In this document: positions 1 through 64,000 of the stretch, in pieces
How positions within the stretch are numbered: the stretch's first letter is position 1
Layout of the letters: the number at the start of each line of letters is the position of its first letter
DNA from: Amoebophrya sp. A120
Taxonomy: Eukaryota; Protista; Dinoflagellata
DNA length: 64,000 bases
Reading direction: 5' to 3'
Assembly: GCA_905178155.1 (NCBI GenBank)
Contig: CAJINV010000012.1
Span: forward strand, 802,004-866,003
Notes under the pieces: model-generated
What the model saw: the letters and a program-made list of their open reading frames with translations, nothing else
Told to the model about the DNA's origin: nothing
Database searches by the model: none
Position numbers and translations under genes: made by a program

Positions 1-90
1 AACAGTCCAAGAACTTGTAGTACGGAGATAAACAAAAGCGCTATTTATGTGTGTTCGCCATGTTGCGGCCCATCATCCATGTGCTAGCGC

Positions 91-3000
91 TTATCGTCCA
101 TTTCCCATCCTTCTTCCGACTTCCTCAGTACTAGACTCATATACCTCGATGTACCTCCGTCCCAGCATCGCGTTGTGAAATTTGCTCACCGCGTCCCGGA
201 CATCAGACGCGTGGCGGAGCTTCACGTAGGCCTGGCCGGTGGCTCGGTTGCCGTTCTGTGATGATGTTGCGAGACGGTGGTTGTAAATTTCAATTTGTCA
301 TGCGAAACCAAAATGCCATGCATACGATGTCATGCGCATGCAGCAGAATGTACATCTACATTTTCATTTTTATGTTCTATACCTTTTCTATAATCACGTC
401 CTTGTCCGCCTGGACTCCGTAGCCGAAGCTTTATCCTGTGCAAAAGTATCGCGCTCGTACTAATTGCGTTTATGCATTACAAATCTCTTTACTAAGGCGA
501 ATCCGCATCACAATTTGATTTGTAATGCTAAGTGAATTTGTAATGCAATTTATACTAGTAAGTACGATACTTTTGCAGTTCATAAGCTCAAAAACTCTGC
601 CACGTCGTGCTCGGTAGACTCGAATGGCAACCCGCGGAGTCGTATCAAACGCAAAAATGTCTGGGTCTGGAAAATCATGCTGCATATTTCTCATGGCCCA
701 TGACGCCTGTAATGCTTGACCTAGCATCGCAGACCTCCTGATCGATGCACCTTCCGCATGAGAAATGGCCTGTCCGTGTAGCAAAAACTGCACCCCTCTT
801 GTTGCTGGTCATGCAAAAATCCAAATTTTTTTAGAGTCCAAAAACAGCATGACAAGTTGCAATCTTCGAGACCCAGACATTTTTGCAGTTGATAAGTCGC
901 AACCAACCGTAATTGTCTCCGCCACGCGATCGACTGTTGCCACGGGACCCTCGTGGGGCTGTTTTTGATTTTCATTTTTTTATGTTTATTTGCATTTCGC
1001 AAAAACTAACTTTACCACTGTGATTGTGCTTGAATGCATGACAAGCCGCGTAGTTCCACTTTTTTTGTTTGCAACACAAATCTTTCGCAAAATATTAACG
1101 AATTATACGTGATCTCCTCATATCGCGCTCGCGGCCGCCGTCTCGTCGCCCTCTGCCTTGCGTTACATCGATGTATCGCTCCTCCATGTGTTTTTTATGG
1201 AGGCACTTCACTGCATCAGCAGCATCGAGGTGACCTGATTTAGTGTTGGATATCCTGCATTCGTTCGAAAGTAGATATTCGTGGCCGCGGCCCCTTGCCA
1301 TTAAGCTGCAAGCATTCCATTCACTCGAGCGGAATTTGCTGCATCAAGAATGTAGTAGAAGACAGACTGACATCACATCAAAGTCATGAGGATGTCGCAC
1401 AGAGAAGAGCTAGAGCAAGGAAGGGCATCAACAAATATAATCAAAATCCATAGGTGTATCGTCGATCTAATACTCAGCATCTTCACTAGCGCACTTCCCG
1501 CTGGTCTTCCGTCCCGGCCCATTGTTATGTACACCTGCTGTGCCTCGATCATAAACTCTGGCTCGAAGAAATTCACCACGTCCCTCTTCGTCGATCTAAA
1601 CGGAATCCCGTTCAGCTTCACCACCAGCGGATCGTCCTCTTCCGGTGTGTCGTGGGCGACGTTAGGGATCTGGTAACTTGATTGTCGGCTCCGGTCATCC
1701 CTCTCGTTACCCTTCTTCCCGCCCGCAGATCCGGAGTTGAAGGAGCTATAGCTGTCCTGTTGCCAATATGAATTGCAAAAGTATCGTATTCATCGTATAA
1801 ATGCATTACAAACTTCCTCATTATGAGAGATAAAATTTGTAATGCTGATTTACCTTAAGAGATAGATTTGTAATGCATGATTGCAATACGAGTACGATAC
1901 TTTTCCACAGGATAGCCAGCCCTTCTTGCCGAAGTCGCCTTTTCCTTTTTTCCCCTTGTCCTTGCCGTCCTTGCCCTTCTTTCCTTTTCCCTTCTTACCA
2001 CCGCCCTCCGGCTCCCCAGTGCCCACCATGATGCCCTGGGCACCATAGTACTTGGAGAGTTCGTCGATGTCTTGTTGCGTGCCCTGGGGACGAGTTGATG
2101 TGTAGTGGAAGTTGAAAATGGTACTTCTAATTTGTTGAAGTTGGTACATCAATGCAAGGTCAAGGTTTCTAAAACTACCAAGGTGGTTGATCTGTCATGC
2201 GGGGAAAAGAAAAATGCAGAAAAAAAATCACTCCATGTACTAAAATACCTTGAACAGCTCCAAGTATCTCCCCCCGACAACTTCCCCGGCTTTCTCTGTG
2301 CAACACTGGTCGCGCGTTTCTTTATCATTCAAAAACATCCAACAGTTTCCGGATCTTTTCCCGCCCTTTTTACCGGACATGAAAACCTCAATCAGAATGT
2401 CGGCGGGTGTAACAGCTGTTGTAGTTTTTGACGATATTTGTCATGCGAACTCAGTGATTCATGATATTCATTCTTCCAGAAGCATTTCATGCTGGTTTGT
2501 AAAAATCCTTCTAGTACAGTGTTCTACTAAGTACTTTGAGTCACAGAATTCGTTTATAAAAGTCCATTTTACCGTATTCCGCGAAGATTGTCGCGATGTC
2601 CTCTTCCGACACGTTAAACGGCAACCCTCTCACTTTGATCACGTTTTCATTCGTGATGTTCATGCCATTCGGCAGGTTCAACACGCCCGACACCGGAATT
2701 GCGGTCAAGTACTCCAACACTTCAGGGGCGGTTTCCGAGGAAATTAACCTGTGCCTCAGTTTGTCCTTATGTGCGCCGTCGGAAGCCAGGACCTCGATGA
2801 ACCGGTTGCCCATATACTTCTTGTGGTACGCCAGAAACTTGTTAAACTCGTTCTGTTGTGTGGTTTTTTGTTTCAAATTTTGAAGATGAATTGCGGCGTT
2901 TGATGCATGAACATGGAAACCTCAAATGGGTTCGCATCACAACAAGTCAATAAGAAAACACAAAGTGGAAACATGAAACAAGAGATGATGAAAAGTCTAC

Positions 3001-3546
3001 TTATTCATCATCAACATTTTTCGCATGCCAAAAACTGTGAGCCAGAGGGAAATATTAGGTTGAAGGTTTTTAGCTTCGCCTGGTGCAGCTACGTGGCCCG
3101 ATAGCCGCCCACACCCAAGAGCCTACCTTTCCACCTAGCCCACATGCTCCTTCCCAAACCATATCCGGAGCCAAACCATATAGAGTCGAAGCGATTTTCA
3201 TTTCCACGATGTTGAGATGTTGAAGATGATTTTAGCCCTTAAGGCTCTTGTTTCCCGAGACGATCTCTTCACTTCTACCATTTCTCGTTTCTATTATCCC
3301 TGAAGATCCAGCGCACATGATAACCACCTCGCATAAGAAAGAACCCAGCATCATCTTTACCTCATCCACACAGTCGACATAGCACTCCCCCGCGTGTGGT
3401 TTGGTCCCTCCCGGACGATCAGCGAGAAAATGAATGGCCGCCTCGTCGACCTGACCGTCGAAGAAGTCGACAATCGAGACCGCGTTGGCCTCGAAAGGCA
3501 GGCCGCGGCAGCGGACGCAGAGCCGCTTGGGCATGTGGTCCACCAT
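91..3546 (-). CDS. Multi-exon hnRNP F/H / ESRP-like protein with several quasi-RRM domains
   Basis: Repeated qRRM motifs: VRCRGLPFEA, KKYMGNRFIEV, VIKVRGLPFNVSEEDI, VKLNGIPFRSTKRDVVNFF, LRLRGLPFE (restored after removing 643-894), MLGRRYIEVYES; stop at 91-93. Mix of GT-AG introns (e.g. 256-382) and introners. Confidence 0.85.
432..584. mobile_element. Introner family B
   Basis: TATCCTGTGCAAAAGTATCG...CGATACTTTTGCAGTTCATA; TSD AGCTT/AGCTC; removal restores frame. Confidence 0.9.
643..894. mobile_element. Introner family A
   Basis: TATCAAACGCAAAAATGTCTGGGTCT...AGACCCAGACATTTTTGCAGTTGATA; TSD AGTCG; splits LRLRGLPF. Confidence 0.95.
1767..1914. mobile_element. Introner family B
   Basis: Family B ends; TSD GCCAA/GCCAG. 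Confidence 0.9.
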
Positions 3547-4952
3547 TTTGGCTGATGCTGGCGGAGGTAGTAGAAGTAGATGAGAGATCCCGTATAAATA
3601 CTGCTCGTCGTGGTGCAGCTGGTGCTTGTAGCTGCGTCTTGACCCTCGTGCTGCCCGTCGAGTATTGAAAGCGGCCCAGTGTACTTCTAGAAAGCTTCCC
3701 TTCTTGTCCACCCAGAAATCCCGACAAACCTCCCAAGAACAGTTGTCTCCTGCCCGATGATTAGACTACTTATCCCGAAAGAGTCCCGCGAAAACCGTGT
3801 GATTTAGCCCCAGAGTGTTTTATCTCCCCTGGATGCAGTGGTCCAACAAGATTCGAAATCGAAAAGTCCCGAACCCGCCCGCAACCAAATTTGTTTGCTT
3901 TTCAATAATGTCCCAATTGCAAGCAGCTTGCTGTTTCAAGTCGAATTGCCCACAAATGAGTTGCAAATGTTGTAGAACCTACCGGTTTTTACCACCACCC
4001 TGAAAAGAAGTGCAAATATATCAGAAAACAAGCTTATAAATTGTGATCTTCGGCGCTTCTTCTAAAACGTCGAGCGGGTGCAATTTATATATTCCCTTCC
4101 TTCTTGCACTTGCACGGCCCTGGTTGCATTGAAATCAGGATAGGATTGGGAAACGAGAGTGTAAAAATATCAGAGGAACGCACGCGAGAATCGAGAAAAC
4201 CTCCAGATCCCAACTACCCAGATTTTTTTTGTTCCGTGAGAGCGGACTGCATTTCAGTCCAGTGGTACAACCATCTCCATTTATTTGGGAGCTAGATTTC
4301 AACACTTTTGCCCTGATTGCATGTTGTTCATTGTCCCATCAACATGTTCTTGAAGAAGCCTCAGCCTGCCACCACTTTTGAAACCCAAGTCGTGGCGAAG
4401 CGGCTAGTCTAGTAGATTTTATTCTATCAATTGCCGCTTATGATGATCCCTGCGCTTGCAGCTCGCTAGAAAATTTGAAACTCTTGGTAGTGCTCGCCCA
4501 AAGTAACCTCCTGCTGTTGTATCTAATTCTAATCTACAGCCCGAAATAAAAATACCTCCCGGGGGGGATGCAAGCAGTCTTCAGACCCGGACATAATCAA
4601 GGAACATTTCCAGTTTGCCTTCGACATACTCGCAAAAATATGGTCAGACCGGGAAACATTTCGAACACGTGGATTTTTTCTGTTCTTGATCTCATTCATG
4701 AGAAAGAAAGAGAGCAGACGCCATGCTATCAGCCATGTTACGTCGCCTACTCTTCAAGGCACGCGAGGGCAGCTCGGTGCAGTCTTAGTTTGTTTTTATT
4801 GATTTTGTATTTGATGCGAATCAATTGCACTTTCAATGCGTCCAGATTGAAGCAATACTGATCACATCAAAGCAAAGGCAGTCGTTTATTATGTCGCTTG
4901 TTGAAGTTCTTCTGCTTGTTCAGAGGATCATTTTTTGGCGAGATGAAAATTG

Positions 4953-6166
4953 CTACGCAAAATATCCCTCCGTCGGGTCCTTGACCGATCTCAAAGGCAT
5001 GGTTCCGTCGACACTTGCATCAAATGCAAAAGTGTCTGGGTCCGGGAGATTGCAAGACTTGTCATGCAGGTTTTCCATGACCCACGAGATCTGGAATGCG
5101 GGGCCTCCCATGACAGATTCTGTGGGGTCTCTATCATGCCTATCCTGCATGAGAAACTCCCTCTTAACTTGACCGAAAGTGGACAGCTTTTGGCACTCAT
5201 GCAACATCATTTTTGCATGGTTCAGATTTAGCATGACAAATTGCATCTTTGCAGACCCAGACATATTTGCAATGCATAACTTGCGTCTTTCTGCGCCCCG
5301 GCTTGTGACATCAGGTACTGATTTATGAATGTGCACAACTCCCCCTCCCCTTCATTTGTCATGCAAAATGTCGAATCGAGGCTGTGCCGCTTAGCACTGT
5401 TTGCATGATAAGTTCTGACAGCCCAAATAGCAGCACTACAATCCTGGCACATCTGTCATGCTAAACATGCAGTCTCGCTGGCACTTGTATTGCCGTTCAT
5501 GCTATAGCTATACAAATGAGGGGGAGGGGGAGTAGTTGTGCACTCTCATATGATTTAAAAAATATTTGGACTCCGTCCACCTCTGTGCGCACCGCCAGAC
5601 ACAGGTCTTCTGCGAGCTGGAGAGTTGTTTGGACGGGGCGCCGGGGTTGCACTGCTGGTAACACCTGGAAGAGAGCTTCAACATCTCTTTCTGCTCTTTC
5701 ATCACTTCCGCAAGCTGGTTTGGGTATCCAAGAAAAAAAGTTCGTCACGATCACTCATGCGCATTCTTGCAATACAAAATTGCTTGTCATGCGTAAAAAT
5801 GCATTACAGCCAAACTTCATTACGGATTTCCCTAGTGTTTCTGCAATACAAGGAAACTTTGTGATGCTGAGAAAATTTGTAATGCAAAACCTGCAAGTTA
5901 GATACTGTGACAAACTTTTTTCTCTCCATATTGAGGTTTTTTGATTTATTGGAATTGGTGAATCATGGTTATGGAGGGCTATCTACTTCAATTCGAATCG
6001 GGCGGGATGTGGTACTAGTACTGCATCACAGCAGGCTCAGCTAGTGAGCATCTACATCTCTTCATAGGTATGAACTACCAAAATTAAGAAGTAGAAAAAT
6101 GACCTCTACTACCTGCAGCACTGCAAGCTGCTGCTGTTGCGCCGCTGTCAGATTTTGGTCCTGCAT
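4953..6166 (-). CDS. Small Tim (Tim8/9/10/13 family) mitochondrial intermembrane-space chaperone
   Basis: Spliced MQDQNLTAAQQQQLAVLQ|LAEVMKEQKEMLKLSSRCYQQC...KTCVWRCAQRWTESKYFLNQYL; twin CX3C motif; one GT-AG intron and two introners. Confidence 0.85.
5018..5278. mobile_element. Introner family A (CATC left end)
   Basis: Family A TIRs; TSD ACTTG. Confidence 0.9.
5324..5550. mobile_element. Introner family C
   Basis: TATGAATGTGCACAACTCCCCCTCCCC...GGGGAGGGGGAGTAGTTGTGCACTCTCATA; TSD TGATT; removal gives FLNQYL. Confidence 0.95.
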
Positions 6167-6521
6167 TTCGGTGGAACTCGCGGGACACGTTCCCTTGCAG
6201 CCGGCTGCTTACTGACGCCCGATAGTTTACTGCTTACCGTGCTATCTACTCCCGTATACAACTCTGGCTTGCGAAAAGAATGCAGTGGAGGTGGACATGG
6301 GTCGTTCTTTCTCTAGTCTCGAATTCGAAATGCTACTAGACGCAAGAAGTGAAGATGGTTTCATCGGTTTTGAACATGTTGAAGAATATGAAATAATCAA
6401 CTGGGATAGCAAATTACCTTTTTTACAGCATTTTGAAGAACGTCAACTTCATGCTGCGCCTGCATCTGCATGGTTAGATAGATACAAACCTCGACCTGTG
6501 GTCGCTGAAGCATCATCGATT

Positions 6522-7333
6522 TACTGAGTGGAAAATTTCACAAATACAAATATCTGCAAAAATTGGCCTTTAGAGGGTTCAGGGCTGCTGGGAGGGGGTC
6601 CAGGGTCTGCGAAACGCAACGCCGGCGAGTCGAACAGCAGCACAGCAACAGTGCGCGGCGTTCTTCTGTCCGGCAAGGTCCGGAGGGTTTGGCGTCGCTG
6701 GAGGCCATACCGGACGACCACGAGCATGCATGTACTTCAACAACAAAATCAGAAGGCTGCTTCCTTTCCTTTTCGTCGAATCCGCCGATGCGGTTTGTCG
6801 TTTAGCTCGTGATTGGAGCAAAAAAACGCTATTCCCACTCGGTAACTTTCCACAAATGAACAGACCCGACCCCTCCGGAGACCCCAAGATCTGGGGCCCT
6901 TCGGAACAACCAAACTCCCAATTCCCGCTTGGTAACTTTCCACAAATGAAAAGGCAGGGGGGTCCGGCGACCCCTGCCGGAGAGGTCGCCCGCGAGCATT
7001 TTTCTGCGTCATTTTGATGCGATTTTCCCCTTTCGGCGATTCGCCGCGACCTATTACTGCCTCCGCATGCGCCGCATGGCGCCGGAGTTCCGGGCACCAT
7101 GGCGCGGCCCCAAGAGCCCTAGTGCCGCCCTGCTAGGCGGCCCGCGCTGGTGCGACTTTGGTCGGGTTAAATGGCGACCGCCTGAGATGAATGCTCTGGC
7201 GCCCCTCCCAAGGATGCCCGACAGGGCCTGAATTGCTGAAAAGCATAAAACTGGGCGCCTGCTTCTCTGCAGTTTTGTCCTTTAAACATCAACTTTTGCA
7301 GATCTTTGTATTTGTGAAATTTTCCCCTTAGTA
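6522..7333. mobile_element. Intergenic non-autonomous TIR element (TA...TA, 5-bp TSD)
   Basis: About 40-bp TIR TACTGAGTGGAAAATTTCACAAATACAAA; perfect TSD CGATT; internal direct repeat GGTAACTTTCCACAAATGAA. Confidence 0.9.
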
Positions 7334-8034
7334 CGATTGAGAACTTACTTACTAGCAGTTATCTGGAGCAACTCAGGGAGACTCAGCGACGATCCAATCT
7401 TGCGGCCAAACGGCAAACCATGGATCTTCCTCGCTGCAGCAGGAGCACAACTACACTGAGTGTACTTCTCGAGGAGCGCTTTTACTGGACAGGAGAAAAA
7501 AAAATTAGCGTGATCTTCCGGTCGTCACCGTCAGGAGATTAGTAGAACAACGCGCTTCAACAACTACTCCAGCACCTTCAGAACAGCACCACGCTCCGGC
7601 TCGGTCGGACTTGTTATTTCAGTTCTTTCACATACGAGATTGCTGTGTCAGTCCTGTGCGTGCAAAAATGAGTACAGTAAACAAAAAGCGCGTCGCTCGG
7701 TTTTTTCGGTTTTTTGTTCATCTTCAGCTTTCATACAACAGTAATTCCAGGCTCTAGCTCGTAAGTCGTAGCGCGGAATAAACAAGACTTCTTTGAAGGT
7801 TTTTTGGTAATCAATGGTATTGGTTAGAGGCAAAAAGAAATCATTAATAAGTAGAAAATCTTCATCAACGATTCGTAGTAGATTGCTCCTGGAGCAGATC
7901 ATTTTCAAACTAAAGAACTGGAAGATAGCGCCAGCAGTGGTGCCACCACTCCACGTTCATTATCATTAAAAGTCGCATGCAAAAAAAGCATCTGTTTCTA
8001 CTTCATTTCTTTATTTATTCAGTGATTCATCTCT

Positions 8035-11000
8035 TCACTCATCCTTCTGCTTATCTTTATTCCCACCAGCAGCGCCAGCTACCTGCTTGTTTTTCTGAAG
8101 TTGCGATGTCTTGGTCGCAGCGTTCGCTTCCACGCGCCCAGCACTAGAACCTGCAGCTTCTTCCGTACCAGCCGCACCATCACCTCCACTATCCCCTTTC
8201 TTCTTCAAAAATCCCTTCACAGACCTGACCACCGCTTTCAGCAACACTAGCGACAACCAGACCACGAAAATCCAGCCAATCACGGTTCCGAGAATGCTAA
8301 GCCGCACAGCTGTCTCGATGGAGTTCTTGTTCTCGAGAAGGCGTTTCTGGAGGTGTTTTAACCGAAGTTTCGCGGTGGAGGCGTCCGGGTCTGTGTCTTT
8401 CGTGCTTTTAGTATTCTTCTTGTTGTTCTTCCCAATGGAGGCTTTGTTCGCCGAAGTTGAACCTTCTTCCTCATCCAGTCCAACCTCCTTTATCGCTTTC
8501 GCAACGTTGCAGTCCACCCCCTGGTACACCGCATTGAATAGATCACTCAAATTTGTTTCATTTTCTCCATCCTCGTCCCCGACTGCAAGCAGCATCATCA
8601 AGGTTGAGGGAGAGAAGATCCTCAGCATAACCACCGAACTCGGCTTGGAAGAGGCCACTTTCCAAGAGGCACTGGCCACATCCCGCTTTATCACGCAATG
8701 ATCCAACACGGTGGACACCAGCTGCAAAACCAAACCCGCAATCGAAGTTGTGGCGTGCAAAAAGTTCGGCATGAGCAGTTCCTGGCCGTCTTCCCGCTCC
8801 TGCATCAGAAACTTCAACTGCCGGAAGAGGGAGTCGGGTATTAAGAGGAAAAATCCCCCCTCCCCGTATCGAAAAGGTATGTTTCCGGAAATTTGTGTTG
8901 CTGATTTGAGACCACAAATCACGTCTGTGTTGCAAGAAGGCAACTCCACAAGCTCCGCAGCATTGTGCGGGCGGTCTGTGATGCTGATGGGCCTACAGCA
9001 CGGACGTTTCTCATGCTAGACGCCTAGGCCAGAACCTCTCTACTCAGGCTTAGTATGGGGCTGCATTCCTCTCCAGCAAGACAAATCTTATTTGTGTACG
9101 CAAATCCTGCATTAGAAACTTCGTTTTGATATGGGGAGGGGGGATTTTTCCTACTTTTGATATCGGGGAGTTCTTTCTTGCTGTATTTCGCCTTCAACTC
9201 GTTGCAGTAGACGATTCTCCATCCTGTGCAACGGTATCGCACTCGTACTAATTGCAGATATGCATGACAAATCCAACCTTCTACCACAAATAGCATGACA
9301 AATTGCATTTTTGTTCTTGCGAAAATTATTTGTAATGCAATTTATACTAGTACGATGCTTTTGCACAGCATATCCTCTTCGCGATCTCCGGGTCGAAATG
9401 CTCGGACGACGCAGGAGCTGGTTGGTTATGGTTTTCGCCTTCCTGCTCTTTTCCGTCTTGTTTAGAAGATTTCGAAGCAGCACGACCAGCAGATTCCGAA
9501 GACCCGGACTGTGATTCATCTCCTGAGTCTAGTGTGGCTTTATTTGATGTTCCTTTTCCGCCTTGATTTGTTTTTACATACTTCGATTTGTTCTTGTTCT
9601 TTTTCGCCAATTTCTTCAGTCGTTTCTCCTCTTCCTCAGCCTATTTATGACAGTGCACAACTCCCCCTCCCCCTCATTTGTATAGCATGAAGTAGATGAA
9701 CGGCAATACAAGCATCAGGAAGAAAAAGAATGACGGTTTTGCATGACAAATTTGCACTGGAGTGTAGTGCAGCTATTTGGGCTACCAGAACTTGTCATGC
9801 AAACAGTGCCAAGAGGCAATGTGTGGATTGGGTGCGTTGCATGACAGATGAGGGGAGGGGGAGTTGTGCATTGTCATACCATTCCTCGACCTGTTCACAG
9901 TACAGCACCGCAGAGTGTCCGAACAGACCCGCCTTCTCGTAATTTTCCGCCGCTTTGTCCCGGTTCCCCGTCCGCAGCGCGAGTTGAGCGGCGCAGAGAA
10001 AGGGGGATTCGATGCAGGAGGCGGATTCGTGTTTGTAGATTTCCATTTCCTCGCTGGGAGTGGTTGTAATGGTCCCTGTGAACAAAGGCAGCTGCTGCAC
10101 CTCCGGCGATAGCTGCTTGCCAAGCACAAGCTGGTCGTGTGCCGGAGTACTCGTTGTTGTCCCGTTCGCCACTAACTCAAACGTGATCGCCGATTGATCG
10201 CCCGCCACGTCCATGCTGTCGCAATTTTCGCTCAATTGGCAATACCCGGACTGGTAAAACGTCAGGAACCTACACACTTGCCGGTCCTTGCACTCCCGGA
10301 CGCAGGACTGGAAATTGTGGTCGCCCTCGTTGTAAAGCCATTTTTGCTTGCCCTTTTTACAGTCGCCGGAAGGGCAGCAGAAAAAGTACCGGGAGAAGGG
10401 AAGGAGAAGCTTGTCGACGTCCACTTGCGAGGTCATGGATGAATCGACTTCACCGGCCTGCGTTAATACGGACGACGCTTCCGTATTGCTGGCACGACTA
10501 CTGCTTCCCGAGTCTCCACCTCCGAGCGAAAGCATGGACTTGATCATGGAGCTTGCAGTCGATTTTATTGTTCCAAGATCATTCCCTCCCCCCGTTAAAT
10601 ACTGCTCGATATCACTTTTCGAGAATTTTGACAACAAATCCACCGCCGACCTGGCCGCCAATTCGTGCCCCGTTTCCGCTATCAACCCGTACACTAATGC
10701 CGCTCCGGGAGACACCCGGCTCGTCGACAGCCCCCGGGATTTTGAGAAGTAAATCTCCTGCGTCCTCGTCGCGATCGCGTACATTAGCCTCGACACGGGT
10801 TCCATATCGTACGCCGCGTTTAAGAGGTGCTTTAACATCGGGCAGAACAAAGCGGATTGTTTTTCTCTCAAATCCAACAACCGCACCACCATGTACTCGT
10901 ACCTCTTTTCCGAGGCCATGGTTAACACCGCCAGCTGGTCACTCGCCTGCTGCGATTCCTGATAGGAGTGTAACAAAAGCAACGCCTTCCAGATATCGAC

Positions 11001-14000
11001 AGGAAAAATCCCCCCTCCCCATATCAAAACGGAAATCTGTGATGCAGATTTGTGGTCACAAACCAGCTTTGTGATGCTAGAAGGCAAGAGATGCAGACTG
11101 CAGTGCTGTCTAGCGTGGGAAAGCCTTGCAGCTCCAGGATGACAGGAGGCAACTGGAAGTGTGAAACAGCATGACAGATTGCCTGCAATTTAGGCCGCAG
11201 CTTTGTCTCTTGGCCTTCTAGCAATACAAGTCGATTTGTGTACTCAAATACAGCATCACAAATTCGCGCATCTTCCGTTTCCGATATGGGGAGGGGGGAT
11301 TTTTCGTTTCAATACCAGATTTTCACGTTCGCGGCAATCCGACCGTGGACTTGCACGGCCAGTTCTAATATCAAATGTAAAAATGTCTGGGTCTGGAAGA
11401 ATCATGCTGTTTCTGCATGACACAGAAGGACTGGCATGGAAGCTCTAGCATCACAGGTTTCGAGAAGCTTCCGCAATGCCGAATCCGCATGACAAATCCT
11501 CCACTTTGGTGACAGAAGTGAGCAGCTTTTGCTGCCTATGCATCAGAGATTTTTGTGTGTTCTGAAATGCGCATCACAAGTTACATCCTTCCAGACCCAG
11601 ACACTTTTACACTTGATATCTAAGTAGTAAAGCGCCTTCTCCAAGTCATAGGGTCTGATCCGCAGGACGTTTGCCAATTTTTGCTCGTCGGATTGTTTGT
11701 CCGCCGCGTGATTCTTATCGTTGCTCGGGGTGCTCCCCACCGCAACAACTTCCCGCATGTACTCATCCGCAAGCATCAAAGCCGCGTTTCCATCCCCAAG
11801 ATCCGCGGCTACCTTCAAATATTCCCCCGCAGTCTGTCGCATGTGGGTATGACGTCGCGTCATGTCGTTTTTGTGGATCGGGTGGTAGTCGTTTTTGGAC
11901 AAGTATTTGTCGATGAGTTTTTTGTCGTCGTATTTGGTCGCGAAGACGTAGAACTGGCACATCGCGTAGGTCGAAATCACCTCGATGTTGTCGGATAATT
12001 CGATGTTTTTCGGGATAAACCGCGCGACTTTTCGGTCTTCATTGGCCCAAACAGGTTTCGTCCACCCCGCGCGGGTTTTGAAGTCCGGCATCGGGACCCC
12101 GTGCTCTTTTTCATATGCGTCGCCGTACAATAGAGGTGCTTGTTGCTCCACGATCGTGGCGCGGACGTCTTCTAATTCTTCGTCGGTCACGTCGAACTCC
12201 ACATCCAACACGTTCTTCACCTCGGCCATCAAGTCCACCCCTTTCGTAACGTCCCCGGCTTGCACGGCGATTAGCGCGAGTTGGTAGGTATGCACTGCAA
12301 ATATGTCTTGTCTGGGTCTGGAAGATTCCTAGATTTGTCATGCATATTAGACACGGCTCGAGACTCTGTGATGCATGGGCTGGAACAGGCCCTCTTACCT
12401 GTCGCGCAAAAACGCAGTCTGTCATGCGGAATACGCAGCAGGAGCAGCAGCACATATTTTTACCAGCCCATGCATTATTTTGTCATGCTTGGCTGCGTAT
12501 TGCAGTGCGCATACCGTTCAGCTGTAGCATTACAACTTTCCAGACCCAGACACATTTGCAATGCATAGTAGGTCGCCTGCCACGACCCCTTGGTGGCGGC
12601 CTCCGCGAACAGCTCGATGCCTTTCTCCTGGTCTTGTCTCATGCGGATGTGCTCCTGGGAAAGGCTCAGGTTGAGAAAGAAGAGGAAAAGCACGAGGATA
12701 ATTACGCAGATGACGGGGCAGTCCCGTTTTGTGAAGAGGGGTTTATTTGGTTGCTCGGCGCCGGTAGTGGGGCTTTGGCCGTCTGTAGTCTTGTTGATGC
12801 CGTCTTGGTCTTTCTCTTTATTCCCCGCACTACCTGCAGCAGTCTTCTTTTTGTCTTTATTCATGTCAGTCAGAACGAGTTTACTTTGTTCACCAGAGCT
12901 GCTACTTCCTACCGCAACAGCGTTTTTCCCGCCGTCTTCAGCAGAAGTTGCAGCAGCTCTCGGCGACTCTTTCGGGCTCGCGGTTTTGCTGTTCTTCCCA
13001 GAGGATCCCGTCGTCGATTCCTTCGATGTGGTTCTTCTGCTGTTCTTTTTCCCTTTCACTCCTGGCTCTGCACTGCTATCGGTTCCATCTTCTACTTTGT
13101 TCTTCGCCGATAAACCTCTCTTCCGACAAGCAAAACCGCAACAGCAGCAGAAGATTTTGCTACAACAACCTCGGCAGCAAACCCCGCGAAACAGTAAAGT
13201 GCAGAGAACAAGAAAAACGAGCAAAACCGCGCAGACGAAAGCGCCGCCGCCTAGAATTTCGTAATCGACCTGCAGTTGGGGCAACTGCCGGTCTCCGTAG
13301 AACAAAGCTTCCGCCGTTCGCTGCATGCCGTTCACGTCTCCCCGGAGCATCTGATCCCAATGGAAGATCGCCTCGTTGTTTTCCACAATGTTCTGCCACT
13401 CCATAAACTCCCGGGAAACCGGTTGCGGCACTGGGTTCTGCTCGTACTTCGACACCGCGTGCACAGCCGTAGAATGAACGAAATTCGACAAGGTGAAGGA
13501 TCTCGCCTTGGCATCAAAGTTTTTGCTCGCCTCTTTTTCTTATCAAATGTAAAAATGTCTGGGGCTGGAAGAATGCAACTTGTAATGCGTATTTCAGAAC
13601 ACAGAAAAGTCTCTCATGCATACGTAGCAAAAGCTGCCCACTTTCTGTCAGCAAAATAGGGGACTTGTCATGCGGATTCGGCATTGCGGAAGCTTCTCGA
13701 AACCTGTGATGCTAGAGCTTCCATGCCAGACCTTCTGTGTCATGCAAAAACAGCATGACTCTTCCAGACCCAGACATTTTTACATTTGATATTTCTCGTT
13801 TCTGCATGTTTTCCTTCTCCTCCGCACGCATGGCCGCGAGCTGGTTCTGATGACCTGTTCAAGCGTTACAATCTCAAACAACGTTGCAATAGAATCTGGA
13901 AATCTGGGATGCAAGAACTGCATGACCTAGCCAAATCTCATAGGACTGCGCATGACAAGTTCCGGAGTCCCAAACCGCACTACAATCTGGCTAAATTTGT

Positions 14001-16038
14001 ATTGCAGAAAGTGGAACGGTCTGCGAGTCTGTAATGCTCATGATGCAAGACCAATCCCAGACTCTATTGCAACGCTTGAGATTGTAACACCTGAGCGGGT
14101 TATAGTTCTTGATGTGGTTTTTCACGCTGTTTTGCGCTTCTGACTGCGGAAACCCGAAATGCTTGCAATTCTGCATCTTCTCCGGGTCGCGTTTGCTGTC
14201 GAAGAAACTGAAGTCTGGAGTAGTCTTGGAAGAAGTAGTACTGTCGGAGGACTGTGCCCATTTCGTCCCGTGTACTATCGTTTTGACCAAGTCTGTCGGC
14301 AACGCATCCCCCAAAGCGTGCTCATACGCCGAGCCAATCTGCAGCATCGCGTCGCCCTCGATCGACGGCCACTTCGTGATCTCCCCGTCGAGAATGATGT
14401 GTTTGCCCTTTTTAAATGGATTTGCTTTCTCATTGAGAAACTTCTCCTTCTGCTTCAGCGTTTGCCTTAATGGCTGCCCGAAGTGGATGTTGAGCAGGGT
14501 AGAAGTGGATTTATTGGGAAGTAGATCCTTGTAGTCCTCGTCGTCAGGGTTTGAAGATGTTGTGGTTCTTTTGTCCTCGCGAAAAATGTCGAAAATCGTA
14601 CTCCGGAACTCCACACTTTGAGGTGTCGAAGATGTTTTTGCCTTCTTCGAAGACGAAGTTGTTGTGCCAGTACTACCACCTCCAGCAGCTTTCTTGAAGA
14701 ACATCTTGGCGAACGCCGGTTTCGTTTCGAGCGACATAAACGCCAACCCGCCGAGGGACGAGTTTTCCATCATGGCAACGCCATAACCCGTTTGCTCAAG
14801 CACCGACACCCGTCCCTGCTGCGATAGCATTTTGGACAACAGGTCCGCGTCGCCAGATTCATCGTTTTCCCGGAGTTTAGTCGAAAGAACCCGGCGGGTC
14901 GAGTTCTTAGAGTTGGAATTTGTATTTATCATGCCAGTTTGTTCACTATCGAGCAAATTTTGCGGCATCTTCAACTTTTCCAAATACCCTTGCCGTTCCA
15001 ACGCGGACAGGAGAAACAAGCAGTCGCCAAACACATTCTGCTTCTCCGCACTTCCCTGGCCCGTCAGGGCCGACCACACTTTCTCTGTGTAGTCCGACTT
15101 TGTCGCCTGGTACTCGGAGTCAGCCACGGATTTGGAATATTTGAAATTCTCTTTCACGCACAACTGCAACTCCTTCACCGCCTCATTAATGTGGTAATAA
15201 ACCGAGTGCTGATTCACAAACCCGGAGCTGTATTTTGCCGAGGGACCAAACGCCGCTTTGGTCATTTTCTCCGTGAGCGATTCTTTAGCCAGACCCGTAT
15301 GGAAGTGTCAGAATCGAAATTGACAAAGTCGAAAATTTTGTGATGCATAAAATGCAAGGCACGAAGCGACTGTCTTGCAGGGATTGCAAGTAAGGCCGAT
15401 TGTGAGCCTGTTTCGGCTTTGGGATAGAGCTGCTAAAAAGCATAACAAACTGGATTATGATGACGCCCAAATTTGTCATGCGCCACTTAGAAATTGGGCT
15501 TCCAACTGGTATCGGATTTATGCATCACAAATTTTTCAACTCTTTGTCAATTTATTTTAATCCTGACACTTCCATAACCCGTCACCTCATCGTAATTGTC
15601 CAAGTAGTCTCGCTGCTTGGAGGTTTTCTTGTTCTCAACGGTATTCCCTGAAAATTAACCATCCCCATCCATTTTTTGCATGACAAACACAGAACTTCCT
15701 TCATTTTTTGCATGACAAATTTCTAGATGGGGATGGTTGATTTTCAGCGAATAAACGGATGAATCAGCTGTACTGTCAGAAGCAGCTGACGATTTTGACT
15801 TTGACCTTTTGTTCTTATCCACATGTGGCGGAATCAGGTCCAATACGCCGGACAAGTGGACCACTGCGCGCCAGAAGCGGTTGGTGATCGCGTTGAAATC
15901 AAAGGTGTCCGTTTCCGCACGGACGAAGGGAAGAAGTTGCTCCGGGACGAGGTCCCGGGACGTGTCTAGCTTGATGTTGGTCTCAATCACGACAGCGCCA
16001 AGCTGGTTGCCGCCGACTTCCACACTGTACTGTGGCAT
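8035..16038 (-). CDS. Large Sel1-like-repeat membrane protein (SEL1L/Hrd3-like architecture); 5' end uncertain
   Basis: Sel1-type segments GDAMLQIGSAYEH, GIELFAEAATKGSWQA, AGEYLKVAADLGDGNAALMLADEY, KAAENYEKAG; Cys-rich PAN-like CVRECKDRQVCRFLTFYQSGYCQL; TM helix near the C-terminus; exons separated by 10 introners. Confidence 0.7.
8839..9162. mobile_element. Introner family E
   Basis: GGAAAAATCCCCCCTCCCC TIR; TSD TCGGG. Confidence 0.9.
9220..9372. mobile_element. Introner family B
   Basis: Family B ends; TSD TTCTC/TCCTC. Confidence 0.85.
9646..9878. mobile_element. Introner family C
   Basis: Family C TIRs; TSD CTATT/CCATT. Confidence 0.9.
10994..11314. mobile_element. Introner family E
   Basis: Family E TIRs; TSD CCAGA. 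Confidence 0.9.
11369..11618. mobile_element. Introner family A
   Basis: TSD TCTAA. Confidence 0.95.
12289..12567. mobile_element. Introner family A
   Basis: TSD GTAGG. Confidence 0.9.
13541..13791. mobile_element. Introner family A (opposite orientation to 11369-11618)
   Basis: TSD TTTCT. Confidence 0.95.
13849..14104. mobile_element. Introner family G
   Basis: GTTACAATCTCAA...TTGAGATTGTAAC TIR; TSD GTTCT. Confidence 0.9.
15298..15576. mobile_element. Introner family F
   Basis: TATGGAAGTGTCAG...CTGACACTTCCATA; TSD ACCCG. Confidence 0.95.
15642..15753. mobile_element. Introner family H (112 bp)
   Basis: AACCATCCCCATC/GATGGGGATGGTT TIR; TSD AACGG. Confidence 0.9.
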
Positions 16039-16914
16039 GGTTCGTTGGTTCTTGTGGAAGACTAAATGGACTTTTTTTATCTGAACAATGCTTCAGAAAG
16101 GGGGGTCGAAGATGTTGTAATTGATTCGGTCCTAGCTGTGTAACGATGTGATGTTCTAAAGTCGTAGGAAACTTGATATTATGCTGACAGCACAGGCGAC
16201 ATCAGCTGCTTCTTGGAAGCCAACAACAGACTAAGATTGCACTTTTTTTTGGTTGGAGTCAGGTGTAGTCCTAGTTCACTACTGCGCGTAGAACATACTA
16301 GCTAACGATCATGCAGCAGGTCCTACTTAGTTGTGGCAAACAAGAGCGGGAAGAACAAGGCCTTGCGTCAATAGAGAAATGAGGCTTAGCAAGTAGAACC
16401 ACAGATGTTGATCAAGTTGAATCATGGGAGATCTCTGTTTTAGTCTTTCCCGTTGTCCTTCCGCGGGGGGAAAACAACATAAAAACCGGGGACGAGCAGC
16501 TTAAAAATGTAAATGGGGGGGAACTGGAAAAACAAAAAAGCACAACTTTAAAAAATCCGCAAAATTCAAATTGAAAAGTAGATGATCTACCTGGCGTTCC
16601 TTGTTGTCTCCTTGCGTAAAAAGATCTGCAAGCGATGAACAAACTATAGTGCGCGAGGACATCAACTGAAAAACAACAACGCTAATCATGATCCGCTGCA
16701 CGACGTCCTGTTCGTTGCAAGATCCACGCTTTTTTTTCTTTCTCTATTCACCAAGAAGCTACGCAAGAATTCTCTTTATTCATCTCTCCAACCTCAAGAA
16801 GGTCGCATGGGACCGACTACTGCTCGTTAGTATCTCATTCCACAGCTCGAGCTCTCATCTCTCGACGAACGTGCTAAAAGTAAAACTTCTCTACTAAAGG
16901 ACCTAAATCAAAAA

Positions 16915-17300
16915 GAGCGAGGTAACAAAATAAAACAAGAGGGCCTCGGGGGACCTCTTGTCCGCCCGGCCGGGTGGACAAGAGGTCCCCCCCTTTCGCT
17001 GCCGGAGCGGCTGGCTCGCAGAAGTCCCCCCCCGCGTCGCCGCGTCGGCTCCCACCGCCGCCGTCGTCGTATCGGCCCCCGCTACTACCGCGGTACTCAT
17101 CTACACTTGTGGAAAGCATATAGCCGCCACCCAGCGAGCGGCGGACGACGACGGCGGCGGTGGGAGCCGACGCGGCGACGCGGGGGGGGACTTCTGCGAG
17201 CCAGCCGCTCCGGCAGCGACAGGGGGGGACCTCTTGTCCACCCGGCCGGGCGGACAAGAGGTCCCCCGAGGCCCTCTTGTTTTATTTTGTTACCTCGCTC
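16915..17300. mobile_element. Foldback element with about 155-bp near-perfect TIRs (MULE-like MITE)
   Basis: GAGCGAGGTAACAAAATAAAACAAGAGGG... and its reverse complement; each arm holds an internal hairpin; A-rich flanks, TSD not clean. Confidence 0.8.
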
Positions 17301-17653
17301 AAATAAAAGCTAGTGAAAATAAGTCTCATGATTTTCCTTTCTGTGCTGTTCTTTCAGCCTGTGACAGGGCTTGTTGCTTAGTAGTAGGTAGGGTCCTTTT
17401 GTTAAAAGATCACAGCACTGATGAGAGATTCAAATGATCAGCTACTAGTGCCGCAGGGGGAGCTGCCAAATTGTAGATCTTCAAGTACAGTGTCAATAAC
17501 AATAGCTGAAGATGCTTCACGAAAATAGATTGGAGTTCCTCGAAGTAAACTGTGTACTAGTCCTCTAAAAAGGATAAACACCAAAGACTCCAGAACAACA
17601 TTCCATGTAATCATGCGCACCTTCGACGATATTTATTCCTCTACTAAAGCTTC

Positions 17654-20600
17654 TCACTTTTCCATCACCGACACCGGCGGCGCCGGCCCACAAAACGTTT
17701 CGTACAGCACTTCAAAGGTGGCAAAATGGATATCCGCCACATCTTTCACATCCATCGCGTAGCCCCCCGCCAAAACCACAGCGACCGGGATCTTCTGCTC
17801 CCTGCAGAATTCAAACACAAGTCTATCCCGTTTTTTCAGCCCCTGTTTCGTGATCTTCAGCCCACCCAGCGTATCTCGCTCGTACGGGTTCGCACCGGCG
17901 ACGTAGACCAGCAGCGAGGGTCGTCCTCGCGGTTCATCTCCAGAAGAACTTCTACCAGCACCGTTGTTCTGTTGAGATGTTGACAAGGGCTGCTGCAACA
18001 AGGTCGCGGTCTTTCTTATCTGCCAGGGGAAGAGAGTGTTCGTTCGGATCTGGTGTTTCAATTCCGTGAGCTGGTTTTGGACAATTTTCAAGTATTCTTC
18101 GTCCTGCATGGATGTTCTTAGTTCCACATCCACAGTGCTGGGCGGGCGCCAGTGGGGAAAATTTTGGTTTTCGTGAAGGGAAATGGTCATCACGTAGGGG
18201 TTATGCAATGTAAATTTCCCGTACATGTACAAAATGCATGACAAATTTCGCTAACTTGCAGTGTGCAACTTGTCATGCTAGACTAGGATTGAAGGCAAGT
18301 TTTGTCATGCAGAGACTGCATTTGTACGTGTACGGGAAATATACTGTGGATAGGGGTGGTCGATGACGTCCACCGGCAAATTTTCGTCGTACATCCACTG
18401 GGAAAGGAGCGGATTCTTGTGTTATGCAAGAAAAAAACTGTGTAAGTGTAAATTTGTGTTGCAGAACATGCAACAGAGTTGCGCCTGTCATGCCAGACAG
18501 CCATGAAGTCCTCTTTTCATGTGTGTTTTCCCTTACAAGCCACGCATGACAGGTTTTCTCTGTCATGTAGAGCAAATTTGTGATGCTGTTTCTCAAAGAA
18601 AGTTACACTTACACACTCTTTTTCTTGGATATGTGTACCGGGGGCTTTAAGGAGATCACCTTCATATTAGCACCAATCGTCCTGGAGGGATCGTTCGAGT
18701 TCTTGTTCGCCGCTTTTTTCGTTTCTTGGAGTTGTTGCTCTTCTTGCTGCGTCGGATGAGGGGATCCGGCGACCAGAAACTCGTTCGGGGCTACTCCTAC
18801 TTGGGCGATTTCAAGCCTTTGATACAGGTGGTCGATGACGAAATCATTTTCGTTGCTCGTCGTTGTTCCATCGGAGAAATTTGCCCAATTGTTCGCTGAT
18901 AAGACTTCCCGGTATTTCACTCCGGTCTTGTCTTCATGATCCAAAACGCTGTACACGTAACCGTCCTTGTATTTTTTCCCCTGACTAGTTGTCATGCTGG
19001 TGCCGTCAAGATGATGACCGTTGTTGTTGTGCATCTTCATCTTCTTCGCTCCATGAAGATTTTCATTGCCAACCGCATTCCCCCCGCCAGGAGCAGCTGT
19101 GCCTGTAATATGATCGTGGAAAGCGAACTTCTGCCGGTAACAAGGTGGGAATATGAAAGCCTCAGGCTGGAAATCCTCAAAATGAAAATAATTTGTAATG
19201 CAAAAAAACGACTTCAGTTGGCGCACCATTTGCATTTCTAGTCGGCACATGACAAATTTCCCGGGCACTCAAAACGTGTCTGTCATGCTAGTTAGGCAAA
19301 GGAGTGCCCTTCTCTCATGCTAATCAGCAGCCCAATTCTGAACCCGTAGAGGCACAATAGCCGGCCTCCATTGCGTTCTCTGCAATGCAGTCTTTCTGGT
19401 GTCGCATTTCATGCGTCACAAATCATTTCCACTTTGAGGATTTCCATTCTGAGGGCGTCATAGGGAAAAAGGCGCTCGTCCCGTTTCCCTGGTGCACATC
19501 GCAATCGAAGACCACCGCTCCGTGCGGCAACTTCCCTTCGCTGCGCAGAATTTGTAACGCGATCGCCACGTCGTTTAGAACGCAGTACCCCTCGCCCCAA
19601 AACGGAGCCGCGTGGTGACTACCCCCGCCGATGTTGAAGCCGATAGCGGGTTTCATCGGCTTTTCCTCTTTGTCGTTTGGTGCATCGCCGCCAAAAATGG
19701 TAGTTCTTGCGTCGCCCGCGCAAAAGTAAGAATTCAGCGCATCCTCACAAGCCGCAAGCGTGCCGGCGCAGTCTTTCATCTCGTTTCGCCACACGGTCTC
19801 ATCGCAGGGCACCTCGAACTCCTTCACTGCGGCGAGTGGGTCGGAAAAGTACTGCTTTTCCACCCGGTTGAGAAAGGTGCTTGTGTGCAAGTTTGGGATC
19901 GCTCTTTCCACCCTCTGGAGAAACGTGGAGGGACGTGTGGTCGTGGAAGCTGCGGGGCCTGGAACAAATTCTTGTGCTGTGCCTGTGGTCCCAGAACTTG
20001 AACTGCTGCTGGTGATTCTACTTGTTGTGTCCCCCACGGGGGCCCCAGCTAGTTGCATATAATCTTCGGAGGTGGCGGACGAGGACGACGAGGGGACAAC
20101 TTCTACTGTCGGGTCCAGAATATCCACCAGGCTCGGACCGAGTCGAATAAGCGTATTTCTAGAAGTACCTGCGTCCTCGCTCCTTTCATCGGCCTTCTGC
20201 CTGCTCGTGGTCACACAACCATACTTCTCTTTGATCCAATCGTGCAATAAAACATGTTTGTTCATTATCGCAACAAAAAAGTGTTACAGTTACACATTGT
20301 GTTGCAGGCCAAGCAAGACAGACAAGCTCTGTCATACCGGATACGCCTAGAAGCCTCGTTTCAGAGGTGTTTTCCCGTAGGATTTCTGCATTAATACAAG
20401 TTTTCTCTCTCATGCAGACAAATTTGTGTTGCTGAATTGACTACAAATGTGTAACTGTAACACTTTTTACCTGTGATATTCATGTTGAATCGTTGCCCTT
20501 CCCAATAGTTTTCCGGCCGGGGGAAGTAGCGGACGGTGGGCTTCTTGATGTTGTGATCCATCTTTATTTCGTGCCGCATTTTATTTTCCTGCTCGCCGGC

Positions 20601-20700
20601 CCTGCGGTCGAAATTGTTCATGTTTTTGATGTAGTCCTGTTCCCTGGAGAAAATAAAGGGTAAAGGTTGCTCCTTGAGATGAATAAATACTGGGACGATG
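17654..20700 (-). CDS. Histone deacetylase family protein (HDAC11/class IV-like); start approximate
   Basis: GGGSHHA, GEGYCVLNDVAIA, DCDVHQGNGT, TISLH, YVAGANPYERDTLGGL, VVLAGGY; four introners. Confidence 0.9.
18202..18352. mobile_element. Introner family I
   Basis: ATTTCCCGTACA...TGTACGGGAAAT TIR; TSD GGGGT. Confidence 0.95.
18423..18631. mobile_element. Introner family J
   Basis: TATGCAAGAAAAAAACTGTGTAAGTGTAA...TTACACTTACACACTCTTTTTCTTGGATA; TSD TGTGT. Confidence 0.95.
19152..19462. mobile_element. Introner family K
   Basis: CCTCAG..TGGAAATCCTCAAA TIR; TSD GGGAA. Confidence 0.95.
20266..20478. mobile_element. Introner, J-related
   Basis: AAAAAGTGTTACAGTTACACAT TIR; TSD TTCAT. Confidence 0.9.
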
Positions 20701-21622
20701 CTGGAGGTGGTCTTCTACTTGTAAAAAAGCTGTCATCACATACCAGTTGAACAAGAAATACTAGTTCCTCCTGAAGCTGACCTTGCTAAGTATTTTTCAA
20801 AAAATCCTCAGAAGCAGATTAATGTAGTGCACAGCAAGTGCAGTAATTCTATCACTATCTAAATCCTCACGCACGAATTATTTTTTCGTTCAGCTGTTCT
20901 CGACAGACACCACATTACACTAGCTGAACTTATTGGGTCTTAATGTTACTAGTGTGCCTGCTCTGCTAGAGATCCTCGCCATCGCCTTCCCCAACCAGGA
21001 CGAAAAAAAATTGAAATACGATCATGTATAGGACGAGCGAATGGAGGTGTGCTCCCGCGTGTCGTGGATTTCCTTTTCCACTCTTGTTCTTTGAAACAAA
21101 AAAATAACCATGTAGAGAGCTGATCCGATCGCCGCGGCAACGCAACCACAGGAGCCAGATCCGTCGTTAGTACGTCCAAATGATATAGGACATACGTGGC
21201 TGTGTGTTCTGGTACAGCTGTAGATCAACATAGTAGATGTAGATCCTGATCCTGTGGTAGATCCGCCGCAATAACATCATGATCGTCCTCGTCATCCAAT
21301 TGAGCGCTACCACTGAACCACAGGAACAAACACCCTGTCCCTTCCATTGGTTCGAGCGAGAGTCCAGCCTCGCATCTTCGCGGCCGCGTTTGCACTTGCT
21401 AGCTGATACTGATTTTATTTTCACTTTCATGGAAACCTTACAATTTCCTCTTTCATCAATATCATAAATTTCGGAAAAAAAAATGCGTATGAAGATCATC
21501 CGCATGGTGAAAGAGCGCGAGTTTGTTCATCTCAGGGTGAAACTAAGGGGAGACGGTGAATACGAAACTTTAACTTTCATTCTGCTTCACCATGCAATTC
21601 AAAAACTACATCGCGTGACTTT

Positions 21623-24600
21623 CTATTTCCGCAAGTAGAAGATGAGCATGCCGAACACGGTATGCAGTGCAAAAGTATCGCACTCGTATAAATTATGCAT
21701 TACAATAAATTTCCTCAGCATGAGAAATAAAATTTGTAATGTTGATTTACCTTAGGGAAAAGATTTGTAATGCATGATTGCAATACGAGTATCAGATACT
21801 TTTGCACAGGATACACGGAAAAGAACAGCGCCCAGCCGACGAGGAAAACCACCCAGCCGACGCCCGCGCGCATGTATGAGAGTGCACAACTCCACCCCCG
21901 CGCCCTCATTTGTAATGCAAAATACCAAATCCACACCTTGCTCGTAAGCACTGTTAGCATCATCATCATCATCATCATGTAGTGGACACCCGCACCCAGC
22001 GCCACAGGTCAAGGATCCCCTCCCCGGGGGGTGGGCGAGGAAGCACTTTCGGCGACCTCAACATACAAAAGCCGAGCGCTACCACGGCAAGTCGCCCCAA
22101 TAAAAATACCAACCAGTCGGGAGCTACCCACCACACCTGATCAGTACAGCCCGGCCAGCTAGCCGAGCGCGACAGCCCAACATACAGAACGATCCAGGAC
22201 CCGACCCATTTTACGCCTTAAGTTTCTGTTCTCACGGAAGAGACGACGTACCCCTTTGGGCTAAGGGGCGAGACTCTCCCTTAAGCCGCAACCCCACCCA
22301 GACAGGGGAGGCTGGACCATTTGTGCCTTACCTGCGGCACGGACGAAAAAGGCAAGTGCCGCGGACCGGAGATGTCAAACCATTGGCCAGTTGTTTGTCA
22401 CTGCTGACAAATTTTGGAACCTCAAATTATAGTATATAGTATGACAATCCGCATGCAGATTTGTCATGCGAAAGCCCCTTTTGTGCTGTTGCTTGCGTTG
22501 CTGTTCATGCAATTATACAAATGCGGGCGAGGGGGAGTTTGCACTCTCGTAGCATGCCGTCCGACTGCAGAATGGTGAACGGCCAGTAGCTATGGATTGC
22601 AAAAGTGTCTGGGTCTGGAAGATTGCAACTTGTAATGCTGTCTTTGGATTCCAAAAAAATCTGTATTGCATGACCTTATTTACCCCTCAACCACTATACC
22701 CCCTTTACAACCACTACCTCAGGTAGGATCTCGGGGGGGAAGGGTCAAGCCCTAACGGGGGTCGGACCCGAGTGAAACCGTTAGAGTGGCTGCATGTCCT
22801 GGTCGAAACCGGAATTCCAAAAGCACGGTATCGTTTCCAGCGGTAAACCAGGCAACACACGACGAACAGACAAAGACGAGGGACTTGGGCAGAGCAAAGG
22901 GATAGCTGGGGTCTCCTGCAGCTGAAAAATAACGTCGCGATGCGACTGGACTGGGGTCTCCAGCAGTCCACCAAAAAGCCCTAATCTGTATTGCATGACC
23001 AGCAACAGGACTCCAGTTTGTGTTACGCGGAAAGGGCATTTCTCATGCGGAGTAGGCATTAGGAAGCCCTCTAAAAATCTGCGTTGCTAGATTCTGCATT
23101 AGAGGTCTCAATCACCATACAAAATATACATGACAAGTCTGCATTTTTCCAGACCCAGACATTTTTACATTTGATAGTACCCGGCGTCATCGTGGACAAA
23201 ATTCTGCTCGTCAAAGTTGATCGCACGATCGCAGATTTTGCAGCGCATCACCGATTCCCCCTTATCGCACTTGGATTTCAAGTATGAGAGTGCACAAGAC
23301 CTCCCTCGTCTCCCCCTCGTTTATATTGCATGATGAACAGCAATACAACCGTCGGCAAGAATACAGGTTTTGCTGCATGACAAACTTGGACAGGAGTGTA
23401 GTGCTATTTGGGCTCCTGCCAAGACTTCTCATGCAAACAGTGCCAAGCGGCAAGGCGTAAATTAGGTTTTTTGCATGACAAATGAGGGGCAGAGGGGAAC
23501 AAGTTGTGCACTGACATATCAAGTTAAGCGGGACACCAACGCCCTTGTAGGATTCCGTTGCGTACTCGTACTCCGTGGCCGAGCACAGGTTCACGCGGGT
23601 TGCGTACCTAGTATAAGTGGGCGATTTAAACATATTCATTATTGCACTTTTTTTTTTTGAATGCGGGAGGGGATTTCGGCCGCTATGCACTTCAGATCTA
23701 ATTATTAGCGCCGGGTGCAACATGATAAGTAATTCCGTCAGACATTGTTCTGATGCACAAAAAGATTGTTCTGCAGCAAAGCATTCAAGTCCTGCCAGCA
23801 CGTAAGAAGTTTCATCAATCCGAATCCAGCACTTCTATTACCATGCACAATTCCGCTTCACGTCCACATTAGGGATGCTCTCACACAGCGCCTGGCAGTC
23901 CGGCGCATTGTGGTAGGTGAACTCGGCGCAGTCCGTCGTGCCCGGAGCTTATCCTGCGCAAAAGTATCGCACGGCACACGTATTGCAATCATGCATAAAT
24001 TTTTTTCTTGAGGTAAATCAGCATCACAAATTTCATTTCTCATGCTGAGAAAATAATTTGTAATGCATTTGTACGAGTACGATACTTTTGCAATGCATAG
24101 AGCTTCCTTCCTCGCAAAGACCTTAACAAAGGTCGCCGTGGCTCGGCCGAAATAGGTGGAGCCGGCGAAGTTTGCGGCTTCATGGTTCGAGACCTTTTGA
24201 TGTTTGGTACGAAGAACGTGGGAATTAGCAGCGGCTGTCAGTAGCTGCTTGTTATTGCAAAGACAGCTCAGTCATTTATTGGTCGAGCAATTGTTTCTTT
24301 TTGTTCCACAAGTAGAATGCTCCTAAATCTTTGCGAGTAGGACTACACTTCTACCTTCTCAGCTGCTTGCTTCTTGTCCTTAGCCGTCGCGACCGGTAAA
24401 GCTTTCGCAACATCCTCCGTCGAGGACACCCCACCAGCAGCTCCGGTGGACGATGACGGTTTCGGCGGCGCCACGGCACTGGCGCTTAGGGGAGCAAGTA
24501 CCGATGAAGATGGCGGTTTGATATTCTTGAAGTCCAACGGAGCTCCCGCCGTGCTCGGAGAGCGGTCCGTAGTAGAAGCAGATTGAGACGCAGATACTTC

Positions 24601-26509
24601 AATAATTTAAGCAGATTGCCCGGCGCCAGAGAAGCTGCGGCTGCCTTGGCGAGGGCAGGGGAGAGTGCGTCGCCGATCCATCGCACAAGGCGGCCGGCGG
24701 CTTGTAAGAAAACCGGGCGCCACTACTGCAGAGTTAACTCCATCCAACGAAGGTCGACCCCTACACCGCCAGGGGCAAAAAGTTGCCGCGTGACCATGAG
24801 TTTTGATTTTCCAGAAACAACACAACGAAAAAAGGTAGGGCGAAACGTGGCGCGCCTCAAACAAAGACGCAGCCCGTTGGTTGGCTTTGTCGTGGCGCCG
24901 GTGTCCCATGCATGCTCATGCCCTTAGTCTCTCGCGAGTCGCCACCGAGCTCCGGAGCGGAATCCCATGCAGCGGCGCCTGCACGACAGGTGCTACCCTC
25001 GGACAAAAGGCCCGTAACAACGCACGCACCACGCTACATGCGCCTTAAGGTAGGAGCGCAGCCCCACGGCGCCAGTGCGCGCGCGCTATGCCGCATAAGG
25101 AAGGAACCAGACAACCGTGGCGCCCACCTCCTCAGGAATGGCTGAGGAGGTGGGCGCTGTCGTTGCTCTTGCTCCACACTGGGAAAACAAGAAATCCTCG
25201 CCTCCGCGCGGAGGCGTGGCCCACGACTTGCTTCCGAGGCCAATGCTGGATGCAACAAAAAAAAATTCTTCGGCGCGCTGCGCGCGCCGTTCCGAAAATA
25301 AGAAATCGACCCCTCCGCGCGGAGGGGTCGATTTCTTATTTTCGGTTTCTTCGTCCGCCGCTGGCGGCCCAGAAAGAAACAGACCCCTCCGCGCGGAGGG
25401 GGCGGTTTGTTTGATAGCCGGACCACTACCTTTTACCCAGAAAACAAGGATAGTTGGCACTTTCGGAACTTCCGGGTCCTAAAGAAACCGCCCCCTCCGG
25501 GCGGAGGGGCCGGTTTCTTTGTGGGCCGCTAGCGACGCAAGAAGAGGCCGAGCTTTCCTGTCGAACGAAACACGACAGCTCCACTCAACCCTCCACGCGG
25601 AGGGCCTAACTTATTGGCTTTGCGAATTGTTTCCGCGACCTGCGCGCGGAACATTTGTTCGCTTTTCATGCTTTCGCGAAGTGGCGCCGCGTCTCGTGCA
25701 GTGGCTCCTCGCCGCGGCCGCCAGCTGTTTTTTTTTTTATTCCCGGCCACCCTATGAAACGCGCAACACCCCTGCGCCGAAACCTTTGGCGCACGCGAGT
25801 AAAAACGTCGCGGCGGGCTGCTTTGCTTCCGCGGGGCCGCGTGTGCCTCTACGAATGTGCCGCAAAGACTGAAAACGCGACGCCAAATCGTTCGTAAAAC
25901 AGGGCAAGGCAACGCAGGCGCACAAGGTGAGGCTGCATAGCGCAAAAATGAAGATGGAGCACCATCATGGTGAGGCTTAAGAATGCGCCTGCTCCAACAA
26001 AAATACTAGAAGCAGGTCGGAGGGCAACTGGGACAGCAAGACCGAATTTTGTTGGCTGGAGGGGCCGACCGCCCTTCTCAGTCGCCCTCTCTAATATCCC
26101 TATCGGCCCAAGCGAGTGCGTAACCCTCGCGCAAGCGGATTCAGCGGCAAGCTTCTCTAGCATGCAGCCAGGAAGTCATGGGGAGTGCCACCTGGACCTG
26201 CTACCTTGACGATCAACGCTTGACCTTCGTCCTCACAATGCCAAAATGATAAAAAGTGGCAACTTTTGGATCTGCTTAAATTTGCGAAGTATCTGCTACA
26301 ATTTCCTTCTGGTGAGTACTCTTCAACTCCAACGAAGCTCCCGCCGTGCTCGGAGAGCGGCCCGTGGCTGCAGTCTTCTTGACACTCGCACTCTGCTTCA
26401 GCTTTCCCGTGGCTGCCTTCAGAGCTTGGTGCGGAGCAATGGGAGCAACAGCAGAAGCCAGCGAGGGCAACAAGACGAGCGAGCAGGGTACTATTAAACG
26501 GCCGGGCAT
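21623..26509 (-). CDS. Uncharacterised protein with signal peptide, Cys-containing region and C-terminal TM helix
   Basis: MPGRLIVPCSLVLLPSLASA...; ends GMRAGVGWVVFLVGWALFFSVFGMLIFYLRK* after introner removal; interrupted by five introners and a 1.75-kb insert. Confidence 0.65.
21661..21813. mobile_element. Introner family B
   Basis: TSD CACGG. Confidence 0.95.
21875..22551. mobile_element. Introner family C with nested insertion
   Basis: TSD GCATG; family C ends; expanded to 677 bp. Confidence 0.9.
21958..22404 (-). mobile_element. Probable 5'-truncated non-LTR retroposon/SINE with (ATG)n tail
   Basis: Starts with (CAT)7 at a GCAT|GACAA site of the host introner; sequence unrelated to family C siblings. 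Confidence 0.55.
22591..23176. mobile_element. Introner family A with nested 307-bp insert (22676-22982)
   Basis: TSD GTAGC/GTACC; insert flanked by 18-bp duplication AATCTGTATTGCATGACC. Confidence 0.9.
23283..23518. mobile_element. Introner family C
   Basis: TSD TCAAG. Confidence 0.9.
23950..24099. mobile_element. Introner family B
   Basis: TSD GAGCT. Confidence 0.95.
24571..26319. mobile_element. 1.75-kb insert with near-terminal inverted repeats, flanked by 46-bp direct repeats, inside a CDS
   Basis: DR 24525-24570 / 26320-26365 (4 mismatches); IR GCAGATACTTC..AATTTAAGCAGAT at 24590 and reverse complement at 26270-26296. Confidence 0.75.
25292..25345. repeat. Perfect 54-bp palindrome centred on CCTCCGCGCGGAGG
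   Basis: CCGAAAATAAGAAATCGACCCCTCCGC|GCGGAGGGGTCGATTTCTTATTTTCGG; core recurs near 25201, 25385, 25493, 25590. Confidence 0.95.
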
Positions 26510-27433
26510 CTTGATCTTGAATGGCGTGGTGGTTAAACGGAAATCAAATCTGCAAGAACTTGGCAAAACTTCCGGGAAAGAGGATCTCAATCGCCCACGA
26601 TCTTCCTCTTCAATATTTCCGTAATATTTCCCACCGGGGCTACTTTCTGACCATCCGACTCCGAGCTTGATTTAGATTGTGAGACATTGGAACAAACACA
26701 CTTGCAGCTGTGGTTGTTCTTGGTCCGGATAGAAATCGAGATCTATTTCGCGGCTAATATGTCCAAAAAGTAGAAGATCACGATCATGCACGTCCTGTTT
26801 CTCTGAACACAAATCTTCCTAGCGCCCCCAGTTTAGGAGGTCCACTTCCCCACGAAATGGCAAAGAAAGTCCTTGGTTGTGTTTTAGGGGCGCGCTAATA
26901 TTGTAATCGCCAATCAGCAGCTGTATTAAAGACGAGCTGACGAAGATGTCTATGTCATCTTTTCGTATGACATGATGCACATTTAGCCACAAGAGCCATT
27001 TACCAAAAAAAACTTCGTGCAATCGAAACAAAACAAATTTTACAGTAAATGGCCTGCTTGCAGAGCATTTCTAACATGTGGAAAAAGCACGTGTGTACTT
27101 AAATCGGTTTGAAAACTTTATTTTGCAATCTTACAGAACTCACGACGACACCTGGCTGGCTTGAGTAAAATGTAATTTTTAACTTTATTTGATGAAAATT
27201 CTACAACCACCTGCGTCTCCTGTTGAAAAGACTGAACTCAGAGAATGAAATAAAAATTGAATAATGTACAACATCATGCAGAGTGCCAGTGCGGTTTTCT
27301 TGTGTCTATAGTTACAACTGCTAGAAGAGCTTTTCACTTTAAGTTTTTACTACAAGTACAGCAACGTCTTGGAGTAGCTGCGCGATAATGATTTTATATC
27401 TCCAAGAACACCGCACCGCTTCTCACGACCACC

Positions 27434-29901
27434 TTACATTGCCATGCTCTTCCTGGAAATCTCTCTCGCCGTATCGTTCATGCGATCGACCGCCTGGGGC
27501 ACGGCGTCCACCAATCCCAGCGGTGGCTCGAGGAACCGGGAAGTACTATTCACGACCACCTCACTCCCCGCAGTGGCGAAGCGCACGGTCCTGGGAGAGG
27601 ACTGCGGGGGCACAGCCGAATTATTTCCACCTCTCGGACTTTTATTGCCACTGCTGTTTCTCCTATTGCTTGCATTGCCCGCTGCCGATCTTGCTCTGTT
27701 GTCGCTAGAAGTACTGTTCATTACCGGCGCCAGGATGCTCCTGGGTGGCGAGAGCTGTCTTGGGCTACCCGCGGGGGCGTCGGATTTCGTGGATTTGGGC
27801 GGCTCGATGTAGGTGGTCAAACTGGGCACACGGGAGATCTTGTCCCGGCAAGTGGTAACCTGAATTGATTTATGAAGTGGAAACTCATTTTTGATCAACA
27901 CCCGTTTATTTCAAATTCAAAAAATCACTATAGCAAAAACTTCTGGTGTATTCAACAGCATGCACAAGGTGTACCTGGTCCGCCAGATTCCTGGACAGAT
28001 TCGACAATCTGAGCGACTCCCCAAAGTTCACCTGCGCGGTAGCCACGATTCGCCGGGTCTCTTCGTCCACGTTCCCGAAGTTTTTGTTCGCTTCCCACTC
28101 GAACAAGCTCGTCGGGGTTACGATTGGCAGCAGGAATTGGAATATGCCGTGCAAAAGTTAAAAACGCATCGAACTGGTTCTGGTTGTAGGAATTTTTGCA
28201 TCACAATTATTCTTGTTATTGTTTTTCAATGTGAAAAAACAATTTTACGCTTGTCAACATGCTGGATCAGGCAGAAAAATGTTGATGTTGTTGCATGGTT
28301 CAACATAATTAAAAAACATGGTTCCCACTACGAGCACGATAAGCACTGCAACTTTTGCATCGAGGATATGGAAGTCCCAAATGTGGCTCCCCCAGTTTTC
28401 CTCCAACAGATTCTATGAACTGCAAAACAAGTATCGTACTCGTATAAATGCATGACAAATTTCCTCAGCATGAGAAATGCAATTTGTAATGCAAATTTAC
28501 CTCAACAAAAGGATTTGTATTGCATGATTGCAATACGAGTACGATACGTTTGCACAGGATAGATTCTCTTTTCCGGTCACGATCAACGCGTCAGCGCCCG
28601 TTTTGCTCGGAGAGTTCTGTAGTTTCGAGCCAGCTCCACCGGCCCTCGGAGAGGAGCATATGCAATACAAATTTCCCGTACATGTACAAGATGCATTCCA
28701 AATTCCACCAATTTGAAGCGTAAAACTTGTCATGCTAGACTAGGATCGAAGCCACTTTTTGTCATCCAAAGACGTCATGTGTACGTCTACGTGTACGGGA
28801 AATATACTGTGGATAGAGCAGTACACTGGTTTACTGGTTCCCACCGGCGAGGTATCAAATGCAAAAATGTCTGGGTCTGGAAACTTGTGATGCTGGGTGG
28901 AGTATCATGAGGAGGCCACAAGTGCTACCTCAGCATGACAAGTCTCTAAGCTTCTAGGTGTTGCCTATTCTGCATGACAAACTGCGTTTCTGCATGACAG
29001 AAAAGTGGCACTCTGCGGTAACGTGCATGACAGATTTGAGAGTCATGCCAGACAAGCATGACAAACATGCACTCTTCCAGACCCAGACATTTTTACAGTT
29101 GATACGAGGCTACTGTGCGGATCGCGGCAGTATCCACTTCCCGATAAAAGTTGGGCGGGGGGGGCGAGGAGGTGAGAAGTGTTTTATTGTTTTTACTACC
29201 AGCTTATCAAAAGTAAAAATGTCTGGGTCTGGAAACTTGTGATGCTGGGTTTCGCTCATGATGAGGCTACAAATGCTGGCTCAGCATGACAAGTTTTTGA
29301 GCTCCTAGGTGTTGCCTGTTCTGCATGACAAACTGCGCTTCTGCATCACAGAAAAACGAAGCTCTTGGGTAACGTGCATGACAGATTTAAGAGTCATGCC
29401 AGACAAGCATGACAAACATGAATTCTTCCAGACCCAGACATTTTTACAGTTGATACAGCTGCACCTCCTCCGGTTGTTGTAGCTCCGACTCCGCGTGCGG
29501 AAGTTGTGGTCTCCGGGGAACTCGGCGCCGCGTTGTTTTGCTGTTCCTCGTATGCAGTGCAAAAGTACACAATTGCGTTTTATACATTTCAAATCTTTTT
29601 GTTAAGGCAAATCCGCATCACAGATGTACTATGTAATGCTAAGTCAGTCTCAATTCGTAATGCATTTTTACGAGTGCGATACTTTTGCAATTCATACCTC
29701 GATGGTTTTGGCCCTGCCCTTGTTCATCTTCGGAGTTGTGTCTGCGTTCTCGTCGGTCGTGTGATCCACCACAAGCGGAATTTTCTCCGCGGTAGCGTCA
29801 TCGAGATTGTTTGCTGGGGAGCCGCTCTTCTTATCGCCCGAAGCTGCAGCACTGCCACTCGGGGTGGCCGCACTGTCCTGCTTGCTGCCGCCGCAACCCA
29901 T
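27434..29901 (-). CDS. Uncharacterised protein with N-terminal myristoylation/palmitoylation motif
   Basis: MGCGGSKQ start; frame stays open across five consecutive introners when each plus one TSD is removed; 3' exons less certain. Confidence 0.7.
28414..28561. mobile_element. Introner family B
   Basis: TSD GATTC. Confidence 0.95.
28659..28815. mobile_element. Introner family I
   Basis: TSD GAGCA. Confidence 0.95.
28853..29104. mobile_element. Introner family A
   Basis: TSD CGAGG. Confidence 0.95.
29205..29455. mobile_element. Introner family A
   Basis: TSD CAGCT. Confidence 0.95.
29551..29696. mobile_element. Introner family B
   Basis: TSD CCTCG. Confidence 0.9.
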
Positions 29902-30753
29902 CTTCAGTCGTGACGAAGGCTCGTTAGTGGAGGTTCTTGCTGTACTTGTTCTAATTACAGGAGTTTCCTTATTCACGAGCGGAGCAATTAGAAGTTCTAA
30001 ATGTTGGTGGCGGCCCTTTCTTGTTGTATGTCATCTTTACTGAAGGTGATGCAACAAGAAGTAGGAGCAAGATTAATGGTGGTACAACTTGCTAATATGC
30101 AACAGTTCAAGTTTTTGTAATCTCGGAATGACACTTGCCTCCCGACGCCCCACAGTTGTTGTTTGTAATTGTATCCTCCCGGGATACGGATATATGGTGC
30201 CAGAGCCAGTTGCAGTTCTACTTCTCCTTAGGGACAGAATAGTAAGTGATAAGTGAAGTTTGCGTGGTCAAGAAGACCACGAGGTGATGTAAGTAAGTAC
30301 CTAGTTCTGCTGGGCTGTGCTTTTCGTTTTTTGGGTGGTGCCCCCTCACGACATCGAAGAATGTTCACCGATTTGCGAATCGCTGAGCAGGTAGAAAAAA
30401 ACAGGAACGTCTAGTACAGGAGCAATAACGTACACCTACAGCTCCTTGTTGATGTTGGTAAATATTAAAATCACTTGACTACTAGAAGAGGGGGGAAAAC
30501 TAACAAATCGGGTTCTTGTGGTCTGCATGTGGTTGCTGGTACAAGAAGTGCTTCATTTTCCACGCTTATTTTCGCTCGGGATTTCGATTTACATTTAGTT
30601 GTACGAAAAAAACTTGGTTTGCTGTTGGACGTGATTATTCTGCACGAAACAACGACTTCCTTCTGTACGGACACTACACAAATATAATTGAGGGAATAAA
30701 CCGAACGTTGACGATAACATCACGCGCCTTTTCTTGAGCAGCATCTGAACAAG

Positions 30754-31706
30754 ACTGGATACCGCGTCGATTCATTCTGTTCTTGCTAGTGCGCACGACT
30801 TGCTCTACTCGACCTGCTCTTTCGACCTGCTCTTTGCTAGCTTCCGACATGTCTACAGAAATTTTCGCGCTGGTGTGGCCACACCGGGGTAGAAACTTCT
30901 GTAGGGCTGCTCAAAATTACTGCGCGGGGTAGCTAACCGTCGCAGGTAGGACGAGCGTCAAGAGCGACAGAATTTTGCTGATCGGGCAAAATTGTATCTA
31001 TCCGAACGGCTACGCCTACAAATTTCAATCGATCCCCATAAGCCGGAGCAAGGGGATAAGACTCAAGGAATTCGGCCACTGGGCCCCAGTCTCGGCCACT
31101 CTCCTTTACTTTCTTATCTTGCACGCTACTAGTACCTGGTCGATACCTCTCGCAAATTCTTAGCGAGGCAGGGAAGGTCGTCACAAAATTCGGTTTTCAT
31201 CCCGAATGCTTACACTCCCAACACAGAAATATCCCGACGGCAGTAGTTGCGCGGGAAACAGCGGAAACCGATTGCGATGCTCCCATCGCATTGAAGAGCG
31301 GGAATTTTATCTATCAGCAGAGGGGGCGGATGGTTTCACCATCAGCATCTTCAAGCTGAATATGTAGCCAGGCTCGACACCTTGGAGCAATCCAGGTCGC
31401 CTGATCCGGGCTGAGCCTTTTCGTGCCTTCTTTCAAAGCCTAGCACCAGCAGAGGCAACATCTTGCACAGCGGTGCTGATGTCCTTCACGCTGGGCGTGT
31501 TTGGTTCAACTTTTACAACAGATTCGAGACCGACAAATCTGGTTCGAAAACAGAGCGCGCTACTTCTGACACTTTTCTTGCGTCAGAATTCTTCATCAAT
31601 CTCAGAGCCTCAGCTGCGAGTCTGGTTGCTGCGCAATAACTGGAGACCGCGTCGATTCATTCTGTTCTTGCTAGTGCGCACGACTTGCTCTACTCGACCT
31701 GCTCTT
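30754..31706. repeat. 68-bp direct repeats flanking an 817-bp insert
   Basis: 30754-30821 and 31639-31706, one mismatch; short partial re-copy TCGACCTGCTCTT right after the first repeat. Confidence 0.9.
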
Positions 31707-32024
31707 CTTGTTCTTTTTTCACGCAAGGTCGAATTTGACTTGGAGGAACACTTGTTCTGGATAAATGGCAGGGCGCAAAATGGCAGGGCGCAGCCCAGAG
31801 TCAGGTCTCGAGACGATGAAGATAGTTGTATGCACAACATAATATCAGTGACTTTCTAGTAAGTACATCGGTTCAACAGCTGCAGCCTAGGCGTACGCGT
31901 TCCGGTGTACTAGTAACCGGACAAATAAGGAGCGCCACCTGCTGCTGTCCGAGTTCGTTCTTGCATCTGGGTAACTAGAACTACGTGTGTACCAATTATC
32001 TCGTGCTTCTATGATTACGGACGT

Positions 32025-33152
32025 GGTAGATTCAGTGAAAACTTCTCCTTCATCAGTTTTGTCCTAATCAAAACAGCCTTTGTATCACAAGAAAAAGCGT
32101 ACACGTACACGGTTTTGCCTTTTTCCGAACAAAAATTTTTTGTGTGCTCCCTCGAGGCGTTCACTTGTGTCAGTGAAAGCATTCGCTACGAAGTTCGCTA
32201 GATTGGGAGCCTGGCACAGCTGGCGCACCTAGAGCACACGGTCCGAAGGTCATAGCGAAGGTCCAGCAGAAAGGGGAAAGAAGCAACCGAGTCAGCTGCC
32301 CAACGCTCCTGGTCTCGTCTCAGGGCGGCGCAAAAAAGGCCGAGAAGGCCAGGAGCTGTCGTTCTAGCGCCTAGAGGCGGGCCGCCGGTGGCTCCTGCAA
32401 CCTGCGACCCAGGTTCTCCCTTCGCCGAGGATCAAAGCCACCCAACAAACCGCCGCCACCATCAAAACAGGTGACGGGCCTCCTTTTGGAGAGGTAAACG
32501 GGCCATGCCATGCAGTCTGGAGATGATGTACACGGTTTTTCTTGGGGTCAAGAAAATCCGCAGAAAAAGAGGCAAATTTATCTGAATTTTGAGTGTGAAA
32601 TCGCGCACCATCAAAAAACCCTGTACATCGCATCCAACCTGCGTGGTATGATGGATGTGCACGGTCTGCGAAGTGGTCGGGTCCGGAGACAGACGCTCTG
32701 AACCGTGTACATCGGCCATACCATGCAGTCTAGATGCGATGTACACGGTTTTTGTGGGCCCTTTTCGAATTTTGTCGCAAGTTTACCACTTTTGAAACCG
32801 TGTACATGGACCATAGCATGGTAGTTAGGTTCCATGTACACGGTTTTTGGCCAATCTGAAAAATTTGGCCTTGGAGGTATGCAAAAAATTGCGTTTTTCC
32901 GGACATCCGAAATTTGGAAACTTTCCCAGATCTCGGAACACAACACAGCCAGACGAACCTGCCGAGAAATCTGAAGCAGTTCGGCTCCCGCCCAAACAAT
33001 ATTCCGCAGCCCCCATCAATGTTTCCGACCCCAAACACAGCCTGGCGGGTGGGGGTGGAGTGTTCATGGCGGTGGGACACTGTCGGGCATTGGAGGTAGA
33101 TTCAGTGAAAACTTCTCCTTCATCAGTTTTGTCCTAATCAAAACAGCCTTTG
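32025..33152. repeat. 58-bp perfect direct repeats flanking a 1012-bp transposon-like insert
   Basis: GGTAGATTCAGTGAAAAC...AACAGCCTTTG at 32025-32082 and 33095-33152. Confidence 0.95.
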
Positions 33153-33218
33153 CTTCCATTTTGCCCAGCAGTCTGGTTGCATATATATATATAGTAATTC
33201 CTTCGGCCCCTAGTAAGG

Positions 33219-33474
33219 TATGGATTGCAAAAATGTCTGGGTCTGGAAAGATGCCAGGTTTGGCGTGCTCTGCTAGCATGACTGTCAAGTCTGTCACGCA
33301 AGGTGCCCGAAAGCGCCACTTTTGTGTCATGCAAAAACCCAGTTTCTCATGCAGAATAGGCAACACCTAGCGACTCAAAAACCTGTCATGCTGAGCCGTC
33401 AACATTTCTGGCGTTCTCTTGATTCGCCAACCAGCATCACAAGTTTCCAGACCCAGACATTTTCGCAGCTGATA
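33219..33474. mobile_element. Family A element in apparently intergenic position
   Basis: TSD TAAGG. Confidence 0.9.
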
Positions 33475-33861
33475 TAAGGGTGGCCAATACAACCATCCAG
33501 GAGGATTCCGATTGTTTTCGTTTTTCAAAATGATCTCACAAAACCTGCCACCTCTAGATGTTGTCGTTTGTTCAGGATGGTCACACGGAACCGCTTCCAT
33601 CTTGAAAGGTGTTCTCTCATCTCATGCGTCTAGCGCTATTTCAGTAAAAAAGGAAAACTTGGCGAAGCATCTTTGGCTCCCACCTTAGAAAAATCAACTG
33701 CTGCCGAGAACGAGAAAAAATTTTATTTGATAGGAAGACTAAGACAGAGCCTGCTACTGGACAAAAATAAAATAGTTGCTACTGAAGTTTTCAAAAGGTT
33801 GCGCGTACTAGTAAAGCTGTTGCTGACGGTAAAAAGTGTAGTCTTTTAAAATCTATCGGGT

Positions 33862-34516
33862 TACAAGGGTGAAAAACATACTCGCTTTCAAAATTCAAAT
33901 TTTTTTGAAGCCCCCTTGCAGCATCCGGCCCGACTGTCCTCATCCGCGTCACCCGGCTCAGTGGCCCCACAAGCGGCTCCGGATTCTCCGACCTATCAAT
34001 TCCTTTTTTTTGAGATGTAGTCTGATAGTGATGAATGAGAATGCGAGTGAAAGTATGTAGCTTGTCGCGGTGATAGCTAGTGTAAAGTAGATAGCATTTG
34101 AGACGTTTTGTGACAGATGTCGGCAGCAGGTAGACGCTCATCAGCGACAGGAGCCTCCCAGCAATGCCATCCGGTCTGGGCACCAGACTGGTGCCCAAAA
34201 TGCCGCTCAAGGCGATACACAGCTCCGGACCAGCAGCACTCCGGGCAATGGACTATGCAAAAAAACGTCTTCAAATGCGAGCGCAAATTTACACTACCTA
34301 TCACCGCGACAAGCTAGCCTGCTAGATAATAAGACTACTCAAGTGACATCATCAACATACTCCAGCAATTCAGGTAACGAAAAAAGGTCCCGCGACTCAC
34401 CTGCCCGACGCCTTCCAGTTCAACGAGGCCACCGACGGGGTCCTATCTGGACCCACCCTCAAGGGGGGCAGAAAAAAATTTGATTTTTGAAAGCGAATAC
34501 GTTTTTCATCGCTGTA
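33862..34516. mobile_element. Intergenic TA...TA MITE with nested MITE at 34058-34316
   Basis: Outer about 45-bp TIR, perfect TSD CGGGT; inner TIR TAGCTTGTCGCGGTGATAG.TAGTGTAAA. Confidence 0.9.
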
Positions 34517-35630
34517 CGGGTGCTCGCTTCTTTAGGCGAGCGAGTAACTGTTTAAACGTACTATCTATGTTCCTGCTTGCAAATGGCTGCTGAATAGTGT
34601 TTCAACTTATCACCGCCGGAGCTCGAAGAAACAAAACCCTTCTTAGCTGTGAACCAACGAGCTCGGGGAGTTGCCTGAGAGAAGGAAAGCCGAAGCCTTC
34701 AATCAGCCCTGGCTTCAGAAAGGCGCAATACTACCTCCTCATCCGTACTGCACCGATCAACCTCCGCACAGCCACAAGGTCCAAAGCAAGCCGCCTCTGC
34801 TTGCCCTTCCTTGCGTCAGAACAGGCGCCATAGAAATGACAGGTCCTAAGCAAGACTTCTCTTCTTGCCCTTACTGCCTACACCACTTGAGCCGAAACTC
34901 TAGTAGCGGTACGCAAACGCCACCGGGAAACACAGGAAAACACGGAGTTATGCCCTGCATCGCCCAGTTGCCTCCCTAAAACCCTTGACCCTACCCTGAA
35001 GCCCTTGCTCCCCCCCAACCGAAATTTAAAAAAAAAACCAAAAGCTATCGACCCTTTTTCCCTGCTCTCCCCCCCCAAATGATTTCCCTGAGCCGGCTCC
35101 AGAGCACAGAGCGGCTAGGGCAGAGATTGTTGTGGTTCTGTACGAGCAAAAGCGCTAACCTGACCTACTTGCTTCTCTCGAGTGCCTTGATCTTAGATGC
35201 TGACGAAGTGCATCTCTCAGCGATATAGAAAAATTAAGCTTTTCTATCTCTCAAGCGAAAGCAAAGATTTATATCGTGCTACTACGCTTGCACGGTTCAC
35301 ACGACAGAATTCTTGCTTGCGCGGAACACAGACCGAAAAAATCAAAAAAAACCGCCTCCCCACGGGTGAGGAGCGATTCAAACCTCAACACGACTCAAAC
35401 AATGTAAATCCATACTTAAGTCATACACATCCAATCACAGCTCCAAAAATGGGCACTAAAATGCATCATCATACACGAACTGCTCCTCTTTATTTCTTGT
35501 TCCAAAACAAAACGAAAGCACAAGGCCTAAATAATCCGTACTGTATTTCTTTTTCTTGTTGGTTCTCAGTCTTTCCCTCCTTTTTCAAAACATCAATACT
35601 ACGTCCGAAAAGTTTCACTTTGTGTCGTGT

Positions 35631-35720
35631 TTGCCAAAACTAGAACATTGCACAGCCTGCAGTTGCCAAAACTAGAATTTTGCACATTTGCCAAAACTAG
35701 AAGAACCGTTCTTGCCAAAA
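35631..35720. repeat. Short degenerate repeat TTGCCAAAACTAGAA (three full copies, one partial)
   Basis: Read directly. Confidence 0.7.
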
Positions 35721-36848
35721 AATCAATTGGAGCGCAACTGATATATATTGTCTCTAGGGACCCAGTAGGTATGATCTAATGATCTTTGTAGTCTCGTCGA
35801 GCGAAAGTTGATTGATCGAGATTCAGGTCCTCGCGGAACAAACACACAAGGAGAGACTTGTGCTTTCCGGAAATCAAAACGTCGCCGCCGCGGTTTGCGT
35901 TTGGTTTTATTCTTTCACAAGGTTTTGTAACTCCAAATGAGTATTCAATAATAGTGGCTTGAGCCACGAATGCACAATTCACGCGAGAGAGTTTGGGTTC
36001 GCAATGGGTTGATGGTTGAATTGAGAAGCAAAAGAATCAAAACGAAGAAAAGCAAAGCGCTTTGTTCGCGCTCGGTAGAACGAATGCAAACATGAAACAA
36101 AGTCCGAATTTGCTTTGGCACAAATAAACTTTAATCCGAGTTTTCATTCTTCTCCCGTTCGCTCAAGAATCTCTCACTTCTTATTTTCAATCTCTCCGAC
36201 ACTTGAAACAGAGCATCTAGCTCAGATATTCACAATATCTTTTTCAACGGGGGTTTTTCTTTTTTCAACCAGGGGTTTTTCTTTAGTTGTCTTTTTTCAA
36301 CCAGGGGTTTTTCTTGAAGTAGCGCTAGAAGAAAAAGGTGAGTAAACGCGTTTCCACCTTCACGCATAAACACAAACAAACAAACATCTTTTTCAACGGG
36401 TGAAAAAATCAATAGCGAAGCTCAGAAAAAATCTAAAACTTGAATCTGAGAGATTTGTTGCTGCAAAAGTGTAAAGCTTGAAGCTTCTTGCAGTTGTCGA
36501 AAGGTTTGGGTTTGTTACGCACTTTGAGCTACTACCTTGGAAAAACTGATTTTTATTTTTGAAGCTTCGACGACGACGACGTACCTACTCTAGATCTTCG
36601 CGGCTTGACAATTATACATCAAAATGCTGGTATACAACTTACACGAGGACTGCTTTTCCTTTTTACATAAATCATACATATACAAAATGGCATCATACAA
36701 TCTTACATGACTTTACATGTTTTATTCCGTCCTAAGTATCATAATGATACTTGCGACGACAATGCTAAATGCATATACAACATGTCGCGGCGCCCACTTC
36801 GGTCCTTCTCGGCGACCACAGCAAGTCATGTCACGCGACCACAGGTTG

Positions 36849-39458
36849 TCAATGTCCTAACCGGGGGGGCTGCGAGATGAACCCGTCCTCTACTGCTTGC
36901 ACTTGCTGAAGCTCATCACGGATTCTTTGCAAGCTCGATTCTGCGCCTACCTGTCCTTGAAAAGCATCTAGATCGGCTTGGGCACGTCTGCGCATGCGCG
37001 CGATGTAGTCCCGTACGAGGCTGGGGTCCGCCGCGCGAAGCAATAAATCCTCGCCGAAACAACGAAAAAAAGGCATCGCTCTGCGTTGCATCCATAGATT
37101 TTCCCAGTCATCTATGGGATTCTCAATTGTTACACTCTCAACTGTTACACGAATTTGTGATGTAAGAATGGCAACAGGGAAAGGCCGGATCTTGCAACTC
37201 TTGCATTACAAATTCGGCACAGATTCCCATGCTGTTTAGCTCTTTCAAAATTTGTCATGCGAAGTAGCTTCACTGTGTGGACGTTGATGCTCATTCTGCA
37301 TGACAAATTCATGTAACAGATGAGAATGTAACGTTTGAGAACGCCATATCATCATCGTTTTCGAAAATACTACGCAGAAACTCAGCGTCATTGCGGAGCT
37401 ATCAACTGCAAAAATGTCTGGGTCTGGAAAGACGGAACTTGTGATGCGCATCTCACACCACACAAAAATCTCTTATGCATAGACAGCAACAAGGGTTGCC
37501 CACTTTTTCACCGAACAAATAGGCGACTTGTCATGCGGATTAGGCATCGACGCAGCTTCTCAAAACCTGTAATGCTAGACGTTGCTTGCCAGACCTCGCG
37601 GGTCATGAAAAAACAGCATGGCAAAAATCTGCATCCTTCCAGACCCAGACATTTTTGCATTTGATAGGAGCACTGGATCGACCAAGCAAAGGGGGTCCTC
37701 GCCCTCGTTGCTCCGGGGACTGTAGTTCCCGAAGCGTCTCATCGACGAGAGAACTTCGCGCATCCGTGTCGGATCACGAAGAAGTTCGGGGGGCGCGACG
37801 GCAAGATTGAACACGTTCTGGGTAACAGCGGCCTGAAGCAGGTCCCATGCCCCACCGTTCGCCATGTTGAATCTGACGGCTTCGGGAATCGAGGCATACA
37901 TGCTTCGCGATGGGCCCCGAAAGCGACCGCCGGGCCGGGCTTCTGAATCAAAGGGGCGCTGCTCATTTGTCAGTAAAGCCTGCCACATAATGTCGTGATT
38001 GCTGAAGAAGTGCGGCAGTAAGCTGTCTCGCACAGCCACGGCCCAGTCTCCTTCTCCGTTGACTAGCGATCCGTTACTGGTGCTGCGAAGGTCTTCTTGT
38101 AGCATCCATCGGGCAAATTCCGGGTTTGCGCGCACGGAAACCTCCGCGATCTCGCGCAACACAAAAGCAGCATGATGTGGAATTTTTAGCAGAAGAGCTT
38201 TGATGAATTCCGCGTCTCCCCGAAGCGTGAAAGAACTCCTAGCCGTGCCCTCTTGCGCTTGTTGCGGACGAGAAGTTATGTTTCCCGCGAGCGCAACGAG
38301 GCCGGGACTGCCTCGAAAATAATACATGTGCTCGTCGTTTTCTGCCTGTTCTTCGCGAAGAGAACGGAGCATGGCCACACGCAGCATCACCTCTCTGCTA
38401 TTCAAAACCTGCGGACCAGCAAAGAGCACGCACCCACGCAGGCTTTGTCTAGTGCTGTCGGCAAGGGGCCGCCCGTTGTCTGGCAATCTGAGGAAAAACT
38501 CCACACTATTCAACAGATCCGGACTCATCTCGCCCCGAAGAATATCGCGAGAAAAAACTGTCTCGGTCTCGACCTGTAAAAATGCGGAAGCTCTACAAAG
38601 AGACAGCTTCTTGGCATTCTTTCGGATGCGTTTTTTTTTGAAAAAAACCTCGCCGGGCGGGCACTCCTTCGAATTCTTGTGTCCGACGTATCGGTATCAC
38701 AGGTTCTTCTTCTTTTCCGTTTCATGCTGTATTGCTAAGTCTGCAAAGATTCGAGACTGAGACAGTTTTTTCTCGGGATAAAAAACTTCCTCGGCGCAGT
38801 CGCCCACATCCTGTCGCCATTCCTTCAGAAGGGCGGAAATCTGCATTTTCCAGTGCGGAAGCGGAGGAGCGAGCACCAAAGTCCGGATCCGCGTAAGAAT
38901 CTCAAAGGTAAGATACTCACGACCAAGCCTCTCGGCCCGCCGCGCTGCAGCAATGGCACTTTGCAAATCTCCCCTAAATTGCTCCTCGGGAGTGAACCCG
39001 AGCGCAGCGCGAGTCATCTTGTTGGCTTGAATCAGGCTGGCCATCGCGTTCGGAGACAGGAATGATCCCCTGATTGCGCGCGCGTCGGGTCCGACACTTT
39101 CTTGCAAAGCATCAATATACTTGCCCCTGGTGTCCTCTTGCGGCGGTGCACTGGAGACTGCGGCAAGAACAGAAGGAGAAGTAGTCGTACCAGCGTCCGC
39201 ATTCGTGTAGTTCTGCTGGTGACCAGAAGCACGCGCCTCATCACGGGAGTCGGGAGACCGAGACCGCGATCCCAATCTCGACATCGATCTTGATCTTGTT
39301 TGGCTTTCAGACCTACGCGTACGCGACACCTTCCTGCTCGCGTGACAATAAATCGAAATTTCCTGGACGGCAGCGAATAGCAGAAACCACGCGGCCGCGA
39401 CGAGAGGACGCGCCAACATGATATGGGACTTGTAGTTCATCTTCGTCCTGAAAAACAT
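36849..39458 (-). CDS. Putative secreted protein with DUF4116-like helical repeats
   Basis: Hydrophobic N-terminus; LLQAAVTQNVFNLAVAPPELLRDP, LRGDAEFIKAL, LRNDAEFLRSI; both introners excise in frame (LVDPVL|RNDAEF; ENDD|DWENLW). Confidence 0.6.
37113..37348. mobile_element. Introner family M
   Basis: TATGGGATTCTCAATTGTTACACTCTCA...TGAGAATGTAACGTTTGAGAACGCCATA; TSD TCATC. Confidence 0.95.
37400..37666. mobile_element. Introner family A
   Basis: TSD GGAGC. Confidence 0.95.
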
Positions 39459-40344
39459 TTCTTTTGCGAACGAAACTGACGAGAAACCGAAAACTACTGC
39501 TGGAGGAGTGAAAGTAAAAACAAAAAGCTGCTGCTGCAGTACTAGATGTAGAACACGGAAAGCGGTGGTGTAGAAGCAAAACTGAAAAAAAAAGTCTGAA
39601 CAAGTTCCAAAAAGATCTCGAGAGCTGTCTTACAAAAGATCTCGAGAGTTGTATGATAGTACTCAAAGTTCTTTACGTAGGTAGAAATAATATATAAAGT
39701 GTCGAGCAAGCTTAGTTTTTGGACGAAAGTTTTAGTTTCTGCAGAACGAAGTTCTGAATTGAGGTGATCTCAACTCGAACTGACCCTGTGGAGATTTTTA
39801 CACAAAGAACATGAACAGATGAGCTCGATTTCGATCATGGAGAAGATCTCAGACATTATAATGCGGGACCAATATAGTATGATCTGATTAATGAAGATCA
39901 TGATCAAGATCGTCCACTATAATCCACGGTGCGGTGATCCTCGTAAATTGTATAAATTTTTTTTCTCGTCGAGAGCAGTCGGCTCGGCTTTCGTGAAGAT
40001 CATCGATCTACCTGATCTCTGTCATATGATCGCTTTACTATTTGTACACGTAGAACAGATCGTTTATAATGTCAGAAGTCGGCTTCGGGATCGTGAATAA
40101 TCAGCCACAACAGATGAGTTCTACGCAGGAAGTAAAACAAACTGCGCGCACGTGGCCACGACTTTTCTTTTTCAGGATGTTGATATTAAAGGTGCACTAC
40201 TGATGTGTATGAAGCATCAGCGGAAGATGCGATGAATGCGATTATAGCTTTTTAATCCTGATCATGCTGATTCAATACATTGACATTCCGTCAGAAGGAG
40301 ACTGCTCCCTCCTGTTGTATCTACTTGTTAAGTACATCATTTCT

Positions 40345-43300
40345 TCAGTTGTTCCTTTTCTCGGCCAGCAACTGCATCTCCTGCCGGACGTACTTATCCT
40401 GAGCAAAAACGGCCACACCTCCCTAGCGCCAAGATGGGAAAACTGCTACACTTTGGCTGTCGCGCTCGCGCATAACAAGCTTGGGCTCGCAATAAGGCCC
40501 TCGTGTAGTTCACAAGCTAGCGCAGGAGCATCACAAATTCAAATTGAGCGCTTCATGCGGATATAAGCATGACAAATTCCATTTCCAAAACACCACTAAA
40601 AATGCTTTTCCTTGGGCTGCCGCTGCGCATGAAAAGCTATAGAATGTAGGACTAGGAGTAGTTTTATGGATGTTGCAGGAGGAGCTTCGCATGACAACAA
40701 CTATCGGGACGAGGTGGAGGTGGGGCCGCCCCCGTCGTTTCTACTGGGGATAGTACTCCCAAATTATCAAGGCCGCGGACACGTGCACATTCAGACTCCG
40801 AATGATTCCCCTATGAAGGCCTCAGGTTGGAAATCCTCAAAGCGGAAATAGTTTGCAATGCAAAAAACCACTCCTGTTGGAGCGCCACTTCTAGGCGGCG
40901 CATGACAAATTTCCCGAGCACTCAAAGCATGCCTGTCATGCTGGTTAACGCAAACGGGTGCCCTTCTCTCGTGCTAATCAGCACTCCACCAATCCTGAAC
41001 CCGTAGAAGGACAGTAATCGGCCTCCATTGCGTCCTCTGCAATACAGTCTTTTTTGCGTCGCATTTCATGCAACGCAAATTATTTCCACTTTGAGGATTT
41101 CCATTCTGAGGCTTTCGTATCCCCTCTGCGGAATCTCCACGCACTGGTCGCACATGTGGATCTATCAAATGCAAATATGTCTGGGTCTGGAAACCTGTAA
41201 TGCTGCATGGCCCTGAGTAACTGCGCCTGTCAGAGCAGTGTAGCGTGACAAATTGTAATTGTTCAGACGCTTTCTCATCGTCCTTAGTGCGCATTACAAT
41301 AAACTGCGCTTTTGCGTGACGAAATTGCAGCGCTTTTGTTGCTTTTATGCAACACAGATTTTTCTGGAATCCTGGACACACAATACAAGTTCCACTTTTC
41401 CAGACCCAGACATATTTGCAATGCATAGGATCAATTCCGCGGGCAGACCTTCCTTTTCCGCACCGAGAAGAAGGATGACGCCCTGCTGTTCATCTACCTG
41501 TGCAACTTGCTGATCACGAGAACGACCAGTTGACGGCTTTGTTCTGTTCTTGTCCCGGAGTTCTTTATTTTCGGGAAAAAACTTGAATTCCGAGAGGCAA
41601 ACGCTCGTGTGTGTTATGAGGGTGCACAACTACTCCCCCCTCATCACATTTGTATGGCATCAACCGCATTACAAACACCAGTACGGGTTGAGGACCCTGT
41701 GCATGACAAGGAGTTCATGCGCCGAGTGCAGTACTGTTTGGATTTCTGGAATTTGCCATGCACATCACGGCGCCACAAGGTAGCAACTGGACTTGGGTTT
41801 TTGCATGACAAATGAGGGGGAGGGGGAGTTGTGCACTGTCATATGGGTCTGCTCCACGCCGATGATTCGGTACTCTTTCAGCTCGGCATGTAGTTGGAGA
41901 AATTGCTTCAAATTTTCCGGCTTCACCTCCAGCAAATTGATCCACTTTTCCGCTGTCACGGACACCGACTGAAATCCGGGATCCTTGATGATGTCTTTGT
42001 TTCCGACCACCAGCGCTTCCGCGTTGAAAATCTCGCAGGTACGCGCCAGCCCGGCGAGGTTCGGCGTATGCAATACAAATTTCCCGTACATGAACAAGAT
42101 GCATCACAAATTTCACCACTTTGGAGTGTAACACTTGTCATGCCAAACTAGGATCGAAGCCCAATTTTGTCATGCAGAGACCGCATTTGTACGTGTACGG
42201 AAAATTTACTGTGGATACGGCGCCTTGTCGATCAACGAGGCGACTACGATCAGCTTCGACCGCTATCCAGAGGAAAAACCTCCCAGCCCCAGAGTCAACA
42301 AGATGGCGACTTTGCTACACAAATCAACAAGATTTGGCTGTTTCGCATGACAAGTTTGGACTCGTAGTGTAGGGCGGTTGGAGATGGAGGTAGTGCAGAC
42401 GCATGACAAATCGACTCTCTTATCCTGATCCCAGCATGATCACAAACCTCCAGATTGATAGCATTCGAAAATGGCTCTAAAGGGGCTGCGCACGAGAAAC
42501 ATGATGGGCTTGGGCATGCCACTTTGCATGACAAGTCTGGGGTGGGGGCGTTTTTACAAATGATAACCGCGTTTGTTTCTTCTTTGCGCCGGCCAGCTGC
42601 TGTGCGAAGAAGAGGTCCTCGATTTGGGACATGGAGGTTGCGGCTCCTGTGTCGTCACTTATGCAATACAAATTTTCCGTACATTGAGCTGGGCGCCCTC
42701 AGATGGCACCCCCGTCCCGAATTTCTCTCGATTTTTTAAGATTTTTTTTTCAAAAAAAAATTTTTGATGGGCAGTCGTCGCCGGGAGCCAACGTTCGACG
42801 GCCAGCCGCGAAGCTCCGCTGCACTATTTTATTAGACCTCTCTTGTTCTAGTACTGCTTTTTTTTGCAGCTTCTCCGCATTGCAAGCTGCTTCTTTCTTG
42901 TCTACTTCCAGCGATCTTTTTCGGTATCCTCTAGAAAGGCCGACGCTTCCTCACAAAAAGTGCTCACTTTTGATGGCCAAAAGTGAACTCCAAAAAAGTC
43001 ATCCTTTCCCATTTTTACCTCAAAAAAAAAGTCTCTCGATTTTCTGGAAGGTGAAACCGAAAAAGACCGGCAATAATTGAGAACATAATGGGGAGAGGAG
43101 ACTTTTTTCTAGACTTTTTTTTTGGGTCTGCAAGGTCGGAAGGCGAAATCGAGGAGGAAAAGCGAGAGACTTTTTTGGAAGCTCAAAAGTGATCATTTTT
43201 GGCTTCCAAAAGTGAGCACTTTTTGTGCGGAAAAGTTGACGCTTGCTTTGGTAAGTGTTTGATGAGTCCACCATACCACTTGGAATAGCATCGATGCGGC

Positions 43301-46300
43301 ATACCATGCAGCTTCGACTCAACAAAGGAGGCGGGAAGGCGCAGCCGCCTTAGAAACTCACCTGACGACGTGAGTCGCAAACTTTTTCCCAATGCAAAGT
43401 AAAACGAAAAGCCCCAAAATTTTTTAAAAAAAAAAATCTCAAAAAATTGGGAGAAATTTGGAAGACTTTTTTGATCTGAGGCGCCCAGCTCAACGTACAT
43501 GTACAAGATGCATCACAAACTTCACCAATTTGGACGAGTGTAACACTTATCATGCTAGACTAGGATCGGAGCCAAGTTTTGTCATGCAGAGACCGCATTT
43601 TTACGTCGTGTACGGGAAATTTACTGTGGATATCACTGTAGTTCAACGCATTCATGTTTCCGCCATTTTCTTGATCTCTCGCTGCGTGCTCCGTACTAGC
43701 TCCTGCAGCTGCAGTTCCCCCAGAAGTAGTACCGCCACCGGTAAACGGGTTAAACTTTCTCTGCAGCGCCACGTCGGGCAAAGATCCAGTGCCAGTAGTA
43801 GAAGTTGATGTTATTTGGTGCACCTTTGCCGCCTCCTGCACCTTGTCCTTCAACTGAGACAGCAACTGCTCGCCCTCATCCACCCAGATGTAGCCCATCT
43901 ATCCAGGAAAAAAACTGTGTAAGTGTAAGTTTCTTGGAGGAATAGCATCACAAGTTTGCTCTGCATGACACAGAAAACCTGTCATGCGTAGCTCGTACGT
44001 GAAAACACTCACGAAAATTGCCTCTGATGCATGTCCAGCATGACAAGTGTAACAGTTTTGCACTTTCTGCAACACAGAGTTACACTTACACAGTTTTTTT
44101 CTTGCATACCATCGGACCCACCTTCATAGACTCGTCCAGTTCCGTGTGTTTGTGCCAGAGAGACTGCATCTCTATGGATTGCAAAAGCATCGTACTCGTA
44201 TAAATGCATTACAAATTAGCCCAGCATTACAAATTAGATTTGTAATGCTGATTTGCCTTGAGAAAGAGATTTGTAATGCATAAATGCAATTGGAATTACT
44301 ACGAGTACGATACTTTTGCACAGGATAATCTCCTGGTCGATGCAACTTCGGATTTCCGACAGAAACATGTAGCTCGGGCGGTAGTCGTAGATCGCATCTT
44401 TGTTTTCGAAGACGAGCGCGATTTGGGACTGGAGCTTCGGGTTCCAGTGCTGCAAATTCTGCTCCAACCGCTTTCGCATTTTCACATTGTCTATCAAGTG
44501 CAAATATGTCTGGGTCTGGAAGAGTGCATGTTTGTCATGCTTGTCTGGCATGGCTCTTAAATCTGTCATGCACGTTACGCAAGAGCTCCATTTTTCTGTG
44601 ATGCAGGGACGCAGTTTGTCATGCAGAATAAGCAACACCTAGAAGCTCAGAAACTTGTCATGCTGAGCCAGCACTTGTGGCCTCATCATGAGACGCCACC
44701 CAGCATCACAAGTTTCCAGACCCAGACATTTTTGCATTTGATATGGTCCTTGTGCTCGGTCAGCATCCGGAGCAGCTGAGAGGTGTAGTGCCGGTTGTTT
44801 TGATGATGTTCATCCACGATGCCTGAAACACGTGGACCTGCTAAAGCAGGAGCAGCTCCTTGGTTCTCCTGTCGTGCTGGTGGCCCACCGTTATTTTGCA
44901 TCGTAAACAAGTCACCAGCACTGGTCGTTCCACCAAGCACCTCCCCGGTTTCCACACTGTCCACGTCAGAAATGTTAAATTGGTGTCCGCTCGCGCCGGC
45001 CATTGCAGCGTGCAACCTATAATACACCAGCTGTGCGGTCCCGCGGACCAATGCCACGTTGCTGGTCAAATACGGTAACAACAGGGAGTTCAGCAGCATA
45101 TCAAATGCAAAAGTGTCTGGGTCTGGAGGGTGGTAACTTGTGATGCTGTCTTTTGATTCCAAAAAAATCTGTATTGCATGAGCAGCAAAGGGAGTGCAAT
45201 TTTCGCTACGGGAAGAGGGCATTTGTCATGCGCAATAGGCATCCAGAAGCCCTTAAAAAAATCACTGATGCTAGGGCATGCATCACAGACATCACGGCTC
45301 ATGCAAAACTTGCATGACAAGTCTCAGAATTTTCCAGACCCAGACATTTTTGCATTTGATACAGCAAGCCTTTCGACAACAGCTCCGTGTTCTCCGCCCA
45401 GTAGCCCGCCACCAAAATCGCGGAGGCCAGCACCTTATGGATTGCAAAAGTTAAAGTGTCTGGGTCTGGAAGAGTCATGTTGCTTTTGCATGACACAGAA
45501 GGTCTGCCATGGAAGCTCTAGCATCACAGGTTTCGAGAAGCGCTTGCAATGCCGGATCCGCATGAAAAATCCCCCACTTTGGTGACAGAAAATGGGAACT
45601 GTTGCTGCCTATGCATTAGAGATTTTTCTGTGCTCTGAAATGCGCATCACAAGTTTGTATTCTCCAGAAACAGACATATTTGCAGTTCATACACCTGCGG
45701 CGTGCCCGTCCCCACCTCGTTCAAAATCCGGACTAATTTATGCAAGAAAAAAACTGCGTAAGTGTAAATCTGTGATGCAGAAAATGCCAAACAGTTACAC
45801 TTGTCATGCTCGACATGCATGACTGGCTCGCTTCCTATGTGTTTTCCCTTTATTGTATCTGCGCATAACAAGTTTGTCCTGTCATGTCAGACAAACTTGT
45901 GATGCTGTTTTTCCAAAAGACCTACATTACCACAGTTTTTTTCTTGGATATAATTCATTAGTGAAGTACTCCGACACGCGGCCCAAATCGCTGGGCGCGC
46001 CCGCGAACTTGAGGGATATTCGGTAGTCGTCTCGCACCTTCACGTTGTCGTCGCGTCGCTTCTGCTCTCGCTCCGCGAGGATACAGAGTGCGTACTCGAT
46101 GTAGGACCGGACGTCGGGCAGCTGGGGCAAGCCAAAGTGGTACATGAGTCTCGGCACGAGGCTGGCGAGGTATTTCGGCTGCACCACGTTGATCAGCACC
46201 ACAACTGCTTGCCACGCCCGTAGTTGCTCCCGGTGGTAGTCTATCCTCTGCAAAAGTATCGTGCTCGTAGTAATCGCAGTACTGCATTACAAATCTCAAT

Positions 46301-49300
46301 CCCAAGGCAAAACAGCATGACAAACTCCATTTCTCAAGCTGAGTGAATTTGTCATGCGATTTCTACTAGTACGATACTTCTGCAATGCATACAGTCCGAC
46401 AAGTGGTTCGGCACCAAAGGTTTCGCGTTTTTCGGCTCCAGCACGCGTTCCTGTTGCTCCTTGGACTTCGTTTTCCGCGCCACCCGCGCGCCGGACTTCA
46501 AAGCCTCCTCGTCGAGGAACTCAACCAGCGCAAACGCGACGGAAGACGCGAGGGCCGGGTGGCGCTCGAGAAAGCAGAGGGTCGTGATGCGGACGAAGGC
46601 GGATGATTGGGCGAGGTCTTGCTGGATTTTTTCTTCAGCGGATTTATTGTTATTCGCTTTTGATCTAGTACTTATTCCAGCAGCAGCCTTCCGCGATTTA
46701 ATATCATTTGGTGCTGCTTGTCCTAATATCCCCTTGTTCAGCTTTGCAGAAACCTGCCCCGTTCCGGAGGCAAGCAGCGTGTTCACGTAGGAGGGAGAAG
46801 CACTAGCATCATTATCTTCATCCCCGCCTCCAAGAAGCTTGCTCATCTCGCGTTCCGTGGGAAACGGAGACGCAGCTTTATCCACAGAAACAAACCCATC
46901 CCCATCCATTTTTTGCATGACAAACACGGAAAATTATGCATGTTCTGCATGTGCATGACAAATTGGATGGGGATGGGTGTTTCTTCCTGGATAAGCTTCG
47001 CCCTCAGATACGCTGGACTCCACGTCGGTGGTTGAGGAATTATAGGGCCTGTCGCGCACGAACGCAGAGTCTGACTCGTCCTGACCCACCTTTATTCCTT
47101 GCTCCCGCGTAGATGAAATCTTCGGAACGACATCCGCCTCCGCCAGAGTTTTTGACCCGTCCCGCAACACCGCCTCGTTGTAAACCAGTAATTTCGCGAT
47201 CAACTGACTATACCCCGGCGGCAGGTCCTGCATCAGGTTCAAACGACCCTGCTGGTACAGATTCGCGGCTTCACCTCCTTCATCTTCTGGCGACAAATCT
47301 TCAGATGGATAATTATCCGCGATCTCATTCGCCAAGAAGATCCGGTCCCGCAGGATTGCGTTGAGACTGCCGAGGAGCGGCAACACCGCCGCACGGGTCA
47401 CGTTTACCTGGGTTTCCCCGGCGGTGAGGATGGTGGAGAGGAGTTTCAGTAGAGGAAAAGAGTTGTAATCGATGAGCTGCTTGTTTTTCGTGTAATTCGT
47501 CAGCGGAGATGGGGCGGGTGGGCGGCGCTTTGTTGATCTTGATGCTGTTCCGCGAGTTTCAGTAGACTTGGGTCGTGACCGTTCCGAGCTATGCTTTCTC
47601 TGTTCTGTCACCGGAGTCTTATTTGTCATCTTATTTCTCGTGGACCTCGACGTACTACTACTTCTCTTCCGCACAGCACCAGAAACCTGAACTTGTCTTG
47701 CGCGCAGCGCTAACGGCTTTTTGTTCATCCCTGCACCTGGAGAAGAAAAATCCGAGGAGGAGAGGGTTTTTGCGGTTGAGCCGCTAAGAGACGATGAACC
47801 TCCTCCAATTATGCCAGCGCCAGGACTTCTTCGCCCTCGTGGCGACGTTTCATCAACTACATGGTCAAAGTCTTCCACTTCGATTTCCCCGGACGAGTAT
47901 TCTTCATTGGAGTCGTCCTCTTGCAGGTCTTGACCATCATCTTCCCCTTGGAGGTGCTCTAACTCCTCTGCCATCTCCATCTCCATTAATTCCAGTTCGG
48001 CCGAAAGGGTATTTACGTTGAAACAGGCGAATGCCGCTTCGGTATGGATGTGTCAGGATCGAATTCGACAAAATCGAAATAAATTTGCGATGCGTAAAAT
48101 GTAGGGCACTGAAGGCCTGTATCGGGGAGCAGGCAAATGAGGCCGATAATTGTAAGCCTGTTTAGGGCGGGTATGCCATGCGCTGCCAGAGTAGCATGAC
48201 AGGAGCAGTCTCCTTTGCCCAAGCAACATGACAGACCGGATTTGGGTGCAGCTCCCGAAATTTGTCATGCGCCATTTGAAAGCGTGAGGCTCCAACTGAC
48301 ATCGATTTTGTGCATCACAGATTTTTGATTTTGTCAATTTCGATTCTGACACCTCCATATTCGGACAGGATTGAGTAGTCGTACCCCGTGTTCGCCGGGT
48401 CTTTCAGCTATGAAATGCAAAAGTATCGCTGCACTGGTATGAATGCATTACAAATTTCCACGTCAGCATGAAAAATCAAATTTGTCATGCGGATTTACCT
48501 TAAGAAAAAGATTTGTAATCGTAATGCATGATTGTCATTACTACGAGTACGATACTTTTGCAGTTCATATCAGCAACCCGCCGACGATGGATGCGCACTT
48601 CTCCAGTAGCTCTCTGCTCCAGGGATTGGAGGCGGTGCTCTTGTTTATTGTCATACGAGAACCAGAACCGCTAGAAGTTGTAAAGGCACTAGTTTGTTGC
48701 TGGTACTCACCAATCATCTGAGCGATCCAGCCTGCCTCTGGTGGGGAAGAAACTTCAAACGCGTCAAGGAGGTCTTCGAGCTGAATGTTGACAGAAGGTA
48801 GCTGTAGTTGTTTGTCATGCACAACGCCAGTCCTCCTCCTCGTCGACGACGCGATCAAATTACTCTGATGCAGTGCGTACAAGGATCTCCACTTGTGCCA
48901 CTCCAAACCGGTCCGCGCCGTCGTTTTGGAGAAATTTGGCAAATCAATCGGCAAACCCTCCAGCATCAACCGGTTTGTGTCCGTCGCGAGTCGCTCCGAT
49001 TTGTTGCTGGCCTTCGCCTGCTCCAGGGACTCTTGAAAAAAGTGTTCCACTTTAAATTTGTGTTTCTCAACCGTTTTCTGCTGTTTAATATTTTGGTTGT
49101 CTGTTGGTTTTGGGAGATGGTCTGGGCGTTGCAGGTCGCGTTTTTGCGCTTCTACTAGCACCTCGCTCGTGCTAGAACCACTTTTGTCAACATCTGGCTG
49201 CACGGCGTATTTGGCGTAATACTCGGCTGCAAAATCGGAAACAACGACGGAAGACGACCGCAAAGTCGCTGAAGCTCGTTTTCTTTCTTTCTCCAATTTC

Positions 49301-52300
49301 TTCTGTTCATCGGAGCTCGTCGGGAGTTTGAACCCATTGAAATTCAGCGACTTCAAAACAAAGGGCTTCAGCGCAGAAGCGACTCTGCGTTGCAAATCGG
49401 CACGAGCTGTCGTGGACGAAGAAGATGTGGCTGCTGTCGTTCCATGATCTGCGTTATTTTCGTGATTCCCTCTCGGCATGAGAGATTTCAGCAGCACTCC
49501 GCTGAACGCGCAGCCCGGGAACACGAGCGTTGGATCGTCTTGAGGGTGGAAGGGCTTTTTGATCAAGTGCTGCGGAGGCGCAGTGGCGGTGTCGGCAGGA
49601 CTAGGAACACCACCTCCGAGGGCCTCGACAGCAGCGGGTATGGTAGAAGCAGCAGTGACAGGCGGCGCTCCAGTGTTGGAAAAGATGGTTTGTGTTGAAT
49701 CATCAAGCGTTGATGATGGCCCCCTTGCAGCTCCTGCCCCAGGGCGGGCTACCGAATTTGTCGTTGCAGCAACAACAGTCGTCGCCCCGAGCAAGCTCTT
49801 CTCAACCAGATCCGTCATCGGGGACAGGAGGCTCTCCGGTAAGAGTTCCGCTATTTGGTACAGTGCCGTCGCGAAAAGACTGAAATCCTCCCAGATACGG
49901 GATGTCGCTTTTGTATCGTTCTCTGTCAACGCCGCGGTTAGCGTCGTGTGGATATAGAAACACAGCGGGTCAGTGTCGACGGCGACGGCTGTACTGGAGG
50001 CTTGCTTGACGGAGACAGATCTTCCCGCTCGTACTCCTGTTGGGCCATGCATATTACCGTTCTTAACTCCGCCACTATAATAGCTGCTGCTACTGAAGCA
50101 GCTTAATAGTCCCTCCTTCTCCAAGTAGCTGAACATCAAAACTGCAGTTTGGACCAAAGCTTTCGGCAAGTACGACTTCCGGTAGAAATCTTCCAACACC
50201 TCCGCCAAACGCCGTAACGAGGACCGGATCAACTGTCGTTGCTGCGCCAAAATCCTATACCCCTGTCCGATCAACATCGTGCTCTTCATCGTCGCGTCTT
50301 GAATCGGTGCGAGCTCGTTCCGACCGGTGAGGCTGTTCTTCAGAAAATAGCTCGATTGGTCGAAGAGTAGTGTGAGTTTCGTCGTGTTTAACAGCATGAT
50401 GCGGATTAAACCGAGGATCAAAGTTCTCGACTCGGGCATCGCCCGGCAGTTTACCTGTTTCGCAATCAAACGGTTCACCTCCTGTAGGCGTTTTCTTGAT
50501 AAATTTCGCTGACTAGGGGAGAAATCAGCTTGATGTTCTGGATCTTTTTCTTGTGGTCCTGCGAATTGTTGGTCGTGCACATGATTGTCCATCACGAGGA
50601 CGTCTTCTCCTTCGCCCAACCTTTTCAACGTCAGCGCGATCGTATCTTCGAAGCTGCTGATGGCGTGGAATTCGGAGTCTCTGGACAAAAAGTTCCTCTT
50701 CTCGTCTTCCTCCTGAAGTAGGAAAAACCAAAGAGACCGGCACACCTCGTCGAATTCGGCGAAGCACAGGGTACTCGACGTACTAGAAGCGGTTTTTAGT
50801 TGAGCAGCTCCTTCTTGCGACATGATTCTTTCGCTCGTATTAACCCTGTTCTCTATCACAACCTGCTGCAAATCGGAGGGAATGCCCGCGAAAAACCGTA
50901 GGAGCAGAAAGTGCCGCTGCAGAATCTCCGCAGCCTTTTCGTTTTCCTTGTGAATCCCGTCGCAGCTCTGGATGTCGAGAAAGTGCTTTTGTCTTGATGA
51001 TGTTGTTCTTGTTGTCGCAGTAGAACTGTTTGAACGATTTATTGCATTTGCATTTGGAATTTCATCTTTGTTCCTTGTTTCGACATGATCCACCGCGGAA
51101 AACGCAACTCCAAGAATTTCCCGTTCCAAATTCGGGTCGAAATTGTTCACGAAGATCTTCAACAACAGTTCCAAGATCCTCGGTCTAGCGGTATGAACTG
51201 CAAAAGCATCGTACTAGTATGAATCGCATGACAAACATCCTCAGCATGAGAAATGAAATTTGTAATGCGGGTTCAACTTAACAGAGAAATTTGTAATGCA
51301 TAAATGCGATTAGTACGAGTACGTCATTTTTGCAGTTCATAAGCGGCCCGCGGCATCGATTTCAGTGTTTTCTCCACGAGTAAGACCGCCTGGGAAAATT
51401 CGGCCGCAGTCCAAAACGGCTGGATCCGCTTCCCCTGCGAGATCAGCTCCATCTCCTGTTCGAGGAGCTTCCGCTGGGAGGGCGGTTTTTGGTTTTGTTC
51501 TTTCCTACTGGAATTTGCAAGACCTCGGGATGAAAATCCCGATCTCCTCCCACCTCCCGGGCTCACACTGCTCCTCCGCCTCACTCCTGATGAAGACGAG
51601 TTTGTGTCTTGCCGACGTCGTGGCTCACCCGCAACATCTCCTCCGCTCATCGTCGCTGCCAGAGCCGAATCCAAGCTTTCCAGCATGACCCGCAAGGGAA
51701 CGAAGTACTGCACGTCGTTTCTCACCAGTGCCTGGAACAGCTTCCGGGGGTCCTTGGATTTGAAATATTCCTTCACGGCTTTTTCATTTTGCTCAGTCGT
51801 GTTATTCAGGTACCAGTTGTGCTGCGCCAGTTTCGGGAAGACCACCTGAAAAACAAACGCATCGGAGAAAGTGCGAGAGTGGAAGGAAGGAGGAACAGCT
51901 GACTTGTTCTTCGGAGTCTTCTTTGCGGAAGATGTAGTAGAGCCCGAATCTTTGTCTGCACTACTTCCACCAGGGGCAAAGCTGTTAACATCGGAGGTCG
52001 CCGCAAGAACAGAGCTCCCCGTGATCTGTTCCAGTGTGAACTTCGAAACCGATTCGTTCTCGTGGTTCACACAGAGGGTGAACAAATACTCCAAGTAGCT
52101 CGTCGGGACTTTCAACTGCTCAAACTTCTCCCAATTCTGCCGGACCCAGTGCGACGCGAATTCTTCCAACGAGTCGAGAATCGCGAAGAACGGCGTGAAA
52201 ATTTGCTTGTACTTCGGGTTGATCACCCTTTGAACCAAAAAGATCGCCCGTTTTCTCGTGCGGGAATTGGACATCGCTTTCTTCAACAGGGGCCAGGAAG

Positions 52301-54883
52301 AGTGCAGGAGGGGCGTGGTGACCAGGAGGTGTTGAGCGCCGCTGTCTTGCGATGATGAAGTAGAGCCATTGCCTTTGTTTGTCATACTTGACATTCCACG
52401 CGCACCCTGAACCAGTGCCGACGATGTTGACGAAAATCGGTTTGTCTCCTGGTTTATCAAATGTAAAAATGTCTGGGTCTGGAAATATGCAAGATTTGTC
52501 ATGCATCTTTCTCATGACCCATGATGCCTGTAATGCTTGAACTAGCATCGCAGACTTTTAGAGGGCTTCCTGATTCACCTTCCGCATGAGAAACGGCCTG
52601 TCTGTGTAGCAAAAACTGTACCCATTTTGCTGGTCATGCAATACATCTTTTTTTAGAGTCCAAAAACAGCATGACAAGTTGCAATCTTCCAAACCCAGAC
52701 ATTTTTACATTTGATATGGTTCGGTTGCTCTTGCGTGGGCGAGGAGTTGTAGAGAACTCCGTCGATAAGCTTGGTACTTCTGGCGGTTTTGGTTCGGGAA
52801 TTCCTTTCGTCTCCTCCGTGCGACGACCCTGCAGCAGGAACGGGCTTTGCCTTTGCTGTCCTCCCGGCCGCATTGGGAATCAAAATTACATCGTCGTGTT
52901 CGAGATCAACATCACCCTCGGCAACTGGATCATTCTTCCGAAAGTCTTCCGGCCACAACTCCCCCTCGCAATCGTAGGCCTCGAAATGGTCGTAGCCAAG
53001 GACATCCACCGTCTGCTCCGGGTACAGAACCGCGATAGAGAGCGCATCCTCCCACGCATTTTGGTTCAGAACCAGCTCGGAAACCAGCTTCGCAAGAGTT
53101 GTGGTTGATGTAGTGCTTCCTAACGAGGATAAATCGAAATCTCCACCAGTAGTTGCAGATGATGATGAGTTATCTCGTCCCTGAAGATCTGGCTTGGTCA
53201 TTTTCTTTTCCACAAAAACATGCAAGAATTCCCTCGCTAGCCGCAAGCGGAAGTTCCCGTCCTCTTTCGCTATGTCCGAGTGAAGCAACACTTCCAACAG
53301 CTCCTTCTTCGGGATTAAGAGGGATAGCAGGTCTTTTTCGGACGGCGCGGTTGAAGAGGCCTTGACCTTGTCGTCGCCAGGTCCTACTCCAAGCGGCTTC
53401 AGCTCCTCGTGGTGCACTGCAGTCTTGTTGTTTTCATCGTAGTGGTACCTACCGCCCCCATCGACAAAACTCCTGGCGGAGTGATACCTAGACTGCAGTC
53501 TCTCCGTGTAGGCGAGGGAAGTCCCCGGCAGGTGTCTCGTGTGGATTTCCACATCAACGTTATTTTGATCATGCTGCGGATCATCAACTGCGCCGGTTTT
53601 TAACCTTTCTACTTCTGCACGATTCCCCTCGTTAAATGCCTCCTGCAGCCCTTCCACAGCTTCCTTCAAATGTCCGACCTGCTCCACGCTACTCAAGGAT
53701 TTCAACCCCTGTTTGAAAAAAGCGGAAAACCGGCTCGCACGGAGGTTCACTTCAAAGGCCCAGCCGAGCAGGGCGAACGTCTGCTTGAAGGTGAAGGTGC
53801 TTTTCTTGCTCGATTTAGTTCCAGCTGCGCTCGACGTGCTACTAGTAATATTTTTGCCGACCACAGCATTTCTATTTCCAGCCTGTGGATTTGCTCCTCG
53901 TCCATTGTCTGCGAAAGGAACGCAAATTTCGCTGAAAAGCGAGTGCGTGCTCGCCGCAGCCGCGTTTTTTTCCCAGCAAGCGGAGACGGTCCGGAGCCAG
54001 AGGTCCTCTAAAACGATGCGTGGTGCGACCTCGAGGCATTTCAGCGAGTTTTTTTCGCTGCACCCACGGAGAAAGCGGAGGTACCACAGGGAAAGGAGGA
54101 GACCTGGTGTTGTAGCAGTGGGGACAATGTCAATGAATTCGATTTAAGTACATATGCATTCGAATGCGCGCCGGCGGGGGCGGCGGCGGCGGCGCATGAG
54201 AAACAGAAACGAAATTTGAAGATGTTGTGAGAAAATATCATATAGGCGGGCTAGCGCTAGGGATAGCAAATACTCCTGGCATATTATAGTACGATTCGAA
54301 TTCACATACCTATGGCTTGCTCAGATGTTACAATCTCAAACGTTACAATAGAATCTGAAATTTGTCTTGCATGACCAGCATGAGTACCATACAGAGACTT
54401 GGGCTTTTCACAATACAAATTTCGTCAGATTCTCATGGGGTTTGGGGCGCCGAAACTTGTCATGCGCGCTACTTTGGGAGTAGGCCAGATGTTGCGGATT
54501 TTGCAAGACAAGTTCCAAATTCTATTGTAACGTTTGAAATTGTAACACCTGAGCGGGTTATAATACCTTCCTCCCTTTTCTTTTCAATCTCCTCCGGCCT
54601 TTGGTTCTGCTCCTCTCCTCTTTTCAACAAGCATTTATCCACAGAAAAAAAAACCATCCACATCCAATCTGTCATGCAAAACACGTATCAAATCATGTGT
54701 TTGCCATGCAAAAAATGCATGTGGATGGGTTTTTTTCTGTGGATAGCATTCTATCCGGTAGTACACCGGAAGTTGGCAGTGCTTGCCCCAGGTCGGCTGC
54801 ACCACTGTGTCAAGGAAGGTCTCGCCGCTGCTCAGGCTGTCGCAATTCAGCAGAAAGGACTCCACGATTTCGTACTTCATCAT
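40345..54883 (-). CDS. TARBP1: tRNA Gm18 2'-O-methyltransferase (TARBP1/Trm3-like), SpoU domain at the C-terminus; 5' exons less certain
   Basis: Reassembled IVVASLIDKAPNLAGLARTCEIF...SVTAEKW...IIGVEQT...LLLGAEKEGLP...[28 protein letters not shown]; also HREQLRAWQAVVVL; 22 introner-like elements in the span. Confidence 0.88.
40395..40752. mobile_element. Introner, divergent family N
   Basis: TATCC...GGATA; TSD GTACT; removal gives WEYVRQ. Confidence 0.85.
40812..41119. mobile_element. Introner family K
   Basis: TSD TCCCC. Confidence 0.95.
41163..41427. mobile_element. Introner family A
   Basis: TSD GGATC. Confidence 0.95.
41615..41843. mobile_element. Introner family C
   Basis: TSD TGTGT/TGGGT. 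Confidence 0.9.
42067..42217. mobile_element. Introner family I
   Basis: TSD CGGCG. Confidence 0.95.
42264..42565. mobile_element. Introner family L
   Basis: TATC...GATA; CCCCAGA/TCTGGGG IR; TSD ACCGC. Confidence 0.85.
42660..43632. mobile_element. Introner family I with nested TIR element
   Basis: TSD TCACT. Confidence 0.9.
42685..43492. mobile_element. Nested non-autonomous DNA transposon with long imperfect TIRs
   Basis: TGAGCTGGGCGCC...GGCGCCCAGCTCA; flanking duplication CCGTACAT/ACGTACAT. Confidence 0.85.
43900..44108. mobile_element. Introner family J
   Basis: TSD CCATC. Confidence 0.95.
44173..44327. mobile_element. Introner family B
   Basis: TSD ATCTC. Confidence 0.95.
44492..44743. 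mobile_element. Introner family A
   Basis: TSD TTGTC/TGGTC. Confidence 0.9.
45099..45361. mobile_element. Introner family A
   Basis: TSD CAGCA. Confidence 0.95.
45436..45691. mobile_element. Introner family A
   Basis: TSD CACCT. Confidence 0.95.
45739..45950. mobile_element. Introner family J
   Basis: TSD TAATT. Confidence 0.95.
46242..46391. mobile_element. Introner family B
   Basis: TSD TAGTC/CAGTC. Confidence 0.9.
46879..46993. mobile_element. Introner family H
   Basis: TSD AGCTT. Confidence 0.95.
48043..48359. mobile_element. Introner family F
   Basis: TSD TTCGG. Confidence 0.95.
48409..48569. mobile_element. Introner family B
   Basis: TSD TCAGC. Confidence 0.95.
51192..51341. mobile_element. 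Introner family B
   Basis: TSD AGCGG. Confidence 0.95.
52455..52716. mobile_element. Introner family A
   Basis: TSD TGGTT. Confidence 0.95.
54145..54291. mobile_element. Small degenerate TA...TA element
   Basis: TSD CGATT; weak IR (ATATGC/GCATAT). Confidence 0.55.
54311..54562. mobile_element. Introner family G
   Basis: TSD ATACC. Confidence 0.95.
54636..54745. mobile_element. Introner family H
   Basis: TSD GCATT. Confidence 0.95.
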
Positions 54884-55962
54884 TTTTTTTTGCGCGAAGT
54901 TGTGCTAGAAGCAATTAGCAGGTAGGGGTACAGGTGGACAATCTAGCAATAGGAACAAACACTGCAAACGAAAAGAATGTACTTAACTATTAGCGATGCG
55001 TATGCGTACTAGTCGTGTTCGTGCCTGTGAAACTGCAACTGGCTCCGGCATAAAGTCGTTCGTACATGAAGTCGGTCGCTGCTGTCATGTCAAGTTCACA
55101 GGGAAAGCGAATGCTACGTCTAAGTTACTTGAGGTTAAGGCTAAGGATTAGGTTAAGACGGCGCTCACAAGCTGCATCGGTGTCGAGCTCTTTATCTTAA
55201 CCTTTCTTCAAGAACATGATGACGAGCTGATCATGAAGAACAGAAAGTGTAGATCTTGCCTCCACGACCGAAGATCCTGACTGCTCAGTCGCAAAGGCGT
55301 GAAGATCATCCGGAAAAATCTGCATCCGTTCTGGTCTTTGCGGTACAGGAAACTCACCAAACAGCTTCAGGCACACCTTCATCAGCTCTGTGGAATAGAG
55401 AAAGAGATCGAGGAGATCCAGGTCTAGTTCCGGATCTTCAAGACTATAGGATCTCATCGGCAAGAACTCGATCACTGGCTCTTAACCGTAAGCTTATCCT
55501 TACACTGCTGTGCTGTAACTTTGTGTTCTACTGGGCAGAATAAATCAGGCCCAGATCGTTTGTTTCCGCATGAAGATTTCGATGATCAGAGAACTTGAAG
55601 CAGAAGTAGCACCACGTTAAGATCGAGTTGCTGTTGCAGCGAAGAACAAAAAATGGACTACACACGCACACAGAAAAAGGGCTGCTGCCTCTTTAGCTTA
55701 TTCACATGAGGGAGACCCACTTTTCATCGTTCTCAATGATTGATACAAGAGCCACTGCATGTAAATTTTTGTACAAGTAGAGCCTGGCGCCGCCACGACC
55801 GGGGCTCTCGGAGGACGAAGTCTTTGTTGTTTAAACGTTCAACATCTTCGCGTTAACTGGTTCCTCAGCATTCGCATTCTCTTGGAAAGAACAAGTATAT
55901 CTATGATACTAGGGGGTGCATAAGGAGGAGTTTCAATTTCATTTTGTACAAAGAGAAAGAAA

Positions 55963-58100
55963 TCATGAAGCAGCTCCAGTCGAACCGTAATAAGGTTTTT
56001 CAACCCGATCCTCTACACTATCTTCATCCTTATTGTCATTGTCCCCAAGAACCCCAGCAACTTTTACATCAACATGTACACCGTCAGAATTGTCCCATCT
56101 CCCGAACAAATACAACGCCGCGCCGCTCAAACTAAACCCCAGCCCGAACATCTGGACGACTCTCAACTGCTTTTCCAACAGGTACAGACTCGTCCCAATC
56201 AGCAAGACCTTGTTTGCCGTCGCCTATCAAATGCAAATATGTCTGGGTCTGGAAGAGTGCATGTTTGTCATGCTTGTCTGGCGTGACTCTTAAATCTGTC
56301 ACGCACGTTACCCAAGAGCCCCGCTGTGCTGTCATGCAGAAACGCAGTTTGTCATGGAGAATAGGCAACACCTAGAAGCTCAAAAGCTTGTCATGCTGAG
56401 CCAGCACCTGTGGCCTCCTCATGATACGCCACCCAGCATCACAAGTTTCCAGACCCGGACATTTTTACAATTCATATCGCCTGGACGGAAGCGAAAAACG
56501 AGCCCGCGTGATGGATCAGCATCGTGTCGGTTAGAAACCACATTTATGCTGTGCAAAAGTATCGCACTCGTAGTAATCGCAGCCATGCATTACAAATCTC
56601 GATCCCATTCCCAAGGCAAACCGGCATGACAAACTCCATTTCTCATGCTGAGTAAATTTGTCATGCGATTTCTACCAGTACGATACTTTTGCAATGCATA
56701 ACATTGTGGTTGTGACAATTTTGATCAAGAAAGCGGTGAAAACCGGAAGCTGCGCAAATTTTTCGCCGATTATGTCCTGTAAGGGCTCATCCGAGGCGGA
56801 GGTAAATTGAATTTGCATGATCGCCGAGCCACTTTGAGTTTGTTGTAGTAGTGCAACTTCTCCAGATGTGGAAGTGGAAGTCGTTCCAGCTGCACTATTA
56901 TCCCCACCGCCAACACCCTCGTTCCTATGTCCACCGCCGCGCAAAACCTTCGTCCCAAACTCCTCGAAAGGTGCGGTCCCCTCGAACAGCAGTGACAAAA
57001 CCAACAAGCCGATCACGTTCAACGGACTCAACAGCCGGACAAGGAGAAAAGTCGTTTTCAGGTCCGCTTGTTCCTCCTTCCGGACCATTGCTTCTTCGGT
57101 GAAAAGCCGGACGGAAACCGCGAATATCACCGCGAAAACGGATAATGCTAGCCCGACCGCAGTGAAGGACATTTCTTCCGCCCCGTACCCGAACAGACAG
57201 CCGCCGACGGTGAGAGAGAGAGCCGCGATTGGAGCGGTTTTTGCGAGAACTTTCCCTTGGTAGAATTCCGCGAGGAGTAACTGCGGGATCACCTTTGTTA
57301 TCCTGTGAAAAACAGTATCGCACTCGTATTAAAACTAATCGCGACACTGCATATACAAATCAGATTTTCTACCTGCGGCTGGTCCAGTTCTAGCATCACA
57401 AAAGATTGCAAATGCGATTTCTGCTATGTAGTGCGTCGATGCTTTTACAACCGTGCATATCGGTCATTTGGATCATGGAGTGGAGAGAGGGGACGAGGAA
57501 TTTCAAAGCTCCGTTGTGCGTCGCCCCGGACCCGATGTTCAGGAAGCCGAGGGGCAGAATCTCTTTGTAGAAGTCGTAGTCTAATTCTTCCTCGTCCTTG
57601 TGCTGCTCGTCCCGAGCGGCCCCCGACGCTCTCTTGGTCTTGCTACGGTCTTGTTCACCAGCAGCGCTAGGATGAAGATCCTGCGCGTCGTGTTCATCTT
57701 CCGTACTGTGGTTCTCTGCATCACGCCCTGACTGCTCGTCTTTCCCGCCTTCATCATCCTCTACAGCTGTAACGCCATTCGGGTTATTTGACGGCGACCA
57801 AAACAACGCGACTAGAATCACCGCCAGGAAAACGACAAACGTTTGGTCGACGACGGTGAGAAAAACCGGGTAGGGGAAATCATATCTTGTGCAAAAAACC
57901 CGAAGGAGAAGGTGGTAAACGACGTAGCCGGTTGCGTTTGCGACGGATTCCGCGGCGATAGTAGCTACCGACGCACCGGAGGTAATGCGGCGTTCGAGGT
58001 GGTGGTTGGTCCTCGGCGTGATTAGTCCTGCTCTTGGATGAGGTTCAGGAGATTTTTGGTGCTCGGGATCTTCCACATCGATATGGTCGTCATCCTCCAT
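55963..58100 (-). CDS. Triose-phosphate/nucleotide-sugar transporter family (TPT/SLC35, DMT superfamily)
   Basis: YDFPYPVFLT, ILPLGFL...HNGALKFL, SFTAVGLALS, LLSPL, QMFGLGFSLSGAALY; many TM helices; three introners. Confidence 0.85.
56225..56476. mobile_element. Introner family A
   Basis: TSD TCGCC. Confidence 0.95.
56545..56700. mobile_element. Introner family B
   Basis: TSD ACATT. Confidence 0.95.
57299..57459. mobile_element. Introner family B (degenerate)
   Basis: TSD TTTGT/TCGGT. Confidence 0.75.
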
Positions 58101-59180
58101 TTTGTTCTTGGGTGTAAATAATATGAGTCGTGTGAAGCGATGATAATGATTCTTGTTCGAGCATAGTCAGAAAATGCTTGAGTTCTTCACAGCGACGATA
58201 ACGTCATGCGCCTCACTCAATGTTGCGAAGATGAAATTGAGGGCAAACTGCAACCCAAGATGACTATTGCATCTACCACTTCGATGGATTATTTGGCGGC
58301 CGAGGTTGAATGCGGTTGCTAATGCTATTGTATGTCGTAGCTTGGCTTTCCTAATTCTTCTTGTCGAAGTAGTCAAATCCGATCATCATAATGATAATTT
58401 GCCAGACGATTCAACGAATCTACTGCGAAAGACGACAGCGATTTTTTTCCCCAAGCGAAACGATATACGAAAGCGAAGCCACCAAAACCTAATGTGGCAC
58501 GACCAACACAACGACGAAAAAACTTCTCTCGCCCATCAACATCAAGAACTACCGCCCTCCAAGTGAGGGAGTGGCAGAGAACAGGCCTGTCGCTATGGCT
58601 TCTGCTTCAGCTTTCCTTGCTTCGGTTGCTGTGTTGTGATGACACTTTATCATGGTGTTGGTAGTTGTACCGCATCAATTTGATAAGCAGGAAGTCTTGA
58701 TCTTGAAGAACTGAGTATATTACCATCTATGTGTGTGATTGTTTGAAACATAATTTTGGCGAAACATAACGTATAGTCAAGTGAGTCGTTGAATTTCAAT
58801 TTCTCCTGTGGCGGTAAAAAATTCCTTGTACAGGTAGCGAATTAAGGCCCGCCAAGAAAAAATAATCACATGTAGTGCGCAGGAGCGATTTTCGACACAA
58901 TAAGAAGGCCAGGTCCTGATAGATAAACTAGACAGCTTGAGCCGCTCTTTTCCAAGAGGGAAACGTGGATGGAAAGAAGTACTTCTACTTTCTCAAAGTC
59001 CACACTGACACAGAAATTGGTTTCGCTCCTACTAGGTTCCGCCGGGAAAATTTGCCAGAGAATCATAGAAACTTCTGTCGCCAAAAATCTACCGCGCGAC
59101 AAAGCAACGAACTACAAGAACTCCTGTCCACCTCCACATGATGAAGCAGTTGCAAAAAGCAGGCCTCGAACTATGGCTTC

Positions 59181-61728
59181 CGTTGCCATTTTCGTTACTT
59201 CTGTTGCTGGGCGGTTGTGAAGATGACGCTTATTTTTTAGCGCGAAAGTACCCCTAACGAACAAATCGAAAACAAATTGCACCCATTTTCAAAAAAAATG
59301 AATTCAAAAAAGATGGTCGGGATCCTCCATTGTTCCATACAAGCAGCAGCGTTCCAGGCGGTTCACATGGTTTTCTCAGATAGAATAGGTTTGGTCTCAA
59401 TTTTGCATAGCATTCGCCGAAACCGACGGTGGACATGTTTTTTCACAGCGACCGATATTGGAAACGTTAGAAGATTTGATCAAGATTTACCACAGCATCG
59501 GAATTTGGTTACTTCGCAGTGTTTTCCCTATCGCTACGAGAACTTGCAGGACTTAGAAAGCTGAAACGATTAGCGATGGCACCGAAGGGCTTCATGGCCC
59601 GGCTGAAGGCCGGGGAGAAACTCAGCGCAGCAGATTGGGCGACGCCACCACGCGGGGGGCATTCGGATTCAGCTCCAAAGGAAGGTCGCACCCTGCCGGC
59701 TAGGCAGTTTGATGTCCCGGACCTCGACACGAAAGTTGCATGTGTGGGCCAGAAGAGTGGAGAGGAGGAGAACCGGAGCAACTCCGTCGACGGCTTCTTC
59801 AAGCACCAGCCCGCGCCGGATAGTATGTTGATGGAAATTGTAGTCGCGCCAGCATTTGTGTTGCGAGGACAGCGTGATTGATGTACGTTCTCAATCACAT
59901 CCTGCAACACAAATGCCGTCGCGCCTACGCATTTTCATCTTCATCTCGAAGTGGCACGCTCGGGCTTATTCGAAGATCGTCTTCCTCATCATGCAGTTCT
60001 ACAAGGCGGCCATGGTTAAGCTGTGCAAGTCATTTACGCCCACCCACAAGCTAATTCGTATCGAAGCGGACGCAACACCGGTCGGGCATCGGGTACAACA
60101 GAGCTACGGGCAGACGATCGACCGCAGTGCCAAGGCGTTTTTAACCATCTGTGACGTCAGCTGGCTGCTTTCGGATGTTGAACCAGAAAAAGCCGACAGC
60201 GCAACTTGGATCACCTTTAATACGCCGTCGGAGGTGCGGCTGATTCAGAAGCAACACTACGACGACCAAACGGAGACAGATATGGTTTTCGATTTGTTAG
60301 CCTCCGTCCCGGGGCTCAAGGAGGCGGCCACCGGCGCGACCGGTGTGTTGGAAGTGAGTATCGTGGTGGACGCGGCGAAGTCGAACGTGAGCGCCCTGCA
60401 CCTCTTCTGCCAGTGGGTGCACGATTTGAATCCGCAGGTCGTCTGCGTCGCCCGGTTTTGTAGTCTACATGCCGCCAGCCACTCGATGCAAGACGCCTGC
60501 AGCCTCGTTCTTTGCGACCTTCTCGGGAAAAACGTGAAGGCTTTGGAAAAGAGAATTTTTTTGGTCACCCGCCTCTACTCCGCACAGACCGCAACTATCC
60601 AGGACAACACACAAAAGATGATCGACCGGGGGCTGGTGACGGTGGAAGACGCTACAACAGAAGGGGATCCGCAGCGATCTGCTTTCCGCGAGTATTGCCA
60701 AATGATGGGGCTGGACAGCAAGCGGGTCGGGGATGACGTTGCCATTTTCGTTACTTCTGTTGCTGGGCGGTTGTGATGACGCTTATTTTATGATCTAGTC
60801 AACATCTTCTCCGACGGATAGATCATCCTATGGATGATCATCGTTGGATGTGCGCTCCGGGAGTCAGGAGGTGCAGGCGCCCGCGACCAAGCATGTGGAG
60901 AGCCTACCCCACCGGCGGAGACGCAACGCATCGACGCGACCCAAAGAACCCTACGGCACCAGCTGGAGATGAATTTGGGTACCGAACAGCCGCCCCACAC
61001 GCAAGAGTGCGTGCGACGACACCGACTGAGATGCCAAAGACTGTCACACAGCATCCCAACAAGGCTCCAAAAGGGCGAAACAAAGCGCCTTCGCCCTGGC
61101 CCTTAGCAAAATCCTTGTCAACTACCGAAACCACAAGAGCAGCTAGTGGCAGAAGCGCTGCCCAAGAATCAGCGTAAGAACGTTTAATATAGGAAATAAC
61201 TCCCCGGAAGCTCCGGCTTCACTTCGGATACGTAGTGCGCTTGACCACTCGCACACTGATGAAAGAGGTCTCAACCCTGACAACTCGGCCGGGATGCGGC
61301 CGGGGAAATGCTGGAAAGTCATCGAGCAACAAGAAGTACTCAGATCAAGAGCCCACGGGGATGAACGCGCCCCCAGGTCAAAGACCTGCATACCAAACAA
61401 CTATCCAGGAAGGAACCTTCCAAAGCACAAGAGTAGACCTCGCGGCGGTGGCCACAACGCCCGCGCAAGCTGTGTGTCTCAAACGGAAATAATAACTTCG
61501 GCGCGGGATCCTTTCCGAAGACACTGCGTGCAAAGAAAACTCGGAGCCACCCGGCACCATGACACAGGGAAAGAGAGTCCGGAGCCCATGAAAAGATTGG
61601 AGCCGTCATCTGCGACACCCTTCCGGAGATGCGCGCGAACTCACTAAGACTGCCTCTGGAGCAGTAAGCCACCGTTTCCATTTTCGTTACTTCTGTTGCT
61701 GGGCGGTTGTGATGACGCTTATTTTTTT
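59181..61728 (+). repeat. Three direct repeats of about 53 bp separated by 1.5-kb and 0.88-kb unique inserts
   Basis: CGTTGCCATTTTCGTTACTTCTGTTGCTGGGCGGTTGTGATGACGCTTATTTT at 59181, 60737 and 61673. Confidence 0.95.
59576..60776 (+). pseudogene. Truncated DDE transposase of the hAT-like (CxxH) type
   Basis: IRIEADAT (first D), SIVVDAAKSNVSA (hAT-like tDnasN..A), RFCSLHAASHS (CxxH); frame change near 59870; cut at the repeat at 60737 before any catalytic E. Confidence 0.65.
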
Positions 61729-62550
61729 ATGGTACCACATCAAGTTGATAAGGAAGTCTTGAAGAACTGGTATGTCTGAAACATGTTCAACTTCAACTTC
61801 AATCTTCTGGCGAAACTTTGCAGCTTAAGTAGGTAATCGAATCCTTGAATTTCAATTTCTTCTGTGGTAGTAAAAAATTCCTTGTACAGGTACGGAACCA
61901 AGGCCCGCCACGAAGAAATCTCGAAGAAGAATGCTCGATTGTGCGACTTCTGCGAATGTTGACGCACTGACAATAGCAATACAACAAGATACAATAAGCT
62001 TTGCAGCTTGCCGCTCTCTTGCAAGAGAGAATGGGAAACATGAATGGGTATAAAAATAAATATCAAAGCACCCACAATGATGAATCTATAATCTAAACAG
62101 CGTTCTTCAGAAAGATTTTGATGATCTTCGAGAAGATATGTTGACGTTTGCAAGTAGAAACACATCGATCACGTGCAGCCTAGATAAACTTCGTTGACTC
62201 ATTTGCATTTCATATTCCAGATACATAGAATTAGAATTCCTCTAGTCAACCTTCTGCGCACCCAGCTGGCTCCCGCCAGCACCGGGATAAAGTATACAGC
62301 TTGCCGCTCTCTTTCAAGAGGGAAACGTGGATGGAAAGAAGTATTTTCTCAAAGTCCACACTGACGCTAAAATTGGTTTCGCTCCTACTAGGTTCCGCCG
62401 GGAAAATTTGCCAGAGAACAAGAGCGACGAAGGCTCTAGAAGTACTCCTGTGGGCAAATGAATCATGGCATCATGTGCAACCTAGAAGTAGTAGACCTTG
62501 AATTTTTTTTCTCTTTGTTCAAAAGAAAACTACTACAACCTCCTCACTGT

Positions 62551-64000
62551 TTATTTATTGTCCGGCGCCACCTGGTGCGCTCCCGGCTGACCGCTCCCCA
62601 TGTTGATCCCCATCCCTGAATCACCACCAGCAGAATTGTCGATCGGCGGACTAGTCACAACGACTGTCACCGGTGGACCGACCAAATCCGCTTTTCCGGA
62701 TGTCCGTGCGGTCTCATCGACGCCTGCTCCTGGGACTGCTGAGGACGACGAAGCTGCTGCTGCGCTATTTCCCATCGGCACCATCTGTGCGGTGGTCAAC
62801 TGCGTCTGTTGTTGCTGCTGCATCTGTGGTGCTCCCTGCTCCATGTGGGATTTGGTGAATGTGTTGAAAATCTGTTCCAGACTCGTGGGGGAGATCGCGT
62901 ACTCCTTGATCTTAAACTGGACCTTCACCGATTCCAATAGTCCGAACAACTGCCCAAGTTTCTTCTGGTCGGCGAAGATGCGAAAAGTGACCTGCTCACT
63001 ACCGCCCTGCGAATCGGTGAGGAAAGCGCCGGGGAAGGTCTGCGCCACGTAGTCGGTCAGGGTCAAACGGTAGACGGATTGGGTTAACCTGATTTGTATT
63101 CATTTTATTTTGCGTTGCTAGTGCAAGACCAAGATGCTTGTCATGGAGGACAGGAGCGCGCTGTGAAGCTGGAAATGCTCTACTTGAATAGAATCCCTTT
63201 GTTCATGTTCTGACTTAGAATTATGAAAGCCGCCCGCAACCTAAAAAAGAAAATCGTATACCAGTGCAGAATCACTTTCGCCTTGCAGGTTGACGCTTGC
63301 ATCTCCAGCAGCTCGTCGTTCCGGATCTTGTCCTATCAACTGTAAAAATGTCTGGGTCTGGAAACTTGTGATGCTGGGTGGCGTCTCATGATGAGGCCAC
63401 AAATGCTGGCGCAGCATGACAAGTTTCTGAGCTCCTAGGTGTTGCCTATTCTGCATGACAAACTGCGTTTCTGCATCACAGAAAAGCGGAGCTCTTGGGT
63501 AACGTGCATGACAGATTTAAGAGTCATGCCAGACAAGCATGACAAGCCTGGGAATCTTCCAGACCCAGACATTTTTGCATTTGATATGTCCTGCGGTTTG
63601 CTGCTCAGCCGCGCCACGCTCGCATACGGACTCGCACGCGAGGCGCGAAGTAAGAATTGAATCCGCTGCTGCAGTGGCCAAACTGGGTCGTACTGGTGGA
63701 GCAGTTGGCACAGGTGGATCAGCATGATGTTACTGTTCATCGCATTCACATCATCCGGATTCAACATCGCATTGCTACCCAGAAACGTCGTCCATAGTTG
63801 TTTTTGCTCCGTGAAACTCGGGGACTCTAACTTCACGTACAAATCAAACCCGTTTCCGTACTGCGCCTTGATTTCTGGTATCGATTATGCAATACAAATT
63901 TCCCGTACATGTAAAAGATGCATCACAAATTTATTCCCCAATTTGCCGTGTGAAACTTGTCATGCTAAACTAGGATCGAAGCCAAATTTTACCATGCAGA
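62551..64000 (-). CDS. ABCA-subfamily ABC transporter, C-terminal part (continues beyond the window)
   Basis: IPEIKAQYGNGFDLYVKL; LGQLFGLLESVKVQFKIKEYAISPTSLEQIF. Confidence 0.85.
63334..63586. mobile_element. Introner family A
   Basis: TSD TGTCC. Confidence 0.95.
63886..64000. mobile_element. Introner family I, cut by window edge
   Basis: TATGCAATACAAATTTCCCGTACATG left end. Confidence 0.85.

Follow-up and report, generated by a model that had tools for sequence, protein, structure and literature searches.

Introner elements have already been described in Amoebophrya sp. A120 (Farhat et al., 2021; PMC7789003, cited throughout from a partial text). They average 240 nt, make up 17% of the genome, are supported by RNA-seq and carry inverted repeats of 8-20 nt, in which TAT is followed by seven variable bases and then AAA, together with direct repeats of 3-5 nt (5 bp in the legend of Figure S19). 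That report finds "no clear splicing signature" and leaves the border unknown; for A120 it lists U2, U4, U5, U6 and PRP8 but no U1 snRNA, and U11/U12 are reported absent. In its Table S4, nine of nine top motifs from A25 start with TT and nine of nine from A120 have T at +2, a pattern for which the preference of the aligner may be the source. A later study (Gozashti et al., 2025; PMC12130899, likewise in partial text) reports diverse A120 introners of the terminal inverted repeat (TIR) type, tens per gene, with one family that has both an integrase-like ORF and TIRs. The available part of that work gives no splice register or mechanism for A120. No autonomous copy was found in the present data.

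Other lineages offer partial parallels. Nonconventional introns of Euglena share with the A120 elements hairpin ends, direct repeats, the lack of GT-AG and asymmetric spacers (PMC11282704; PMC12501133, partial text), but their pairing motif is CAG/CTG with spacers of 3 and 5-6 nt, where A120 has TAT/ATA with spacers of 1 and 4. The euglenid signature N3CDG...CH'GN5-6|R (PMC12501133) differs from the ends seen here, N-TAT...ATA-N4, and the invariant bases described below are not each other's partners. MITE-derived introns of Fritillaria are also transposon-derived and non-GT/AG and are handled by a conserved U2-type spliceosome (PMC11282704; PMC13326754, partial text); they retain U1 and have defined ends, AG-AC or AG-AT, whereas both ends are free in A120 except at +2. 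Introners of Micromonas and Aureococcus are MITEs with TIRs and target site duplications (TSDs) whose removal restores the coding sequence (PMC11282704, PMC7789003), but their splice sites are canonical, and the TSD supplies one of the two. Introns of Yarrowia, Trichomonas and Giardia share with our proposal a branch A at a set distance of 6-8 nt from the 3′ end (at -6 and -8 by the definition of PMC2483917), but have retained GT, AG and a complete branch motif that pairs with U2, which the A120 elements lack.

The locus analysed here, a window of 64,000 nt, belongs with the first of these systems. Two of its exons were matched to proteins of Amoebophrya sp. A120 at 100% identity and the elements are therefore the introner elements of Farhat et al. 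(2021), with TAT inverted repeats and an A run, 5-bp direct repeats, membership of families and absence from transcripts. The link to the non-canonical introns of Amoebophrya made by the sequence-only reading is thereby borne out, and the phenomenon is not new. What is new is the position of the cut within the TSD and a strand asymmetry at the element ends, neither of which appears in the available text, legends or supplement text of PMC7789003.

Hairpin elements and their host genes

A strict scan of the window, demanding an exact 5-bp direct repeat, TA...TA ends and at least 10 of 14 matches in the terminal inversion, returned 39 elements, whereas 30 shuffles gave 0-3 apiece, so that the TA...TA elements with 5-bp TSDs first noticed in the sequence are real. 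Only a repeat length of 5 rose above background; lengths of 2, 3, 4, 6, 7 and 8 gave 20, 7, 3, 2, 0 and 0, close to the shuffled values. A relaxed scan with inspection raised the number to 61 (110-973 bp, median 250), close to the 59 of the sequence-only reading, but these cover 16,146 bp or 25% of the window rather than its estimated fifth. Its figure of about 13 families was of the right order, the count shifting with the threshold: nine multi-copy families plus 10-11 singletons at 30-50% coverage, or 24 clusters at 70%. Nor is every TSD different, as it had held, since AGCTT and TGTGT each occur twice among 59 distinct sequences; the two copies are identical in 51 elements and unequal in 10. 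With TIRs, a TSD of fixed length, short size, multiple copies and both insertion orientations (eight of eight families checked), the elements have the hallmarks of MITEs. Three of them (5018, 9220 and 13849, named here by their first coordinate) have a 3′ end, in transcript sense, other than A. An Rfam search of the window gave no match.

Most elements lie in genes on the minus strand. An hnRNP F/H-like RRM gene (94..3686; RRM_1 match at E=6e-4, just under the Pfam cut-off) holds elements 432-584, 643-894 and 1767-1914. Cutting out element 643 plus 5 bp regains the motif LRLRGLPF, as predicted, and the TSD copies of 432 and 1767 differ at base 1, in both cases synonymously. A small gene (4938..6276) contains 5018-5278 and 5324-5550, and its canonical GT-AG intron (5715-6112) houses 5725-5930, whose TSD mismatch at base 2 is uninformative on register because the element sits inside that intron. 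The gene of deposited protein P0001 (8038..16038; 1831 aa, no Pfam domain) has ten elements, at 8839-9162, 9220-9372, 9646-9878, 10994-11314, 11369-11618, 12289-12567, 13541-13791, 13849-14104, 15298-15576 and 15642-15753, and a stop-free frame of 1849 codons runs across all of them. There follow a histone deacetylase gene (17657..20714; 18202-18352, 18423-18631, 19152-19462 and 20266-20478) and a coding region (21626..24271) with 21661-21813, 21875-22551, 22591-23176, 23283-23518 and 23950-24099, of which 21875 and 22591 are long and carry inner insertions. The five consecutive in-frame joins claimed for 28414-29696 hold, but the series numbers six within one 304-codon frame (27909..30030), at 28143-28368, 28414-28561, 28659-28815, 28853-29104, 29205-29455 and 29551-29696. 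A 674-codon frame (36852..39629) contains 37113-37348, 37400-37666 and 38543-38780; no equivalent register at 37400 gives GT-AG, in agreement with the sequence-only reading, the TSD copies of 38543 are unequal at base 3, and its exon used as a query found no longer deposited protein.

The longest frame (40348..54143) presumably encodes a Trm3/TARBP1-like protein. Its 19 elements are 40395-40752, 40812-41119, 41163-41427, 41615-41843, 42067-42217, 42264-42565, 42660-43632, 43900-44108, 44173-44327, 44492-44743, 45099-45361, 45436-45691, 45739-45950, 46242-46391, 46879-46993, 48043-48359, 48409-48569, 51192-51341 and 52455-52716. Excision of each with 5 bp yields 2871 stop-free codons ending in a SpoU methyltransferase domain (PF00588) with the expected WEYVRQ, and deposited protein P0002 corresponds to the last 1286 aa, spanning 17 elements. 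The remaining minus-strand elements are 54311-54562, 54636-54745, 56225-56476 and 56545-56700 (within 54311..56700, the last two in a 315-codon membrane-protein frame at 55966-57328), 63334-63586 in an ABCA-type transporter gene (63334..64000, PF23321 in the next exon) and one cut by the window end (63885-64000).

In all, 52 of the 61 pass a coding filter, which upholds the view that these elements act as introns in coding sequence for most but not for 5725, 6522, 33219 and 33862; not every element is an intron of its own. The 812-bp element at 6522..7333 (TSD CGATT) lies between two transcript contigs, and 33219-33474 and 33862-34516 have no detectable coding context. Elements 6522 and 33862, both outside coding sequence, have TAC...GTA ends, and in 6522 the A at -7 is absent on either strand.

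Precise removal and the position of the cut

Transcripts of A120 lack the elements precisely, each together with one duplication. Gaps of element plus 5 bp, as the sequence-only reading anticipated, are present at four sites in assembled contigs (not reads) of runs X1, X2 and X4, which are presumed to be RNA, with boundaries that are not GT-AG (5012>5279, 5318>5551, 8833>9163 and 9640>9879). The X4 contig over the small gene skips 266 nt at element 5018 and 232 nt at 5324, while element 8839 is skipped as 329 nt (324+5) in three of four runs aligned, and 9646 as 238 nt in three of four runs aligned, from two samples. Deposited proteins follow the same join at 27 of 27 junctions (10/10 in P0001 and 17/17 in P0002), and 319 of 322 coding-embedded elements would break the frame if retained. 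Some contigs tell against this: element 9220, with its 3′-terminal G and unequal TSD, is removed in P0001 but unbridged among the contigs listed, one X2 contig running into it, and one X1 contig retains 28143. Contig pieces of X1 and X4 end at 29697. No contig of run X5 aligned on 4800-10400, and in raw RNA run X9 coverage was confined to fragments of elements, every exon bin being empty.

At three sites the two copies of the TSD are unequal, and these place the cut between TSD bases 4 and 5, giving an intron of one nucleotide before the element and four after it. At 9646 the copies differ at transcript base 4, and transcripts hold the upstream base (Trp), the downstream one creating a stop. 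The copies of 44492-44743 also differ at base 4, and the deposited protein has the upstream base (His). Those of 46242-46391 differ at base 5, and here the deposited protein has the downstream base, encoding a Tyr that homolog P0003 has conserved; the end of a contig piece from X4 falls one base inside this downstream copy. Two of the three sites are seen via a deposited gene model, and the generality of the 4|1 register is assumed. No bias was detected at TSD bases 4-5, 3-4, 1-2 or 2-3. Of 53 TSD mismatches, 33 are synonymous, where a free intronic copy would predict no more than 46% (p=0.013 to 0.002), and the excess is strongest at bases 1 and 5 (18/24). It hints that the register may slip or that some other constraint acts, and keeps open some role for the TSD.

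Direction-dependent conservation at the element ends

Conservation was assessed in 320 coding-embedded elements, 52 from the window and 268 from 129 metagenome loci that were assumed to come from this species or a near relative because element identity reaches 97.6%, not on the basis of shared genes. Of 459 elements, 137 failed the coding filter, leaving 322, and two more were dropped as their flanks matched elements; one of these (L049), the sole A-7 exception before cleaning, was a false call on inner repeats. The loci and the window have no gene in common, so there are no empty sites to compare. Direct repeats in the loci are again 5 bp only. An open-frame test on the loci elements gave 289 against 221-222 of 391, which is weak alone. 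Two candidate autonomous elements above 1 kb (L028 and L044) were found in 532 kb of loci, of which L028 (6.2 kb) proved to be a chance pairing of inner repeats.

With the strand of each element set from its flanks alone, element position 1 (T, intron +2) has no variants at the 5′ end and 10 at its 3′ mirror, whereas position 3 has 10 variants at the 5′ end and none at the 3′ end (A, intron -7; p=0.002 for each, n=320; Fisher p=1e-5 combined). The asymmetry is the same on both contig strands and persists without the window elements (0/8 and 8/0). The invariant bases face variable ones in the hairpin and it is therefore identity, not pairing, that is kept. Given the 4|1 register, U stands at +2 in 320 of 320, while +1 and -2/-1 track exon composition (GT 93/320, AG 22/320; dinucleotide tests p=0.76 and 0.58), and no pairing preference between +1 and -4 was found (68 vs 78 expected).

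Canonical intron ends are rare or lacking in these elements. The GT/GC donor and AG acceptor of U2-type introns are available in any register in 24/320 (5/61 in the window with every element taken on the minus strand), and GT-AG at the mapped register in 9/322; the AT-AC or GT-AG ends and the donor and branch motifs of minor (U12) introns are likewise lacking, acceptor dinucleotides being free. The A at -7 is predicted to be paired (probability 0.76) and, unlike a normal branch site, lacks U2-complementary context. An ab initio search for canonical introns, in which an A at -7 was sought, yielded 410 calls that amounted to noise, many of them antisense and with a flat base composition, and was set aside. 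The asymmetry suggests that specific bases, a donor U and possibly a branch A, are recognised in one direction, and not that ends and TSD are read symmetrically; it would fit a spliceosomal U+2 and a branch A at fixed distance, without G+1 or AG.

How the elements may be removed

We consider it somewhat probable (roughly 55%) that these non-autonomous hairpin transposons (MITEs) are removed by a relaxed form of the host's major spliceosome that measures from the hairpin. A DDE transposase or integrase would have inserted the TAT...ATA element, which may face either way, and duplicated 5 bp of the target. In the pre-mRNA the TIRs are predicted to pair, bringing the ends together and likely replacing site definition of the U1/U2AF type. 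As at the three informative sites, the exon would then take the first four TSD bases from the upstream copy and the fifth from the downstream one, and the intron would be N-TAT...ATA-NNNN. The first T of the element would serve as the invariant U+2 of the donor, with +1 free, and the A third from its 3′ end, invariant at -7, as the branch adenosine, the 3′ cut being set by distance, 6 nt past that A, and not by AG. As TAT...ATA is its own mirror, either orientation would give both signals and the target would be restored scarless. More tentatively, and at a little short of even odds, the A120 spliceosome would need no G+1, AG or U1, and U+2, branch A-7 and the transposon hairpin would suffice; the TAT...ATA end would be a universal, scarless, orientation-independent cassette, and the TT-NN introns of A25 would obey the same U+2 rule.

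A non-spliceosomal endonuclease and ligase making staggered cuts from the hairpin base, one nucleotide before and four after, as proposed for Euglena nonconventional introns, with U+2 and A-7 as recognition bases, is unlikely but deserves attention. The genetically defined code of Euglena also consists of a stem whose 3′ spacer is longer than its short 5′ spacer (PMC12501133), AG and G+1 are lacking here, U1 snRNA was not detected (PMC7789003) and A-7 is predicted to be paired; yet the two invariant bases stand where the canonical U+2 and a plausible branch site would be, A120 retains U2/U4/U5/U6 and PRP8, and a tunicate with mostly non-GT/AG introns has a conserved U2-type spliceosome (PMC13326754). 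The sequence-only reading had instead proposed a mechanism that reads the element ends and the TSD; in such a model the match between both TSD copies would be sensed and the join could fall anywhere in the repeat. Its removal at the RNA level without GT-AG stands, whereas the reading of the TSD seems improbable: 9646 is removed exactly although its copies are unequal and the alternative base would create a stop, all three informative sites share one register, and direction-dependent conservation is not predicted. In its favour are the synonymous TSD excess and the Figure 3 legend of PMC7789003, which terms the sites variable relative to the hairpin; both also tell against the spliceosomal reading.

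The remaining two explanations would make the joins something other than RNA processing. The IESs of ciliates are TA-bounded and excised from DNA, and the TA ends seen here invite the idea that the elements are cut precisely out of the DNA during a life stage in which the genes are expressed. This is very improbable, given that conservation tracks the direction of transcription, that contigs of the DNA-like run X6, of even depth, retain their elements (among them one of 3264 nt over 37643-40906), and that joined contigs, the X4 contig with its two skips included, also lack the GT-AG intron and leave intergenic 6400-7600 uncovered. Strong hairpins with short direct repeats are also the classic setting for template switching by reverse transcriptase, and with predicted hairpin energies of -54 to -127 kcal/mol and cDNA-based RNA evidence the joins could be such artefacts in broken genes. 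That is scarcely credible in view of the stop-free frames of 2871 and 1849 codons over 19 and 10 elements, 38% identity to a homolog through the region, and a synonymous TSD bias and strand-asymmetric conservation that require real, selected removal.

Since 2021 it has been a question how more than 60% of A120 introns can be spliced when GT-AG and a detectable U1 are both missing. The fixed register, together with the two invariant bases, makes precise tests possible and offers a rule for gene prediction in these genomes. Should the spliceosomal reading be true, it would show how far the catalytic core can lose its sequence signals, and how a transposon could become harmless in any gene and in either orientation.

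The elements and the published introner system

Self-BLAST resolves 86 repeated intervals in the window. A strict scan for TA...TA ends that carry terminal inverted repeats and are flanked by an exactly matching 5-bp direct repeat identifies 39 elements, where each of 30 shuffles yields 0-3, and direct-repeat lengths other than 5 occur at background counts only, so that the TA-ended elements with 5-bp target site duplications (TSDs) described by the sequence-only reading are real. Relaxed criteria and inspection give 61 elements in the window (median length 250 bp), with identical TSD copies in 51. The earlier figure of about 59 elements was therefore close, whereas the share of the window is 25% rather than about one-fifth, and the suggested 13 or so families resolve into 9 multi-copy families plus 10-11 singletons. 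Deleting the element with one TSD copy (element+5) leaves the longest open frames around the junctions, reaching 100 nt or more on each side in 58 of 61 cases compared with 39-47 for out-of-frame deletion lengths. As deletions of lengths 2 and 8 also preserve frame, the exact value of 5 rests on the repeats, proteins and contigs.

Two exons match, at 100% identity, proteins that carry the label Amoebophrya sp. A120, and the accessible sections of Farhat et al. (2021; PMC7789003) describe A120 introner elements as inverted repeats with a TAT start and an A-run end, flanked by 3-5-nt direct repeats and making up 17% of the genome. The window elements are thus an instance of this published system, which was already known. 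The same sections report that U1 snRNA was undetected in A120, find 'no clear splicing signature' and give the intron border as unknown (PMC7789003).

Every long reading frame that contains elements is on the window's minus strand, which agrees with published accounts of unidirectional gene clusters in Amoebophrya. Three long elements (21875-22551, 22591-23176 and 42660-43632) contain inner insertions; the second carries an internal duplicated stretch around its insert, and the third an inner palindromic segment, although it is nonetheless removed exactly in the deposited SpoU methyltransferase, P0002. Between two genes lies a nearly perfect palindrome of 386 bp (16915-17300) that has G...C ends and imperfect A-rich flanking repeats; it is of a different MITE-like class, neither TA-ended nor within coding sequence. 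Palindromic or locally repeated segments at 25292-25551, 32490-32860 and 59830-59939 have neither TA ends nor 5-bp repeats, and locally duplicated 50-140-bp segments (58783-59238 and 60737-62418) lie upstream, in plus-strand coordinates, of the first recognised ABC-transporter exons.

Removal from transcripts

Two deposited A120 proteins, with gene models derived from transcript alignments, equal the element+5 join throughout, except for a single-residue difference in each direction where TSDs are unequal: P0001 (1831 aa; gene 8038-16038) at 10/10 elements and P0002 (1286 aa; open frame 40348-54143) at 17/17. The annotated start of P0002 is at 48966, and the frame stays open for some 1585 codons further upstream, across two more elements, which points to a possibly split or truncated annotation.

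The stretch 4800-10400 holds seven elements, here named by start coordinate, of which 5725 falls within a canonical GT-AG intron (5715-6112, seen in run X4) and 6522 between transcripts. Contigs from X1, X2 and X4, runs that we guess to be RNA, show joints of 329 nt at 8839 and 238 nt at 9646, and those from X4 also show joints of 266 nt at 5018 and 232 nt at 5324; a fourth run, X5, yields no match to this stretch. The joint length is element+5 in 4/4 cases, the gap size that the sequence-only reading had proposed to look for in RNA-seq. Element 9220 is not bridged by any contig listed and one X2 contig runs into it, so its removal may be incomplete. Element 28143 is retained in one X1 contig, and X4 contig pieces end at the element borders 29697, 43633/43894 and 46237. 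A 3264-nt contig from the DNA-like run X6 retains its elements. Raw RNA reads (X9) match fragments at 41018-41111 (~550 reads) and 29424-29455 (50-60 reads) at 90-99% and run on into foreign sequence, with no exon covered; RNA from a different strain or locus contains related elements.

Cut register and strand-asymmetric bases

Identical TSD copies hide the position of the cut and unequal copies reveal it. Ten TSDs in the window are unequal, five of them synonymous, one intronic and one without a protein. At 9646-9878 (TSD base 4) the upstream base is kept in three runs, the alternative being a stop that would split P0001, and at 44492 (also base 4) the upstream base appears in P0002. At 46242-46391 (base 5) the base in P0002 is that of the downstream copy, encoding a Tyr conserved in the 38%-identical homologue P0003, and one X4 piece ends one base into the downstream copy, which is indirect as the other half of the joint is not shown. 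The only register fitting all three sites, which form its whole basis, is a cut between TSD bases 4 and 5, and the intron is therefore N + element + NNNN. In the single case of 46242, the derived base lies in the intronic copy and makes the donor GT, which may be a step on the way to a canonical site.

A 22-base end motif retrieved 129 metagenome loci (532 kb), in which the window families recur with identities of up to 97.6%, as does the 5-bp repeat peak (341, versus 1-39 for k=3, 4, 6, 7 and 8). A strand-symmetric detector, using end bases 4-23 and requiring TA at one end only, recovered 55/61 window elements with no extra calls. A codon model on the flanks assigned strand to 322 of 459 unique elements; dropping two whose flanks matched elements left 320 (52 from the window, 268 from the metagenome). 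Among these, the first base is invariant at the transcript's 5′ end (0 cases) and variable in 10 cases at its 3′ end; the second varies in 2 and 4 cases, and the third in 10 and 0, respectively (Fisher p=1e-5). The pattern recurs on either contig strand and when the 268 elements from outside the window are taken alone, and the variants are spread over several families and bases. Since families insert both ways, the orientation of each insertion counts as an independent draw.

In this register, U+2 (the first T of the element) and A-7 (the A third from its 3′ end) are the bases that never vary, whereas +1, -2 and -1 track exon composition. Opposite each invariant base in the hairpin stands one that varies, so what is constrained is base identity. 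Table S4 of PMC7789003, in the part available, fits U+2 in both strains, although the aligner may have shaped that table. With the cut so placed, the introns are unevenly distributed over the phases (140 in phase 0, 70 in phase 1 and 110 in phase 2, n=320; p ~1e-5 on the 322 set). T is rare in the TSDs of coding-embedded elements, and complementarity between TSD bases 2 and 4 falls below expectation (61 observed versus 81 expected, n=322; without multiple-testing correction).

Mechanism of excision

Among the donor bases, the spliceosome is strictest about U+2, and an A serves as its branch nucleophile. The distance from branch to intron end is fixed at 6 nt in Yarrowia and at 8 nt in Trichomonas and Giardia, according to the portion of PMC2483917 available, and U2, U4, U5, U6 and PRP8 are retained in A120 according to the sections of PMC7789003 at hand. 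On these grounds we favour, at a probability of roughly 0.55, a relaxed spliceosome that would be guided by the hairpin, with the 3′ cut set by a ruler. Against this spliceosomal reading count the predicted pairing of A-7 and the lack of a U2 motif around it. The main rival is a nuclease/ligase route like that of Euglena, described in the available part of PMC12501133, which we consider less likely. Synonymous changes make up 33/53 TSD mismatches, where 36-46% would be expected from an unconstrained intronic copy (p=0.013 at best), an excess that also counts against the spliceosomal reading.

The accessible parts of PMC12130899, PMC9860276, PMC11282704, PMC11453091, PMC12005148, PMC13326754 and PMC12621601 contain neither a splice register nor a branch rule for A120, and a literature search returned nothing on noncanonical introns of Syndiniales with an inverted repeat and a branch point. 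'Branch' and 'lariat' are absent in the splicing sense from the accessible text of PMC7789003, whose figures S19-S25, on repeat positions, may in part display the register already. What the register and the two-base asymmetry add to this known system is that its open mechanism becomes directly testable.

Follow-up and report, generated by a model that had tools for sequence, protein, structure and literature searches.

Why do introner families with different arms and interiors carry the same short word, and is that word read in DNA or in RNA? In the window, the whole 64,000-nucleotide stretch analysed here, the exact 9-mer GCATGACAA occurs 75 times on the two strands, compared with a mean of 0.91 and a maximum of 4 in 100 dinucleotide shuffles, and the degenerate form GCAT[G/C/T]ACAA occurs 131 times (dinucleotide-shuffle mean 2.04, largest 7). 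Sixty-one TAT...ATA elements, which act as non-canonical introns and are introners of the Amoebophrya A120 type, occupy 13,441 bp and hold 70 of the 75 exact and 125 of the 131 degenerate copies, bearing out the sequence-only reading that the 9-mer recurs in introner families. The other inverted-repeat elements (3,854 bp) contain neither form, and the remaining 46,705 bp contain 5 exact and 6 degenerate copies. Three of these five exact copies lie inside GT-AG introns drawn by eye (295, 1036, 2438) and two within long ORFs (18989, 48812). A wider matrix is at background outside the elements (0.6 per kb), and the host is therefore without evident sites of its own. The elements and old introns are as follows. 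All elements are unstranded (.), and site centres are counted within the element, with > for the word on the plus strand and < for the word on the minus strand.

432..584, F2 element, sites 47> 78> 93< 111<
643..894, F0 element, sites 69< 86> 118> 168< 209>
1767..1914, F2 element, sites 41> 75< 106<
5018..5278, F0 element, acceptor-side end altered (CAT for TAT on +), sites 46< 78< 95> 134> 218> 254<
5324..5550, F9 element, sites 37< 84> 134< 166<
5725..5930, F12 element, sites 49> 64< 81> 123> 139< 157<
8839..9162, F5 element lacking the exact 9-mer, six matrix sites 59< 91< 142< 174< 242> 275>
9220..9372, F2 element, acceptor-side end altered, sites 47> 78> 115<
9646..9878, F9 element, sites 62> 100> 151< 198>
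10994..11314, F10 element within a 4,428-nt rebuilt ORF, sites 48< 80< 180> 232> 264>
11369..11618, F0 element, sites 51> 84> 123> 176> 207>
12289..12567, element with F0/F1-type arms, sites 51< 82< 135< 163> 196< 243> 272<
13541..13791, F0 element, sites 44< 75< 129< 168< 201<
13849..14104, F14 element, acceptor-side end altered (GAT on +), sites 60< 106> 153< 185< 201>
15298..15576, F6 element, sites 45< 77< 147> 180< 229>
15642..15753, F7 element, pair of sites 41> 73> spaced by 32 bp, present solely as complement in the minus-strand transcript
18202..18352, F13 element, histone deacetylase (HDAC) gene, sites 39> 73< 105<
18423..18631, F4 element, HDAC gene, sites 36< 67< 126> 142< 160<
19152..19462, F6 element, HDAC gene, sites 46< 100> 133< 165< 233< 266>
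20266..20478, F11 element, HDAC gene, lacking the exact 9-mer, sites 36< 52> 146< 163<
21661..21813, F2 element, sites 41> 62> 78< 109<
21875..22551, F9-type element, ends TAT..GTA, nested motif-free insert of ~400 bp
22591..23176, F0-type element, nested insert of ~310 bp
23283..23518, F9 element, sites 62> 97> 148< 195>
23950..24099, F2 element, sites 76> 92< 113< 143<
28143..28368, degenerate element, single site remaining, 60>
28414..28561, F2 element, sites 41> 59> 75< 106<
28659..28815, F13 element, sites 8> 39> 73< 105<
28853..29104, F1 element, sites 37< 85> 124> 144> 177> 208>
29205..29455, F1 element, sites 37< 84> 123> 143> 176> 207>
29551..29696, F2 element lacking the exact 9-mer, sites 69> 85< 109<
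33219..33474, F1 element without confident coding context, sites 77< 110< 130< 169< 220>
37113..37348, F8 element, sites alternate 46-49 bp apart, 47< 95> 144< 190>
37400..37666, F0 element, sites 44< 75< 133< 172< 221>
38543..38780, degenerate element lacking the exact 9-mer, one site 189<
40395..40752, degenerate element, sites 80> 138> 177> 299>
40812..41119, F6 element, ends TAT..GTA, sites 46< 93> 126< 232> 263>
41163..41427, element with F0/F1-type arms, sites 37< 85> 191> 258<
41615..41843, F9 element, sites 56> 91> 143< 193>
42067..42217, F13 element, sites 8> 39> 73< 105<
42264..42565, F3-type element, one orientation only, sites 55> 86> 142> 267>
42660..43632, F13 element, nested 810-bp inverted-repeat element (42684-43493, lacking the exact 9-mer)
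43900..44108, F4 element within an 8,019-nt rebuilt ORF, sites 50> 68> 84< 127< 143> 174>
44173..44327, F2 element, sites 38> 56> 72< 103<
44492..44743, F1 element, duplications differ at 1 base, RNA-like contig retains the upstream copy's 4th base
45099..45361, F0 element, sites 44< 75< 129< 186> 218>
45436..45691, F0 element, sites 57> 90> 129> 182> 213>
45739..45950, F4 element, sites 36< 67< 83> 129> 163<
46242..46391, F2 element, duplications differ at 1 base, RNA-like contig lacks the upstream copy's 5th base
46879..46993, F7 element, spliced, complement only on the transcript strand, sites 41> 79>
48043..48359, F6 element, spliced, sites 47< 156> 188> 224< 274>
48409..48569, F2 element, spliced, sites 41> 62> 78<
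51192..51341, F2 element, sites 39> 57> 73< 104<
52455..52716, F0 element, sites 46< 78< 95> 134> 181< 219>
54311..54562, F14 element, sites 56< 63> 151< 197>
54636..54745, F7 element, orientation opposite to 46879 and 15642, sites 38< 70<
56225..56476, F1 element, sites 45< 76< 109< 129< 168< 216>
56545..56700, F2 element, sites 47> 84> 100< 118< 149<
57299..57459, degenerate element, one site 99>
63334..63586, F1 element, sites 37< 85> 124> 144> 177> 208>
63886..64000, F13 element, cut off by the window end
255..381, minus strand, likely old GT-AG intron, arms unrecognisable, one perfect site (295-303), boundaries by eye, no RNA
954-1109, 2124-2228, 2419-2573, 2852-2999, 54151-54310 and 63089-63270, other by-eye GT-AG introns, approximate

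Eight positions had been given for the motif; six are exact, and the other two should each be one base lower (847 for 848, 40567 for 40568). Several copies in both orientations had been claimed for every family, but the exact 9-mer is absent from 5 of the 61 elements, and F3 and F7 carry sites in a single orientation only. At least one wider-matrix site is present in all 61. The fuller consensus is GCAWNACARA, with 2-7 sites per family; it contains many CA/TG steps. All families have in common an end signature, TAT(C/G)N6AAA, and a 5-bp target duplication, and an element is removed from the transcript along with one duplication copy. The description of the families as unrelated holds for most, but 12 of 120 pairs still align above shuffles (z>4) once motifs and arms are masked. 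In all, 372 elements were covered; 301 copies are called coding (intronic) by ORF rebuilding, and there are 16 family consensuses.

The sites follow the pitch of the double helix. In a signed spectrum of 183 site pairs from the 16 family consensuses, the peak is at 10.5 bp with an amplitude (0.55) matched by none of 1000 random layouts, and there is nothing at period 11. The spacing between sites of like orientation is a whole number of turns, mostly 31-33 bp; sites of opposite orientation are offset by a half turn (16, 46-49 bp), and the outermost site is phased to the element end (R 0.60, 0/10,000). The phase is also present for distances >36 bp and, over all distances, in two nine-family subsets (0/1000 and 1/1000 random layouts). 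It is repeated with the originally noted 9-mer (2/500) and without mirror-image pairs (0/500), and four control words give no 10.5 peak. Thirty-five elements outside the training families peak again at 10.5 bp (amplitude 0.16, 17/500). Family F3 shows no 10.5 phasing across its length (R 0.10; R 0.75 at 10.2). In the independent subsets the phase is not significant at distances above 100 bp (51/1000, 366/1000). This helical phasing of a shared word across 16 families and to element ends is new here, and it points to a protein reading double-stranded DNA. GCAWNACARA in fixed 10.5-bp phase is thus likely (probability roughly 0.6) a double-stranded DNA site for a mobilising protein, most likely one shared transposase, and not an RNA splice signal. 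Among the three options originally offered for the word, the phasing favours the transposase site.

The phase is that of B-DNA, and together with the CA/TG richness of the word it would suit a mechanical code, in which phased steps let the short element bend in a single plane, or else fix where a nucleosome or a dinoflagellate nucleoprotein sits, and no protein reads the bases. We consider this improbable: AA/TT steps have no 10.5 period, masked or unmasked, and six near-invariant motif positions (1.5-2.1 bits, partly due to seed choice) look like base reading.

The proposal of a shared cis code is supported, in that the word appears to be selected. The motif core differs from the consensus at 0.045 per site, compared with 0.222 in spacers, a fivefold difference in conservation, and core alleles are mostly single (111 single, 41 shared) relative to spacer alleles (835, 981; odds ratio 3.2, p 1e-10). 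Core changes thus appear in single copies and seldom spread. Private core changes are equally frequent in coding (137/6,249) and non-coding copies (14/602), which counts against the splicing signal that had been preferred; constraint on individual sites at the level of the host is not seen. Because core changes rarely spread and decay is equal in the two classes, selection acts at transposition. In older copies the core change (0.030-0.032) is similar to that of the acceptor-side terminal A (9/264) and amounts to roughly one half of the per-pair mismatch rate between duplications (0.055-0.061); should the exonic copy of the duplication be under constraint, core decay could fall short of neutral by as much as one third. 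The first T of the donor end is the only strand-specific constraint, with 0/264 changed in older copies and 0/301 versus 10/301 overall (p 0.002). Four shared indels of at least 3 nt occur at one position in at least three copies, two of them 10 and 11 nt long; comparing 9-12-nt with 3-8-nt indels gave no significant result (p 0.54). It is extremely unlikely that the word is a neutral remnant of one ancestral tandem repeat behind all families. The shared ends do show one superfamily and the 12 aligning pairs a residual relationship, but the spacers between tandem sites are dissimilar to one another, sites of both orientations are intermixed, with orientation linked to half turns, and the core conservation and the single-versus-shared allele test contradict it.

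An RNA-level signal, in which a splicing factor binds the word on the pre-mRNA or copies pair with their complements and fold the intron, is largely refuted and very unlikely. Predicted folds lend it something: 94 of 164 sites have a partner among the other sites at probability >0.5, and the majority of interiors exceed shuffles in fold stability (z down to -8.3). However, none of the 16 families has an orientation bias relative to the host transcript, and F3 and F7, whose sites all share one orientation and so offer no motif-to-motif pairing, lie in genes both ways (8:14 and 4:5). The transcript strand lacks the word in 21 of 301 intronic copies and its complement in 16. Among the 21 is 46879-46993, spliced with one duplication copy (46874-46993 skipped) from a transcript having only the complement. 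Three junctions were seen whole, in one RNA-like contig whose RNA status is the tool's guess, and a 44-nt exon separates the spliced elements 48043-48359 and 48409-48569. The fold stability of F3 interiors does not exceed that of shuffles (z +0.9, +0.6). Covariation and folding checks of the suggested self-pairing gave no covariation (variable positions match in 22/92 inverted and 25/92 tandem pairs) and no G-U asymmetry in the core (61/3,414 G-U-making, 60/3,523 A-C-making changes). The period is 10.5 rather than 11, and every one of the 32 folds already has the arms paired (0.70-0.99), which makes a further fold unnecessary.

The array could also be read in DNA for splicing, with a host protein on it marking the element for removal during transcription or bringing a U1 substitute; splicing would then be blind to orientation, one or two sites would suffice and single losses would be tolerated. 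A site is kept in every window element, in 371 of 372 overall and in 7 of the 8 old GT-AG introns drawn by eye within the window, and motif-free TAC...GTA elements with 5-bp duplications are located between genes. U1 snRNA was not detected in Amoebophrya, according to the available part of PMC7789003. The sole zero-site element (L076 4890-5016) is one of 5/301 copies readable through in frame (2/227 in a further count). This fits splicing that needs a site, but neutral loss predicts ~0.1 such unsafe copies and the likelihood ratio is near 1.1, so this element hardly discriminates between the two. The number of sites lost follows a binomial, core decay is alike inside and outside coding sequence, spreading filters out motif changes, intronic copies lose phase coherence (<0.4 in 22/229), and private 3-nt insertions are common there (162 in 301). 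We therefore regard this reading as rather unlikely. Equal abundance of the motif in unspliced intergenic MITEs had been named as grounds against a splicing role; the other intergenic MITEs lack it, a comparison in which a splicing signal and a transposase site would look the same. Overall, the sequence-only reading is partly supported.

Under the preferred reading of a site for a mobilising protein, proteins on one helix face would bring the two TAT ends together for cutting by bending the element or wrapping it; free looping of DNA takes about as many base pairs as these elements have (110-320 bp), or more. A copy whose array is broken would cease multiplying, and one enzyme could serve families with differing arms and interiors because ends and array are shared. 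Splicing would follow a separate code, made up of the paired arms and a donor whose base +2 is the leading T of TAT and whose first base is free, in the register N-TAT...ATA-NNNN; either orientation would be spliced because both element ends are alike. Calling the protein a transposase, and not a bending cofactor of the host, is guesswork, since no transposase was found: there were no transposase or integrase families among 30 window ORFs and 139 locus ORFs, and a long TAT element containing a large ORF was likewise absent.

As far as the available portions of Farhat et al. 2021 (PMC7789003) and Gozashti et al. 2025 (PMC12130899) extend, A120 introners share with these elements inverted repeats of TAT, seven variable bases and AAA, non-canonical splice ends, and short direct repeats, which the legend of Fig. 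S19 gives as 5 bp. The family lengths given there (106, 149, 208, 214-227, 252-261, 278, 305 and 319-322 bp) match those found here (109, 150, 209, 216, 252, 262, 279, 308 and 322 bp). The same portions leave the mobilising enzyme and its superfamily unknown, Farhat et al. having found no transposase in A120, and do not report an internal motif common to families, helical phasing or a fixed splice register. In the parts available on Tn7-like CAST, spacing of transposase (TnsB) sites follows the DNA helical pitch, with IHF bending (PMC10201428), and Sleeping Beauty has inner and outer sites with HMGB1 (PMC5224488). Several short sites per element, pitch-tied spacing and a proposed role in a paired-end complex are similar here. 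In those systems, to the extent of these sources, a known protein has its sites at the ends of a single element family, whereas here a 9-10-bp word, in both orientations, runs throughout the interiors of many families whose members double as introns. IS3EU/GingerRoot and IS481EU (PMC10045372) are similar in their TA..TA (IS3EU) or TNT..AYA (IS481EU) ends, integrase-like clade and short duplications, but the duplications are usually 6 bp in IS3EU and 4, 15 or 25 bp in IS481EU, compared with 5 bp and no transposase seen here. The interior of the Stowaway MITE Ost35 enhances transposition, likewise a MITE interior shaped by cross-mobilisation selection; it differs in its Tc1/mariner partner and TA target, and the available part of PMC3660474 describes no shared phased word. 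Euglenid nonconventional and Fritillaria non-canonical introns are also MITE-derived with paired ends and duplicated targets, but have other end signatures, and the portion available of the review (PMC11282704) mentions no internal DNA-phased code.

The 9-mer that the sequence-only reading had described as repeated inside introner families is real and no artefact: it has 75 exact copies in the window, compared with 0.91 in shuffles, and its degenerate form GCAT[G/C/T]ACAA has 131, compared with 2.04. Six of the eight positions cited for it are exact, and the other two lie one base late. We scanned for TAT...ATA pairs that are flanked by a duplication and have paired arms (terminal inverted repeats), which yielded 55 elements. 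To these we added five in which an end is altered or the duplication copies differ, and one truncated by the window end. These 61 elements total 13,441 bp and contain 70 of the 75 exact and 125 of the 131 degenerate copies. None lies in eight further elements, inverted-repeat or nested (3,854 bp), and the remaining 46,705 bp hold five exact and six degenerate copies. No Rfam family was found in the window. Viral contigs contained no arm word, and none of their 53 tandem-motif matches lies inside a TAT element.

Adding 149 metagenome loci (544 kb), gathered by arm word and biased in sampling toward families F0 and F1, brought the set to 372 elements defined by structure, which fall into 54 clusters (16 with at least five copies), and to 413 copies found by homology. 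Counts leave out 24 of the 413 with at least three duplication mismatches and one unplaced copy; nearest-neighbour tests exclude families under 8–10 copies. The 16 families, with 5–110 copies each of 109–322 bp, have the properties of MITEs: short length, terminal inverted repeats, a target duplication, many copies and no coding capacity; in seven longer composite copies, frames without a stop extend to at most 85–150 aa. Element ends read TAT(C/G)N6AAA, like the A120-type introner end (inverted repeat TAT, 7 variable bases, at least three A), and flank a 5-bp duplication of free sequence. In the end logo of the 372 elements, position 4 is C or G and positions 11–13 are A at 0.87–0.93; TAT there is the search rule itself, and 398 and 386 of the 413 homology-found copies retain it at their two ends. 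The duplication is perfect in 310 of these 413 and has one mismatch in 63, and its length falls within the 3–5-nt direct repeats of introners.

Evidence at the RNA level covers window positions 40300–58000, where the junction table derives from a DNA run, two raw RNA runs gave 58 and 2 reads, too few to be informative, and one contig is RNA-like by automatic guess; none of the listed data sets carrying the sequence is recorded as RNA. Three elements are skipped exactly in this contig, each with one duplication copy, and a 44-nt exon remains between two of them; the skipped length, element plus 5, fixes the duplication at 5 bp. Removal takes place at non-GT-AG ends, as in introners, and the duplication bases have no GT/AG bias. 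Cutting out each element with one duplication copy restores an ORF of 8,019 nt, from which 11 listed copies are removed, and one of 4,428 nt, from which 6 are removed. The longer, of ~2,670 codons, lies on the minus strand at about 43630–54140, and its larger exons match nothing in Pfam. An ab initio GT-AG intron finder returned 307 candidates, mostly false, which were kept out of the counts. Introner removal also joins the two parts of a histone deacetylase domain:

17654–20600, minus strand: histone deacetylase gene (PF00850) interrupted by four introners, each from a different family

A matrix seeded on GCAWNASA settled on the consensus GCAWNACARA(T) and found 82 interior sites in the 16 family consensuses, 2–7 per family, compared with 0.03–0.37 per family in shuffles. 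Sites occur once per 30–59 bp through the whole element interior, and the exact words GCATGACAA, GCATCACAA and GCATTACAA were found in 11, 10 and 7 families, respectively. The families had been called otherwise unrelated, which holds for most pairs, as these do not align. However, with sites and arms masked, 12 of 120 pairs still align (z>4), and thus about nine lineages are independent at that level.

The sites are placed in helical phase. Same-orientation pairs at 31–33 bp number 24 (random layouts: mean 2.7, largest 9), as do opposite-orientation pairs at 15–17 or 46–49 bp (mean 6.7, largest 19). Counting same orientation as plus and opposite as minus, we compared the spectrum of 183 pairs with random layouts at periods of 8–14 bp and obtained a sharp peak at 10.5 bp with an amplitude of 0.55, which none of 1000 layouts reaches at any period. 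In the full set the peak persists for pairs more than 36, 55 and 100 bp apart; two 9-family subsets show it when all distances are taken together (0 and 1 of 1000 layouts), and more weakly beyond 100 bp (51 and 366 of 1000). The phase also holds with the pattern used in the sequence-only reading (45 sites, 2/500) and with mirror-image pairs removed (0/500), and none of four control words peaks at 10.5 bp. A weak 10.5-bp peak appears in 35 elements beyond the training families (17/500), and for exact sites within the window alone the peak is at 10.4 bp (79 pairs, with no null for comparison). Family F3 is an exception and is excluded from the per-copy phase-coherence figures. The array is also phased to the element ends (R 0.60, 0/10,000): outermost sites that point outward lie 36–37, 44–48 or 56–59 bp from the end, and those that point inward 39–41 or 47–53 bp.

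The helical repeat of B-DNA is 10.5 bp and that of the A-form about 11, and single-stranded RNA has no such phase. Whole-turn spacing for the same orientation and half-turn spacing for the opposite one place all sites, in either direction, on one face of the duplex. Such an arrangement might belong to a mechanical code of the DNA itself, which we consider improbable because AA/TT steps, tried as a nucleosome-type signal, have no 10.5-bp peak. In the motif-masked spacers (the interior between sites) of the family consensuses, AA/TT autocorrelation shows a possible peak near 11.75 bp, with an amplitude of 0.29.

A signal read in the transcript fares slightly worse still. At first sight, predicted folds favour RNA pairing, since another site is the predicted partner of 94 of 164 sites and stable interiors are numerous; but F3 interiors fold no better than shuffles, and the arms pair in 32 of 32 folds. 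The self-pairing elements that had been suggested would require a partner in every element, and the sites of F3 and F7 have a single orientation. Inverted partners do not covary: variable positions agree in 22/92 of them and in 25/92 tandem pairs. Changes in the motif core that create G–U pairs are not favoured; in the arms, where a G–U asymmetry would indicate RNA hairpin selection, the counts (162/5,979 vs 139/5,995, p 0.18) favour neither answer. By rebuilding ORFs we classified the coding context of 388 copies and placed 301 of them in coding sequence. Among these, no family has an orientation bias relative to the host transcript, and families with one site orientation lie in genes both ways (F3 8:14, F7 4:5). 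The transcripts carry 769 sites in sense and 823 in antisense; the word is absent from the transcript strand in 21 of the 301 copies and its complement in 16. The former count speaks against an enhancer- or branch-type splicing element, and the element at 46879–46993 is spliced in the presumed RNA contig though its transcript carries the complement only.

The first T of the element in the direction of transcription is a better candidate for a splice signal than the word. On the donor side it is changed in 0 of 301 copies, compared with 10 of 301 for the mirror base on the acceptor side (p 0.002), and it is the only one of 30 compared arm positions with p under 0.05. Two elements with mismatched duplication copies bound the splice register, judged from piece ends in the same presumed RNA contig: the upstream fourth base is kept at 44492–44743 and the upstream fifth base is not kept at 46242–46391. 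With a uniform register, the intron would read N-TAT...ATA-NNNN, and the donor-side T would be base +2 of a GT-like donor whose first base is free. A fixed register, with four upstream and one downstream duplication base kept, is likely from these two junctions; codon and GC-direction tests on 71 duplication mismatches gave no decision either way.

Selection on the word acts on spreading. Divergence from consensus (389 copies) is 0.045 in the core and 0.222 in spacers. Core alleles are mostly confined to single copies (111, compared with 41 common to at least three copies), unlike spacer alleles (835 and 981; p 1e-10), and thus broken sites appear without spreading. Beside this contrast, a neutral relic is the explanation we find least credible.

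A DNA-bound host factor might instead be required for splicing. Introns would then be defined on DNA: a host protein would read the phased GCAWNACARA array and deliver the element, once transcribed, to a spliceosome that lacks U1, any transposon evolving the array would become a clean, orientation-blind intron, and the array would also drive spread. Two observations point this way. The only copy with zero sites (4890–5016 in one metagenome locus, L076) is read through in frame, and seven of eight old GT-AG introns identified by eye still hold a site. After insertion, however, core decay is equal in coding and non-coding copies (0.022 and 0.023, the latter group being small at 32), and site loss is binomial, with no per-site constraint in coding sequence, though one site among several may still be needed. 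In older copies, core decay (0.030–0.032) is comparable to that of the acceptor-side terminal A (9/264) and is half the duplication mismatch rate, though the true neutral rate may be somewhat higher and terminal branches contain unsampled active history. We regard both the requirement for such a factor and this wider scheme as unlikely.

The zero-site copy is an F7 element with intact arms and both sites broken, in frame within an ORF of 746 aa that weakly matches Sec23/Sec24, and is possibly an exonised introner. The likely old GT-AG introns, several of which begin GTAT or GTA, have no recognisable arms and one or two sites each; they are possibly introners decayed into canonical introns:

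255–381: likely old GT-AG intron
954–1109: likely old GT-AG intron
2124–2228: likely old GT-AG intron
2419–2573: likely old GT-AG intron
2852–2999: likely old GT-AG intron
54151–54310: likely old GT-AG intron
63089–63270: likely old GT-AG intron

Single-copy insertions across the window and loci show an unexplained mutational or repair bias: taken together, 3-nt (190) and 6-nt (51) lengths are much commoner than those of 2, 4 and 5 nt (49, 41 and 29). These insertions are mostly not tandem duplications, the bias is alike in coding and non-coding copies, and deletions lack it. It could also accelerate protein change.

The window contains further repeats and one isolated ORF:

6522–7333: intergenic TAC...GTA inverted-repeat element, 5-bp duplication, no motif
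33862–34516: intergenic TAC...GTA inverted-repeat element, 5-bp duplication, no motif
42684–43493: element nested in an introner (own arms, 6-bp duplication)
about 21985–22380: element nested in an introner
about 22675–22985: element nested in an introner
16915–17300, 25300–25551 and 32614–32845: intergenic near-perfect foldback (156-bp arms) and two palindromic-repeat clusters, no motif
59844–60776, plus strand: 310-aa ORF without a Pfam match, inside an otherwise minus-strand gene block

The TAC...GTA elements are possibly a sister group that never turned into introns, and the loci hold two further candidates for motif-free elements with terminal inverted repeats and 5-bp duplications. Nested elements interrupt the phase across their host introners, which makes these natural tests of whether splicing requires phase. 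The 310-aa ORF sits among three copies of a ~45-bp repeat (near 59176, 60744 and 61677) and other duplicated stretches at 58.5–62.4 kb.

We favour the reading, with a probability of roughly 0.6, that the word is a code for mobilisation of the elements rather than the signal for non-canonical splicing originally proposed. A protein would bind the sites on one duplex face and bend the short element until its two ends meet. It would most likely be a transposase common to all families, because the families have the same ends and duplication length but different arms, and because the host genome has no site excess outside elements. No transposase or integrase, including an IS3-like DDE partner, was found among 169 ORFs scanned from ~0.6 Mb. 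A single phased word common to families whose arms differ would account for the mobilisation of many families by one enzyme, and it offers a bait for capturing the binding protein. The same 110–320 bp would carry two codes: one in DNA, which serves spreading, and a minimal one in RNA, made up of the paired arms and the N-T donor, which serves splicing. Should splicing instead depend on a host factor bound to the array, this would be an example of introns being recognised at the DNA level.

The window elements match the description of A120 introners in the available part of PMC7789003, and their family lengths agree with those in the accessible portion of PMC12130899. For the tens of thousands of non-canonical introns of Amoebophrya, PMC7789003 reports that no transposase, family-specific end motif or U1 was found. 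IS3EU/GingerRoot elements share the TA..TA termini but usually have a 6-bp duplication (PMC10045372, in part), compared with 5 bp here, and we therefore do not assign the window elements to them. The available sections of the reviews PMC11282704 and PMC11453091 mention no internal motif, and we found no report of the word or its phase in the open literature on Amoebophrya introners, MITEs and phased internal sites. As excerpts of the respective papers describe, a MITE interior can enhance transposition (PMC3660474), Sleeping Beauty has two-site ends that act with HMGB1 (PMC5224488), and in Tn7-like CAST ends, transposase sites spaced by the helical pitch occur together with a cofactor that bends the DNA (PMC10201428). 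The window elements share helical-pitch spacing and phasing to the ends with the Tn7/CAST type, in which sites are restricted to the ends, whereas here they occur throughout the interior. The elements are known in kind, and the shared word and its helical phase are the new part.

Follow-up and report, generated by a model that had tools for sequence, protein, structure and literature searches.

Repeat-derived inserts between long direct repeats in Amoebophrya sp. A120, possibly the products of a non-LTR retrotransposon machine

Target duplications of tens of base pairs, which an earlier note on this DNA had linked to CRE/SLACS-type retroelements, are not confined to that group and are also described, in the accessible parts of the sources, for R9, Dualen and IS1549/IS1634. 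Over half of the insertions of Dualen-4b_cRei have duplications of >50 bp (median 900 bp), and the R9 duplication is 126 bp (PMC9977147, accessible text). According to the accessible text there is no model for the long duplications of IS1549/IS1634 (PMC2266710), and one is only suggested for Dualen (PMC9977147). The retro-DNAs of primates, as described in the available part of the preprint, are DNA-transposon fragments that mostly lack poly(A) and lie within duplications of the longer, retro type (bioRxiv 10.1101/2020.03.19.999144). Non-LTR elements have already been reported in Amoebophrya. The published direct repeats of Amoebophrya A120 introners are 3-5 nt (PMC7789003, accessible text), and in 57 of 58 A120 family rows listed from Dataset S2 of PMC12130899 the duplication measures 2-11 bp or the entry has no value.

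Within a window of DNA (the whole 64,000-nt stretch analysed) from A120, a marine dinoflagellate parasite rich in transposons, we re-found the long direct repeats at all five loci reported by the earlier note, and the repeats are real at each of them. Such pairs are rare by chance: those 100-5000 bp apart and scoring >=25 occurred in 0 of 20 order-3 Markov windows, and those scoring >=18 had a mean of 0.05 in the same windows (n = 20). The 18-mer of locus 1 lies within a dispersed introner family, so this null is not valid there and the evidence for duplication at that locus is a sister introner copy. Empty-site analogues, which hold a single copy of the repeat, are present for three of the five loci (1, 2 and 5), and at these the repeats are duplicated target, with lengths of 18, 46 and 47-53 bp, as had been proposed. 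For loci 3 (68 bp) and 4 (58 bp) the lengths come from the window sequence alone. This footprint is unlike the ordinary duplications of about 5 bp in this genome: 27 of 32 TIR introners of the window have duplications of 5-6 bp, as do its two larger TIR elements, and these introner duplications led us to reject host-wide long duplications.

At locus 1 a 307-bp insert (insert 1, 22676..22982, minus strand) interrupts a host TIR introner (22591..23176) between 18-bp copies that are identical at 18/18 positions (22658..22675 and 22983..23000). The sister introner (45099-45361) has one copy of the repeat and differs by an exact 325-bp gap. Insert 1 ends in AATAA, close to a triloop hairpin (22714-22726), and its depth in run X1 was 116 at 22829, vs 22-30 on unique contigs. 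One X4 contig extends 922 letters past the insert on its 5' side, into sequence unlike the window, and on this one contig insert 1 looks like a 5'-truncated copy, likely the 3' piece, of a longer repeat. The introner flank of insert 1 is present on this contig as well, with 11 other letters; a chimeric contig or an event driven by homology could account for this.

Locus 5 has three copies of a 53-58 bp repeat, at 59181..59238 (with a 3-nt insertion relative to the others), 60737..60789 and 61672..61727 (one substitution). Its empty-site analogue is a diverged, single-copy paralogue of the target at approximately 58595..58710, which matches the flank downstream of the third copy at 39/45 positions and the flank upstream of the first at 28/39, compared with 24/37 and 22/37 for the other copies. 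The non-coding element of which insert 5b (60784..61669, minus strand) is a shortened copy is at least 1977 bp long; 5b firmly shows 5' truncation and a fixed 3' end. This end has 6 nt in common with the T-rich end of the target, and a triloop hairpin lies at 60821-60839. Other copies start at 60784-60785 with differing flanks in three of four runs and continue beyond 61669 with one identical sequence in all four, while depth in X1 drops from 396 to 185 to 95 going away from the fixed end. A metagenome contig (L001) holds a second insertion of the 5b family (97.7% identity across 887 nt) with the same 3' end, a different flank and 1090 nt more on the 5' side, where it runs off the contig; the duplication made by this family is thus measured at locus 5 alone. 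The 5b motif was found at one locus in metagenome contigs and at none in viral contigs.

The neighbouring insert 5a (59239..60736, 1498 bp) has another copy with the same end, at 59236, where 3 T are common to insert and target. Its ORF (59856-60776, plus strand) is cut off at one end and appears DDE-transposase-like, a lead only, from feature matches to TNP-like RNase H and DUF659 clusters that all score <0.9 (0.78-0.88). No Pfam match to this ORF and no homologue by protein searches was found; by eye it has D and CxxH motifs, which could be of hAT type. The two breakpoints of 5a coincide with those of 5b, give or take a few bases, and so point to a single machine.

Insert 2 (24571..26319, 1749 bp) has a repeated internal palindromic motif and imperfect 43-bp TIRs (24574-24616 / 26270-26310), whose alignment score of 50 compares with a maximum of 34 across 300 shuffles; TIRs were seen in this insert only among seven tested. 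Together with the ORF of insert 5a, they bear out the suggestion that some inserts are transposon pieces. Retention of both TIRs suits DNA transposition better than retro-insertion; one end is scrambled. The 46-bp repeat (four mismatches) comprises a copy at 24525..24570, which would end an intron on the minus strand, and an exonic copy at 26320..26365, which would be retained in the transcript. Depth in run X4, taken as RNA-like by guess only, was 199 and 229 in the flanks and 0-23 within the insert, and an X4 contig begins on the window at 26320 with 0 other letters; X1 depth over the insert was 137-178, with many other letters. In silico removal of insert 2 and one repeat copy leaves one open frame of ~120 codons. 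Insert 2 is probably spliced out as a GT..GA intron with one duplication copy, given the computed frame and X4 assumed to be RNA. RNA run X9 matched the window only at an introner end, which is no evidence either way. Protein searches with the locus 2 exon gave no match, and a motif of insert 2 was absent from 13 of 14 searched supplements to PMC12130899, in which long cells are truncated.

Locus 3 has 68-bp copies at 30754..30821 and 31639..31706 (67/68 identical) around insert 3 (30822..31638, 817 bp, plus strand as inferred; X1 depth 52), whose first 13 nt copy the last part of the duplication again and which ends with AATA plus an A common to the repeat. The 58-bp copies of locus 4 (32025..32082 and 33095..33152) are identical at 58/58 positions and enclose insert 4 (32083..33094, 1012 bp), which is repeated elsewhere (X1 depth 150-268) and has an internal motif in both orientations; no TIRs were found in it. 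At inserts 2, 3 and 5b an untidy junction faces a clean one.

As the earlier note had seen, the inserts lack mutual similarity: local alignment scores on both strands are low (20-63, with no null for comparison), and among 120-nt insert ends one of 21 pairs reached p about 0.01, which we treated as chance. The suggestion that they are foreign DNA fared differently, since all six show raised depth or further copies within runs of the same organism. In inserts 1 and 5b alike, AATAA follows 38 nt after the end of a triloop stem, a layout with a background of 0.5% and 0.1% in 20000 random window stretches, although this likeness was spotted after the fact and in two cases only. Inserts 2, 4 and 5a have no hairpin-AATAA end, and insert 3 has AATAA without such a hairpin. 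A short A-rich AATA(A) end is present on inserts 1, 3 and 5b and absent on 2 and 4, and none of the inserts has a poly(A) tail. Pfam gave no match in the insert ORFs or in nine frames of L001, and neither the inserts nor L001 yielded a reverse transcriptase or an endonuclease.

Several other candidates were set aside. A sixth repeat pair, 62004/62297 (28 bp), was rejected because the upstream flank of its paralogue fits the second copy only and the interval has single-copy depth; the pair at 42067/42660 is an introner interrupted by another TIR element, and the remaining close pairs belong to introner families, to internal repeats or to the tandem paralogue units. Repeats of LTR or pseudo-LTR type were rejected at loci 1, 2 and 5, where the repeats belong to the target. 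Rfam searches of the window and L001 gave nothing above the gathering score and revealed no ribozyme; two loose core-motif matches of hammerhead type were seen. An insert tailed with (CAT)n at 21960-22406 has no long duplication, so the footprint is not common to all retro-like inserts here.

We hold with roughly even confidence that the long repeats are target-site duplications from a non-LTR machine that nicks 18-68 bases apart and copies RNA into the gap. The fixed 3' end, 5' truncation and hairpin-AATAA layout of 5b and insert 1 fit target-primed reverse transcription. The 3'-OH of the first nick would prime reverse transcription at the A-rich end of the RNA, early stops would produce 5' truncation, and filling in of the distant second nick would duplicate whatever lies between the two nicks. 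On this view inserts 1 and 5b would act as non-autonomous partners, recognised via their common 3' hairpin and AATAA end, while inserts 2, 4 and 5a, in the weakest step of the scheme, may be DNA-transposon-type transcripts taken up in trans, in the manner of retro-DNAs. At locus 2 this would yield an intron running from an element-borne GT to the end of the 46-nt exon copy. More tentatively, a single retrotransposon machine might routinely nick 18-68 bp apart and mobilise several unrelated non-coding families via a hairpin-AATAA 3' signal, plus whole DNA-transposon transcripts, so creating introns whose last 46 bases copy the exon, a route of gain unlike that of introners with 5-bp duplications.

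That the repeats are artefacts of assembly or haplotype merging is very improbable. Junction support comes from short-read contigs, and run X1 may be the window's own sample. Among the matches listed, contigs bridge the left junctions of loci 2 (X1), 3 (X3) and 4 (X1 and X3), an X4 contig spans the entire first copy of locus 5 and an X3 contig joins 5a to the second copy; at the right junction of locus 2 a contig reaches 30 letters into the insert, one below the 31-letter threshold. No bridging contig was among these matches for the right junctions of loci 1, 3 and 4 or for either junction of 5b, and one X7 contig of low depth goes from 60744 back to 59190, as an artefact might. Against this, contigs bridging junctions occur in two studies, depth on the unique flanking contigs is even (22-35), and at three of the five loci the repeat copies are not identical, with substitutions and an indel between them. 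Host repair ranks second to the non-LTR reading and is unlikely: at widely staggered nicks a 3' end would invade or anneal to a repeated donor (DNA or RNA), copy 0.3-1.8 kb and rejoin, with no need for an element enzyme. The heterogeneous inserts, the 3-6 nt of microhomology at one junction each of 5a and 5b, the locally templated 13-nt filler at locus 3 and the X4 contig as a possible homologous donor for locus 1 agree with it, but six of six donors are repeats, and random capture would not be expected to give 5b copies with one exact end across differing flanks and a one-sided depth gradient. The distinct DNA-capture route proposed earlier is possible, but takes second place to a retro-like origin of 5b (firmly) and of insert 1 (on one contig).

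Next in rank, and also unlikely, is a mixed class in which inserts 1, 5b and perhaps 3 are retro-insertions and inserts 2, 4 and 5a are products of DDE transposition that was aberrant or one-ended, or of a transposase whose stagger is long and variable, as in IS1549/IS1634, whose repeats span 8-514 bp (PMC2266710, accessible text). The TIRs of insert 2 with their scrambled end and the transposase-like ORF of 5a, cut at one end, argue for it; the 5-6 bp duplications of the window's other TIR elements and the nearly coincident breakpoints of 5a and 5b argue against. One-ended transposition, also raised earlier, is plausible for inserts 2 and 5a, but 5b and 1 are better read as retro-insertions. 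Rolling-circle elements such as Helitrons and Replitrons typically have a fixed end with a hairpin just inside it. A rolling-circle (HUH) family akin to them, in which one end is fixed and bears a hairpin, the other varies and fill-in repair gives duplications of variable length, would account for such an end here, and duplications of variable length occur in Replitron-1 and some Chlamydomonas Helitrons (PMC10288648, accessible text). We consider it improbable, as no Rep gene was found, no RG target or common terminal direct-repeat motif was seen by eye at the junctions, and other Replitron families lack duplications in the accessible text of the same source.

If the density of six inserts per 64 kb holds elsewhere, many cases are to be expected across the genome, which would provide a natural data set on how the position of the second-strand nick fixes duplication length. 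Pipelines that search only for short duplications would overlook this class. For intron gain, in a genome whose introns are mostly non-canonical, a long duplication and a tolerant spliceosome would allow a 1.7-kb insertion that leaves the protein intact.

CRE/SLACS elements occupy a fixed site in spliced-leader genes. Four of the five targets here are unrelated sequences: an introner, an exon and two sites that look intergenic. At locus 5 the first part of the repeat may resemble a dinoflagellate leader, but the site reads as a paralogous peptide. The pseudo-LTRs of Penelope-like elements belong to the element, whereas the repeats of loci 1, 2 and 5 belong to the target. As far as the accessible text of each source extends, long, variable target repeats around DNA inserts are common to our loci, IS1549/IS1634 (PMC2266710) and the bacterial "insertion with long target duplication" (PMC2853133), although both of these systems are bacterial and the IS copies are complete and two-ended, whereas most inserts here are one-ended fragments. 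Replitron-1 (PMC10288648, accessible text) likewise has one precise end, one fuzzy end and variable duplications, but its RG target, terminal direct repeat and Rep gene were not seen here. With A120 introners, as far as they are described in the accessible text, our loci share TAT-N7-AAA termini (on the window's small elements), non-canonical splice sites and the likely removal of insert 2 with one duplication copy, but that duplication is 46 bp compared with 3-5 nt (PMC7789003). DNA-transposon pieces between retro-type duplications recall the retro-DNAs of primates, where, in the available part of the preprint, non-LTR duplications are mostly 8-15 bp and the fragments lack TIRs, whereas insert 2 keeps both. 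Dualen and R9 differ, on the accessible text of PMC9977147, in that here no reverse transcriptase/endonuclease was found, the available element sequence is non-coding, several unrelated families are involved and repeats are 18-68 bp; our loci share with them variable-length target repeats of tens of base pairs or more, 5'-truncated inserts and a fixed 3' end.

The long direct repeats described in the earlier note were recovered at loci 1 to 4, with identities of 18/18 (22658/22983), 42/46 (24525/26320), 67/68 (30754/31639) and 58/58 (32025/33095), and locus 5 has, as claimed, three copies (59181/60737/61672) of a 53–58 bp sequence. No chance pairs scoring ≥25 arose in 20 Markov-simulated windows, and at least one junction was bridged at each of loci 2, 3, 4 and 5 by short-read contigs among those listed, some of them from a second study; for several other junctions, none of the listed contigs spans the joint. 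The long-repeat feature is real and recurrent, and an explanation of the repeats as an artefact is barely credible.

Internal repeats make up approximately 22% of the window, mostly TIR elements of 110–320 bp that interrupt minus-strand genes such as histone deacetylase, pieces of which lie at 17654–20265. These elements end in TAT-N7-AAA, which occurs 63 times in the window versus a shuffled mean of 17 and is given in the accessible part of PMC7789003 as the motif of Amoebophrya A120 introners (small TIR elements interrupting genes). The same part reports introner repeats of 3–5 nt; in the window the flanking repeats are 5–6 bp in 27 of 32 elements and 3–4 bp in five. The shared motif points to an A120-like parasitic dinoflagellate as the likely source of the DNA. 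Two larger TIR elements, at 6522–7333 and 33862–34516 (nested 34058–34316), have 5-bp duplications and TA termini, and another, at 42679–43498 (nested 42947–43232), splits an introner. Based on the 5–6 bp duplications of the 27 introners and the 5 bp at the two larger elements, long repeats are not what ordinary transposition yields here. The window also holds a 386-bp near-perfect palindrome (16915–17300).

The long repeats are best read as target duplications from a putative retro-type machine. Empty-site comparisons cover loci 1, 2 and 5. Locus 1 sits within an introner whose sister (45099–45361) has a single 18-mer, with exactly 325 bp missing. At locus 2, in silico removal of the insert and one repeat copy gives a single open frame of ~120 codons. 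In run X4, which is RNA-like, contig depth there was 199 on one flank, 229 on the other and 0–23 inside the insert, and the window match of a 1267-nt X4 contig starts exactly at 26320. We infer that insert 2 is spliced out of RNA as a predicted intron with GT..GA ends, non-canonical ends being the majority in A120 introns; alternatively, the X4 pattern could come from a sampled allele without the insert.

The locus 5 target has a diverged tandem paralogue near 58600 in which the repeat occurs once, the paralogue's upstream flank being closest to that of copy 1 and its downstream flank resembling that of copy 3. In the paralogous units (58595–59062 and 59130–62418), short minus-strand peptides that resemble each other span the target, and a further 28-bp copy sits out of place at 62004. 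The start of the repeat (59180–59193) appears similar to the 5′ portion of the spliced leader of dinoflagellates. An ABCA-like C-terminal domain lies at 62551–63066, and X3 and X4 contigs skip 63087–63259.

In run X1, all six inserts showed raised contig depth or other letters, compared with a depth of 22–35 on unique contigs; since contig depth is no copy number, this is read only as the existence of further copies. The clearest case is 5b, the second locus 5 insert. Other copies of it begin at 60784–60785 with different flanks in three of four runs, and beyond 61669 carry on with one same sequence in all four, the depth peaking at the fixed end. A metagenome contig locus, L001, holds an independent insertion 97.7% identical to 5b, which shares the 5b end and extends 1090 bases further at the opposite side; protein and RNA family searches with it gave no match. 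Six nt are common to the fixed end of 5b and the T-rich target end, and the last A of the 5b AATAA is common with the target and missing in L001. An internal 40-bp inverted repeat of the element occupies L001 325–361 and 517–555, and its resemblance to a loose end at 60998 (X1 and X7) implies a deleted or inverted 5b derivative.

Insert 1 gave the same picture as 5b on one contig only (X4 rec 18), which also carries introner flank. The two sequences are unrelated, and in both a triloop stem ends 38 nt before the AATAA end, a post hoc observation on two cases. Insert 3 opens with a 13-nt re-copy of the repeat end and could belong to a 5′ UTR, as one X3 contig (29697–31268) joins it to the neighbouring gene, although contigs cannot reveal a transcript start. 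Insert 5a has a truncated ORF with only weak transposase-like leads, and contains a 110-bp hairpin (59830–59939). Insert 4 was assigned to no class.

Variable duplication, priming microhomology, 5′ truncation and a fixed 3′ end are established marks of target-primed reverse transcription (TPRT; PMC1291365, accessible part). Two DNA nicks would be set far apart and a TPRT machine would insert a copy between them, with DNA-transposon-like inserts mobilised in trans. We give roughly even chances to a single machine acting in this way, trans-carriage included, having made the whole class. The two breakpoints are nearly the same for 5a and 5b, which is compatible with two rounds at a single favoured site or with a single event that drew on two templates.

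Counting against a single TPRT machine are the lack of any reverse transcriptase found in the inserts or L001, the lack of poly(A) on the inserts, the retention of both TIRs (imperfect, 43 bp) in insert 2, and a ~450-bp repeated insert inside an introner (21960–22406), likely of another retro-like family, that has a (CAT)n tail and is without a long duplication. Repair-templated capture as the maker of the long-duplication inserts is unlikely, a mixed class that includes aberrant DDE events is slightly less likely again, and rolling-circle elements are improbable.

Our literature search, which reached only a minority of subscription papers, found no report of a long-duplication footprint in dinoflagellates; the supplement of PMC7789003 may bear on this question. 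Dataset S2 of PMC12130899, where accessible, gives duplications of 2–11 bp or none in 57 of the 58 A120 rows examined, and the automated detection behind it may be too short-ranged for long duplications. Elsewhere, according to the accessible parts of the sources, L1 duplications reach several hundred nt (PMC1291365), and long duplications are known for Dualen and R9 (PMC9977147), IS1549/IS1634 (PMC2266710) and bacterial gene insertions (PMC2853133). DNA-transposon pieces have been moved by TPRT in primates (bioRxiv 10.1101/2020.03.19.999144, accessible part).

Follow-up and report, generated by a model that had tools for sequence, protein, structure and literature searches.

The array at positions 59181 to 61728 of the window (the whole 64-kb stretch of Amoebophrya sp. 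A120 DNA that we analysed) is a locally generated triple target duplication that holds two truncated mobile-element ends. It is likely one case of a recurring capture of transposon ends at DNA breaks, and not a CRISPR-like memory. The array is intergenic and lies left of an ABCA-type transporter gene. Its three repeat copies (R1, R2 and R3) start at 59181, 60737 and 61673, in agreement with the three copies of about 53 bp described in a first-pass annotation of this DNA, and a 25-mer from the repeat core matched the window three times compared with no match in 100 shuffles. R1, the host target copy (59181–59238), has its last T in common with the start of insert 1; the last six bases of R2 (60737–60789) overlap a terminus common to the other copies of insert 2; and R3 (61673–61728) is preceded by three junction bases. 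R1 and R2 share 40 exact bases and R2 and R3 share 48. R1 bears a private 3-nt insertion, R3 a single private base change, and at their right ends R1, R2 and R3 carry runs of 6, 4 and 7 T.

The target site is held in a tandem duplication of ∼520 bp, with unit A at about 58538–59062 and unit B at about 59110–62418. Unit A contains an empty paralogous site at about 58595–58650, close to where the first-pass annotation had placed a diverged, insert-free version (about 58600–58650). Local alignment of the repeat to this site scored 80, compared with a maximum of 34 in 200 shuffles, at about 70% identity. Because this homologous version is free of inserts, on sequence comparison the repeat is host intergenic target sequence and part of neither insert. 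The repeat core had no match in metagenome contigs. A spliced-leader origin of the repeat was rejected, with no match to the leader motif within three mismatches. An Rfam scan over 57500–63000 returned six matches, all sub-threshold and mostly to the intron hairpin.

The order of the array was compared with contigs from four of the 11 listed sequencing runs, of which X1 and X2 are from one sample and may be the source of the assembly, and X3 and X6 are from a second study. The left flank, R1 and insert 1 were bridged without differences by a single X6 contig (record 25), and insert 1 together with 40 bases of R2 was bridged by an X3 contig (record 20). Right-flank contigs of X1 and X2 both start at 61696, 30 bases before R2 and R3 diverge, and an R2-type join is therefore implied; R3 and the right flank are also covered by contigs. 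The join of insert 2 to R3 was not among the 30 of 124 pieces listed, where contigs run through into the element's own continuation. Residual depth at the junction was 46 and 25, against 43 and 26 in the flank, which fits a single-copy junction or a shared repeat piece. X1 and X2 contigs also leave R1 unbroken into the alleles of another copy of insert 1. This reflects either graph simplification or a second cassette of repeat plus insert 1, and the other copy may include the end of R1.

Insert 1 (59238–60736, plus strand, 1,499 bp) appears to be the left portion of a hAT-like transposon that has lost its right side. Exon 1 of its transposase-like gene (59576–59818, with an ATG at 59576 and the homologs' spacing between the residues FF and SKW) is followed by a retained inverted-repeat, introner-like intron of 127 nt (59819–59945, limits inferred) and by exon 2 (59946–60736), where alignment to the homologs places the first D, second D and CxxH motifs. 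Unspliced, the frame from the ATG hits a stop inside the hairpin; removal of 59819–59945 restores both the frame and the six-residue FF-to-SKW spacing found in all three homologs, and host-like codon scores change frame at the same segment. A HMMER scan with exon 2 gave three matches among 1.84 billion representatives (E below 1e-51, 42–45% identity). All three are proteins of Amoebophrya AT5.2, 1,288–1,406 aa long, and no other homologs were found; searches of metagenome and viral contigs and word-index searches gave no relatives of the transposase either. Insert 1 spans just the first quarter to third of these proteins and ends near homolog residue 335–430, before the TRF and E motifs.

The hAT motif order (D, D, CxxH, W, E) and consensus provided the basis for class assignment. 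In the homologs, motifs occur in the order RIE.DAT, D.ASSN, C.LH, TRFAT and STL.VEQL. Neither D motif varies among the fragment and the three homologs, C.LH is found in all four sequences and TRFAT in 3/3 homologs, and the E motif lies about 390 residues past the second D. The homologs thus resemble the hAT DDE transposases Hermes and Kat1 in their order of D, D, CxxH, TRF(W) and E, and PMC4763223 describes a DDE triad, a CxxH motif and an insertion domain in hAT enzymes. In contrast to those enzymes, the homologs are 1,300–1,400 aa long, have no Pfam hAT or BED match and have relatives found only in Amoebophrya. At E up to 1, Pfam gave no match in the three very divergent homologs, neither to a BED finger nor to the C-terminal dimerisation domain of hAT enzymes, and Pfam and PDB searches with the insert 1 protein were blank or weak. 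In the Atlas, the closest clusters that carry a name are hAT or P-element transposases (0.79–0.82), which gives a lead only. Predicted models at pLDDT 44 would place both D residues at strand ends, and fold searches with these models gave no significant match. Insert 1 is likely a truncated hAT-like transposase, assigned by motif, and homologs with motifs in hAT order bear out its initial description as a truncated transposase. Among the proteins searched, the family appears in Amoebophrya alone, and Pfam appears to miss it.

Variant contigs show one further copy of insert 1, with at least 36 listed differences in about 1.4 kb. Summed contig depth over insert 1 was about twice that of the flank, depth being a rough proxy for copy number. 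The left end is probably a natural terminus, as suggested by this depth and by its first five bases, which fit a hAT-type terminal consensus. No contig among the 17 of 35 loose ends listed joins this left end to another flank.

Insert 2 derives from a separate multicopy element; its left end at 60784/5 is natural, and its right end is cut at about 61669. It is an unclassified element terminus of ∼0.88 kb (60784–61672; 883 bp at 60790–61672) with a subterminal hairpin at 60810–60848 (z about −2.3 against 100 base shuffles). Other copies begin at 60784/5 with unrelated flanks in three contigs of X1, two of X2 and one of X3, and past 61669 a contig in all four runs continues with identical letters unlike those of the window. 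Depth was about 18–20 times that of the flank at the left end, falling to about four times further in, and comparison with the X3 copy gave two base differences in 885. Insert 2 has no clear coding frame and no tail, and the eight frames searched in the 0.88 kb present gave no reverse transcriptase, endonuclease or other recognizable protein. As a separate reading, a Helitron origin was rejected; the CTAG near the end is missing from a variant copy. The independence of insert 2 removes the alternative, raised in the first-pass annotation, that both inserts are adjacent parts of one element with an internal repeat. Together with the homology of the repeat to the empty paralogous site, it upholds the proposal that the same target was duplicated with each insert. 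The inserts had also been called unique, which holds within the window and fails for the genome, where other copies exist in run contigs. The element is not site-specific, since its other copies lie next to unrelated sequence.

Long target duplications appear to recur in the window, because two further inserts carry flanking repeats of 58–68 bp. Among 36 nearby direct-repeat pairs, 11 were without dispersed copies, compared with no such pairs in each of five shuffles; three of the 11 belong to the triple repeat, four to units A and B, one lies inside insert B and three mark further sites. At site A (30754–31706), 68-bp direct repeats (30754/31639, one mismatch) flank an 817-bp insert, whose first 13 bp copy the end of the repeat again. 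At site B (32025–33152), identical 58-bp direct repeats (32025/33095) flank a 1,012-bp insert, insert B, whose start is exactly an unpaired introner-type TAT-N7-AAA terminus; among the 10 insert ends tested for this terminus, this was the only one to have it, against a background of 0.0009 per base. A third site (24522/26317) has direct repeats of 49 bp at 90% identity and was not relied on. Each site uses its own repeat and none of these resembles the triple repeat, and sites A and B have no paralog in the window. These unrelated repeats, with the unrelated flanks of the insert 2 copies, speak against a site-specific integration hotspot, which had been suggested for the array. No insert carries a poly(A) tail. 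Within insert B, direct and inverted repeats of subterminal type cluster at 32500–32850. The repeats at 24522–26365 lie within what appears to be coding sequence and flank a GC-rich insert of 1.75 kb that contains several palindromes; this segment may be an exon repeat or a long-repeat insert of greater age. The internal repeat at 61994/62287 is an older tandem duplication at ∼70% identity and was left out of the count of long-repeat inserts.

From the junction anatomy at three to four sites, we propose that two right-truncated mobile-element ends were captured at a staggered break and that the single-stranded overhang was copied after each capture, a reading to which we give an even chance of being right. 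Nicks about 53 nt apart would leave two 3′ overhangs. The T-rich end of one overhang would pair by one to six bases with a free mobile-element end, either excised DNA or an RNA ending there, with priming homology of TA for insert 1 and up to TATTTT for insert 2. A polymerase, with a reverse transcriptase from a retroelement and a repair enzyme similar to Pol theta as candidates, would copy 0.9–1.5 kb, then switch to the opposite overhang at its tip and copy the target; for insert 1, a DNA template would be favoured. A second priming round at the same unsealed break would then add insert 2 and the third repeat, so that both duplications would start within one base without a sequence-specific enzyme. 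There is precedent for such outcomes: breaks with 3′ overhangs yield templated inserts as well as tandem duplications, and repeats made in several rounds (PMC5730883), L1 can draw on two templates for one insert or on nearby DNA as template (PMC11702581), and retrotransposition has the same geometry with a template jump to the target (PMC2881922).

Among these, repair of 3′-overhang breaks by cNHEJ/TMEJ (PMC5730883) is described as duplicating the sequence between the nicks, capturing inserts and generating multiple repeats in repeated rounds, all as in the array. The array differs from those duplications in that its inserts are 0.8–1.5 kb mobile-element ends from elsewhere, in that the breaks would be natural, and in that the pattern recurs every few tens of kilobases. 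Against a single event stands the contrast between two differences in 885 bases for insert 2 and at least 36 listed differences in about 1.4 kb for insert 1. This unequal divergence fits two events of different age, unless the donor of insert 1 was an excised copy that is now gone. The private changes in the repeat copies (one each in R1 and R3) do not settle the order of insertion. Under break capture, the array likely arose as a side effect of transposon activity, repeated at other sites in the genome, rather than as a dedicated memory locus.

An unlikely alternative to break capture is that a non-LTR retrotransposon similar to CRE/SLACS or R9, whose nicks have a long and fixed stagger, inserted in two separate rounds of target-primed reverse transcription. 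The target duplications of SLACS and R9 are 49 bp and 126 bp long. Insert 2 would then be the retrotransposon's own 5′-truncated 3′ end on the minus strand, and insert 1 a trans-mobilised antisense transcript. Each repeat does start with an A-run on the minus strand, the L1-type geometry described in PMC11702581, and insert 2 combines an intact, hairpin-bearing end with a depth that falls away from that end. PMC3636483 lists CRE, R4, R8 and R9 as makers of target duplications, and these elements, SLACS and complex L1 insertions share with the array one intact and one truncated end, a T-rich priming end, a target duplication and occasional two-template inserts (PMC3636483, PMC2881922, PMC11702581). 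However, the unrelated flanks of the other insert 2 copies argue against site specificity, and insert 2 has neither a tail nor an RT or endonuclease match in its eight frames. The intron of insert 1 is retained and one end of this insert is presumably a DNA terminus, and insert B begins at a DNA-transposon-type end. Compared with non-LTR retrotransposons in general, the array has no tail, no RT seen and no conserved multicopy target gene, whereas it has intron-containing DNA-transposon cargo and a full copy of the target between the inserts.

We also regard as rather improbable that a DNA element transposed by one end twice, with a transposase joining a single end, displacement synthesis duplicating 50–70 bp and the element then being broken and end-joined. 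A canonical hAT insertion is a two-ended element within an 8-bp target duplication, whereas the repeats here are about 53 bp long and surround a one-ended fragment. Inserts 1, 2 and B each have a natural or presumed terminus on one side, which would suit joining by a single end, as would the retained intron, the absence of tails and the different apparent ages of the inserts, and single-end joins by a hAT-family enzyme in vitro are reported in PMC4763223. Yet only chance would then place the stop of the second duplication within one base of the first, and site A, with its 13-bp re-copy, would be left unexplained.

An error of assembly in part of the array, for example a collapsed full-length element 2 or a further repeat-insert unit, is very unlikely. 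It would be compatible with the missing join between insert 2 and R3 among the pieces listed and the contigs that pass through at that place, with a second copy of insert 1 that may share the end of R1, and with a junction depth that suits a shared repeat piece as well as a single-copy contig. It is opposed by the bridging of flank to R1 to insert 1, and of insert 1 to R2, without differences in the second-study runs, by the R2-type fork implied by the contig starts at 61696 in X1 and X2 and the coverage of R3 into the right flank, and by the private changes that the repeat copies bear.

That the locus is a dedicated acquisition array or transposon trap, storing element ends antisense to transcription as a source of silencing RNA, is highly improbable. 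CRISPR arrays have short spacers of near-constant length. The array shares with them the repeat-insert-repeat form and the regeneration of the repeat with each foreign piece; the same boundaries were used twice, both inserts are mobile-element ends, and the transposase is antisense to the local gene block, in which 12 of the 14 ORFs of at least 250 aa are on the minus strand. In contrast to a CRISPR array, it lies in a eukaryote, its inserts are of 1,499 and 883 bp, and it consists of two units with a local repeat that forms no family. Other sites have unrelated repeats, members of the insert 2 family lack site specificity, and a scan of 51 translations revealed no acquisition gene. The first-pass suggestions of a transposon trap and of a likeness to spacer acquisition are not supported, in view of these unequal inserts, the local repeat and the absence of such a gene from the translations. 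In line with the annotation's statement that no cas or integrase gene is visible, a Pfam search of 51 translations (part of the 121 ORFs, genes being split by introns) found no cas, integrase or reverse-transcriptase family. In a broader form, a genome-wide process would write one-ended element fragments of 0.8–1.5 kb between duplicated targets of 50–70 bp, could act more than once at the same site, would place the fragments in gene blocks transcribed by read-through, and would thereby keep a heritable anti-transposon record as a eukaryotic functional analogue of spacer acquisition; we consider this distinctly unlikely. Import by gene conversion from a paralogous site that already held an element behind the repeat is barely credible, as the left flank has single-copy depth and sites A and B have no paralog in the window, despite the unbroken contigs from R1 into a diverged insert 1 allele.

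Duplications of 50–70 bp far exceed the 12–18 bp reported for L1 (PMC11702581) and the 3–5 nt given for introners in PMC7789003, and three clear sites lie within 64 kb. An abstract-level search that reached few subscription papers found no report of transposon-end inserts flanked by 50–70 bp repeats in Amoebophrya. If genome-wide, they would point to an unusual pathway of break repair or transposition in a lineage known for massive intron gain. PMC7789003 gives TAT-N7-AAA as the terminus of one group of Amoebophrya introners. The inverted-repeat introns of the window, including the one in insert 1, and the TAT-N7-AAA terminus of insert B resemble these introners; whereas introners are two-ended with direct repeats of 3–5 nt (PMC7789003), the inserts described here are one-ended with repeats of 53–68 bp. 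Candidate enzymes exist in the genus, since non-LTR, LTR and TIR-derived introners have been reported there, according to PMC12130899. Insert 1 also reveals a large hAT-like transposase family restricted to Amoebophrya among the proteins searched, and this family of 1,288–1,406 aa is a candidate mobiliser of introner-type elements. General spread of introners by transposases was ruled out in PMC7789003, given that one strain yielded only two putative transposases; divergent hAT-like enzymes reopen this as a testable question.

The window is full of inverted-repeat elements of 110–320 bp that break reading frames, and of its 63 TAT-N7-AAA motifs on the plus strand, 45 have a partner facing them at no more than 450 nt. 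At 16915–17300 lies a near-perfect palindrome of ∼390 bp (90%). Nested inverted repeats at 33862–34516 (33862–33918/34460–34516 and 34058–34109/34262–34316) are probably one TIR element inside another. A histone deacetylase-family gene is found at 19423–20265; its best named match is an Amoebophrya protein at 43% identity, and matches after the top two are largely bacterial-type AcuC-like proteins.

Codon scores gave no support for a common protein-coding role of units A and B, and this candidate was rejected. In the two runs that may be RNA, contigs extend over the right portion of each unit (58645–59043 and 61683–62700), starting at the target site or close to it. A long 3′ UTR or a non-coding RNA may be what the units represent. 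Unit B carries an older internal tandem duplication of ∼290 bp at 61994–62373, and a partial third unit lies at 62396–62464. In unit A, box C and box D motifs lie 75 nt apart at 58632–58717, a segment with a weak, non-significant Rfam match to C/D snoRNA (E 0.64). The box C motif falls inside the duplicated target, and the version in unit B is without a matching box D.
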